Source: Bispira polyomma (Eukaryota). Taken from it: a stretch of DNA of 64,000 nt. Shown here piece by piece: positions 1 through 64,000 of this stretch. Both the position numbers and the translations under genes were made by a program. The number at the start of each line of letters is the position of its first letter. The first letter of the stretch is position 1. The notes under the pieces were generated by a model. That model was not told the origin of the DNA and made no database searches. It was given only the letters and a program-made list of their open reading frames with translations. Location: assembly GCA_965649765.1 (NCBI GenBank), contig OZ287755.1, positions 45,942,001 through 46,006,000 of the forward strand, in the 5' to 3' direction.

Positions 1-111
1 CATATCATGTTTAGAATATAAAGGTAAATGTTTAAGTGAAATCATACTTGTCACTGCTTTTCATTTAAAATATTAAGAGCTGTAAATGTGAAGGAGATTT
101 GATGTACATAC

Positions 112-3100
112 ATTGACAGCAGTCCTCCGTATGACAAGGGGTCAGTTTGTAGCGGTCTCCCGGACAATCACCAGTGCACTGTTTTGGTTTACACTCGCAT
201 TCACGTCCAACCTTTGCCTTACAATAGTTGTTATATAGCTGACAATCGTCTCTGTCCAGCGTTGACCATGAAGTCCACTGACCTGATTGTACACATGTTT
301 ATAAAGTAACGAACCTGAACTGCACAACACATACTTGACATTCAGAGTCCGACTGGTCGGAGGCCATTGTTATTTGTTAACAGGTGACACATTTTAGATA
401 TGAGGCTGAATAATAAATGGTGTCTATACAAAATGACAATGAGTTACACAATGCATTATTTGAACTCTGGATTGCCCAGATGTGTGAGCAATGACGTAAG
501 ATATGCAATCACAGTTTATATTTTTGTTTTGCTCAGATAACTATATTTAAGTTTGTCTTTAATATTACAAAATCAAAAGTACGGATATCTAAATTCTTAG
601 GTGTCCTTACAAAAGTGTTCCATGTTACGCCAAATATAATCAATACTTAATTTAAAATCTCAAAATTGTTAAGTTTACATGCAGTTTGTATTTGACATAA
701 GTGTACATTTTAAAATAGTTCCATTTCAAATTAAAGAAATTGATTTATGTTATGCTATCAGTGAGTATAAACAAATTGTAATCAAACGATCACCAACTAA
801 GGGAAACTTTTAGTTGTATGTTGTTATAGTTGTATAGCATGCTTACTGTTTATTTTATTAAATATAGAATTAGTGAATAGTATTTATATAATAAATTATG
901 ATATTAATATATTTTATATATATTGATATAAAGTACAGTAAATAGTACTTAGAACTTGTAACTAGTAATTAGTAACTTGGCATTGTTAAGTATGTATAAA
1001 CAATGCAACATGAAATAAAGAAAAATATATCATTGATTTTGGCTAGTAATTTGATGAATTTTTGTAGGATGGTTTCCCCACATTTGGAAGACCTAAAAAT
1101 ACTACACAAATTATTGTAAGACGTAAGACTATAAAGTTGTCACTACCAGGTAAAATTATAGAGACAAACTTTTAAACCGTCTTTTATTTAAAACAGAAGT
1201 AAAAACTTACAAATTTTGTAACAAGGTACTGTTGATTTCTTCTTTTTCCCACTGCATTTTGGTTTGCCTAAAAACAGACCAATAAAATTCAGAAAAGATA
1301 TAACAAAAACTTTTAGTTTTGTGGTGACAAGCTGGCTGTTGGACATAGACATTTAGATTTAATTTAATACATAACCAATGACACCAGTTGTTGCATGTGA
1401 GTGTGGGTCATCTTGATATACAATTCTGAATTTGTTTTCCAGCAGCTTGATAATTTGTGATTTCCAATGGTCAAGTCAGGCTTGCAACCAAGACATTTGA
1501 AAGTTCATCAGCATTTTTAAATGTGACGTGACAATGAATCGCAGAATGTTATTATTACAGGTTTGGTAGATGTTTCAAACATGGCTTTTGATGGACAAAT
1601 CACAGAAAAAACAATGACAGCCAGATTTTTGTCACTATCAGCAGGAATAATGGTTCTACATAGAAATTATCTGCATTTAACTTTCTCTATGATCTAATTG
1701 ATGTGAGACAAATAGAGATGTGAACACCAGAGGGCAAGTCAACAGGATATGACTTAGCTCCACTAGCAAAAGCTGATTAATTCCACTGGAGCACAAACGA
1801 AACCAAAAATTTAAACCTTAATGGAGTTTCACATGATCATTTGTTTTTTTGCAAAATGCCAAAGAAACCTCCTGGGGTCAAAATAAACCACACAGTTCAA
1901 TCTAAAACCATATTGATATCATTATTAATTATCAATACTGCTGTTTCGAAAAAATGAAATTTTCTACAGGTTGTTTGGTGGGGCCATGACTTTGTCTTAG
2001 ATCTAGTATACTTTTGTGCTTAGATTTAGGACCATGTCTAGACTTAGCCATTTGGTTAATGGGCAGAGGTGTTCATTTATATGGAGTGTCATCAAATTCG
2101 AGTCATAACACCGTGGTCGAACTTTTGGTAACTTGAGCTATTACATTTTGAAAGCTTGTTAGTGCCTATCACCGGGAGTGTTCAAATTAACTACACAACT
2201 ACTAAAATGTACAATGTTAAAATTAAAATCATGGCTTTTAAATATGGATTTACATAGAAAAACCACCTGAAAACCAGAAACAAGGAAAAGGAATCACCAT
2301 AAATACACTTATAAATACTTGCTATAAAGCAGTTTACTGGTAACTTTGTATTAAGTAATTTAACTAGATATCAACGCAAGGGCCATTCTCTTGCAAAATA
2401 ATGAAATAGAATTAAATTATTGGTTGAAAACCCTGAAAATTTATATCTAAGATACGCAAAGTTATATCTACTTTTGAATAATACACTGAATATTAGTAGT
2501 TTTGTTTTGAATAATTCTGACACGTAAGAAGTAAATATCTACACATAAAAATATACAGCTTACCTACACATGGCCACACACATCTCCTTCTGTATTTAGT
2601 TTTTATGCATCTTTTGTCACAACCTTTTTTAGTCCACTCGGTCCATGTAGCTAAAATTAACATACAGAGAGACAGCATAATTCCCACTGGAACCCACCGA
2701 TTTAGGGCGAGTACCTGGTTAACTACCCCACATGAAGATAGCAGAGTAAAACCTACTCTGACCAGAGATGTGAATATGAAACATGTGCTCACAAAAAAAA
2801 AACCATGCAAGACAGGGTAATGATGCTTGTTTTCTCAAACAGTTCAAGTATACAAGAGGCATACAATAGGAAAATTACCCAAGCCACCCATGTTTTTACC
2901 TTTTACTAAAATTTTACTTTCATTATCCACACATAAAATAGAATTATTATGCTTAGAATTCAGGTTTTTTACTCTATAGGTGTCAAAATAGATTAGAAAA
3001 AAAGAACACTTTAAAATATTAAATAGATCAGAAAAAAAGAACACTTTAAAATATTAAAAACTCACGGCAAAGTACACACTATTACCAAACGGTACCGACT

Positions 3101-5478
3101 TAATACCTCAAAGAATTAGCTTCAAAGTTTTGTATGCAATAGCATGGCACAATGTTTATATTTTACATTTGTCGAAAGTTTTGAACAGTTTATGGATTAA
3201 TTTGTTTACTATAGCAATATTTATGTGTTGTCCCATAAAGAATTAATGTTAAACTCGTGTTTGTAAAGCACTAGAATCCAGTTTAATATACCATTATGTT
3301 GTTTAAGATTCAAATTTTATGTTAACCACACTATTTATCAAGTTTCTATCTGAAATATTCCATAAAAATGACATTAAAAACGTTGGAAATTCCTGTAACT
3401 ACTACAGTTTTCATATGCACATTCACGGGCGCTGGTGCATATAAAAAAGCTATCCCCGGTCTGTATGCACTGTGTACGTGGCCAAGTAGATAATCAAATG
3501 AATTAGTCCTTAAATATGATACCAGCGAAGGAAGTGAAATGATTAAAAGAATTAGCTATTATTGACATTGCAGGACCGAGTGAATTTACTTTCTGATATA
3601 AATTTAAGAACTGATTTTAGGTAGATATTTTTTAGGTAGATATGCCTCGACTTAATAAAAAGTAATATTAGAATACTCACCTGGATTTGAATAGCAGTAC
3701 TTCGTTTGTTCTTCATAGTCTTTTTGACACCCACAGTAACTCTCCCTGTCACAATATCTGGTCCTCTTCTGGACCCCCTTGCCACAAGTCACAGAACAGG
3801 CAGACCACAAACCCCACGGGCCCCATGGACCTGATTAAAAGTTCGATTGTAAGTCTATTGTACAGGTTCCTTTGGTTGACACACACACCCACACACACCC
3901 ACACACACACAAACAAACGGGTGTGTCTCATACCAGCATGGAATACCGGAAGCATATTAAAGCCAATTGTAGTTAGGTATATTTGTTTTGCATATATTTA
4001 ATCTTATTTATTATAGTCACGCGTTTGTAAACCTACACAACATACAATGAATGTAATAAAGATAAAATACACCTACAGCCCATACTAGAGAGCTTCTATG
4101 TCACTTTAAACTGATACAATACACCTACAGCCCGCACTAGAGAACTTATATGTCACTTTATACTGATACAATACACCAATAGCCCACACCAGAGAGCTTA
4201 TATGTCATTTTAAACTGATATAATACACCTACAGCCCACACCAGAGAGCATGTACTCCACTTTAAACTGATACAATGCACCTACATCCCACACCAGAGAG
4301 CTTAGATGTCACTTTAAACTGATACAATACACCTACAGCCCACACCAGAGAGCTTATATGTCACTTTAAACTGATATAATACACCTACAGCTCACACCAG
4401 AGAGCATGTACTCCACTTTAAACTGATATAATCAATAATTCAATAATGGGTGTGGTGGTACAGGAAATATATATAACATATAGTCATTATTTACTCTTAA
4501 GAATACGCTTCAGCTTTTCTATATATATATTCCACACTTTTTCAATATAAATATGTGGATTTTTTATAAATGTTTCTTCCTCTGAAAATAAAACAATTCG
4601 TTTATTTATTTTAACACTAATTGATAAAACTGCAAGCGAATTGGGCTTTTTGATAATGTATTATAATCTTTGTATGGAGTATAAGTCACATTCAGTGACC
4701 TACCAGTTTCAATACTGAGTGGTAATATCCCCATGCGTATTTGCGCACTCAAACACCTCTGATATTTTGACATATTCTATTTTGTGTAATTTTCCCTCTT
4801 AAAATTGCATTTAAACATTTTGTAAATTCTTAATTTAGGCTTACAGCTTAAGTTAACTCCGCATGTAGATTAAATGTGGTATTTCACTCGATCTTTTATG
4901 TGGTTTATATCTAACCTGGTATATTGAGTAATATATATATCATTGTAGAAAGTCCATTTCCTTCTGCTAGAAGTACAAATTCTGAAAAGTCTACACCCAG
5001 AAAAAAATCCAAATTAAACCCACTAACTTAAATTTGGTAAGAGACAATCCTATCGGGGTTGCTGCCAGCAGAAAGTGTAATTGTGTATAATAATTGAAGT
5101 TCTATTTGAAATCTATGATAGATTACTAACTATACACTAGTGATGCTATAAAACTAAAAAGTTGAGTTAGTTAAAGTGTGACAAACTGTACTAACATAAA
5201 TAAAAATGACCAATCTAATGAGAATTTAACATCTTAAATTTAACCCTTTCGTGACTGGGAGAAAACTACCCCCAGTAACAGAAGGGGGGGGGGGAGAGGG
5301 GAGACAATAGGTTGTAGACAACTGAAGTCACTAAAATGTATACTACAAACTATTTAAAACACAGACGAATGTTACGCATATGTGGAAACAGGACATACGT
5401 AATATGGGACTTACACCAGACTGCGGTCGTGGCCACAAAAGTGGTACAAAGTACTAGCAAACTCAAAGCTACATGCAT
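112..5478 (-). CDS. Secreted thrombospondin type-1 (TSP1) repeat protein, 3'-partial (continues past the left edge); coding exons 5478-5415, 3830-3681, 2650-2564, 1267-1211, 282-112
   Basis: All introns are GT-AG and phase 1, and the exons join in frame: [176 protein letters not shown]. It has a hydrophobic signal peptide, a canonical WxxWxxWSxCSVTCGxGxxxRxRxC motif and two further WxxW modules. Confidence 0.88.
3879..3911. repeat. Imperfect (AC)n microsatellite
   Basis: acacacacccacacacacccacacacacaca. Confidence 0.8.
4066..4432. repeat. 52-bp minisatellite, ~7 copies, intronic
   Basis: Unit aatacacctacagcccacaccagagagcttatatgtcactttaaactgatac repeated with variants. Confidence 0.92.
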
Positions 5479-7071
5479 CTTCGAAGATTCTGAAATTACA
5501 TTTTAGACAGGAAGGCAAGGTTAAATATGTATTTAATAATTAAGTGTATTTGTTAAGACTCTTATATAGCTTTTAACGCTCCACGGTACACTGATCACTG
5601 TAAATGTATGGCGCTGGTTATATATTTAGTTAGGCTCATCTTGAAAATATTACTATTTTGATACTTCGTTGAGAAACGGCAGGGATATCTTAATTTGAAT
5701 AAAGTCAAATGTTAAGTTGGTTCTGAAACCAAATGTCGGGAAACCCCAAACATATTTTTTTTCATTCTCTAAGCAGCACCACAAAAAAAGAGATGCAAAA
5801 ATGCCCTTGCTTTAACATATTTAATCAACTAATATTGTATTGTAATCAAATGCAAAAATGTCATTGCTATAACATGTTTAATCAACTAGTATTGTATTGT
5901 AATAAAATATTCATACATTTCTTAACATTTATCTGGTTTTCAAAGGGCTAATTAGCCTTTTCTTTACTGGACAAGTCGGCCAACCAACAGCTGTAACAAA
6001 CTGTCAAACCCCAAAACTGAAGAGAGAGATAGTTTAACATTCTTCCACCCCCACCTTCCTCCCCCAGGTTTGTTTAGTCTGTCACTTGGGGTAGGATGCA
6101 ATAAAGACATATAATAAGTGGCCTTCCGAGCTATTATGGAACTGCCTGTACCAACTGGTGGATGCTCGGGAAGGCTTTAAATTCACAACACAAAAGTGTA
6201 AAGCTGGTAAACCTAGTCCCTATTAACGAAAAGGTATAGTCTTAACTCAGTCTTCAGCTTAGCAATGTGGCTTTTGGTTTAGTTCAGATTTTGAACTTAG
6301 CCCCAGTGACAGTATGAAAAGATATTTTGCATAGTGTAAACGTTGATGTTAACACTAAAACGAACAGTTAGCAGTCCTGAATGTTTTTTAGACATAAAAG
6401 TTAACACTCAGACCTTTTTGGAGATGTTTTGGTGAAATATTTTGCTATTTCCAAATGCTCTAGAAAATTTAAGCATACATCTTTAAATAATGCTGGTTTA
6501 GCTCAAATCAAAGCCACACTCATTGTTTTGGAGCGCTGAGTGCACTCCTAGTAGTAGCATATTTCTACCACAAATACTGGCACACATATTGTCACAAACA
6601 TATTTAATCAACTAATGGATGCAATATTACCATATGCTAACAAATAATTCATTTTACATCCCAGAAAATTGACAACTGTATTTACTTTTCGTTTAGGTTT
6701 GGTTTATAACATTGTTTTTAACTGATATAGGGTATCAGATGAGATATTTTGGTCAAAGTTTTCTCTTCTGCAAACCACAGGCCTTCAGCAATTCGACTGC
6801 TAAATGTCCCACCATCAAGTTTCCCGTAAATGAAACCCACCACATTAGAGGTGGGAGCCGTGTATGTTAACAGTACACCACCAATGCCCCCACAAAAAAA
6901 TTAGAACTATATGGCTAATGTTTATATCTAATTTCAATTGCCTACAGATTACCAAAGAAACATACTAATATTGACAATATTAGTTAGTTTGTGTTGTGCA
7001 CAGATAGACTAATAATAATTGTGAAACTTTCATTTGTCAACCAATTGTTCAGTTTAAACACCCACCGATTA

Positions 7072-7226
7072 TTGGCAGCCAGGTACCCATTTATACACCT
7101 GGGTGGAGAGGGACAACTTTGTGTGAAGTACCTTTGTACATGCTCTAAGCCCGCAAAGAGGATCGAACCTGGGACCCTCTGGGACCCTCTGATTTCAAAG
7201 TCGAACACTCTAACCGCTAGAGACAA
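7072..7226 (-). mobile_element. tRNA-derived SINE with a CORE-like central domain; related fragment at ~17590-17645 (+)
   Basis: Minus strand has A-box-like TCTAGCGG and B-box GGTTCGATCC, then ...ctctccacccaggtgtataaatgggtacc. A near-identical core occurs at 17618-17642. Confidence 0.65.
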
Positions 7227-7469
7227 TAACTGTATACCATATTGTAGAACTTTTCAAGGACTAATATAGAAAATAACTATACAAAATATTGTACAACTTT
7301 TAAGCTAAATTAAAATACAACACACTGTTTTCACACTATTGTGTAAAATTACTGAACAACATTTAATATGCATTATCTCTAAAAATAACACCTGTTACAC
7401 TTTATACATCAAGTTACTTGTGTTTTCACTGAAAAATCTCAAAGTCTAGGTAACATATCTGACACTTAC

Positions 7470-7523
7470 TTCAGAGATTTCCTCCGAATGATGTTTGATT
7501 AGAAATCACTTTGGTATTTTATA
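7470..7523 (-). promoter_or_regulatory. Candidate TATA box and short non-coding first exon of the TSP1 gene
   Basis: Minus strand has TATAAAA at 7523-7517, an Inr-like TCATT near 7490 and a perfect GTAAGT donor at 7469. The ATG exon has an acceptor (TTTCAG) at 5490, so an upstream UTR exon is expected. Confidence 0.4.
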
Positions 7524-9779
7524 ATGTGTAATTTCTACCCCACGTGTATTATTAATGTCATTTTAATTGCTTTCTAATTGCTTTTCAAATTCTATGAATC
7601 TTAAAAAATCATGTATTCCTCTCTACAATGTATTGTTTATGCTTTTAGTCTTTACTGTGCATTCAGTGAATGAGGTATACAGCACATTTAACAGTATTAT
7701 GTCGGTAGAAACTACTATTAATTAGGTCAACTGACTTTTTCTAACAACCTCAGTTTTACAAAGCCCTAAAACAAATCACATGTATTTATACTAGGATTTT
7801 GTTCTAAGTGTAGTAAAGAATAGTATTTATATAAATTTTGTATTACAAAATTACATGCAGAATGTAATATAAACATATACGTTGAAATGTATTGATTGAA
7901 ATATTAAAGTGAACAAAAAGGTAATCATTTTACTCTGTCTTATTCTGTTTTGCTCAATTATTGTATTATGTATTTTTAACCCGCCTTATTGATGCTAGGT
8001 ATCTAAAGCACAACAACAGTATCGGTTATCCATTAGAGTTGTCTAAAAACATATAATCAACATATAATGTCAAAATAGATCTCACACCGGATGTGTCAGT
8101 ATATTGATGCATTACAAGGTTCAATCAATTACCCTATGTTCTCATATATGTGATTTGTGGCAATTGACTGTCAATTTGTCTTCGCAAAATCTGATATTGG
8201 TGTTCTCATATAAATGATGCCAGGATGCTATATTTAGAAAAATAAATATTTTTCTAAACGCCTAATACAATCCATTTTAAAAAAATTGCATTTGAGCGTC
8301 AGCCTGGTATTGGTATTCGAGCACAAGCAAAGATAATAAGAAGTAACCATTCGCTGTCGGGTATCACTGGTCCGGTTGTCATATATCGCTTGCATAAAAA
8401 TGTAGACTACAAAAATATGTCAGCTAATGTGGATATTCTCATTCCTAATAGCCTTACATAATGGTGACATTAGGCCTATGGTTTACAGCGCTTTATCTAA
8501 GATGTAAAAAGTGCTGTAAAACCCGACTAAATTTAAAATCAAATTTGGTCACTCAGTATACAAAATCTGCATAACAATTGCTGTCTTGTATGGATATTTG
8601 TTTATCATCATAGTAAAAGACTTTTGGGGTGACTGCTGCAAAAGTACTTTTCATACATACTAAAGTGACGTCACACACTGGATATGATTATTTTGTGCCT
8701 TCTTATTTCTACATACATAGCTATTGTATGGTATTTGGATACTGGATAAATGATTGTCATAGATAATGGCCATATGTATAATGTATGGTAGATTTAATAT
8801 AGCTTCAAAATTGGTTAAATATTTCTCCTCTCCAGGCAATACAGGCCACAATACAGTAAATGAAATACGGAAAATGGTTTTTATTATATCTGACCCTTTG
8901 CATAAGATCCTCCCAGGGGTTTGGGTGAAATGTATTCATAAACTTGCCCCCCAAAAAGACATACATTTACAACAACTTGAATAAACCTAAGCTTAAACTC
9001 ACAGTCAACATCCTGGAAGGCCACTTGGAAGTCAGTTTAGGAGGAAATCACTTCTACTTGTCACCATTCAGTTTTAATAATTTCAACATTGAATTAAAAT
9101 GGTGGAGTCATAATTTACTTATCAACTAAAACTAGACCACCATAAATATGCAACATTCCAGATTAAGTTAAGTACAAGTTTTTAAACTACGAAGATTTCA
9201 AGAATGTGTCTTAGAATTCGTTACAACGAAAATAAGCGCTAAAAAAAGATTCCTATATTAAGAATAAACACGACAGCATGCTTGCTATGCTTTTGCTGAT
9301 GCTACATCAGTAGGCATGTGTTTTTGTAATTACAAATACACACTTTAAAATTCTGGATGCAATGTGTATAGAAATGAGAGTTTGCTCATTACATGCAGGT
9401 GTTGCTTGCTGCTGTATTATGTGAGTATCATCGACAACAATGAAGGTAATATTTTCAACAAGATGAAATATTGTCTTCAATACAAAGGGATTTTCACAAA
9501 AGACGCAAACAGGACGTATTTATCAGAGCATTGGACTTTTTAAACGATCATGACCATAAATATTAATCCATTGCAAAAGAGAAGTTCTTTGTTCGTGTGT
9601 TTTATAACCTTCTTTTGTGACAATTCTAAAAAATAGGTTCTTTGAAAACCTGCATCAGACAGAGATAAATATACACAAATGTGTCATTTAGCGTGTACCA
9701 GGGGAAGACGTACGAAAAAAACACCATAAAACTTTGTAAAAGATCGTCGGTTTGGGCTATATTTCCACGTTTATTTCTT

Positions 9780-10165
9780 ACTATTTATGTTTTTCTACCG
9801 TTTTTACATTAAATTTGAGTAATTTTGCTGTTTTGTATTGTGAATTTTAACCTTACTACCCGATTATCGCCCACTTCGTTTGGCGGGAGTGGGCCGTCCT
9901 CTACTGTACCATAATATTTTGTAATAAGGTCGTCGTTTTTGCCGATATCTGTACATTTATTTGTTACTATTTCTGATATTTCTACCCCTTTTACATTATT
10001 TTTGTCTCATTTTGCTGTTTTATGTTGTTAATTTAGTCTCGTTTTGCTGTTCTATATTGTAAATTTTTTTCCAAATTCTGTACATTTATTTATTACTATT
10101 TATGATTTTTCTACTCCCTTTACATTCACTTTTTATCTCATTTTGCTGTTCTATATTGTAATTTA
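9780..10165. repeat. Imperfect T-rich direct repeats upstream of the LINE
   Basis: About three copies of ctatttatg..ttctacc..ttttacatt...attttgctgtt.t.tattgt.aattt. Confidence 0.55.
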
Positions 10166-10199
10166 CATGTTGGTGTGGTTGTACTTAGCTTAAGGTCAG

Positions 10200-13100
10200 G
10201 CTATAGTGTGGGGTGCTAGGGTGCCCGTGAGTCACCCACGGGACGAAGAATTGTGCGGTGAGTTGTAGGGACAAGCTTTCTGAGGCTCCCCACTGTTGAG
10301 TTCAGGTTAAGGGCTTCTTTTTTTTTTTTTTTTTTTTTCTACAACCTCACTAGGCATGTTTCTGCTTCGGCTTGTCCTTTTTTCAGCACTTTTTGCTGTG
10401 GCTATGGCTCATAGGTATGAGTTGTTGCATCATAGTGTTGCTCATACATCAGCAACCTCATTGGCTAAAGTGGCAAAAAAATTTTCATACACATGTTCTT
10501 GTCGTAAATTTCCTACCACCATTAATGGAAGAGGTCTTGTCTTGTTACTTTTACTCGCTGGCGATGTGTCCCTTAACCCTGGTCCTGTCATGCTCGGGGT
10601 GTTAAATGCTAGATCCGTGAGGAACAAGGGTCCACTCCTTGCAGATATTGTGACATCGCACGACCTCGACTTCCTTTGTGTTACTGAGACCCATGTCCGT
10701 CTATCTGATATGGATAGCTTCCTACGGTCTGTTACTCCTCCAGATTTTGTGTTTCCTCAAACGCCTTGTCCCTCACGGATTGGTGGTGGTGTTGGTTTCT
10801 TCATCAGATCCTCCTACAAACCACATAAAATAGATTCTCCTGTCTATCAGTCCTTTGAAAATATGGTGGTGTCAATTGGGCTTCATGGCCGCTCACTGTT
10901 GCTTGCCCGCGTCTATTGCCCCCCAGGATCATGTACCTGTCATTTTTTAGAAGAATTTATGTCTTTTGTTGGTTTCTTGTCTTCCATTAACAGTTCATAT
11001 CATATCTGTGGTGACTTTAACATCCATGTTGATGCTCCAGTTGGTGACGGTCATAAATTTATGACCTTTCTTGATTCATGCGATTTAAAACAGTTAGTTA
11101 GACAACCTACCCATCTGCATGGTCACATTCTGGACCTTATTTTATCTCCTTGTGATCAGGATACTATTGTGGATGTCAAAGTCTGTGATTTCATATCGGA
11201 TCATGCATTAGTCAAATGCTCAATTGTCACTCCCCCTCAGGTGGCTCATATTCCTAATACAGTGCATTATAGGAGGTACCACCATATTAACATGTCTGAC
11301 CTCCGTACTGATCTTGAGAGTACTTCCTCTATTAAGTCACCTGCCAATTCTGTAGCCAAACTTTATGAACAATACATACATGATTTGGGTGATGTACTAG
11401 ATAAGCATGCACCACTTGTATCCAGAATGTCAAAGAAAGAATCTGTGCATTGGCTCTCTGATTCTTACCGACGGGCTAAATCTCTCAGGCGCCAATATGA
11501 AAGAACTTGGTGAAGGGCCAAGAATCCATTAAATAGAAGTCGACTATGTCGCCAGATTGCTCGGTGTAATGTACTTGTTAACGAGGATAAGTCGGTGTAT
11601 TACAGTAAACTTATCTCTGACAACAGTCACAACTCCAGGAAGCTGTAGCACGAACTGCGCAAGACCCTTAATATGGATACCAATGTGGCACTCCGGTCCC
11701 ATGGTTCTGATAAATCACTAGCTGATAAGTTTGCTTCCTTTTTTTCGGACAAAATTAAGAGAATTAGGGATACTTTTATTGTCTCTGGAACTAAAATTGA
11801 TGTTCATCCTCTTTCTGATCCCCCAGAAATTATTGCCTTTGCCAGAGTCTCTGAAGATGATGTTAGTAAAATAATAAGTAACTCGCCCACAAAATCCTGC
11901 ATGTTGGATCCATGGCCAACATCTCTTATTAAAGAATGTAGTGATATATTACTACCATCCATTACAAAACTTGTAAACTGCTCACTTACGGAGGGACATG
12001 TACCTGATGGTTTTAAAACAGCTGTGGTTACTCCTCTTATTAAGAAGGCTTCTCTTCCAGTTGATGACCTGAAGAATTATCGCCCTGTATCTGGTCTTAG
12101 TTTCATATCAAAACTGGTTGAACGCGTGGTTGCTAGGCAACTGTTAGATCACATCTTTGTCCACGACTTAGACAACCCATACCAGTCTGCATATAAAACT
12201 GGTCATTCGACTGAGACAGCTCTTCTGTCTATAAAAAATGAAGTTCACTTATCTTTGTCAAGAGGGGAACCTACTGCCCTGGTATTGCTCGACCTCTCTG
12301 CTGCCTTTGACACCATTGATCATTCCACGCTTCTCAGTTGTCTTCAGACTTGGTTTGGAGTTACGGGCTCTGTTCTTAAATGGTTCACTTCCTACTTAAC
12401 TGATCGTTATCAGTCGATAAAAATTGGCTCTACTCTGTCCGATCTTTGTAAACTCTTGTTTGGTGTCTCTCAAGGTTCTGTTTTGGGCCCTCTGTTGTTC
12501 TCATTATACACTGCTCCTCTCAGATTGGTTATTGGCAAATACACAGGAATAAAGTTTCATTTTTATGCAGATGATACCCAAATATATGTGCACCTATCTC
12601 ATAAAAACACATCTGCTACCTTTGAACAGTTGAACAGGTGTCTTGATGATGTGAAAGAGTGAATGTCAACTGGTAAACTCAAACTTAATCCCGACAAGAC
12701 TGAGTTCATAATCTTTGGCTCAAAACAACAGAGGGATAAGTTGAAAGCATTGTTTCCAGTTGACATCCTGGGTAGCCCCTTCAGTCCAGCTGATTCTGTC
12801 AAGAACCTGGGTGTATGGTTTGACTCTGACTTTGACTTTTCTTTCTCTAAACACGTTCAGAGTGTCTGCAAAAGCTGTTTTATGCAACTCCGTGACTTTA
12901 GACGTGTCAGACGGTTTCTCACTTATGATGCATCTATACTTGTGGCCAATGCTTTTGTCAGTAGTAGACTGGATTACTGCAATTCACTTTTCAAGAGTCT
13001 CTCAAAGTTTAATTTACGCAAATTACAATGCATTCAAAATAGTGCAGCTAGAATTGTGTCAAACACCAGTCGATACACTAGTATAACTCCTGTTCTTAAG

Positions 13101-13593
13101 AAATTGCATTGGCTCCCTGTTGGACAGCGTTCAGTGTTTAAGACAGCTACACTTGTTTATAAGTTTCTCCACACTGGGTTTCCAAAGTACTTTGCCTTAT
13201 ATCTTTCCACTTACAGTAGTTCCTACAATACCAGACGTAGTTAGAGTGGTAGTAATTTCCTTGTTGTTCCGAAGTTCCACCCATCTACTCAAAGGTCGGT
13301 AAAACAGTTTGGTCACAGCTTTGCTTTTGATGCTCCCATTGTTTGGAATGGTCTTCCTGATGTGATTCGTGCTTCCCCCTCACTAGCCTGTTTTAGAAAG
13401 AAGCTTAAAACCCACTTGTATACTAAAGCATATCCACCTTAGTCTCAATCATCCCCCGGCGCGCTCTATGTTGCTGACCCTTTTTCTGTTCCTTGATTTT
13501 GGAAATTGGATAACTGTCTTTTGTGCTGGTGCGCCTTAGAGTCCCCTTTGTTAAGGGGAGATTAAGCGCAATAAAAGTCTAATTACAATTACA
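10200..13593 (+). mobile_element. Near full-length L2/CR1-clade non-LTR retrotransposon; 5' boundary uncertain
   Basis: APE endonuclease plus RT reading frame. The 3' end has an L2-like stem-loop (tcccctt-tgtt-aagggga inside gcgccttag...ttaagcgc), AATAAA and an (ATTACA)n tail. Confidence 0.93.
10356..13442 (+). pseudogene. L2/CR1 ORF2 (2A-like peptide, APE endonuclease, reverse transcriptase) with four premature stops
   Basis: One frame of 1029 codons with no frameshift. Motifs: NARS, VTETH, GDFN, LDLI, SDH; NYRPVS, LDLSAAFDTIDH, QGSVLGPLLF, YADD, SRLDYCNS, LHWLP. Stops at 11511 (TGA), 11646 (TAG), 12660 (TGA) and 13242 (TAG). Confidence 0.93.
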
Positions 13594-15099
13594 AAATGAA
13601 TATGTAGGTGTTATTTCTTACATTTCTTTTGATTCAAAGAACAAGGTCACAATTTATCTCTAGGAATATTAATGAAATAATGTTCAAGTGGAAAAAGTTG
13701 ATGTCATAATTTCCAAAGGTTAAAAAAGTTAAAAAAAAAGTTTTGCAAAGTTGTATAATGTTTATTGGAGGAAAAAAAGACATATCTTCACAAACAGGTA
13801 GAACGTTTTATAATATAACATCAATGATAAAGTAAAATCAAAAGTAAAATATTTCTACATTCAACTAATTAATATTGTATATAACTGTTTATGTCATAAA
13901 CAAAATTAAAATAGTAGAGAATTTTAAATATTGTTGACAGCAGGAATAAAACTTTGCTGTCTTCTAATAATGTATTTTGACAAAACTTGAAATCCCATAA
14001 TTTTATTGGAGATTTTTTGTTTCTGTCGACATAAATTAAAAATCAATTTTACGGAGCTTTATTATAATTTTTCAACAATTAATTCATAATATAACGATAG
14101 TTTTTAGTATGTTTTAATTACAGATGTAAATCATGAAAAACTTTTTTGTTTTAAACCTTTAAGCATTATGATGTCACCATAGACGGAATGTTTTCAAAAG
14201 TAAATGATGTTTACTATTCTATGACTTTTGGGGGTATTTTTTTCTTACATTTGGTTCGATTTCTAAGCTGGATAATGATCAAATACAGTGTATAATAAAA
14301 GTAGACCCTTTGATGTTGTGTGTACTAGTGTTAGCTCCTGATGAGTATAGTTTAAAATGATGAAAATCAATAAAAAGACAAATAGGCACATGCCATGCAG
14401 TCATCTGGGGTGAGTTTTTAACAAAGGCATATACGTCCTAGGCCTATGCATACGGATAATCTGTTAGGTCTTAAACTTTAACCAGTTGGAAATTTTTTCC
14501 CAAGATCATGAGTGGACAAACAAACATGTCCATGTTAGAACACTGCATTGATTATATTCTGAGCCATCCGGTTGTTTTTCAGCACCATCTTGGTTTACAC
14601 ATAGGTAAATAGATGACGTAGGCTAAATGTATTCAAGATATGTGGCACTGGGGTACCTGCCTGTGAAATGCAAGCAGTTTCCAAGGTTGAATATCTTCCC
14701 TCCACATCGCTCCCAAGGAAAATATCGGTGGCCACTTCATTGCAGCATCTGATTGAACTGTAGTATAATGGATCGACGAATTGCAAGGTGGGTAATGGTT
14801 TGAAATAAATGCTCTGGTTAATACCCCTGTTCCACTATGGTGATCACAGCACCCAAATGTTATGCTCTCATAAATATAATAAGCATATTCTACCCAATTC
14901 ACTTTTGAGTGAAGGGTTTCCCGAATAAAATTTTAAGATAGCTGTCTCCTATGGAGGAAATCAGAAATTGTAACTCACAAACGAAGAACGCAGAAGAAAT
15001 TTTTTTTTTGAAAATCAAGAAATATTATTTGATGAGGCACTGCACAATGTATAAACTACTGCATCCTTCTAAAATGTACCATATTTTTGGAATATAGCA

Positions 15100-15460
15100 T
15101 ATTATTATTATTATTATTATTATTGATTTTTAATGTGCTTTATTGATGCCAGGCATCTTCTAAAGCGCAACAGCAGAATCATTGGTCCAATCATTAAGTC
15201 CATGGACATTGCAAAGTCATAAGGAAGGAAGTGGGAGCATGCACGAGGAAAGCTAAGGTGGGTAGGCAAGGTTAAAAAGATAGGTTTTAAGCTTTTTCCT
15301 AAAACCAATAAGTGTCGACTGGGAGACTGTTCCATAACCGTGGAGCTGCAGTGGAGAACGCTCTGAATCCCGCCTTCCTGATTGGTCTGACCAAATAAAC
15401 CATAAGTCTGTTACCTCTCTTGCAGTTACTGAAGGAGAGAAGGGAGGCAAGGTAGGGGGG
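15100..15460 (-). mobile_element. 5'-truncated L2/CR1 3' fragment with (TAA)n tail
   Basis: Encodes ...PYLASLL...GFRAFSTAAPRLWNSLP...FRKKLKTYLFNLAYPP; highly similar to 28806-29170. Confidence 0.85.
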
Positions 15461-16441
15461 CTGTTAAGTGACTACAGCCTTAAAAATAGTAACGTAATAA
15501 AATAAAATAATAATAAAAATAAATGTAAAAAAGTAATAGTATACTGCCCATTTAGAAAATAATGAACTTTTAGAATTCCCGAATGCTTCTACACAAAACA
15601 CATCCTGTGAACATTACCTTTTTTCAAACAAAAATTTTTCACCATGTAGAAGCCAAAAAATAATTAATGAACCTAATTTTTGTAAACTATTCGCTTCCAA
15701 CACTTGTAATTTGGTATATAGTGAACACTTTTTGTGTCAGAAAGGCTCAGTGTATAAGTATGTGCCTTAGTTATGACAATGTAGAATAATATAAATATTA
15801 ATATTACGCAAATGAGTAAAAAATATAACCTTATCATGCTGTGTAAGGGAATACCATACAATCAATAATAGGATCTATTCTGTAGTAAATGAACTTCACA
15901 AAATGGGTTCATATGTAAAAAAATTACAGGGGTTGAAAGGACAAACTTCACAAAATTAAACTAAATGTGGCGCCCAGTTAAAGGTATTATCCAGTGTCGA
16001 AAGAATAGTGAACAAGTCATGAAGTGCAGATTTATTAGTTTGGTTTTGCAACCTCCAATATATAACTAATCAATTATTGAGATTAGAGAGTGTGTATCTA
16101 ATATATCATCTGCACAGCAATTATATAATTAAATGCCAGTTAATGTATTATTAAATAATACAATATACCATTATGTTATGCACATATTCATGGCCATATA
16201 GGCTTGATTTACCCTTCAGTTGTTTTGTCAAGTTGTCCATTATTGTGAAATATTCAGGCGTTTGGTGAATACTATTCAGATCTCTAGTTTAGGGAACGTG
16301 TAGTGTCATTTCGGTCATTTAGAAGCATGTATTTTTAAATGTTATGTACATAGTGCATATATTGAACAAAATTGAGTTTGTAATGTTCTCTTATTTTATA
16401 ACTGCATCTACGATACAGCATAAACAAGCAAAGTTGGAAAT

Positions 16442-19400
16442 ATGAGCAGACAGAATTATTTTATGAAGCAACCTCCTAAATCAAGAATTTTAAGTTCCAA
16501 ACCTCCGATCCATACTGCAGTCCAGGGGAGCCGGAGTCATTTATCGGAGATACGTACCCAGCTAGTATCAGCTATCGATGGAACAAGTGGTACTAAGGAA
16601 GGTAGAAGGGCTTCAGTATTCACCCACCAGAAGTCTACCGGAGCTCTACTAGACTCCAACAAACCATGGTCAAGAAGTGGAATGAGACATAGAAGCTCTC
16701 CACATGTGTCTAAGGTAAACAGACCAACACTTCCTCAAGGGCGTTTTGATGCCAGCATCACTAGAGCATGGACTAAGTCAGGAATGTATCAAAAGTCTCC
16801 GTATCTGGATGACAATGAAGGTTATTTGTCCATGGCTTCCCCAAGGTGTAAAGCTTACGGAAGTATGGAACGGCTTCACAGAGGTTTACCTGTAATACGT
16901 AAGTTTTTCAACTTATAATTTTGAGGGAGGCACACCAAATTCTACTATCAATGCCACTGTGTCCTCATTTGAATAACACACTCAGGAATATAGGATATGT
17001 GGGTTTAAGCCTAGCCTCAGTAAACCAGGTACAGGCAGGTATATAGTGACTCAGACAACCATTTTAAAACGGTAGTCAATTTAGATGGGGTTCTCTACCT
17101 TTTGACAGGGTTAATTTTCTTGTGAGGCGTTGATAAATGGTGAAATCCTGTAACTGGTAGGTTTTCCCGTGACCTGCACTTTTTTGTACAATTTTTGAAA
17201 AGATGGCGATCCTATAAGATGGCTTGAGGTATAGCTATGTTTAATTCAAACTAATTTAGTTTACACTTTTGTTCAACTTGACCATGTAAAAAATCTTGAA
17301 TTGGTTATAACCATGTTTTATTCTTTGATATATAATATTACAGGTGACACTCGACACTTTTGGCAGATAGTGGATGCATTGCAAAAAAGAATATATGAAT
17401 ACAGATATCAAAAACTATTGTCACAGTAAACCACATAGTTTGTAAATATATATTTTACTGTAGGAATTCCACAAGTATGACATATTAATAATGCTGCATA
17501 TTGTAGAGTGTCCGAAACTTGATTTTAAGTAAGGGTGTCCAAAATAGGACAATAGCAGTCCCTAGATCAATTTCCGTGGAAAGGTTTGAAGCAAGGTACT
17601 TCCCCAAAAAGTTGTTCCTCTCCACCCATGTGTATAAATGGACATACAAGGGCCCGTATTCACTAAAGTTCTTATACTTAGAATCAAAGCTAATTCCCAG
17701 AAAATTTTCCAAGAATGAGCAAAAATTGTAAGTATAAGAATTTTTCTAAGAATAAAAACTTTAGTGAATACTCCCTCTGGCATTCTTATGTATTGCTCAT
17801 CACGTCGCTTGAATATAAGAGTTGTTTATACACAAATGGTTGCAAAGGAAATCTAAATGTTGGTGATTTATTGATTTTTACGAAAGAGTATCAGGGCCAT
17901 AGCAGTGGTGTCTTAATATTGTCAGTGTTGGTGGGGTCTATTTTACTAGTGTTGGCAGGCTATAACTTAATATTTTGTCTTAGAATTTGTTGTACAAAGA
18001 TTAAGCGCTGTAAAAGTACTACTAGATTAGATTAGATTAAGCTGTGACTTAGCTTCAAAAATGACGTAATTATGACGTTGCTGTGACGTATTATTCACAA
18101 TAAAGGGCTGGTAAGTGGGGTACTCGTCCATAAACATAAATATCTAAGCTTTTTCTCAACGCATTTTAATGCAAAAAAACACAGTAGTCGCAATAAAAAA
18201 AGCTTGTTCAGTTGTCTTCAGAAATTGGACAGTCCTCCGATTTTTTCACTCCCTGACAGATAAAATGTTGGCCGAACAGTCTGCCGACGTCTGTTCTGAT
18301 CTGTTGCAAATATGCTGAAAGGAAGCACTTTGTAGTATTGTGTAATAAGGGAAAAAATCGGCCGATGTTGACTGACGTCTGTCAAGAAAAACATGCTGAA
18401 AGGAAGCTTATGTAGGCTTAATCAGTTTTTGAGTAGTGTTATGTCCTGGTCAAACGTACAGAGCTACGTTTGTGTCACGTTGTGTCAATTTTGGAAATGT
18501 TTTGAAACGTAGTAGGAAGTGAGGATGTCTGGTGCATTCGATCCGTGACGTTGCTTAACAGATGGTATCGTTCTGGGAACCTCTCCGTTTCGTCTGCTGA
18601 GACGATTGTTTCAAACTGTTTAAAACAATCATGTCACAGCTCCCGTTTCTTCCTGTTTCGCTCTCCGTCCCGGAACGTTTCCGGAAGTAGCATAGACATA
18701 TCAGTAAGTAGCTTTACGTAGTAGTAGGTAACGAGGAAGTCCCAGTAAGTAGTAATATTGTCTCCACTCGTTGTATTTGTTTTACTAGGTAGTAGAATGA
18801 AGCAGAACACACCAGTAAGTAGCAGTACAGTAGCTCTAAGTAGTAGTAGGTAGTGATATCTTACCAGTAAAGTATCCGTTTTTTGCCCCCGTTCTATGTG
18901 TATAAGTACCAACATCATCACAAAACGTCATGAAACGTCACAAAAACATCACAATCGACTACCCCTTTATGAAAATGACATCACTTTGACATGAAACTAC
19001 CACATTTTTAGTGTATATTGCTTGGGTACTTTGAGGGACGTTAATATGTGTAGGTGTGATCAGGCCATTAGTGAACTTATTCAGTAGTGTTGGTGAACTT
19101 ATTCAGTAGTGTTAGGGAACTTATTAAGTAGTGTTGGTGAGCTTATTCAGTAGTGTTGGTGAACTTTTTTAGTAGTGTTGGGGAACTTATTCAGTAGTGT
19201 GGTAAGCAGGACACCTTCAGGGCACTGCTACGTCAGTCCACAAACACCATTAATTTGATCCACCTTAAAATTTAACTTTGCTACTACCTTCATTACTACC
19301 ACCCTCTGTCCATCCATAAGACGAGCCAATAGCATTGCTGGAATGCCTCTCATCTTCCCGCTAAAAGCTAGGGACAGGATATTAAGATTTGCATTTGAAA

Positions 19401-22400
19401 TGAGAAGAAGTGAAATTTTTAAATATTGGATTTTATACAAGTTTTTTTAGATTTTTACAAGTTATACTGTTTTAATTATATGATGTCTAGTACAACATAC
19501 ACATACTAACATGGGGAAGACGAAAACAACTATTCACAGCATAGCTAAGTCGAAGAAACCAGCAACAAGATGAGCCAAAGTACTGACAGTAATGGAGGAC
19601 ACGGTTCAAAAGGTATCTAATTCTATTGACCACGCTTCGTTCACCAATACTCCTGGCATTGTTCCAACAAGTGTCCCCGTTCTCCAGCAGGAGACCAGAC
19701 CCAGTACTATGCCGCTACCCACACTCGGTAAACCCACGACTTCACAATCGGGCTCTGAGGAGATGCTCTCCATACTAAGAAGATTGGAGTCGTCCAATAT
19801 CTCGTTATCCCAACGAATCGAACGAGTGGAAGCTCAGGCAGCCTCTAACGGGCCCTTGTTGGTATCTCCACAAGTACACAGAATTGAAGAACAACCACGT
19901 CTTCTAGCACCTCACAATGCCTTAAGCGCTGCTCACACTGCACCGTTACAATTTCGCAGTTGACAAGCCAGCTCGGACTCGGGGGAACGCAAGGCCTACC
20001 TACACAAGGTCTGATGCCACCAGTAACACACTCTGGGTTAAGCTCCTCTCTCACTGCGCCGATACAGCCACAGGGCATGAACTCACTTGAATACCAAAGG
20101 GATGGGTTTGTTCCCAGTGTAGATGCCTTAAGAGCGATGCCCAGTGTCCAGTCAGCCGTCTCTCGCCAGCTAGCAGAGTATGAAGCACTGGCTCACAGAC
20201 ACCTTTTACAAGGTAAGGTGAATCCTAGAACTAAGTCAGGCCGGTTCAACAGCACAGATGTCACAACTGTGGATGCTCGATTTCATTGGTCCAATGAGGG
20301 ATGGGTAGGGGGATCTGCGTGGAAATGCCCGCCCTACGACGAGTTGACCTTACCGCAATGGGCGGCCAGACAGATCTTCAAGTTCAGGACAATGTTCTCA
20401 TGTGCAGTATGATGCACCAGCTAGTATTTGCATTGAGAGATGCTGCCTCGCTCCAGTGGCCAGTTGTCAGGACAGGCTGGGCCCTCAATATGCAAGAGAT
20501 GGAGGAGGGTCGGCTGTCCTGGCAGGAGAATACACAGTGGGCGTTAAACAGATTAAATGCATCACAACTCGTGATGGCAAACAACAGCCACAGTCATAGC
20601 TCTAACACAAGCCAAGGGGTGAGCTCGAATGAGGGGAAGGTAATCATATGTAAACTATTTAACAATGGAAAGTGTTCTTATAAGTCAGATCATAGCAGTT
20701 ACAAGCATAACTGCTGGCATTGCAGTAAGATATTAGGGAAGGAACAGAATCACCCAGAATTTAAATGCTACTGAGCAAATTCCAACAAACAAACTGAGAA
20801 TTGTAATACTAATAAATAGGAGGTCATTCGGCCACCAAAACCACAGCTAGTAAACAGTGGGTTAGAAATATGTAAGGACAGAATGAACAGTCAGGTAGTT
20901 GTTAAGAAAGATGAATTAGTAGATACACAGCAGCAACTATGTGACGTTGAGTATAACACCTCACAAGTAGATGAATATGTAGAACATATAACTGATAAAA
21001 TGATGTAAAACCTGTAATTCAAGAAAGCTTTATGCGTTATAATGTGAATAATATAGATGTAAAATCATGTAATGTCGTTAATGTCAAAGATGTTTCAGAT
21101 CAAATTGTCAGACCAGCAGTCGAGAGTATGCATGTACAATTTAATCCACCTGACAGGGGCGCTTACAAGGCAGTCAAGAGCTATAAGGTTCAGTATAACA
21201 GTTCTGATAGCGTTAATGATCTGACATTTATCAATGGCCACATGAACAACAGCAGAAAAAATGTTAAAGTAAAAATTGATGTAACAAATTGGAAATTTGT
21301 ACAAAATTGGGGGAATACAGCACTTCCAATAGTGCATGTTTCGAGCTACAAGGCACCTATTAAAGGGTTCTTCTGGCAAGAATGGGATGCAAATGCTGGT
21401 GTTCATTGTTATAGGCCTATTCAATTTGTGCCTGAGGGTTTTCTTCAAATAATACACTCATTTGAAGTTATAGTTGCATATAATGCAGTGGAAAATGATA
21501 TAAGTAACATGAATAGACTATTATCAGTAGAAGATAGACTACAAGCCAAGAATGCAAAATTTTTTCATAATAAAGATGTAATATGTATGAAAATATTTAA
21601 TCTGGACTATATCAGTTATATGCTAGAGATAAATGATAGTCTGATTGAAAAGTGTAATGATAAAGTATGTGAATTGGACATTAAGGCTACTGACAAAATG
21701 ACAGAAATGACTTTAATGAGCAGAAAGACGGCTGGGAACTGGACTGACGAGATCACAACAAGTAACACATGTTCGCCTTGTGAATTAGTCACAAATCCGT
21801 CTTCTTCTGAACAATTTAAGGAAATTATTAATACTGCAATGATTGAGCCTGGCAACAGGAATATCATTGACTGTAATGATCCTGAGAAAAACATAGGGTT
21901 CATAGCACTTTCACCAACAAGATTTGCTTTCTGTGGGCCTTATAGACAGGCTATACACATTACATCAATTTCAGAAATTTTTAGAATAGCCAACATTATT
22001 AAGAGTACAGGTATGGCTAACTACAGACGGGCCAGAATACCAATCAGTTCTGGCCTTCATGTAGAAGCTTGGGAAAAATTACTTGAACACTACCCAGATC
22101 AACTGCTTTTGCAATATATCAAATTCGGCTTCCCTCTGTCGCTTGAAAACCCAGAGGGCATTGCTAACAATAAGGTACAAAACCATTTCTCAGCACTACA
22201 ACATCCACAGGCGGTCATGCAGTACTTAGAAAAAGAAAAATCATTAGGGGCTATGTTAGGGCCAGTAGAAGAGATTAAGGACTCACAGTATAATTGCTCA
22301 CCTTTATTAACCAGGCCTAAGGATATCACGAAGCGACGGGTAATACTGAACTTGTCCCATCCATATGGGACCTCGTTAATCGACAATGTAATTAGGGACA

Positions 22401-25400
22401 AATTTGATGGAGTATCTTTTGCGCTGAGATTCCCTAGCATTGACAATATTACACAAGCGATCCGACAAACTGCAAACCCAGTACTATTCAAAATTGACGT
22501 TGCGCGCGCGTTTAGGAATTTAAGAATGGATCCAGTCGATGCTGTAAAACTAGGAATATTTTGGAATAATAAATACTACCTTGATCCAGCTATTGCATTC
22601 GGCTGGGTCCATGGCAGCGCGGCATTTCAGCGTTGCATAGACGCAATAACATCTTATATGGGAAAGCAGGGCTTTAGAGTGTTTGCCTACATTGACGATT
22701 ACATCTGCATTGTGTGTCTCGATGCATGTCTCACAGGATTTGGGGGCGTTTGGAACAATGAAGTATATGCTACCCCTTTTCATGACATTTTCAATGGCGA
22801 ACTAACGATAGTACACTTGGAAATGCTCAATATTAATATGGCTTTGAGAATTTGGGCCGAAAAATGGAAACATAAGAAGTTGAGCATTCACTGTGATAAT
22901 ATGGCTGTGGTTCTGGTGGTCGAATCACAAAAAACTAAGGATACATTTCTATCACTATGTTTACGGAACATTTGGTTAATTACAGCAACTTATGATATAA
23001 CCCATGAAATAAAACACATTCCTGGTAAAGATAATGTAATTGCTGATGCGTTATCCAGGATCTATTCAATAAAAAGTCCTAGTGAAGACATCTTGCAATC
23101 AATTAGAGATAATTATATATGGAAATCAGTACCTATCAAATTCCACCAGTACCAACAATTCATGGACTCTGCCTGGACCCGCATGAATACAGCCTTAAGA
23201 CCAAAAACAAACGCAGCTTATGGGTGTCAATTTAAGACTTTTTTAGCTTTCCTTCAATTTTCAGGGATTTCATATATTACTGTGCATGGCATTATAGCTT
23301 TCTTAGAATATCTGGTTCAACATCAGCTGTCCCCAGGTGCAATTAAAAATTATATGGCTGCACTAAGATTCACTGCAAACAAATATCACTGGGACTTATC
23401 CCCTTTCATACACAATTCTGTGGCACTTTTCTTGAGAAGTTTATCCCACAACTCCAACTTTAGGCCGAAACCTAAAGGAATTTTCACTATTCACCAGCTA
23501 TTGCAAATCTCAGTTACTTGTGAGATCTTAGATGAGCCTGTCCTCTTTAGAGCAATTTTTTTGTAGCCTTTTTCGACTTTCTACGATTATCAAACATGGC
23601 ACCTCATGCCAGGTCAGCTTTTGACCCTTGCAGGCATTTCCTTAGGAGGGATGTGGTCTTTGGTCATCCAGGGGCTCACATCATCATCAAATGGGCAAAA
23701 AATTTGCAAAACAGAAGTGACACGCACATAGTACAAATTCCACAATTAGAAAATAAGATTATTTGCCCAGTCACTGCGTTAAAAGCACTGCTTCAATCCA
23801 GAACATTAAGGAGTGGGGACCCTCTCTTTGCTACCATGACGAAACCACATTGGATTACAATATAGTACACATGGCTTCCACACCTTTAGAAGGTCGGGAG
23901 CCACCTTTGCCTTCAATCACAACGTATCCCTTCAAAATATTTTGTCGCATGGCCTTTGGAGATCATCAGCAGTATGGTCTTACCTCCAAAAAACATCCCA
24001 GGCTGCTTCTGTCGTCCCACTTACCTTTGCTTCTGCTATCCCTTCCCTTCTTTAGTTTGGCTTGGGGCATTAAAATTTTACTTATCTTAAAAATTTTAAG
24101 CAATTTTATGGTATGTTAATGTCAATTGTAAAATATATATATATATATGTATGCTAACATGTAAAAAATAAATACTCAGTCGAAATCTTTTATTACCTTC
24201 TTCACCATCACAATAAATACATCAGATCTGAAGATCAAACCTTTCACAACTCTTGACCTTGTAGCTTTAAAATCTTGCTTTCAACATTTGGGGACTGTGG
24301 TAAGCATTACACCTTCAGGGCACTGCTACGTCAGTCCACAAACACCATTAATTTGATCCACCTTAAAATTTAACTTTGCTACTACCTTCATTATTACCAC
24401 CCTCTGTCCATCCATAAGACGAGCCAATAGCATTGCTGGAACGCCTCTCATCTAACAGCTAGGGACACCATATTAAGATTTGTATTCGAAATGAGAAGAA
24501 GTGAAATTTTTAAATCCCACCACCTCCCCTTACCACAGCTGAGAAACTATATAAGGCAGATACTAAGGCATTATCACTCTTGAAATTTCAGTTGATGTTT
24601 GACTTTTGAGGAAACCACTGGGTTACCTCGAAATAGAATAGATGTCCTCACTTAAGTTAATAAATAAATTATGACTTTTGAATAAGTATTATAGAGTTAG
24701 GCTCTGGATTGCTGCGGGAGCCAGAGCCCACTGACCGTGTGGAGGATCCTGTCTCCTAAACCCCCCCTGAGCTACACGTCTAGGGAGCCAGGGTTGAATA
24801 GGAGCTATGGGAGACAGGAACCTCTGCTAGGCGATTAGGTGCCCTAGGTCCGGGGCTCCTAGCCATGGGGTTAGACTGAGCAAAACTGAAATAACTGACA
24901 AAGGACTGATGGAATGTTAAATGAATTCAGAAGGCAATTTATGGCTATATTATGACTTGACTAATAGGGAAAGTGTAATAGTTTATGGCATGTTTATGAA
25001 CAGCTGTACATGGTTTCTAGACATGGACTTGGTTGGTGCAGAACCGAGCTTAAATGAAAGGACAGACAGAGGGACTGTTATACAGGAAGTTTACAAAAGT
25101 GGTTTAGACTGAAGTTATGACCAAACCGATAGAGTAAAGTGATGTCAACCTATGGCCTGTTTATGGGCAACCGTAAATGATTTTAAATATGTGTTTATTT
25201 ATGCAGTCTCAGGCTGCACATGTGTAAATATAAACCCAGAAGGGGAATGCATCACTAACACAGGCTTGTGCCATGCATGCAGAATAATTGAATAATGTAC
25301 CAATATGTATGTATGTGAAGTACTAAATGTTCAAAATTCTATGTTTTAGATAGGCTAGTCCTAATTGTGTGAACTAAGATTGAACATAATATGATTTACG

Positions 25401-25570
25401 TAATGGCAGTAAGCATGAAATATACGAATGGTTATTGGTAATCTACTTTAGAGTTACTATTTGTATTACTGTTATGTACTTTCTTGGTTGTTACTTGCCT
25501 GTTGGGGCATTAAAATTTTACTTATCTTGAAAATTTTAAGCAATTTTATGGTATGTTAATGTCAATTGTA

Positions 25571-25603
<33 letters not shown>

Positions 25604-28600
25604 CTAACATGTAAAAAATTAACACTCAGTCGAAATCTTTTATTACCTTCTTCACCATCACAATAAATACATCAGAGCTGAAGATCAAACTTGACCTTTC
25701 ACAACTCTTGACCTTGTGGCTTTAAAATCTTGCTTTCAACATTTGGGGACTGTTGGGAATTTATTCACTACAGGGGCGGTCTCAATAGTGTACGGGTCAT
25801 AATATTGGTCGACGCACATTTCAAAGTCCCAAACGTAGATTTATCAAATTTTTTTTATAGTATTCTGTAATTTAATTGATAAGCATCAAGTAGCATGTGT
25901 TTTTTTAATCATTTCAGTCAGTAAGTTCTTTAAAAATGTAACGGACACTATTATGACCGGAGACTATTGTGACCACCCGTGTAGTGTTGCTGAACTTATT
26001 CAGTAGTGTTGGAAAACTTATTCAGTAGTGTTGGTAAAATTATTCAGTTGTTTTGGTATTTTGCCAACACTACCAATATGAAGTCGATATTTTCTGTTTG
26101 AAGTAAAAATATTGAGTTATCAACAGCCAACACTACCAATATAAAGTCAATATTTTTGATTCAAAGTAAAAATATTGAGTTAGAAACCCCCAATACTAAT
26201 AATACTAAAACCAACACTGACAATAATAAAACACCTCTACTATGGTATTTATACTCTTTCGTATATTTTAAATGCATTGTGTAGTGTTCTGTTGTGTTTG
26301 GTGTAGTATGAGTTAGTGCAGTGTAGTCGGTGGGTTGTAAAGCCCATTGTCGTTGAAGCATGTTAATAACTTATTCAGGGGTGTTCTAAATAATCAAAAA
26401 GCCAATAGCTTTTTCAATTATTGAAATAATAGTCACCCCTGGCGGCCTCTGCATATCCAAATGCTTATAAAATATTCAACCTCAAGCCATTGTGTTTAGT
26501 ATCCAGTGACAACTTGCACTGATATATTTGTCTGTGATCTGATATAATGTAAAAACTGGTCTTAATGTAATATACTTTATACCACATATGAAAGGGTGTC
26601 TATATTGTGTATATATTTTTGGGATATCTATATCTTATAATAAGGATATACAGCTATGAACCACGACGAAGCAAGTACGTAAAATTGAAATCAATATTGC
26701 TTCACTGAGAGAGTTAACATTATTTTTATTTCTAGTGATATAAGGGCTTGTTTTTCATAGAAATGTAATCTCCTTATTTTCATTTGGCATGATTTGTCGT
26801 GTGGTGTTTGTTTTCAAAACATATAATACATGTAATTTTTATTGTGGTTATAATGGTCGTATTTTACACTAACATGCAAATTATTGATTTCATTTGCATT
26901 TTATTTTGATAATTACCAACAATTTTTAGAGACCAATATAATTTTCTTAAATTAATGGATATTCAATAAATAAGAATTTCGTATAACTCAGCCTATACTT
27001 TGTTTGTAATTTTGTATTCAGTTGTATGCCAAAGAGCCTCCTGTTATGAAGGATTGTTATGAAGGATTTGATTTGAAATTATATGCCCCCCTCACATTCG
27101 AGGACTGAATCCTCTTAGTGGGGAAACTATTTCTGTTTGAATTCTACTCTTCATGAATCTTTAAACATATCATCGTGGTGTGACTCAAGAGAATCAAACC
27201 TTAATAAACTGCAGAATTATTTGCAAAACAAAAAAAAACAAAAAAACTTGAATCTATTTTCAGAGACCAAAGGCACAAAATCCAAGCAGAAAGTCAAGGT
27301 AAATGCTATTATTTCGTACAATTCACAGAAAAACCAAAATAGAAATAAAAAGAGAAAAAAGAACAGTTTAAAATCTATACAACTATTATAAGAACTATAT
27401 AGTGTTTTATAATGTTGCTATTTATAGGTTGATATTATGTGTCGTGTAGGTGGATCGGAGTGGAGGTGGGTGTTTTTAAGTCATCTGCATTTTAAACGTG
27501 TTTCTGAAGCTGCAAGAGCTATGCCTTTGACAACCCAAATGTTAACATTGATGACATCTTATGGGAGTGACCACCAGCCCTTCATAAAATGGTGGATCTG
27601 CTTGTGTGATGTTTAATAGTATCTCAAGACCATGTATCATGTAACGGAAGGAGAGGTTTGGGTATTCCATGTATTGTGCTAAAAACTGTGGCTTGACAAA
27701 TGTATCCTTGTACAAGTACCTTGTTCTGATTTCCTGCATCAGTGGAGTCCATCGGTGGTAAAGTCAAGATAGCAAAGGACGTTAAAAGTGATGGAATAAA
27801 ATGCCAGAGAAAGAAAGGTTGAAGGAAAGTTAAGATTACCTAAAGTTTCCCAACAGGACCTCAAACAATTTTGTTACTTTCAATAATTTCTAGCTCAGTG
27901 TAGACCTAACATAAAATACACTAAGATATCTTAGCTATTGTTTTCCTATGTCCAAGGTCACAACAGGGTCACACTCATAGGGCAGAGGTATTATGGGTAC
28001 TTTGTCATGACATCTGTCACTTAAATATCTATATCTTTGTACAGTTGTATATCTATAATATTTGTTTTTTATGTACATTTACAATAATAATAATAATACT
28101 TGATTGTGTAGAAGTCCCTGTTATGATCTAAAGTCAATGATATTTTACATCACATGTAGTTGAAATTTGGGTATGTGGCTGAATTTTACACAAAATAATT
28201 AAGCTGTACACATTGTTGATGATCTGTTTTCTTTATATATTTTGGGAATGGCATGAACAGAAATCAAGAGATGATTCTCCTGCACAGGAAAAAGTCACTT
28301 CGTAAGTTTAAAACTCTAGTGTTAATTTTATATCATAGAATTAAACAATACATTGTTAAATTAGGTTGACATTAAAAATGCTCTAAAAAAAAACAACAAT
28401 GAAAGGTTGATGTAAACCTAAAACCAATTGGTGAGGTTTACAAAACCTAATCTTTAGTTTGTCGTTGATTTTATCTCGGTTCAAAGTACAGTCGGTTATT
28501 CTTTATAACAGAGCAATATTTAGTGCACTCACCGGTGTACTTTATCAGTACAGTGCACAATGTAAAGTGTGAAAGGGAGTTGGGCTCCTTGCTATTGGAT

Positions 28601-31600
28601 GCTACGGGTCGGGTTAACACCCAGTCTGGTTGCTTTCTCATTAACCAGCTGTTAACCCCCTACCCTTACAACCTTGCTATGTCCATGGACTTTACGATTG
28701 GATCACTGATTTTGCTGTTGCACTTTAGAAGATGCCTTGCATCAGTAAAACATGTTAAAAATGCATAATAATACTATTGCATTGCACAATGCTCTAATAC
28801 TTAGTATTATTATTATAGATTTTTAACGCGCTTTATTGATGCTAGGCATCTTCTAAAGCGCAACAGCAGAATCATCGGTACAATCATTAAGTCCATGGAC
28901 ATTGCAAAGTCGTAAGAAAGGAAGTGGGAGTGTGCACGAGGAAAGCTAAGGTGGGTAGGCAAGATTAAAAAGATAGGTTTTAAGCTTTTTCCTAAAACCG
29001 ATAAGTGTATCAACTGGCCTGAGGTCAACTGGGAGACTGTTCCATAACCGTGGAGCTGCAGTTGAGAATGCTCAGAATCCCGCCTTTCTGATTGGTCCGA
29101 CCGAAGTGACGGAGAGTCTGTTGCCTCTCTTGCGGTTACTGAAGGAAAGAAGGGAGGCAAGGTAGGGGGATACAAATCCTACCGAACAGTGTTATTTGTC
29201 CTTACCTATGTACAGGCTTGCGTTATGTACATTTTTTTCAAAAACACATCTGTTTTCCATCCATTAGATTTGTAATTGTTTTAATAATTCATTTTGTGAC
29301 TACACTAAAGCTTTTGGAACTAAAACAGATAGTCCAAGTTTGTTCTCATACATAACAGAGTAATATGTTCTCCATGTCAATGCACTTGAGTACTAAATTA
29401 TTGCATTACACAATAAGTGTAACAAAAAGTGTAATGTGTCTACATTTAAAGGCTTTAGTGTAATAAATAGGTGGATGACACAATGACATCATGGATAACA
29501 GTGTTATATATGTCCATGTAAATCCTCTGTTAATCATATGGTGTACTGACTGAGTACCACTTAATATGTCTCCATGTAAATGCACTGGTGTACTGTATCA
29601 GTGCAGTGTACCATGCATCCATACATAATAGCAGTTTAATATGTCTTCATTTAAATGCACTGGTGTATTGTATCAGTGCAGTATACAATTCCCCCATACA
29701 TAACAGCAGTTTATTATGTCTCTATTTAAATGCACTAGTACACTGTATCAGTGCAGTGTACAATGCACCCATGCATAAAACAGTGTAATATGTTCCCATT
29801 TAAATGGACTAGTGTACTGTATGAGTGTAGTGTACAATGTCCTCATACACAACAGCAGTCTAATGTGTCTCAATTTAATTGCAATACTGTACTGTATCAA
29901 TGCAATGTACATGATTCTACACTGTAAACCAGTGACCATCGGCAAGTAACTGCCAACTTTTCCAATTTAAGCCGTGGCCAAGTTTAGAACTGAGACCTTA
30001 AAGGTCGGAGGCAAGTGTATTAGCACTGGGCCACCGAGGCCCCCTGGTGTGTTGAATGATAGTTTTACACAATGTCTTCATGTAAATCCACTGGTGTACC
30101 TGATAAGTACAGTGCACAATGTGCCCAAACCTAGATTTGTAATGTTTCCATTTAAATCCACTAAATGAGTGTACTAAATTAGTGTACCAAATGAGTGTAC
30201 TACACTGATGTTCTCACACAATTTACATACGTAGTTTCTCCTTGTGTATGTCCACAGTAAAGAACTGACAAGTGAACAGGTGGACACTTTGCTCCAGATG
30301 GCTGATCTGTTTGACTGTATGAAGACCACAGTCACTGACCACGATGAGAGAATAGGGGAATACCAGGCTATTCTTGGACAGGTTAGTTATCTGGAATTCT
30401 CTGTGCGGTAGGGTTTTTAAAATGTCAAGACTGGTTTTAATATACGACTAAATCATGTTAGAAGCTTACTAAAAGAAACAAAAATGATGTGCTTACAATT
30501 TTAGGGTGTTTTTAAAAGGTAATAAGTTGTCTGTTACTTTTGTAGGTACTCATCTTCTGAAATATTTAGATACACACTTAAGTGTTACAATCTGTATGAT
30601 TGTAGGTAGAGCACGCAGTCCAGGGTTTACGCAAAACACTGGGAACGTGTCAGCTTATTTGGAAGATTGATGGCTTCAAAACAAAGTTTAAGGAAGCTTC
30701 CAAAGGAGAGAATACAGTGCTCTACAGTCCAGCATTTGAGACCCATCCATATGGCTACAAGTTAGCATTAAGTCTCTGTCCATATGGGGACGGAGTTGGT
30801 AAGTCCTTGTACCAAATATCTATGCTTTTTGAGAGAGAGAAGTTTTTTGTCATTCTGGATAAAGCTGATTTAAGGTATAGTGATATTTGGTTTGTGTCTT
30901 AAATTATGTATATGAAGGTATGAACAATGTTTATCTCACAACCAATTATGTAAGTGATCAAAGTTTGAAGTGGTCTAGTATTACCTCAGACAAGGAGGTT
31001 ATGTTTTTGTCACATGTCCTTTGTTTGGTTTGTATGTATGCCACAATAATAAGACGAACCAAAGAAGCAATTTACAATAAACCAGGATTTTTTTTTTTTG
31101 AGTTTTGGTCAATATTATGCCTTGGTAAAGGTATGCAGTTTAATCAGTGCTCTCCTATTTTTTTTTAATATTTTTAGACAACAGAACAATTAATTAAGAA
31201 GGCAATTAACTATTGCTTATATGGACATATAACCAATATACATGTATACACATAAACTATGAATATTGTGATTACTTATAGAATAAGTAGCTCGCCATAG
31301 ATACCTTGATAATACTTCTTAGTTTTACTATTCCAAACTATAAATATATACCATATGTTACACAATTATCCAATTTTTTGTGCCATATTTTCATTAATAT
31401 CCCAAATTGCAGCCATGTTGATACTGTACCTAATGATATCGATCCATTACATTTGATCATTTGATTATGTGCAACTCAACTGAGAACAAAGTTAAACCCA
31501 GCCAATAAGAACAATTGGTACAATAATATGAACAGTCAAGATACAATAAATCAATATACTTTTAGTGTTATCTTATGTTTTCAGGTAAAGGCAAATACTT

Positions 31601-33312
31601 CTCCATCTTCTTCACAATCATCCAAGGCCAGTGGGATTCCCTACTCATCTGGCCCTTTGGCCACAAAATGACATTCACTCTGCTAGACCAATCAGAATCC
31701 GGGGAGACACGTGACATTCAGGCCAATTTTGAACCGAACCCAATGAAAGAGAACATGCCATTCTTGGGAAAGCCCACTTCATATAGAAATCCCAGTCTTG
31801 GTAGGTATTTGGAATACTTCAGTATATACATGGATCAATGCATATATACGTTGGTCAATATATCTATTTGCAGTGCAGTGGTATTTTGTGTGTGCCTAAT
31901 AGTGTGAACTACATAGTAAGGACCTTGATGTTTTTAGATAGTATAGTATGTTGATAATAAAATGAGTTGATTTTGTGTGTATATTAAAATACATTGCCAT
32001 TTAAATTGGTAAAATCAAGGCTGAATAAGCTAGAAGAAGAATATATAATATTTAGTTTCTACATTTATTGATATCATGATTCATACTCTAATGTGATCAG
32101 GTAAAAATCTGTGCAGGTAAACTGTTTGCATTTCGTCTTGCTGGTAGATAAGTTATTTCTTGTGACTTGTATTGTAAGATAATTCCTGATACAAGTATAT
32201 ACTATAAGTGTAAACATTTTAGAGTCCTATACAATCTGATGTAAATGTCTTTAGTTAGTTGGCAAAAGATCTCACTTTACCTACCAGTAGTTTAAAATGA
32301 TCATATCTTGTGTTTTGGCGGTTGTAGAGTTGGGCCTGTAATTAGAGGGAATACCATCATGGTATTACATATAATCGGCCTACTGGAATAACATATTTGG
32401 ACAAGATATCAATACCATTCCTTGTCAGAGAACAATAGCCTAATATACTTTGCCATCAATTTCGTGCTTTATTAATACTTCAAATCTACTAATCAGCAAG
32501 CAATTGGTACCATTGGTAACTTTAAAACATTTATATAACAAAAAAATTGACGACAAGGCATCCCCTAAGGGTCATAGTGTCACAAACAAATCTATGTTCA
32601 CCTCTAACATATCTAAGAAGATTGTGCATTTTTAATTTCCATCTTTAAAATAAAATTTTACCACATCTTGCGCTACAGTAGTGTCTCTGTTTAACCAGGA
32701 TTACTAATAAGCTTTAATATCTATTTGTATTGACTCAACTACCAACCTTGATATGTATTCCTTCAAATATCCTGCACTTATAATTTAACATATACCAAGG
32801 TATCTTTATGTAAATGGGGGCCACGGTGGCCTAGTGGTTAGCAAGCATTGCGCTTCACAATCACTGGTCTCTCACCTCTGGGCGGCGTGAGTTGGAATCC
32901 GGTCGATGCCTATGTGGGAAAGGTGGTAGTTCCTTACTGTGGGCCGATGGTTTCAGTGCAGAACCTTGACCGACTGTATGCATTGTTTCCTCCAGCATTT
33001 CCAACTACCCGTCCCAATATTACCTACTAAAAGGTACTAGAGTGGACGTTAAATATTCAAATTCAAATCTTCATGTAAACATTATATTCCTCTGACCAGT
33101 TTTTCCATATTAATGAAATTTACAGAGTTATATAACACAGTTTCAACTTAGTACAACATAATCTGGAACTATATGTAATTTTGTGTTTTTTTCCCACAGG
33201 TCTCCCAAAGTTTGCTCCCCTAACCGAGGTCTGGAGTGGAGAGAAATATGTTAAAGACAATGCAATCTTCATCAAAGTAGAGGTGCAGATCAAAGATGCT
33301 CAGGGCATATGA
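16442..33312 (+). CDS. TRAF-family (MATH/TRAF-C domain) protein lacking RING and zinc fingers, ~392 aa; exons 16442-16898, 27264-27298, 28261-28301, 30258-30381, 30606-30798, 31585-31800, 33200-33312
   Basis: GT-AG exons with compatible phases (1,0,2,0,1,1). The C-terminal half reads LIWKIDGF...LYSPAFETHPYGYKLALSLCPYGDGVGKGKYFSIFFTIIQGQWDSLLIWPFGHKMTFTLLDQ...GLPKF...YVKDNAIFIKVEV, a typical TRAF-C/MATH domain, preceded by a helical coiled-coil-like segment. The last four exons are high confidence; linkage of exon 16442-16898 and the two micro-exons is lower confidence. Confidence 0.8.
17650..17775. mobile_element. Short MITE-like element with inverted ends; related end at ~63236-63272
   Basis: gggcccgtattcactaaagttcttatacttagaa ... 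ttctaagaataaaaactttagtgaatac. Confidence 0.55.
18038..18417 (-). mobile_element. Partial copy of the Harbinger-type MITE at 50647-51354
   Basis: Ends in catgctgaaaggaagcttatgtaggc and aligns in reverse to 50647-~51105. Confidence 0.75.
19071..19200. repeat. 22-bp minisatellite, left part; resumes at 25751-25770 and 25982-26050
   Basis: Unit gtgaacttattcagtagtgttg, about 6 copies on the left and about 4 on the right of the insertions. Confidence 0.9.
19511..20774 (+). pseudogene. Gag-like ORF1 of the Ngaro element, disrupted
   Basis: Fragments in three ORFs; Pro/Ser/Thr-rich N-part, YDELTLPQW motif and C-terminal CKLFNNGKC...HNCWHC...H...C zinc-finger-like motif. Confidence 0.7.
21032..23566 (+). 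pseudogene. DIRS/Ngaro RT-RNase H ORF with an internal deletion, running in frame into the YR N-terminus
   Basis: GFPL, NHFSA, SPLLTRPK, RVILNLS, KIDVARAFRNL, FGW, YIDD; then DACLTGFGG, HLEMLN, CDN, HIPGKDNVIADALSR; then ALRPKT..AY (YR N-terminal domain). Confidence 0.88.
23567..24055 (+). pseudogene. Tyrosine recombinase catalytic domain of the Ngaro element (stop/frameshift)
   Basis: FLRLSNM (catalytic R), KWAK, CPV, HTFRRSGAT (HxxR), HGLWRSSAVWSY (catalytic Y); stop at 24053-24055. Confidence 0.85.
25771..25981. mobile_element. Tc1/mariner-type MITE with TA target duplication
   Basis: TA|caggggcggtctcaatagtgtacgggtcataat ... attatgaccggagactattgtgaccacccgtg|TA (imperfect TIRs). Removing it restores a minisatellite unit. 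Confidence 0.65.
28655..28775 (+). mobile_element. Internally deleted L2 3' fragment
   Basis: atgtccatggact...ttgctgttgcactttagaagatgcc...ataataata; same family as 15100-15460. Confidence 0.7.
28806..29170 (-). mobile_element. 5'-truncated L2/CR1 3' fragment with (TAA)n tail
   Basis: Highly similar to 15100-15460. Confidence 0.85.
29345..30200. repeat. Degenerate 75-bp tandem repeat; paralogous array at ~48625-48845
   Basis: tgcactggtg anchors at 29581, 29656 and 29731 (period 75). Confidence 0.85.
32816..33068 (+). mobile_element. tRNA-derived SINE, full length, with TSD
   Basis: A-box TGGCCTAGTGG, B-box-like GAGTTGGAATCC, (ATTCAA)n tail; TSD atctt[t/c]atgtaaa at 32802-32814 and 33067-33079. 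Confidence 0.88.
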
Positions 33313-33670
33313 ACATTTGACTGTCAATTTGACATGTATTTGAGTCACAATTTTCCATTTAACATATGTTTGTATAGGTGGGCATTGTAACAACTTTAGC
33401 TTTATTGTAATGATATATTTACTGAAATTTAATAGTGAAAATTAATTTCTGTGAACTACTCTGAAATTGGAAATCAGTGAAATTATTTTCCAAATAAAAT
33501 GTCCACTTATAAAGCATCAGTATTGGTAACAGTGCTGATGAACACTGAAGATATTTGTTCATATTTAACATTAATGCCGTGGTTACACTGAGCATGTTCG
33601 TGTTTATGTTCGCTTCATTTTAAACGTAAGCAACGAAAATAAACAAAGTGAAAATTTGGGAAAACATAAC

Positions 33671-34324
33671 AAACAAGTGGGGTTATAGACCCCAAAAAGG
33701 CGGGTTGCGCAAATGGTATCAGGGATTGGGTGCAGCAACAAATTTTAAGTTTATTATTTGTTTGTACAGATTTATAGTTATTTTAGCACAAATGGTTCTA
33801 TAGACCGCAAGACTATTGTACCGTGTCATTAAAAAAAAAAAAACGCTTTTCAGATCATGTTGTCTATCTTTGTTTTTCGTAATGGGCCCAAATACAATCC
33901 TAACCAAGCTATTGACAGGATACACTTGTACAACAAATTTGGTAATGATAGTTGCAATACTTTTCCTTTGAATCTCCGGGAACCGTTTCCAAGATGGCGG
34001 CATCTTGTTTTTTAGAATGGGCCCAAATACAATCCTAACCTAGCAATTGACATGATACACCACCACAACAAATTTGGTGATGATAGCTGCAATACTTTTC
34101 CTTTAAATGTCCGGAAACCATTTTCTATGGGGCTATGGCGGCCATCTTTTTTTCGGAATGGGCCTAAATACAATTCCAACCAAGCTATTTACATAATACA
34201 CATCCACAACAAATTTGGTGATGATACCTCAAATAGTTTTCCTTTAAATGTCCGGAAACTAAAATATTGACGGACGGACACATCAATCTAATAGGCGTGT
34301 TGGTTACACGCAACCCGCCCAAAA
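33671..34324 (+). mobile_element. Helentron-type non-autonomous element (HINE/DINE-1/pearl-like)
   Basis: 5' AACAAG plus hairpin; subTIR ggcgggttgcg (33699) with cgcaacccgcc (34309); three ~135-bp internal core repeats; (GACG)n microsatellite; 3' short inverted repeat; A-rich flanks. Confidence 0.75.
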
Positions 34325-35033
34325 TTCAATGTATGGGCCGTATTGTACAAGTTTTGTACACATTTGTACAGACATTTAATACGTTTAATAGCCGTTTCAA
34401 TTATGTTTGTATCGTTTTACAATATGTTAGCCACGTTTCTAAGCATGCTTCGACCTCTTCGTTTTAAATTTGGATGTTTTTAAATTTGGATGTATGGTAC
34501 GTCTTACTGCGGTCCGTAAGTTATATACACATTAAAGATGTGTTCTACGTTACCCACGAATGCACCAAACATTTTATTTGAGATCGTCGAAAACGCCCAA
34601 AACGGGCTTAAATTTTGTGCAGCTTGAAATTTTTACATTAAGGGACCATCTTACTCACACATGCTTACGTTTACTTAAGAATACTATGTTCACTATGCAA
34701 ATGCTTATGTTTCACTTACGTTTGCTATTTTTAAACATTTTTTGTGCCGAATCGAAACGTAAGGCCAGTGTGATCACGGCATAAAAGTAAAGTACAATTA
34801 GAAAAAAATAATATTTTGGTTGACTCAGAGCATAGGTCAAAAATACAAGTAATGGTAACAGCTCACGTTTCCTTATTGAAGACAAATATTTTGTGTCAAA
34901 GTGAATATACAAACGACATAATAGACAATATTGATATATTTCAAAATCGTGCAACTTTATGGAATGGCATTAAAATTGGTCTAGATTGTAAAATAGAATG
35001 AATCAGACTCTTATTGGTTGGGTTAACATTTAA

Positions 35034-35596
35034 GGTTGTTCGCTACCATTTTTTTTACCCAACAGATTTTTAAAAAAAAAAATTTATGAAAAGGTTGAAT
35101 ATAAAAAAAAATATAAAAAAAACTATGTCACACCAGGCTCATTCTAGAACTACAGAGCTTTGAACATGGTATATATTTTCATATATTTGCCTATTGTTTT
35201 CTATGGAAAAGCCTGTTTTGGGGGAAAAAAAATCCATAAAAAGGTATTTTAAAAAAATTTTACCCCACAGAATTTAATTTTTTTCTCCCCAGTTGTGGAA
35301 AATTACAAACTGTAACTTAATATGAGAAAAAAAACAAGGGGTCACCGAGCTAAATTTTTTGAAATCTCAGTTTGTTTAGAATTTTTAGGGCCCAAAACCT
35401 TATGTTTCTATTGAGATAAAAGAAAACATGTCGAATTTTCCTGAAGATAAACACTATATTTACAGCAGAGTGGCTCAAAAAAAGGCAAAATGACACATCA
35501 TTCCCAATAGACAATTTAACAAAGCACATTTTCTGCACTTTTCTTCAAAAAATATTGAAATTTATTTTTTTGGGAAAAAAATGGTAGCGAACAACC
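35034..35596. mobile_element. MITE with TTAA target duplication, Kolobok-like (GG...CC termini)
   Basis: TTAA|ggttgttcgctaccatttttt ... aaaaaatggtagcgaacaacc|TTAA. Confidence 0.85.
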
Positions 35597-36054
35597 TTAA
35601 CTGTTGTTGACTGTTACTTATTAAATATAATAATAAATAATATAGTATCTCCCATCTGAAACGAACAGCATAAGTTGTTATCCTATTTTTATTTTGGATT
35701 TCAAGTCCTGTTTCAAAACCTGCAGTTTGATCAAATGGCTTGGATTTTTTTATTCTTTTGATCTAAATAACTTAATATTTTTGTAAATGTTTTGTTTAAT
35801 GTTACTTTTAATATGCTTGGTGTCGCATCTGGCAAATTGGTAGTGGAGAAAATCAGAACATGGTTAATTTCCTACTGTTGTTAATATCTTCTATTATGCA
35901 ATTCAATTTTTCCATTTATTTGAATCCAAGACGGCAGAGATTTTTATCACTATATCACTACTAAAAGTATACATAAAACATTGGGTTATCATGTTGCCAG
36001 TAAAACCTATGTACATTATGTATTAGGATGATCAATGCAGCAAGACTTAGTGTT

Positions 36055-36255
36055 AGCCTAAGCTTCCTTTCAGCACATCCCGACGTTGGCTGATTTATGT
36101 GTGTCTGAGCCGATCTGACGCCGGCCGATGTAACGCTTCTTTTCATCAGATATCTACTAAATATTTTAATATATATATTTTTTGTTTTCTTCAAATATCG
36201 GGCAGACCTCCCGATTTTTTCCCTCCCTGACAGATGAAATATATTGACCCAACAG
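36055..36255 (-). mobile_element. Internally deleted copy of the Harbinger-type MITE
   Basis: gcctaagcttcctttcagca... matches the TIR and subterminal sequence of 50647-51354. Confidence 0.7.
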
Positions 36256-37545
36256 AGGTTGGCATTTGGTTATATTAAGGACTTATAAAATCGGCCAAGA
36301 AAAAAAATTCTGAAATCAATATCAATATTGCATACTTAAATCCTTTGCAACATGTATTTCAATTTGCTATTTACAACTTTTTTGTAACTGGTCACACGAC
36401 CATGTCATTTTGAATATAAAATTAACAACTTTTCATATGGCACAAATTGTACTAAAATAAAAGACAAATGTGCAAAGATTATTTTATTGAACAATAAGGA
36501 AACATGTGGGAGCTAATCTTTATACAAACAACATAATTACTTTTAAACAAGTCATCCTTGAACATATATTTATTATTAAAACACTTACTTCACACAAGTT
36601 CTTATACTATTCACCAATGTGGTCCACAACAATAACGGCAATTACTCCATATGTAACTCATATATGAGACAATCTATATTTATAATAATCATTCAAACTG
36701 ACTGATTAAAATTCCACTTGGCTACAGTTTTAATAGTATATTCCTTCCTCCAATAAGATGTGTTCCAACGATTAACATGTGGCTCCACTGATAACAATGA
36801 AATGACAGAAATGAAAAATTAGAGTTTGGCAGACATCAAATATGACATCACTACGGCCTCTGAAGATTTCTGAAAAGAAATATTGCATTAAATTATTAGG
36901 TAAATATGGTGCCACATTGGTATCAATTGCTACCAATTACTGGCATACAGACAGACACTATAACTAAAGTCGAGAAATATTCTTGAAAATTGTGAATAAA
37001 GTTACCTGGTGTGCTTTACAAAAGGCAACACATTGTTTATCAAAATACATAACTCATGAATACTTTATTTTTGAATCACTATAATTTGTGTTCATCCATG
37101 CTTGGTAGAATGCTATTTATGATAAAGATACATCTTTCAAAGAAAGCTTTAGAGTTTAAGTTTAGAGTTTACTTCCACTTTAGAGTATCTTTATTAAAAT
37201 AAAAAAATGTCATAGAGTTGATACATTATTACCTATATTATCATAACATGGTGTGACAGCAACATTTTGGAAAATAGAAGGTTCACAAAGTAGAAGATGC
37301 ATTTTAGTATAAAATAATAGGAAAATATAAATTTGGGAAATCACAAATTTGCTTGTAAAATCGAATGTTTATATAATAGAAGTTTAGATAGTACAGACTG
37401 TACTGTAATAAAGTACCTTTCCTACGGTTTTCTAGTATAATAAAAGTAAACGTTTACTTTAAATGTTAACTTAAAAATAAAATAGATGTTTTTAGAAAAT
37501 TTAACATTGTTTCATCTCTTAAAATGCCCTCATTAACTTTTACCT

Positions 37546-40500
37546 TTAACGTCCCTTCGTGGCCTGATAAACAGGATCGTAGTCCACTCTGTATGCCCCT
37601 CCGACATACTTGCCAGCACCTTGACCTCCGCCAACTTGACCTAAATTTTGAAAAAGTTAAAAAAAAAATGATTAGGTCATAACATTCTTCCATTTGGAAT
37701 ATAAAATTTTCCTGAAAATGCATTGGTAACTGTTTGATTACATCAGTCCTATTTATTCCCCATATAAATGAACTGAATGAACACTTTCATATACCCAACA
37801 TATTGTACTTGACATGTGATGTCTGCTTCATACATTTTTGAGTATCATTTGATGAACCTAAGATGTAGCTTTTTTCTTCCTAGCTGAATAAACTATTTAT
37901 TACTTCAAATTGATGTATAGTGTCTTTTTAATTTAATCATCTTTTATCAATGGACTCTGTTAAATTTAGATATTATTATACCAGGCAACACTCAAGATTT
38001 ATAATTTATGGATCCATTTGTCAACATAGCATTCACTGTTATATTAAACATGGTGATTTGGTAGAGTTTTTCATTGCAAAGTAACTTAATTATATCACAT
38101 CTTTTCCTCATGCTAAAGTAGATAGTAACATGACTCCCTATCGAGTTAAATCTAGTTATCACCACGAAAGCCTGTTGAAAGAAACATCAAAACAGAATAA
38201 GCTCAAACTCTGTTAATGTAAGTTCTATCAGGAGAGTATTTAGAGTAAGCTGTGGTCACTTTAGTATGCCTCAATCAACATTTCTACTACATGTAAACAA
38301 AAGGAAAATTATATTGATGATACAGTATGGACTGGAACTCTAGCTTAAGCCATACCAGACTCTTCTGCTACATCAACTGCCGCTGCTGAGTAGCTATTGG
38401 AGCTTGAATATCTGGTGGGTCCTGAAGAGTAGTAACGGTAGCTGCCACGAGTAGGATAGGTGTAGCGGTAGTAGCTGGATGGAGCACTGTAGGAATAATA
38501 CCTAAAGGGTTGGCTGTAGGTGTAATACCTGAAAATATTGTGGTTTTGGTTAGCTGCATTGACATCATTACAGATTCCTACATTTAATATTACTACCTTT
38601 TTTAACAGTGGCATTATGCTGAGCTAAGATATAAGTAGCAAAAACTCCACCGGATGTACTTATTGTTTAACTGATATAACATTAAATTCTATAATACCTG
38701 TTTCATGACTTATGGGTAGCTAGAATAAAATTCTGATTATGACTACTGAACAATGTTGTTATTACTGTACAATAATTTTGCTTGTTGCGCCTCATAATCC
38801 GTTAGTCAGAGTTTAACTGCCATTATAGAATTAATTGGATTAGATTAGCTTAAAGTAATTTAGGTTTAGTTTAAACTGAGTTTAGATTGATATTGTTGTC
38901 CAAGTTACGCAGGTGTAGTACACCCATGAAATCTAGCCCCTTTACAGTGAACAGTACAGTAAACATCTTTAAGTTCTCGTAAACTCGGAACAAACAACAA
39001 CGAAAGTATCACAGGAAACCAAAGCAAATTTACATTTGTTTAAAGCTTCGTAATTATTCTTTAAAATTTGAAATTGAATCTATTTTATAATAATACAGAT
39101 TGTTAGATTTACTTGTTATAAAGACGGACCTGCATGGTAGGAAATAAACTTATATTGAATATTACTCTTTGTCTAACTTTTGCAGCCTGATTAAGTGTTG
39201 TAATGAATTACTTAAAAGAGGGCAAATACCACTCAAACATTATTTTATTGCCTACTTGAAGACCAATATATATAGTACATTCGTCTGCAGCAATCAGCTA
39301 TTAGAAACCTGTACAAATATAAACATTTTCCATGCTACTTCAGCAAATACAAAGACTCATATACCTGGTTAGTTAAACAGGGTATAGAAATATGTGGTTG
39401 TCGTCTAAGTATATGCATACATTCCTCATTTAAAGTCTGCATTTATTATTTATTGCAAAAATAGTATTTATTTTAATATTTGTTAGGCAAATTAGTTTGA
39501 AAGCTGATTATCATCTTATCTGACTGCTGTGGCTTAGCAATGGTTGTATTTTAGGGGTGACCTATTATATATGGCTGTGCATTCATGGAACTGAATCCAT
39601 AATAGCATAACTACATTTGTAGTTCAAGTATTTAATGAAACTATTTCAAAGCACTGAAGTATGATTACATTAACCATACTTAATATGTGGTAAAACATAG
39701 TTAAACAGTCACATAAATTTGATGTCAAGCTTCAGAATTGGTAAAAAAAATGACTGACCTGCTTGGAGTTCCGTAGTTGGAGTAGGAGCTCCACCTACTA
39801 TAAGCACCACCACCACCACCACCATAGTAGTTGCCTTTGCCATAACCTTGCACTGTTTGGAAGAGTAGTGTATGCCATTTTGATGTGATAACATATACTG
39901 ACAAAGTTAAATATTATTCTATAATCATCTATTGGTAGCACATACAATCGGCCACTGAAAGGGTTTGTATTTTATCCCCACTTGGGGCACCAAGTACAGC
40001 CACATACATAGTGGGTCATATGAATACTTATAATAAATAAATTATTTGTTCAGATATCAGCTGGTTTATGTTTTTGTCATTTAGCTGATAAAAATATATT
40101 TCTGTGGGTCACATTTGATTGGAAATAAATTTTGAAAAATACATATTGCACAAAAATCGGCTAATATCTGAACAAATAATTTTGCACCCCGACTAAAAAA
40201 TCTGATCTTATCTCATACATAGAGGTCCCTACAATGTAACTATTGAGATATAAATATAGACTGATATTAACATATGGAAGGGTAAACTTACTGATACATA
40301 ATAATGTAAATATTATTCCAAATATAACAATTGCATGGGCAATTCAGATAAGGCTATATCTGTTATACATCAGATTTATACTGCCAAGCCAGGTATATTC
40401 CCCTTAGGTATGTCAATCGTCCCTTGTCGGTGTTTTGGGAAGGAGCCTAATTTACTAGGGAACCAACACTTATTTTAACCAACACTTGTATTCAGTCTGT

Positions 40501-41437
40501 TTTATCTACTCTCAGCAGGCACATCGTTAATCTGTTTCTGTTATACATTTCTGTGTGTAATTACAATTACTTTATGCTGTGTTATCAACATCATTTTAAT
40601 TGTTGTTTGTAAACTATTTTGAACATTATTATAAGACTTTGATGAATTTGTAGTGATTAGCATTTTCTTGTCTTTACTCTTACTGTTTAAAGAAGAAAAA
40701 CAACATGTCCCCTACCTAAAGTATGTAAATAATATTAGATAACGTATGCCATCATTACTGTAAACCAATGTATATTTTGTGTGTATATATTTTTTATGTA
40801 TTGAAATAGTATAAACAACTACTGATTATGTCTGTCGATTTAATGAACTGACCATTTCAATCCAACACAGTTGTTTTCTTGTTTTGTTATATACTCTGTC
40901 GAGGGCAGCTATAAATAGTGCTAGCAATACGTGTTGAGTTAACAAATATAGAAAAGTTAATGTGATATTTTTAACAATTACCTTTGTTAACACAAACTGC
41001 CTTACATTTTTATTATCTAGTTCTATAACGGATCTGCATCTGAACCTGTTTATTTGAAAGGTCACATCTAAGTAAGATAGGTTTTGAGAATCAGTATCAT
41101 TCTACCCACTTTTAGTATAAAATATTTAACTGTAATACATACTACATCTATACCATACATACTACATACTCACCATGTGCAACTTGCCTGGTTGAATTGA
41201 AAGGTTATTCTTCAAAGTCATTCATCATTAAAGCTTTTCTAATAATGACACATATACGCTGCTTCAAATGTTACAAGATAAGTTTTGAGCATCCTTATCA
41301 GTCTACCCACTTTTAGTACACTATATTACAAATTATTTTACTGTAGTACATACTACTACTATACCATACATATAATCATACTCACCAATGGCAACTCCAA
41401 GAGCTAGCGCAACAAACAAAACAATCCACTTATCCAT
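37546..41437 (-). CDS. Secreted Tyr/Ser/Gly/Arg-rich protein, copy 1 (137 aa); exons 41437-41386, 39852-39759, 38528-38356, 37640-37546; non-coding last exon ~36869-36465
   Basis: GT-AG exons with phases 1,2,1 give MDKWIVLFVALALGVAIVQGYGKGNYYGGGGGGAYSRWSSYSNYGTPSRYYTYSQPFRYYSYSAPSSYYRYTYPTRGSYRYYSSGPTRYSSSNSYSAAAVDVAEESGQVGGGQGAGKYVGGAYRVDYDPVYQATKGR*. AATAAA at 36488-36483. The same structure is conserved in the paralogue. Confidence 0.87.
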
Positions 41438-41495
41438 GCTGTCTGGTTACAAGTAATCTAAACAACTCAGGCTTAAACATTGGCAAGTCTGCGCC

Positions 41496-41502
41496 TTATA
41501 TA
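41496..41502 (-). promoter_or_regulatory. TATA box of Tyr-rich gene copy 1
   Basis: CTATATAAGG about 60 nt upstream of the ATG; TTTATAAGG at the equivalent position in copy 2 (58689-58681). Confidence 0.65.
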
Positions 41503-43639
41503 GACAAGGAACATCCCGAAGTACTGGCCCCTGCCTTAAAAACTAAGGGGAGCTTCAGAAATACCATAAATTAGCAGCATAAAAATTAGTTAAAAACTAG
41601 ACATTAAAGTTTTAGTTAAAGTTCCTGTCAGTCAACTTTAATTATCCGAAACAGATGTGAGATTATTTTAGGAAGATTTTATTAACCCTGTAAGTATCAG
41701 GTTGTACTTGCTGTCAGCAACATTTGATTTATTGCCCTTGCAATTAATGTTTAACGATATCAAATTAATTACTTTATAAATAGTGTAGTCTGCTATGATT
41801 TATTTGTTAATCACTGAATACTTCATGTAAAAGTAAAAACATAAATGTATATTTTAAAATCCCAGCATCAGCCCAACTTGGTTAAAAAGCTAAGTTTCAT
41901 ACTTAAATTGTGACAAAATACATGCTCTTATTATGTTGGACACAACAAATCAAAATAAACTCTTCAAATTGGAAATAGTCCCCTCTTTGATACCCATCTG
42001 CACTGAAAAACTGAACCTTCAGATCAAATTTCCCACCACACATCAACCATCCCCAACTGCCCCCTTGTTTACATTGTTCCTAAAATATAATCAAAGTAAC
42101 TGTAACTTTCCTGCTGTAATTGAACTAGAGCGGATTGATCTGAGCCAGATGTAACTGAAAATAGTATGATCTAGATGTATTAATGTTGATGTATTTACGA
42201 TGTTAAAGATGTCTTTCTTACAGTGATTTACTTTTCCAAGCATATCTCCGGAAATAGACACTGAAGAAGTAATGAAGGTTGTAATGTAAGCTAGTAATGA
42301 AGGTTGAGGTCACATGTGTTTATCAGATTATGTTGTATGATGGGTTCTCTATATGTGGAAATTGGAGCTTACTTATTATCACTGTAGTCTTATGTATAAT
42401 AGATTGATATAGGAACAGGGTACAGTTACAAGACTTTCATTTACCAGTAGTGCAGGATGTCTGCTTTTGTAACCCATATAATGTAATAAGTAATACAAAA
42501 TACAGAAAAATAGTGACATATGAGTTATCATTTTCAAATATTAAGATTTAATATACATGGCTGTAGAAAATATATCACAGCATGTACATAAATCGAACAT
42601 ATCTAGACAGAGGATTGAAGATCATCACACAGTTTACCAAATGTCAGTGACATAGTATTGATTTAATAGGTCCTTGCTAGTGTAACTGAAAGACTCCTAT
42701 GCTACCTCTGCAGTCATGAGCCTTAATCTTGACCATGGCCTCTATGTGAAGAGGTCAGCAGTAGATTTGCTGAAAGCCACCTCAAAATTTTAGGAAAAAC
42801 CCCTTTTTTACTTTTCTGTCTACTCCCCCCTAGTTAGTATTACCGTAGGTTTTGATATCACCTGTACTCAGTGCCATATTCAATTTGTACACTGAACAAC
42901 AACAAACATCAACAAATTTTGGTGGCAACATATTATGTTTTTATTAGTTCTTGTTTTGTGATCGTTATTTACACTGTATGTACATGTTATTTAACTTTAC
43001 TCATGTAATCGGGAAACAAGGAGAAGTCCAGCTGCTGGTGGGTCGAAACCCCCAAAACAGCTAATAAGAGAATCAATAAGGCATGTCACAGCCAGCAAGA
43101 AATTTAACAGCCAATACACACGTTAGTTCTAGTGTACCTCCAATAATATCCTTGAGATTAGAGAGGATATGCCAATGCTGCTAACTTCCCAGTGGCATAT
43201 TACTGCTTGTAATCACACAGTTTCTGATCCAGTGGGATCTGAAAAAAAACAACATTATGGCCCATCTTACTGACTGGCTCAATGTTTAGACAGGATTGAG
43301 GTCTGGGACACCAGCAACTGTAACCCACTTATGTCGCCTCATACTACGGCCAATGTTACTGTACTAAACCAAAGAATCAATGATTGTATTGCAATGCTCC
43401 AGCCTATCTAGGTATGACATACACCATCACACCCAAATACAGATTGGGTTCAATTCCAAGTTCGACAGGCCCACCTAAAAAGAGAACTCATGTGGCGGGA
43501 TAGTTCGCAACATTGCCTGATGTCCAAGAAGTGGTTACCAGACACTAGCAAACAATGAACTCTTACAAGGTCAGACCATAACATCATAAGATACTAATTA
43601 AATTAATGTCTTAATTCTTGGTTTGGTTTATGCTCTTTG

Positions 43640-44450
43640 ATTGATTGAATCTTATCTTGACCATCCCGGTTAATTCATTGGGGTCAGTGAAGCCAAATCA
43701 TGTTTGGATCTCTTGTTTAGTGGCCCACAGGAGTCTGTCCTTGGGCCCCTTATTTATTCACTGTACACAATTCCACTAGGAAAAGTAATATTCTCACACC
43801 GGAATATAAATTATCACTTTGATGCAGATGATACACAAATCTACTGCTCTCTCACCCCAGAAGGTGTTCCTGGGCCCTCAAGCTGCCTCACATCAATTGA
43901 ATCTTTGATGAATAATTCTAAATTGAAATTGAACTTTTACTTAATGGTTCTAAAATTAAGAGGGTAAAGGTTCTAAAAAAAATTTATGGCAACTCTTCTT
44001 GGTAGCTACACTATTTCCGCCTAGTGCTAAAATCCTGGGTGTCACTTTTGACTTTGATTTTTACTTAAAAAATCTGTTAATCCTGCTACTGCAAAATGCT
44101 AAACTTTTGTAGGATTCGTCAACACATAACTATGGAAAATGCAGTTGTAGTTGCAAATGCCCTGTTGAGAATTATCTCTACATATAAATCGCACTATATC
44201 AAATGTATATGTTATTTTATGATGAGTCAACTTGATTACTGCAACTCACTACTTTATGGCATCAATTATGCAGAATTGAATGCCATGCTGGGCCTTGCTC
44301 ACAAACAACCCCTTTGCCTGAAAAGTTGCACTGGCTACATATTCGGTTCTATATAAAATTCAAGGTTAATGTCCTCATTTTTCAGACTGTCCATGTGGAG
44401 CAGCCAGCCTACTTATCATCTATGTTGTCTCTTAGCAATCTCACCAGAAG
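43640..44450 (+). mobile_element. Old degraded L2/CR1 RT fragment
   Basis: [44 protein letters not shown]. Confidence 0.85.
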
Positions 44451-45739
44451 AAACTGGGTAGGTGCACATTAAACGCCAACCAGGGGGTATCCTATTACCA
44501 GACAGGTGGGGTGCCTTTTATCAGGCAGGTGGGTTGGGTATTGTCTAATATATATCAAACCCCCAAATTGAGCATTAGTAATTATGGGAAATATTTGGGG
44601 AGAGTTTAAAAAACTGGATTTGGGACTGTTTGAGGTTTAGCATGTTTCTGGTTGCTAAGGACGCAGAAAGATGTAAGTTGCCTTGGAAGCCAAAAAAAGT
44701 TTTTTTATAAATATAAGTAAATGTCGTGTGTACAAAGTAAAATTTTACTGAGAATATGATTTCCGTGTATGAAATTGGCACATACTTTGATAAAAAGTGT
44801 GCCCTCCATAAACTCTATTGAATGGCTCTAAATTTTACAATTAACTCTATTATCACAGCCGCCATCTTGGATTTTCTTGGAGCCAAAAAGTGATATGCCA
44901 ATAATATGCTAATCTTAAAACATAGACATCTTAGCCATGCAGACACCGATTTTCATTCGGGAGAAAATGTCAGAAACTAGATGTACATGGTTTTCAGATG
45001 ATATAACTGATTTGGACTTAGATGTATATCTTGTATGCGCCTTTTTGGAGCATCTGAAGATAGAAGGAAAGCCAAAACCTGAGCAAATATGTCAGAAAGT
45101 AGTGAATGGATTTGCACGCAGTAAACAGTGCTGGAAAGCTTGGAATGTTATATTTAATTTAATATAAAGTATGACATCGTAGCTTCAGTTGGCCCGACCC
45201 CCAAACAAAACCCCTAAAATCCCAATGGATGAGGGCTTGACGTAGTGTGGCTTCCCTCAAAATGTTGACGTGTGTGTTGAAATGAATTCCTTACAAAGTT
45301 TTTCTATCAATGGATTTCAATGCTTTTGCCTGACTTACCTGGGCGTGACAACGTTTTCCCCATAGGGTGCAGCCTTCTTGCGAGATGACGTTTTCACCAT
45401 GTCACAGCCTTTTTATGACACATCCTTTTCTCCAAGGTCTGTCTTTGGGATATAAGTATAGACATGTGAAGGGCTTTCTTCTCATGCAAATAGAGCACAC
45501 CACCAAAAACGATCATTCTATAGGAGTCTGACTGTCTGACTGTGGCTTCAGCAATATCTTCTGGGTCCAGGGCAAAAGGCCAGAGATAAGTCCTGGATGC
45601 TTTGTTACATTATAGCAATTTTAAACTGTACAATAAAGCAGAATTGATTCTTTCCTAGACCAGCATAAATGCCTAGGGGTCCTCCTGTAGACCGAGCCAT
45701 GGCAGGCTTCTATTACATAGGGGATAGCTTGCTATGCTC

Positions 45740-48240
45740 CTGGTGTTTTCTCATGGTGGACAACTGGATCGCGTTTGACGAATCCTTGCACATTCACCTA
45801 AAAAACATCAACCCTGGTGTAACTTTGTGCAGATAATCTCCCCAGTAGCAAATCTGACTTATAACCTACAGAACAGAGATATATGGTTTTTATTACTGTG
45901 TTTATCCATGTGTTATGACAAGTCCTAGTATGAAAAAGAAAGAATGAACAAACTTTTGACTCCAATTAACTTTAATCCTGAACATCCTGTTAGTTTTTCT
46001 GGGTCACAAAAGCTGTATGAGACTGCAGTAAAAGAAGACTGGTCTGTAACCCTAACATATGTGAAATCCTAGTTAAGTGGAGAAGAGACTTATACATTGT
46101 ACAAACCTGCAAGAAGGACCATTAAAAGAAACAAATTCATTGCAGGGAGTATAGATCAGCAGTGGGATGTCTACCTGTTGGATATGACCAAAATTGCCCA
46201 TTGCATTTGTTCTGTCAGCCAAAGATATATTTTCACAGTATGTGTGGACAGTACCTTTGAATAACAAATCTAGAAATGAAGTTATTCGGCCTTTATAATT
46301 GATTTTCAAGGAAAAGACACCAGAAACGATGCCCTCTGCTAAAGGAACTACATATATAGGATCTAAAGTGAAACAGTTATTCACAGTGTATTCTGTCCGA
46401 CATTTTGTGACGCAAAATGAAGTCAATGCAAATTACACAGAGAAAGCTATTAAAACTATCAAAGGCAAGATTTACAAATACTTCACTTACAAACAAACCT
46501 ATAGGTACATTGATGTGTTGCAAGACATTACCAATGCTTATAAGTGGAGTGTACATCACTCTATTAAAATGACCCCAGCCAAAGTGACAAAAATTTCCAG
46601 AATCAGAATATCACATGCCAGAAAAACATTTAGTAAGAAATATGATCAGAGATGGAGTGGTGAACTTTTGAAAATAGTGAATAGGTCTTGAAGCTGTCCT
46701 ACCTACAAAGTGAATGATTATACAGGCTAATCCATTGAATGAACTTTTTTTACGAAGAAGAGTTACAGAAAGTCGTTGAGAGCAAATATTATAAAGTTGA
46801 AAATTTCTTGAGAGTTGAAAATTAAAATAGCACCCCAAAGAAGTTTTGGTACGATGGTTACACTCATCACCAAAGTATGACTCGTGAATATAAGCCAATC
46901 ATGTCACAAGATATAATCAATAAATATTATCAAAATACATTTTTAATCAGTGTCTGTCTTCATCTGTTTGACAAATGTGATGCAGTCAACATGTCTGGGG
47001 TAAAAAAGAACAAATATAACTGAGAAAGTGGAGGAAGAAGAACACCTCTGATAACAGAAAAATGATATCTTACAAAGAGGGGAGATTCTTACCAGTTTTG
47101 CTGGACCCTATTTTAGGGACTGTTATTCCCCATTGCTGAAAACTTATTGGATTATTACTATTTAAGTAGCAGGGTCTGTGTAAATCCAATAGAGACGGCT
47201 GCTACAGCCTTGGTCAGATTAGAAAGGATATGTGTGACCTGTTAGGAAATACCAAAATGGAACAGTCAGAAAAATGGAACTGTACAATCAGTCAATGATC
47301 CGACCCAAAGCCTATAATCGACAACGAAAAGATACTGTATTTCCCCCTGCAGAAAACTTTTGGAAGCTCTGGGTAAAACAGAATGACAGAGGTGTAATTT
47401 TGACGGATGAAAATCAGCATATTACTGATTTATTCAAGTCAGCCATATTTTGCTCAGAAGCTACAAAATGCTAATATTTCAGTCACGTTGATGGGTATCA
47501 GACCTCAGCTTTAGTAACCAGAAATGGAAACAGATATGTTTCCAAAATTGAAACCAGGACGGATACCAGAAATGAAACCAGAGCTGAAACCAGCATTCCT
47601 TTTTACCTGGGGATAGAAAAACAGAGTACCCATATGACATTCAAGACGGCACACACAATCTATACATCTATTGCATTTTATCAAGCCTGTAGCAGTGGGA
47701 TGCTAAAGTTCTTCTCTTTAGAATAGTACTCACATCTTAAATCTAGTATTCTATTATCCCTTGATAAGGAAAAATCAGGGTGAAATCATCCCATTTGTTG
47801 GTAGGAAGTTGTTGGTGACACTTCCCTTTTGTTAAAAATGAATCTCAAAGACTCCTGCTGTAATAATTATACACGTAGGCCTACAATGAATATTATACAA
47901 GTCAGGCTGAAAGTGGAATATCAACATTTCAAGGTTCACAATATCAGAAGGGTCAGCATTGATTGGAAAATTGCACCATTTATCAGAGAAGAATGCAAGA
48001 CTTTAATCGTGAAAATAGGCACCATAAGTCACACTAAAGAAAATCTATATTCTGGTCAAATTCCTAAACGCATTGTGATGGGATTTCTAAAGTACAGTGG
48101 CATTAATGGGCCCTACAAAGACGAATCCATTTCAGTTTGAAGGTTTTGATGTGGAACATATTGCACTCAGTGTAGGCGGAAGACTATTCCCTGGCAAGGC
48201 ACTGCAACCAAATATTGTCAAATATGGTAACCACATTGAC
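45740..48240 (+). mobile_element. Degraded Polinton/Maverick (adintovirus-like) relic: protease-like, rve integrase, pX-like GGFLP peptide and major capsid fragments
   Basis: Integrase: PEHPVSFSGSQKLY, YTL.KPARR, DQQW, EKAIKTIKGKIYKYFT..TYRYIDVLQDI...Y...HHSIKMTP, FSK.YDQRWSGE. Capsid: ENLYSGQIPKRIVMGF...FDVEHIAL...PGKALQP. Frameshifted QRG-RFLPVLLDPILG at ~47070-47120. Confidence 0.78.
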
Positions 48241-49779
48241 TTTTTTTAATCACTACCAGCCATTTTTCTTTCAAGTAAATGTGCCATGCTGTGTGACATG
48301 CCCCGGTGATAAGATCTGACTGCTTCGTTATGATGTGTGTTTGTGTTAATATTAATATTGCAAATTCCACTTAAATGCAAAGATCTCTATATATCTATCT
48401 GTACAGTTTTATATTATGTACACATATAATATTTTATCTTAAAAACATTTATAAGAATAATAATTTGCTCTTTGGAGGTCTCTATTGGAGTCTAAAATAT
48501 AAAACTCTACACCTTGTGTTGTAGAAACTTTAATATGCGGCAAATTTTCACATAAAATATTTAAACTGTATACATTATTAATGCTATATTTTCTATATTT
48601 TGGATTGACATGAACATAAATGTGGATATGATTTCCACTGGTGTATTGGATGTGTGTATTGCACAAGGGGCCCATACATAACAGTAGTGTAATATGTCTC
48701 CATGTAAATCCACGTAAATCCACAGGTGTACTATATGGGTGTATTGTACAATGTCCCTATGTATTACATCAGTGTAATGTGTCTCCATGTGAATCTACTG
48801 GTGCACTGAATGAATGTTGCTACAGAAAATAGTGTAATATCTATATGTCTCCTGGGATACCATCAGCTTTCTGAAAAAGAGTGTCACAAGACTTAAATAT
48901 GATCATCTAATATGCGCAATGTACTTCCTCCTTGTGTATGTGAACAGTAAAAGAATGGACTCTTCGCTGAGAAAGGCTGGGGTTTTGGGCTCAAAGACAA
49001 CCCTGGGATTCGATGGGTAGTGTTTTTAAAATTTCAAGTTCGTATTGGTCAGGCAGCTTACCATCAACATTTTGAAAGAAGGGGAACGACTGGACCAAAG
49101 CACCATTTTTGTTTTATTGTTTCATTAAACCATAAGCCATGGATTTGGGGTAGGAGGCATTTAATCTGATCCGTTTTTCAGTTTTTATTGCCAAAAAACG
49201 AAAAATCAAATTTTTTACACTAAAATGGGCCATTCACAGTGACATTGACAACAATCTTTACGTGGATAACTTCCACGATATCACAGTTGGAAGTTCATAG
49301 GAGGCATTACTAGTTAGTAAATGAGTAGCAATTATGTTTCAGATTGATATTCCTATTATTGACAACTTTTTTATTTTTTAATGATTACCTACTTTTACTA
49401 GTAGTAGTTAATCTGATCCAGGGCCTGTATTTATGAAAGGTATTTTTATGAAAAAATAGCTTAGTGATACTAATTTACTAACTTAAGCCAGTCTTTGACT
49501 TGGCGAAGGATTTAAATTTAAAAGAGCTAGGTATAATTCTGAAGTTGTGCTTTAATATAGCAGTTTTAGTCCCAAACAGCTCACCTCTTTACTAAAACAA
49601 AGTTGGATCACAAGGATCATTTCATGAAACAGAAATCAGTATGTTCCAATTTCTAACAATAACAAACCTTGATAATTGCTGGGAACTACCGAATCAACCA
49701 ATAAAAAGACAAAATATGCCTTGCCTTGAAAGAAATTAATTAATGTTGCTCCTCTAAATAAAAAACCTCAACAGTGTAT

Positions 49780-50500
49780 GAGGGACACACTGATGAAGGT
49801 AAGACAGAAGAAAACTGTTGGTTGCAGAATGCCATAAAACTCATCAATGCAGAATGTTTGAACAAGGGTGACACTGTGGCTTGGTCAGCCTATCATGTTA
49901 AGTCACTCGGCACATCAGATAAACTGCTGACACCGCAGACACTGCTTCACCTCTATTCAATGGGAGGCTGCAACCGCAGTTATGATAACACATGGAATGG
50001 ACATCCATTGAGAAGCTAAAGAATTCCTCAACCCTGGACAGATACCAATTATTGCACTTTATGACCTGGCAAAGGATATCCAGTGAAACTGGACTCAGAC
50101 ACATGGATGTTTTTTTTTTTGAATTTGGATATTTAATGTTCACTCTAGTACCTGTTTAGGTTATATTAGGATAGGTAGTTGGAAACGCTGGAGGAAACAT
50201 TGCATACAGTTGATCAAGGTTCTGCACTGAAACCAGCGGCCCAAAGTAAGGAACTACTACCTTCCCACATAGGCATTGACGGAAGTCGAACCCAAGCCAG
50301 CCGATCCTAGACGTGAGAGGACAGTGATTGTGAAGCACAATGCTTGCTAACGACTAGTCCACCGCTGCCCCCCTCATACACATGGAGAAAATGTTAAAAT
50401 GTTAGTTCGTCTCCACACTGAGATGGCACTGTATTATACAGGGACTACCTCAAAGGTTCAGGCTGGACAGCAGCATTAGCACAGAAAGGGATCTCACCTC
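49780..50500 (+). mobile_element. DNA-transposase relic (Academ-like), interrupted by a SINE
   Basis: Fragments AWSAYH, EAATAVMITHGMDI, FLNPGQIPII, LYDLAKDIQ*NW, THGE, LHTEMAL and DYLKGSGWTAAL across frames. The family assignment rests on recalled motif similarity only. Confidence 0.45.
50110..50372 (-). mobile_element. tRNA-derived SINE (same family as 32816-33068) with TSD
   Basis: B-box GGTTCGACTTCC; TSD ctca[g/t]acacatgga at 50094-50107 and 50373-50386. Confidence 0.88.
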
Positions 50501-50646
50501 CAAGCAGAGCTGATCTACGTCTAAAGTGGCCTACTATTACCTTCGACAAGGAAGTTATGTTATTTAGCCTATCTCCCTAATTTGGTTTTATGTTTGTCAC
50601 AATAATTACACAAAAAACAATGGATCGAATTACAGGAATTGTATAA

Positions 50647-51354
50647 GCCTACGCTTCCTTTCAGCATGTTTTTATCGGCTGATGTCGGCCGATTTTTTCC
50701 CTCATTATACAATACTACCAAATGCTTCCTTTCAGCAGATTTGCATCAGATCCGATCAGACGTCGGTCGACGTCTGTTTGGCCAACATATTTTATCTCTC
50801 AGGGAGGGAAAAAATCAGGAGGACTGTCCGATTTTTAAACAAAAATGGCTGCAAAAATGCTATCACAGGTATAGTTTCCATTCCATACATACTCAATATT
50901 CATCAGATATTGAAGTTACAAATGGACTGAGAAAGGTTATTTTATTGTGATTACTGTGTTTTTCCCCCATCAAAATTCGTTAAGAAACGGCTCAGATATT
51001 AAGATTAAAAGATGGGTACCCCACTTAACTTCCTCCTTATATTGTAAATAATTCATCACAAAACGTCATAATGACGTCAGTTTTGTAGCTACGTCACAGC
51101 TTAAACATCAAAAACTAAAAATGGGTATACTTACTTAACTGTATATATCTTAGCAGTTTCTCAACGAATTTTGGTGGAAAAAAAAGCACTGTAATCACAA
51201 TAAAATAACCTTTCTCATGACATTTTTGAAGCCAACATCCGACGAATATTGGGTATATATCTGATGAAAGGAAGCGCTACATCGGCCGACGTCGGCCGAC
51301 GTCGGACACACACAAATCGGCCGACGTCGGAATATGCTGAAAGGAAGCGTAGGC
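50647..51354. mobile_element. PIF/Harbinger-type (Tourist-like) MITE
   Basis: TAA|gcctacgcttcctttcagcat ... atgctgaaaggaagcgtaggc|TAA: perfect 21-bp TIR with 3-bp TAA TSD and subterminal tcggccga palindromes. Confidence 0.88.
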
Positions 51355-51809
51355 TAAGGGGTAATGATTTGGGCAGAGAGGCAGATCCCAATTAGATGTT
51401 TTTGTCAATATTGTGTCTTGTCATAGGTATGCAGTCTACTCAGTGTTCTCCAATTGTTAAATATTTTGGTTAATAGATAGACAGCAACACAGTTAATTAA
51501 GAAGACAACAAACTGTTGATAGTCTCTGCATAACCAATAAACAAGTATACGCAAGAACTTTTCCATAGATACCCTAGTAATACCGTTTAGTTTTATTAGT
51601 CCCAAGTATAAATATATATCATATGTTACACAATTATCCGATTTTTGTGCCGTATTCACATTAATATCCCAAATTGCAGACACGTTTATACTGTAGATAA
51701 TGCTATTGATCCCTACATTTGATCTTTTGACAAGTGCAAAACAACTGAGAACAATATGACCGATCAAAAAGGAATAAAATATACTTTAAGTGTTATAATA
51801 TGTTTTCAG

Positions 51810-51876
51810 GTGAAAGCAATACTCCATCTTCGTCACAATCATCCTGGGCCAGTGGCATTCTCTGCTAATGGTCTTG
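51810..51876 (+). pseudogene. Decayed duplicate of TRAF exon 31585-31800 (large internal deletion and indels); remnant of exon 30258 at ~48945
   Basis: tgttttcag|gtgaaagcaatactccatcttcgtcacaatcatcctgggccagtggcattctctgctaatg..gtcttg|gtgggtatttg versus the parent, with homologous flanking introns. Confidence 0.8.
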
Positions 51877-54133
51877 GTGGGTATTTGTTATACTTCATTA
51901 TGTGCATAGATCAATGCATATATAACTCCTTCAGTATATCTATTTACTGTGCAGTGGTATTTTGTGTGTGCCAAATAGTGTGAACTAGATAGTAATGAGC
52001 TCTTATTTGTTTAGACAGGAAAGAATGTTGATAAAAAAAATTTATTTTGTGTGCATAATTAAAAGTCAAAGCTACAAAAATCCATAATAGTCTGATTTTA
52101 CATTTATTGATATCATAAACCACACTTAATGTGATCATCTGTGTAGAAAAAGCTAAATTTTCTGCCAACGCTTTGCATTTTGTGTTATTGGTAGGCAAGT
52201 TATTTCTTGTAAGTTGTATTGTAATATAAATCTTGGTACAAATATATAATATTAGTGTAAATATTTTTGAATTCTATGAAAACGAATGGAATTTTTTTTA
52301 CTAATTTGGTCAAATATCTTTCTTGACCTACCAGTAGTTTAAATTGATCATATCTTGTGTTCTGGTAGTTGCAGAGTTGGTCTTGTAATGAGAAGGTCCT
52401 TTGTTTGACTCTAGGGAATACCATAATGGTACTACATACAATCTGTCAACATATTTCGACAAGCTATTAAGACCATTCCTTCACAGAGAACAATAGCATA
52501 ACGATGCTTTGCTATCAATTTGGTACTATATTAAAACTATAAATCAACCAATCAGCAAGCAATTGACACAATTTGTTACTTTGTAATATTTATATAACAC
52601 CATATTTATAACTACTTTTAATATGTTTTGTGTCACATCGGGAAATTTGCTGGTGGAAGAAATCAGAACATGGTCGTTGGATAAAATTTTCTACTATGCA
52701 AACCAACAGCCTTCAGAAATTTCAATTTGTTCACATATATGTCATGGCAGAGTTTTAAATCCAACAAGACAGCAGAAGTGGAAGGCAAGTGTGTCATCAC
52801 TGACTTACTACTAAAAGTACACACATGGACATCATGTTGCTGGTGAAACCTATTTAAAATGTTAGGAATTAGGGTAATAAATTCAGCCAAAAATATTTAC
52901 TGTCAGAGTCAAATCTGAGTTTCATATATCTGCCTACTGACATCATATTTAAATACTTGCAATATGTATTTTAAATTACTATGTACAACCTTTTTGGTAG
53001 CTAGCCAAATGCACATGTCATTTTTTGCATATAGCATCAACATATTGTAATATGGGACAGGGCCAAAATTTTACTAAAATAAAAGGCATATGTGCAAAGA
53101 TTATTTTATTTAACAATAATGAAACATGTGGGAGCCAATCTTTATACAAACAACAGAACTACTATGGCACAAATTTTCCTTGTACTTACATTCATTAAAT
53201 CAAACAATCACTTCACACCAGTCTTAAATACTCACTTATTAATTAAGTCCATAACACTTAGTGCATATATTCCATATGTAGCCCATATATCAGGCAAACT
53301 ATATCTATCTAATCATACAACTATGTACACAGATATAGTATACCTAACTAAAATTGACTGCTTAAAATCCCACTTGGCTAAAGTTTTAATAGTATATTCC
53401 TTCCTCCAACAAGATGTGTTTCAACAACTAACATGCTGCTCCAGTGATAACATTGAAATGATAGAAATGACAAATCAGACTTTATCAGACATCAAATATG
53501 ACGTTACCACTTCCAAGTTCTGAAAGAAATGTTTCAGTACATTAACCGTCAAATATACAGTTATCAACAGCTACCAATTATTGGCACACATACAGACACT
53601 ATAAATAAACAAACAAGTCCCCCATATTCTAGAAAATTGTGAATATAGTTACCTGTTCTACTTTAAAAAATGGAACCTTATTCTTTTTTACAAATTATGA
53701 ATATACATGACTCATGAATACTTTATTTCTGAATGATTGTAATTTGTATTTATCCATATTTGGTAGAAAGCTAGTAATGTCGACAGAAGAGATACAAGTC
53801 ATTTATATATAGTTTAGAGTGTCATAATGAATATTTCATACATATGATACAGTTGTAACCTCATTATCCTAACATTTTGGAAAACAGAAGATTCATGAAG
53901 AAGAAATGCATTTTAGTATTAAACAATAGGACAACATAAATTTGGGAGATTACAAATTTGCTCTTAAAATGGAATGTTTAGATATTAGTGGTTGAAGTAT
54001 ACGTATATTAAGTACCTTGCCTTCTATTATAACCAAGGTAAACATTCCCTTTAAAAGTTGACTCTAAAATTATATTATTTCTAAATATTGAACATTGTCT
54101 CATCTCTGAAAATGACATCATTAACCTTTACCT

Positions 54134-57100
54134 TTAGCGTCCCTTGGTGGCCTGATAAACAGGATCGTAGTCCACTCTTGATGCCTCTCCGACATACCTG
54201 CCACCACTAACTTGATCTGAATTATGTCAAAGCAAAAAAGTATTAGATCATATCATTCATCATATTTGAATATATAATGTTCAACAAAGTGGTTTGCTAA
54301 ATGCTTTATTAAATCAGTCCTTTTTATCCGCCATATAATTGTACTGAAGTTTTCATGAATCCTTTAGTATATTTAATATATTGTACATGACATGTAAGGT
54401 CTGCTTCATACATTTATTAAGTATCATTTGATGAACCTAATATGTAGCTTTTTTCTCCTACCTAAATAAACGATTTATTACTTAAAATTGATATAGAGTG
54501 TCTTGTTTAACTGATCACCTTCTATCAATGAACTCTGCTGAATTCAGATATCATTGTACCAGGCAACATTTAAGATTTGTAATATATGGATTCATTTGTC
54601 AACTTAGCATTCATTGTTAAACTCAAATGGTGATTTAGTAGAGTTTTTCATTGCAAAATCATTTCCCTCTTACAACCAAAAGGATTATAGATTAGTCATC
54701 ACCACTATAGCCTAAACTGTTTGAAGAAACATCAAAGCTCAAATTTGTTAAGCTAAGGTCTATTAGGAGCGTATTTAGATAAACTTCAGTATGCCTCAAT
54801 TAACATTTCTACTATATATAAACAAAGGAAAATTTTTATTGATTATACTTTAATGACTGTAACTGTAACTTAAGCCATACTAGACTCTTCTGCTACATCA
54901 ACTGCCGCTGCTGAGTAGCTATTGGAGCTTAAATATCTGGTGGGTCCTGAAGAATAGTAACGGTAGCTGCCACGAGTAGGATAGGTGTAGCGGTAGTAGC
55001 TGGATGGAGCACTGTAGGTATAATACCTAGTGGGTTGGCTGTAGGTGTAATACCTAAAAATATGGTGGTCTGGTTAGCTGCATGAACATCATTAGTTGGT
55101 ACTCATATTGCTATCGAAGCTATGCAAAATGTAGTACTCCCATGAAACCGGCCCCTTTTGCTTTATCAGTACAGGGCACATCTGGAGATTGCCGTGAACA
55201 AGAGAACAATAAGGCATGTTACATTTGTTTAAGTTACATATGAAACCGAAGCAAAATTATACATGTATACAATTCTTATTTGAAGTTTGCATTTGGTTGT
55301 TAAAAAATAGTATTTTTTCACTATTTATTAGGCAAATTAGTTTTAAAGTTGATTTACATCTTATCTGACTGTTGTGGCTTATCAATGGTTATATTTTAAA
55401 GTGACATATTATAAATGGCTGTGCATTCACGAAAATAAATTCATAATAGCATTAGCCCTCAAAATTCGTAGTTCAGGTATTTAATGAAACTATTTCAAAG
55501 CACTGAAGTATGATCACATTAACCATACTTAACACTTGGTAAAACATAGTTAAACAGTGACATAAATTTGATGTCAAGCTTTAGAATCTGTAAAAAAAAT
55601 GACTGACCTGGTTGGAGTTCCGTAGTTAGAGTAGGAGCTCCACCTACTATAAGCACCACCACCACCACCACCACCATAGTAGTTGCCTTTGCCATAACCT
55701 TGCACTGTTTGAAAGAGTAGTGTATGCCATTTTGATGTCATTACATATACTGACAAAGATAAATATTATTATTTAAACATCTATTGGTAGCACATACTAT
55801 CGGCCACTAAACGGGTTTGTATGTTATCACCACCTGGAGCACCCAAGTACAGGCAGATACATAGTGGGTCATATGAATAGTTATAATAGATAAATTATTT
55901 GTTCAGATATCAGCTGATTTATGTTTTCATGCAGTTGATAAAAATATATTTCTGTGTGTCACATTTGATTGGAATTAAATTTTGAAAAATACATATTGCA
56001 CAAAAATCGCCTAATATCTGAACAAAAATTTTTGCACCCCCTGACCAAAAAATCTTATCTTATCTGACACGTAGAAGTTTCTACAGGGTAACGACTGATA
56101 TAGAAATATCGACTGATAATAATATATGGAAGTGTAAACTTACTGATACATATTAATGTAAATAATATTATTACAAATATTGCAGTTGCATGGGCAATGC
56201 AGATAAGGATAAAAATAGATTATATCTGTTAGATATTAGATTTATAATGCCAAGCTAGATGTTTTTCCCTGGGTATGTCAATCTTTCCTTGTCAGTGTTT
56301 GGGGAAGGAGCCTAATTTACCAGGGAACCATCACTTATTTATTGTATTCAGTCTGTTTTTTCTACTCGCAGCAGGCATTTCCTTTTTCTGTATCTGTTAT
56401 ACATTTGTGTGTGTAATTACAATTACTTTAAGATGTGTTATCAACATTATTATAATTGTTGTTTGTAAACTATTTTGAACATTATTATGACCTTTTCATG
56501 AAGCTGTAGTCATTAGCATTCACTTGGCTTTACTCCAACTGTTTGAAGAAGACAAGCCAACATGTCTCCAACGTAAAGTATGTAAATAATATAAATGGAT
56601 TTAGGAGGTTCCATTCTCTTATAGTGTATGAAAAAATGATGCATGAAAGTAGTTCTTTTTAGTTTTCATTGGCTTTATTTTCTTACAATATTTTATTCCA
56701 TAATTCGATGTACAGATACAACAGGGGGACATATTTGTCTGAGATATTCCGGCACAAGGCCATTTTGTAACTTATACATAAGATGAGGCTTTTTTATTTT
56801 ACGTCTTTGTTGTAGTGGTTGAAAACCACACTCACACAACAGAGAATTATGACTTGTTTTTTATATTGTAAAGCAAGAATCACGCTGAATTTTTTCTAAC
56901 AATTTACTATGTTATTTGGTACAGTTGTCAAACAGTTCTGCACTATATTCTAGGATCGGAGGCACAAAACCTACATAAATTTGCCTTTTTGCTGAACGTG
57001 GTAACTGGAATGAATCACCTTTTAGTTGCGATAGTGATTTGTATGCTCTGTCTAGGATCTTTTCTATTTGATTATTCCATGTCAGTTTTGAATTAAATGT

Positions 57101-58624
57101 TATCCCTAAATGTGTTAGGGTATTGACAAACTGAATTGTTACATATCCAAAATATAAATTTGGATAATGAAGCTGGTTTAATCATTTTGAAAAAATAATT
57201 TATTTTGTTTTAGTGGGATTAAACTTTACAAGCCAATGCTTACCCTAATTTTTATTATTTTTAAATCCTGATTTAACTTTCCAAAACAACTCTGACTGTC
57301 TGATATAGCTTTATAAATCACTCCTAAATCTAAGTGTACAAGCTGTATTTGTAATAGAAACATTTAAGTCTAAATTAAAAGCAAAACATAAATTTATTAA
57401 GCCGCTGTCTATCACAGTAGGATCACAATGGGTTTGAGTGTTTTAAACCAACACAGAAAATTGTTTAATTTCATTGAATCTGGAGTATGCCCTTATTGTG
57501 GCCCACTTAAGGAGGATGCAAAACATTGGTTTTCGCTGCTCTGAGGTTGGACATGCTTCAGAAAATAAACATAGACATACCTGAAATGAAAGTTAACTTT
57601 AATAAAAATAAACTACTTCAAATAATTATAAATGGCACCGGTAGTTTTGATGTAGATAAAAAATTATTTGAAATTGTGCATTAATATAGGGTAAATTCCA
57701 AAAGGTTCAGTTGATTCAAAATCTGTAATATTCATAAATGTATGATGAATTGTAAGAACGATGTCATGTGTAGCCTATATTTATTATTGTTATAATGCTG
57801 TTTGTATTTGAAATGTTAATTTTGGACAAGAACCTCTAGTGGCCTCACAGCTGTGGGCAATTGTGATGAAATAAATAATGTTTAAATAAAACATAAAAAT
57901 AATTTTAAATAATGTATACACTCGTTAGTGTAAACCAATGTATATATTGTGTGTATGTATTTAAATATTATAAACAACCAGTAATTATGTCTCTCAGTTT
58001 AATAAACTAGCTATTTCAATCCAACACAGTTGTTTTCTTGTTTTGTTATATACTCTGTTGTGAGGAAGCTATAAATAGTATTATAAATACATGTTGAGTT
58101 AACAAATATAGAGTAGTTATCTGATATTTTGAACAATAACCCTTGTTAGCACAAACTGCGTCACATTTTCTTTTTCTACTTCTTTTCTATCATAAATTTT
58201 TTCAAACACTATAACTGATGTGCATCTGAACCTGTTCATTTGAAAGGTCATATCTAAGTAAAATAGGTTTTAAGCATCATTATTACTCTTCCCACCTTTA
58301 GTAAAAAACATTTAACTGTAGTACATACTACTAATATACCATACATATAATCATGCTCACCATGTGCAACTTGCCTGGTTGAAATGAAAGGTTATTCTTT
58401 CAAGTCATTCATCATTAGAGCCTTTCTATTAATGACACATATATACTGCTTCAAATGTTACAAGATAAGCTTTGAGCATCAATATCAGTCTACCCACTTT
58501 TAGTACACTATATTAGAAATTATTTTACTGTAGTACATACTACTACTATACCATACATATAATCATACTTACCAATGGCAACTCCAAGAGCTAGCGCAAC
58601 AAACAAAACAATCCACTTATCCAT
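54134..58624 (-). CDS. Secreted Tyr/Ser/Gly/Arg-rich protein, copy 2 (134 aa); exons 58624-58573, 55704-55608, 55053-54881, 54216-54134; non-coding last exon from 53519
   Basis: MDKWIVLFVALALGVAIVQGYGKGNYYGGGGGGGAYSRWSSYSNYGTPTRYYTYSQPTRYYTYSAPSSYYRYTYPTRGSYRYYSSGPTRYLSSNSYSAAAVDVAEESNQVSGGRYVGEASRVDYDPVYQATKGR*. All splice sites are intact, indels versus copy 1 are in frame (+3, -12), and AATAAA lies at 53110-53105. Confidence 0.87.
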
Positions 58625-59136
58625 GTTGTCTGGTTACAAGTAATCTAAACAACTCATGCCTAAACATTGGCAAGTCTGCCCCTTATAAAGGAAACATCCC
58701 TAAATAATGGCCCCTGCCTTAAAAACTCATGGGAGCTTCATAAATAGCACACACATAAAAATATATCACAAGTTCCACTGTTTATAAAACTAGTTAAAAA
58801 GTAAACTTAGTAAAAGTACATTAACTTTAATTATCTGAAACAGATGTTCTTTTAAGAAAGAGTTAATTAAACATCAGATTTTAGTACCAGATTTTACACT
58901 TTTTTAACATTGCATTTAATGTTTAACAATTTAAACTTAATTAAAAATACAATGGTTTAGAGTGTTATGATTGCTATATGTTATACACATTTAGAATGCT
59001 TGATTTAAGCTGATTTGGAAGTTTATAACTCAAACACCAAAACTGTTAAAAGTATCCACAAAATTCTTGCATATTGTTTAGGTCCTGGAGAATATAACTG
59101 TATCACAGGAAATATTTTAGTATATGGCAATTTTGG

Positions 59137-59140
<4 letters not shown>

Positions 59141-59202
<62 letters not shown>
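59141..59202. repeat. (TA)n microsatellite
   Basis: About 30 TA units. Confidence 0.95.
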
Positions 59203-59205
<3 letters not shown>

Positions 59206-60872
59206 GGTGATAAGACATAGTTAAACCTAAGCCTAAAGATAATAGTGACTTGATGTGTGATACTTATTTTGAAAGATTTGACCCAAAGAGTATTATTCCA
59301 AAAGTCGATGAGAAATCTTCATAAAATATTACCCTATTTAATAACTCATTTTGCATTATTAATTACTCATCTTGAATTAAAGGTTGTCATAGTAAACATT
59401 TTATTAATTAATATTTTAACGATTTGTAAACAAATAAAATTTCAGCATCGGGTCAACTGGATTGGAAAGCTCATTTTCATACTTAAATTGCCCCCAAAAC
59501 GTGCTTGTATCTTGTTTGGACAGCACAAAACAAAATAAACTCTTCAAATTGGAACTAACCTCCTCTTTGATCCCCTTGAACCCATCTGCACTTAAAAACT
59601 GAACCTTCAGATCAAATTTCCCACTGCACATCAACTATCTCTGACTCCCCCCTTGTTTACATTGTTCTTAAAGTATAATTAAAGTAACTGTAACTTTCTT
59701 ATTGTAATTGAACTAGATTGGATTTATCTGAACCAGATGTACCTGAAAACAGTTGATCCACATGTATTACTGTTGATTAATTTACAATGCTTAAGATGCC
59801 TTTCTTCAAGTAATTTCTTTTCACAAGTATATCTCTGGAAATAGACACTGAAGAAGAACTAGAAAACAAGATTGAGGTCACATGTGTTTATCAGATTTTG
59901 TTGTATATGATGGGTTCTCTATATGTCGAAATATAGACTGATATAAGAGCCTAGGAGTACCTGGGTTTGATCCCAGACTGTGGCGCCCAGGTACAGTTAG
60001 GGGACCTTCAGTTACCAGTGCTGCTTGACTGCTTTGTCAACCCATATAAAGCAGGTGCTGAGTACACATATAAATACTAAATACAGAAGATTATAAATAC
60101 ATGAATTAATATTAATATTTAAACATTAATACTTTACATAGAAGGTCATAGGAAATATATTATAGAATTGACCCTTTACATAAATCCAAGATATCTGTAG
60201 ACAGAGGCTTTTTTATCAACTTTCCCAAAGTTCGTCAGTCTATCACTGGACACATGATTCCAACGATAGAGAACTGATTTAATTGCTGGTGAAAAGGAAT
60301 TAGTCTCTCATGCTACCACTGCAGACACCACTACGATTATCGCCTATGGCATGTATGTGGGAAAGTTGGCAGTATAAACCAGTGCTTTGCTGTACATAAA
60401 TATTGACCAACTACGCTGTTCTTGCTGCCATAAAAAACTACTAATTACAATATAACATTTATAATAATAATCGAAACATTTATAAAGCATTAAATTTATG
60501 AGAACATCCTGTAAGGCGCTGACATCCAAAAAACAGAAAGTCCCAGGGCAAGCAAAGGTCGTTACCAGAAAAGCATCCACCAAGGGAAGGGTGACTAAGG
60601 AGGGAAGTAGACCGGTCTGAAAAGGTAAGTTTTCAGATGGCTTCTGAAACCAGTGATTTTATTCTGTGATCTGACAGTGTGTGGGAGTTTGTTCCATTGA
60701 ACAGAAGCCGCAACGGCAAAACAGCGCCTACAGATTTTTCTTTTTGGTCGGGCTGTGGAGATGGAGATGCAGTTTCCCCGGGTAAGGCTACTGGATTTGA
60801 TAGGTAAGGACAGATAAAGAGGTTGGTTGAGTTTGATAGCTTTAAAAGCAAGACAATTGTATTTAAAATGCG

Positions 60873-61225
60873 CTATTCCACAGGTAGCCAGTGGAGTTTG
60901 TTTAGGTAGGGTGAGACATGGCTAAACTTGTTAAGCTTGTACACAATACGGCAGAGAGCATTTTGGATTCTTTGGACCCTTGTTATATTGACCTTATTTA
61001 AACAGTATAGCAAGGAGTTGCAATAGTCTAGCCGGCTGCTCATTATTGTGTTAGCCACCTGGACTGCATTTTTGAAACTGAAATACCTGTGTAATCTGCG
61101 CATATCGCGCAGATGGTAGTAGCAGGCCCGGAAGACACTGGCTACATAAATACTGAATGAGTTATCTTGGTCGAGGATAGCACCAAGGTTTTCAACTTTA
61201 CTTGATGGTGACATCAAATAATATT
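60873..61225 (-). mobile_element. L2/CR1 ORF2 C-terminal fragment
   Basis: NLGAILD, CYYHLRDMRR, SRLDYCNSLL, QRIQNALCR, LHWLPV. Confidence 0.88.
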
Positions 61226-62191
61226 CAATTCCTAAAACAAAGTAAATGCAAATCACCATTTATACCACTATGCATATGCCTGTATGTAATATAATTTAAC
61301 TTTAATAGCGTGGTAGCAGATTCTAAAGGCACATGAGACAGGAAAATAATCTTCATAATTTCATAGAGCCATTGCACATACAGGGGTCTTGACTGTAGAC
61401 ACCAAAAAATGATAAGGAGGTTAAAGTGGAAAAGCCTTGCTAAAGATCCAGGTCAATATATTTTGCTTTTCTTGAGTGGGAACACTTTTGGATCTCCTTT
61501 CGAATGATCCTTAAATTTTTCACCAATTGAATAATGATGGAGAAGCTGCAGGCTAACCAATACTGATGTAGAAATATATAGGTAACCAGTATCTGGAAAC
61601 TCCTCTAAATTTGGGTTTCAAAAGAATCAGGCTAAATGATATATGTGGAAAACTCAAGCGAAATAGAGGAGCAAATGCACTTCCTAAAAAGTGTCATTTT
61701 CGAAGCAAATATCACACAAGTCAAGTAAGAAAAAATTAAACACTAACAGATGGTTTATGATAGTTATGAAGAAATAGTTCATAATATTTTAGCAAAAGAT
61801 GAGGGAAAAACACCTAATCCCTTTGTTAAAAGTTTTAAGTGGATTTAGTGACGTCATATTGGTACCGGAAAACTTCATTCTAGCCAAAATAGACACTGAA
61901 CCAAGTTCTGATCCACCATTTGTTTTATTTTAACTTCAGCCAGAATAAAATGAAATTGTATTGTAGTTGTTTAACATAATGTTAAAAATGATTTGTTTAG
62001 ACTATAATGGATATTAAGCACCATAAGAGTTTAATTGGATTAGATTAGAAGAAATATGTAGCAAGTTATCTCAAATATAATTGTAAAAACACTATCACAT
62101 GTTTCAAGTCGAGTGTTGTTTGTTGTTTAAATATATCTCATCAAGATAACTTTAGAGAATCGAATAGGATTAGTGTAAAAAGGTGAGTACA

Positions 62192-62448
62192 AGTTTGAGT
62201 TTGAGTTGGGATATTTAACGTCCACTCTAGTACCTGTTCAGGTTATATTGGGATGAGTAGTTGGAAACGCTGGAGGAAACACTGCATACAGTTGATCAAG
62301 GCTCTGCACTGAAACCAGCGGTCCACAGTAAGGAACTACGACCTTTTCCACATAGGCATTGCCGGGGTTCGAACTCACGCCGCCCAGAAGTGAGAGACCA
62401 GTGATTGTGAAGCACAATGCTTGCTAACCACCAGGCCACTGCGGTCCC
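62192..62448 (-). mobile_element. tRNA-derived SINE (same family as 32816-33068)
   Basis: A-box TGGCCTGGTGG, B-box GAGTTCGAACCC, (AACTCA)n tail. Confidence 0.88.
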
Positions 62449-64000
62449 TAGTAGTTGACTACAATCATATGTTAATTGATTAATTAGTGTAGATAGAAAT
62501 TATCAAATAACGGAATGTCAGTTCTAGTAAGTTGTAGGGCTTAATTCTTTTTGTAATTGTGTTTTTTTTGGCATGACATTAGTTATTTTACTTCAGTCCT
62601 GTCATTATTAAGTTACAAATCGCTTATTATATGGCAATATATGCTGAATGATAGGCTAATTAGTAATTAGCTTTTTGCAAACCACTTTCTTGTTTGCCTT
62701 TTATTTAACTCCAATTGATCAATGCAAGCCATAACCATAGTCGTAACTGCAAGCCACCTGCATAGAAACATGTCTTTTATTTTATTTATGGTCAATTATC
62801 CAACCTCAAGCTTTACCCGCAAACCACATACATGGAAACATCCACTCACATAGGATTTAAAGAGTTAAATCCTTTTGACTATAGTTTCTCACTACCAATA
62901 ACTGCTTTCTGCCTGGTTTTAGAACGATGACATTTTTTTTTCGAATCCTGTAGCATTAAGTTTAAGAACTTGGTTACCAGATTGATTGATTATTTGATTG
63001 TATCATTTTGTATATAATTCTATGTCATTTGTTTTATTGATATTCTTCGATTGTTTTTTTAAAAAAAGATTTAAATAAGGCTAAAGGGTAAGAATTGTGC
63101 AAAAATTGGCAACTTTGTGAGTAGGAATTCTTTTAAAAATATCGAAGATTAAGAAAGGAACAAATGTGAAAATATTTATTCTTATAACTTTTTTTAGATT
63201 AAGAAAAATATCAAGAACATTATAAGAATAACAGTAATTCTAAGAATAAGAATCTTTGTGAATACGAGCCCTGATATTTAGGCATATAAGTATTTTTGGG
63301 GGCATAATGTACATACTTCCCAGGGAGCTACATGAGATCGTTGATAACCTTGGTTATAAAGTACCACCTTTAGGGCATATTTCTAGCGTTCTGGTTATTT
63401 TGAAAATATAGATATAGCTCAGTTTGTACACAGTGAATGATATTATTTGAAAAAGTAAGTCTTCTTTAGACACAAGCAATAAAGTGTTTAGGTTGCACTT
63501 CTGTATTGACTATTACTTAACAATCCCAAGTCTCTACACATCTAATACAATTATATATTGTCCACTAAATAAAACAAATATGTTATTACATGACATTTTG
63601 TAAGGTACACAAATCCTTGGGAGGTACATGTATGTCAATAGTCAGTGTATGCAGACCATTCAATAAGCATAAAAATAATGAGAGTTTTTAAAGTGGATGT
63701 TTAAAACCTAGAGGATCACTTATAACGTTTGGTGTCTCAATACTGTGTTTATTTTTGACACCAAAAATTGCAGCTGAATCTGACATATTATAAGTTGTAA
63801 TGCATAGATACATTTAAGTTAAATGACCTTGAGAGAGTATTGCAATAATGATGATAAAATTATCCACTTTAATATTATTATGTCAAAATAGAATCCTGAA
63901 ACATATATATATATATATATTTTAAAGGTGAACACAATTCAATAAATGAAAATAGTGACTAATTTTAAATGTTTGGTGGTGAGAGGTACGATTGTTGTTT

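What the first reader, a model, noticed from the sequence alone, without database searches (positions are those of the whole stretch)
36465..58690. Pair of cryptic four-coding-exon genes for a small secreted, Cys-free, Tyr-rich repetitive protein
Seen: two intact paralogues that the ORF track only shows as fragments. Each has a signal peptide (likely cleavage VQG|YG), a YY-polyGly segment, 4-5 nine-residue repeats (TP[S/T]RYYTYS, QP[F/T]RYY[S/T]YS, APSSYYRYT, YPTRGSYRYYS, GPTRY), an acidic linker (AAAVDVAEES) and a conserved tail RVDYDPVYQATKGR. Copy 1 has 25 Tyr in 117 mature residues. Exon 1 is identical, exon 3 nearly so, and indels are in frame, while the introns have visibly diverged, which points to purifying selection. 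Established: Tyr next to Arg/Lys in a Gly/Ser-rich secreted chain is the composition of DOPA-modified adhesives and of sclerotized or shell-matrix proteins (mussel foot proteins, tubeworm cement proteins, shematrin-type proteins). Inference: a lineage-specific structural or adhesive biomaterial family; I do not recognise the repeat from any named protein.
Basis: partly seen in the sequence, partly recalled or inferred. Interest (0 to 1): 0.8.

Follow-up and report, generated by a model that had tools for sequence, protein, structure and literature searches.

The report
Orphan tyrosine-rich secreted protein gene pair
Two neighbouring, intact four-exon genes in an annelid worm genome encode a small secreted protein that is one-fifth tyrosine and has no detectable relative; it is probably a building block of a hardened or sticky extracellular material, but no RNA or protein data show where or whether it is made.

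Summary
On the minus strand lie two complete genes: copy 1 at 41437-37546 (137 aa) and copy 2 at 58624-54134 (134 aa). Each has four coding exons, GT-AG introns, a TATA box 65 nt before the ATG and a conserved AATAAA 410-480 nt after the stop.

The mature protein is about 12.8 kDa, pI 9.4 and Cys-free, with 21% Tyr, 17% Gly and 16% Ser. Prolines sit every 9 residues in xPxRYYxYS-type repeats.

Exons are 95.8% identical against 82.9% for introns (p = 8e-14). Both coding indels are in frame. The 14-residue C-terminal tail differs only by synonymous changes. So the protein frame is under selection.

All exons occur only twice in the 1.04 Gb genome. A word search, an exhaustive HMMER search, Pfam, the Atlas and metagenome contigs gave no relative.

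The host is an annelid, not a mollusc. It has many tyrosinase loci, but none lies near this pair.

The function is inferred, not shown: composition places it beside the tubeworm GY/SY-rich cement proteins, without homology. Arg/Lys-Tyr adjacency is no more than composition predicts. Only DNA runs exist, so expression is untested.

I rate it a new member of a known kind, of moderate interest.

The parts
36331..41563 (-). Duplicated unit 1 (about 5.2 kb) holding gene copy 1 with its 3' flank and about 125 nt upstream of the ATG
   Evidence: blastn of the two regions against each other: collinear blocks at 77-88% identity
52944..58746 (-). Duplicated unit 2 (about 5.8 kb) holding gene copy 2. It has a 1.3 kb extra insert in intron 1 (about 56593-57896) and about 660 nt less than copy 1 in intron 2
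41495..41502 (-). TATA box of copy 1 (TATATAAG), 65 nt upstream of the ATG
   Evidence: read directly; conserved position in copy 2
41386..41437 (-). Copy 1 exon 1: ATG plus 17 codons of signal peptide, phase-1 donor GTGAGT. An in-frame stop lies 12 nt upstream of the ATG
39759..39852 (-). Copy 1 exon 2: end of the signal peptide (VQG), then YGKGNYY-Gly6 and a Ser/Tyr stretch. The first repeat starts here
38356..38528 (-). Copy 1 exon 3: Pro-punctuated RYY/YxY repeats and the acidic linker
   Evidence: AF2 gives no confident fold
37546..37640 (-). Copy 1 exon 4: Gly-rich spacer, conserved 14-residue tail ending KGR, stop TAA at 37548-37546
37064..37069 (-). Copy 1 candidate poly(A) signal AATAAA, 479 nt after the stop, aligned with the one in copy 2
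58681..58689 (-). TATA-like box of copy 2 (TTTATAAGG), 65 nt upstream of the ATG
58573..58624 (-). Copy 2 exon 1, identical to copy 1 exon 1; donor GTAAGT
55608..55704 (-). Copy 2 exon 2 (one extra GGT codon in the polyGly run)
54881..55053 (-). Copy 2 exon 3 (6 substitutions against copy 1, no indel)
54134..54216 (-). Copy 2 exon 4 (12-nt in-frame deletion in the Gly spacer; tail identical apart from 2 synonymous changes)
53722..53727 (-). Copy 2 candidate poly(A) signal AATAAA, 409 nt after the stop

Best explanation
These are two real, tandemly duplicated, lineage-restricted genes of an annelid. Each encodes a small (about 12.8 kDa mature), basic, Cys-free, intrinsically disordered secreted protein.

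Shown from the sequence:
- A complete transcription unit: TATA box, short 5' UTR, signal-peptide exon, three further coding exons, poly(A) signal.
- Protein-level constraint since the duplication.

Inferred:
- The protein is exported through the secretory pathway and serves as a matrix or adhesive component of a hardened extracellular material (tube lining or cement, cuticle or chaetae).
- Its many Tyr residues, spaced by Pro in 9-residue units and mixed with Arg, would give multivalent aromatic/cation-pi contacts that condense the protein.
- The Tyr residues would also be substrates for the worm's many tyrosinases (Tyr to DOPA to quinone, or di-Tyr cross-links).
- The invariant C-terminal tail, ending Gly-Arg, is probably a sorting, processing or docking element.
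For: Gene reality:
- Canonical splice sites, an in-frame stop upstream of the ATG, and TATA and AATAAA conserved in both copies.
- CDS GC 0.50 and GC3 0.45, against intron GC 0.30.
- Exons 95.8% identical against introns 82.9% and 80-nt flanks 80.9%.
- Non-synonymous divergence 0.038 against 0.128 in intron 1, p = 9e-6.
- Both coding indels are in frame.
- The tail's 14 codons carry 0 non-synonymous and 2 synonymous changes.
- The alternative reading frame of exon 3 is open in copy 1 only.

Secretion: the N-terminus is MDK, then a 15-residue hydrophobic core, then VQG with small residues at positions -3 and -1.

Material-like character:
- Y 21%, G 17%, S 16%, R+K 10%, no Cys, pI 9.4, GRAVY -1.0.
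- No predicted fold: pLDDT 61, pTM 0.12.

Host context:
- Annelid (PF16915) with 37 tyrosinase-domain matches on many chromosomes.
- Tubeworm cements are built of basic GY-rich and SY-rich secreted proteins modified by tyrosinases (PMC12621633; PMC11667028 abstract; PMC12403961).
Against: - No RNA run holds the locus; the only holders are DNA unitigs. Expression, tissue and splice junctions are therefore unverified.
- There is no homology to any cement, foot or shell protein.
- No tyrosinase, and no other Tyr-rich gene, lies within 100 kb.
- Arg/Lys-Tyr adjacency and YY pairs are not above composition.
- Gly is half that of Sa-1/Sa-2, and the basic residue is Arg rather than Lys.
- dN/dS of 0.52 is not strongly constrained.
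- dS (0.074) is somewhat below intron divergence, and reads hint at gene conversion between the copies. Conversion could inflate exon identity.
Confidence: 0.5

Rival explanations
1. A secreted host-defence (antimicrobial) peptide or protein of the Gly/Tyr-rich cationic type. It would be matured by removal of the signal peptide and possibly by C-terminal amidation at the terminal Gly-Arg.
For: It is small, cationic (pI 9.4), Gly/Tyr-rich, lineage-restricted, tandemly duplicated and fairly fast-evolving, with dN/dS 0.52. The C-terminus ends in Gly-Arg, a classic amidation signal after carboxypeptidase trimming (my own knowledge). It has no relatives, as is common for such effectors.
Against: At 117 residues it is long for this class. 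Net charge is modest. There is no amphipathic or Cys-stabilised module and no YGGYG/YGGWG-type repeats. The regular Pro-spaced Tyr repeats look structural. There are only two copies and no expanded cluster.
Confidence: 0.15
2. Silent or decaying duplicated ORFs. The high exon identity would come from gene conversion rather than selection, and no functional product would be made.
For: There is no expression evidence, no relatives anywhere and a TE-rich, gene-poor neighbourhood. dS (0.074) is below intron divergence. In other individuals copy 1 seems to carry copy-2 states at 38406/38429 and 41383, at about twice single-copy depth. The 80 nt after exon 1 are also 97.5% identical.
Against: At exons 2-4 identity drops at the exon borders, which conversion tracts would not respect. 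Both frames, all 12 splice sites, the TATA box and the poly(A) signal are intact after 13-19% neutral divergence. Indels are in frame. The tail shows only synonymous changes.
Confidence: 0.12
3. A structural protein of a reproductive or developmental envelope (egg coat, jelly or larval adhesive) that is tanned through tyrosine. This would work like flatworm eggshell precursors or coccidian oocyst-wall Tyr-rich proteins rather than like tube or cement material.
For: The same compositional arguments as the main reading, and many tyrosinases in the genome. Tyr-rich wall proteins cross-linked through tyrosine turned up in a literature search (titles and occurrence counts of PMC3261165 and PMC10729351 only; neither paper was read). 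That flatworm eggshell precursors are tanned by tyrosinase is my own knowledge.
Against: Nothing in the sequence separates this from the main reading. It differs only in tissue and stage, which cannot be tested here.
Confidence: 0.13

Closest known systems
Sabellariid tubeworm cement proteins, GY-rich and SY-rich classes (Pc-1/-2/-3, Sa-1, Sa-2, Sa-3C)
   Same: Annelid host. Signal peptide, basic pI (9.4 against 9.4-10.2), low complexity, Tyr-rich, small to medium size, and a block layout (Gly/Tyr block, Ser/Tyr block) like the diblock Sa-3C. The expected chemistry is tyrosinase-made DOPA.
   Different: No detectable sequence similarity. Tyr is higher (21% against 9-15%) and Gly lower (17% against 33-36% in Sa-1/Sa-2). 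The basic residue is Arg rather than Lys or His. Repeats are Pro-punctuated 9-mers (xPxRYYxYS), not G-Y-G-K units. There is no Cys. Gland expression and DOPA are unknown.
Mussel foot proteins mfp-1 (Pro/Tyr/Lys decapeptide repeats) and mfp-3/mfp-5 (small, basic, about 20% or more Tyr/DOPA)
   Same: A secreted, basic, disordered protein about one-fifth Tyr. Short Pro- and Ser/Thr-containing repeats carry Tyr beside a basic residue, and the size is close to the small interfacial mfps (my own knowledge of the family).
   Different: Different phylum and no homology. Arg-based, and Ser-rich like neither. Modification is unknown.
Mollusc shematrin/KRMP-type Gly-Tyr shell framework proteins
   Same: Secreted, Gly/Tyr-rich and repetitive, with a short conserved C-terminal tail.
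   Different: The host is not a mollusc. There are no XGnX Gly runs beyond one Gly6-7 stretch. The tail (RVDYDPVYQATKGR) is not the Lys/Arg-Tyr type basic tail. There is no homology.
Low-complexity aromatic-rich segments of phase-separating proteins (FUS-type SYSGYS/Tyr-Arg 'stickers')
   Same: Alternating Tyr/Ser motifs (YSYS, YTYS, YRYTY) with Arg in a disordered chain. This is the physical basis for the proposed self-condensation (my own knowledge; composition).
   Different: Those proteins are intracellular, whereas this one has a signal peptide. There is no RNA-binding domain, and Arg-Tyr adjacency is not above chance.

Membership tests
Tubeworm GY-rich cement proteins (Pc-1/Pc-2, Sa-1/Sa-2) | N-terminal signal peptide and basic mature protein | tested here: met
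   MDK + hydrophobic core + VQG; pI 9.4. Judged by inspection; no SignalP was available.
Tubeworm GY-rich cement proteins (Pc-1/Pc-2, Sa-1/Sa-2) | Gly about one third of residues, in short G-Y-G-K/H repeats | tested here: not met
   Gly 17%, Lys 2.6%; repeats are xPxRYYxYS, against Sa-1 G 36%/K 13% and Sa-2 G 33%/H 8%
Tubeworm GY-rich cement proteins (Pc-1/Pc-2, Sa-1/Sa-2) | Detectable sequence relationship to a named cement protein | tested here: not met
   No word-sharing candidate. The exhaustive phmmer search of 1.84e9 representatives gave only a spurious bacterial repeat protein. Only exon 3 was searched.
Tubeworm GY-rich cement proteins (Pc-1/Pc-2, Sa-1/Sa-2) | Expression in cement or tube-building glands, and DOPA in the mature protein | not testable with these tools
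   No RNA run holds the locus; X1-X3 are DNA unitigs
Mussel foot protein type (mfp-3/-5) | Small, basic, about 20% Tyr, secreted | tested here: met
   117-residue mature chain, Tyr 21%, pI 9.4
Mussel foot protein type (mfp-3/-5) | Mytilid origin and homology to mfp sequences | tested here: not met
   Annelid marker PF16915 in the genome; no sequence hits
Shematrin-type shell matrix proteins | Mollusc mantle protein with repeated Gly runs and a Lys/Arg-rich C-terminal tail ending in Tyr | tested here: not met
   One polyGly run only; the tail is RVDYDPVYQATKGR; the host is an annelid. The family's features are from my own knowledge.
Gly/Tyr-rich antimicrobial peptides (nematode NLP/CNC type, arthropod glycine-rich AMPs) | Short mature peptide dominated by YGGYG/YGGWG-like units, in infection-induced clusters | tested here: inconclusive
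   Only the first 15 mature residues resemble this. The mature chain is 117 residues, there are two copies only, and induction is untestable.
Any Pfam family | Match above the gathering score | tested here: not met
   Exons 2, 3 and 4 of copy 1 and exons 3 and 4 of copy 2 gave no family; the only row is E = 0.51, far below the cut-off

The most novel reading that the evidence does not exclude
This would be an Arg/Tyr-based, Pro-punctuated self-condensing glue or matrix protein that arose de novo in one annelid lineage. It would be the core of a tube-building or adhesive chemistry evolved independently of the Lys/Gly/Tyr cement proteins of sandcastle worms and of mussel foot proteins. An invariant C-terminal tail would act as a new sorting or docking signal.
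Probability: 0.25. Interest if true: 0.55.

Novelty: new member of a known kind. Interest (0 to 1): 0.38.

Why it matters
If the protein is made in tube-building or adhesive glands, it would add a compact (about 13 kDa), Cys-free, Arg/Tyr-based design to the small catalogue of sequenced annelid biomaterial proteins. It would also be a third independent route to Tyr/DOPA materials, beside mussels and sabellariids. Its size and simple repeat make it easy to express and test for coacervation and tyrosinase curing.

It also shows that ORF- or homology-based annotation misses such short multi-exon orphan genes. Without expression data it remains a well-supported gene pair of inferred function, like many low-complexity secreted orphans in marine invertebrates.

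Tried and rejected
- Mollusc origin is rejected: the annelid erythrocruorin-linker domain is present.
- Part of a transposon or a larger family is rejected. Every exon and the promoter occur exactly twice in 1.04 Gb. A profile search gave only hits with E > 1, and these translate to unrelated sequence. No other Tyr-rich open frame lies within 100 kb on either side.
- Assembly or haplotype duplicate is rejected. Introns differ by 12-36% and by large insertions.
- The hit P0001 (E = 5e-7) is rejected. It is a 738-aa bacterial lipase-like protein with four repeats whose short Tyr/Thr/Arg stretches add up.
- A recent tandem expansion of the 27-nt repeat is rejected: TRF finds no DNA-level repeat.
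- Arg/Lys-Tyr adjacency as a special feature is rejected by shuffling.
- A tyrosinase or glue-gene neighbourhood is not found.
- Led nowhere: the protein Atlas, metagenome contigs, an exact-product look-up of a neighbouring TE ORF to name the organism, and genome-note papers that do not match the 1,035 Mb size.
Searches and the fold used single exons by reference. The joined CDS was used only inside local scripts, for translation, composition and dN/dS.


Full report
**What is there.** The window is AT-rich eukaryotic DNA, about 30-40% GC. Comparing region 36000-42000 with 52500-59500 shows a collinear duplication at 77-88% identity: 36331-41563 against 52944-58746, both read on the minus strand.

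I read the four ORF fragments of each unit with their flanks. This gave two complete gene models, which I checked by script:

| | Exon 1 | Exon 2 | Exon 3 | Exon 4 | Product |
|---|---|---|---|---|---|
| Copy 1 | 41437-41386 | 39852-39759 | 38528-38356 | 37640-37546 | 137 aa |
| Copy 2 | 58624-58573 | 55704-55608 | 55053-54881 | 54216-54134 | 134 aa |

- All six introns are GT-AG, with phases 1, 2 and 1.
- An in-frame stop lies 12 nt upstream of the ATG.
- A TATA box sits 65 nt upstream of the ATG in both copies: TATATAAG at 41502-41495 and TTTATAAGG at 58689-58681.
- An AATAAA embedded in a conserved block lies 479 nt (copy 1) and 409 nt (copy 2) after the stop.
- Each unit is therefore a self-contained transcription unit of roughly 0.9-1 kb of mRNA.

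**The protein.**
- After a typical signal peptide (MDK, a 15-residue hydrophobic core, then VQG) the mature chain has 117 residues in copy 1 and 114 in copy 2.
- It is about 12.8 kDa, pI 9.4 and GRAVY -1.0, with no Cys.
- Composition in copy 1 is Tyr 21% (25 residues), Gly 17%, Ser 16% and Arg+Lys 10%.
- In order, it has: a YGKGNYY-polyGly head; a Ser/Tyr stretch; four to five Pro-punctuated units of the type xPxRYYxYS; the acidic linker AAAVDVAEES; a Gly-rich spacer; and the tail RVDYDPVYQATKGR.
- Pro falls at mature positions 27, 36, 45, 54 and 66.
- The first repeat is split by intron 2.
- TRF sees no repeat at the DNA level, so the repeats are old.
- AlphaFold2 on exon 3 alone gives no fold: mean pLDDT 61, pTM 0.12, no secondary structure. 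This fits disorder, but a single-sequence model is weak evidence.
- No exon piece matches Pfam.

**Is it more than chance, and is it selected?**
- Exons are 95.8% identical (17 substitutions in 402 aligned sites) and introns 82.9%. Fisher p = 8e-14, or 1.8e-6 against the best-aligned intron 1 alone.
- The 80 nt of non-coding sequence next to the exons are 80.9% identical. Identity therefore falls at the exon borders, except just after exon 1.
- dN = 0.038, dS = 0.074 and dN/dS = 0.52. That ratio alone is weak.
- Non-synonymous divergence is far below intron 1 divergence (p = 9e-6), while synonymous divergence is not significantly below it (p = 0.18).
- The two coding indels (3 nt in the GGT run, 12 nt in the Gly spacer) are both in frame. 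Only 6 of 31 small intron indels are multiples of three.
- The last 14 codons carry two synonymous changes and no replacement.
- The other open frame across exon 3 is 66 aa in copy 1 but cut to 27 aa in copy 2.
- CDS GC is 0.50 (GC3 0.45), against 0.30 in the introns.
- Together these show that the Tyr-rich frame is the one being preserved.

**How many copies, and where.**
- The window is C8:45,942,001-46,006,000 of a 1.035 Gb, 75-contig assembly.
- Exon 2, exon 3, exon 4 and the promoter plus exon 1 each occur exactly twice in the genome.
- A two-sequence profile of exon 3 adds only hits with E > 1, and these translate to unrelated sequence.
- A scan for Tyr-dense open frames in the window and in 100 kb on each side finds only these two genes.
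- The long ORFs around them are mostly LINE, DIRS/Ngaro and integrase fragments.
- The pair is therefore an isolated tandem duplicate in a transposon-rich stretch. The 11 kb between the copies also carries LINE reverse-transcriptase and integrase-like fragments.

**Relatives elsewhere.**
- The word-indexed search of 5.8 billion proteins found no candidate sharing three 5-mers. It used the 89-aa open frame around exon 3, so that proteins of 49-156 aa were eligible.
- The exhaustive phmmer search of 1.84 billion representatives returned one hit. It is a 738-aa bacterial lipase-like protein whose four repeats add up short Tyr/Thr/Arg matches, and it is spurious.
- The protein Atlas and JGI metagenome contigs gave nothing.
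- Three limits apply. Only exon 3 was used in the big searches. HMMER's composition filters penalise such sequences. Unannotated small exons of other worm genomes are not in these libraries.
- Absence therefore means 'no predicted protein on record', not 'no orthologue'.

**Host.**
- Notes of other agents on this genome call it an annelid, probably a fan worm.
- I tested the phylum only. The erythrocruorin-linker C-terminal domain PF16915, known from the giant extracellular haemoglobins of annelids, is present above cut-off at three places on C7 and in none of the 14 control genomes.
- The 'fan worm' part is untested.
- The genome also has 37 tyrosinase-domain matches spread over many chromosomes, with clusters on C1, C3, C12 and C14. 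The nearest to this locus is 21 Mb away.
- Tyrosinase expansions have been linked to DOPA adhesives in tubeworms (PMC11667028 abstract). Another tube-building annelid, Alvinella, has none (PMC12403961).

**Expression.**
- The single run search found three holders from one study. All carry about 92% of the words, introns included.
- Laid on copy 1 they are short DNA unitigs, with no splice-type joints at the exon borders.
- Expression, tissue and junctions therefore remain untested.
- The same table gives a side observation. At 38406 and 38429 (exon 3; runs X2 and X3, one sample) and at 41383 (third base of the intron-1 donor; all three runs), the only contig laid carries the copy-2 letter, at about twice single-copy depth.
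- This suggests that in those individuals the two copies are identical there, either through gene conversion or shared polymorphism. That could contribute to the 100% identity of exon 1 and its 97.5% identical 3' flank.
- It does not explain the sharp drops in identity at the borders of exons 2-4.

**What it most likely does.**
- Shown: a secretory signal, a disordered low-complexity basic Tyr/Gly/Ser chain, and selection on the frame.
- Inferred: an extracellular material protein.
- The nearest described class in the same phylum is the set of sabellariid cement proteins, sorted into GY-rich, H-repeat, SY-rich and miscellaneous groups. Homologues of these are hard to find even between related worms (PMC12621633).
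- Against the published Sabellaria values, this protein is richer in Tyr and much poorer in Gly, uses Arg rather than Lys or His, and has Pro-spaced repeats:

| Protein | Gly % | Tyr % | Other | pI |
|---|---|---|---|---|
| Sa-1 | 36 | 15 | Lys 13% | 9.9 |
| Sa-2 | 33 | 10 | His 8% | 9.7 |
| Sa-3C | 18 | 9 | Ser 48% | 9.8 |
| This protein (mature copy 1) | 17 | 21 | Ser 16%, Arg 8% | 9.4 |

- It therefore works plausibly 'like' a cement or matrix protein, but it fails the compositional and homology criteria for membership.
- The proposed mechanism is inference. It is condensation through many Tyr-Tyr and Tyr-Arg contacts, then curing by tyrosinase-made DOPA/quinone or di-Tyr links, with Ser/Thr-Pro sites possibly glycosylated or hydroxylated.
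- The terminal Gly-Arg could equally mark C-terminal amidation, which keeps a host-defence or signalling reading alive.

**Verdict.** I rate it a new member of a known kind (low-complexity Tyr-rich secreted proteins of tube-building worms), of moderate interest.

**Method note.** The joined protein went to no search or fold tool. It was assembled only inside local scripts, for translation, composition and dN/dS.

Noticed in passing
window 41074-41161 vs 41275-41372; 58296-58371 vs 58508-58583: In both copies, the last few bases of exon 1 and the first 100 nt or so of intron 1 are repeated about 200-212 nt further into the intron, at 84-86% identity. In copy 2 the inner copy keeps the exon end and a GT donor-like site. 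The repeat predates the gene duplication, and its meaning is unknown.
   Followed up: partly
window 38406, 38429, 41383 (reads of X1-X3): DNA unitigs of other individuals carry the copy-2 letter at these copy-1 positions, at about twice single-copy depth. This hints at gene conversion or shared polymorphism between the two paralogues around exon 1 and in exon 3.
   Followed up: partly
window about 56593-57896 (intron 1 of copy 2) and about 660 nt extra in intron 2 of copy 1: Copy-specific insertions. The one in copy 2 carries short ORFs typical of the 3' end of a LINE (a Cys-knuckle and a conserved tail motif), so it is probably a truncated retrotransposon inserted after the duplication.
   Followed up: no
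window 41600-52900: The 11 kb between the two genes holds reverse-transcriptase-like fragments (43704-44356, + strand) and an integrase-like ORF (46299-46691, + strand). No host gene was recognised there.
   Followed up: no
window 59121-59222: A (TA)n-type microsatellite reads as poly(Tyr-Ile) in all frames and is a false positive in Tyr-density scans.
   Followed up: yes
G000 C1:104.9-107.0 Mb, C12:4.3-6.3 and 15.6-20.0 Mb, C3:31.8 and 55.1 Mb, C14:8.57-8.62 Mb: Clusters of tyrosinase-domain exons, 37 matches genome-wide. This large expansion fits DOPA or quinone-tanning chemistry in this worm.
   Followed up: no
G000 C7:48,557,639-48,568,253: Erythrocruorin or chlorocruorin linker-chain domains (PF16915) on both strands within 11 kb, probably two neighbouring linker genes. 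Used here as an annelid marker.
   Followed up: no
L021 1658-2803 (G000 C8:46,067,658-46,068,803, minus strand): A single open frame of 382 aa that does not look like a transposon. It may be an intronless oxidoreductase-like host gene or a retrogene, about 62 kb from the pair.
   Followed up: no
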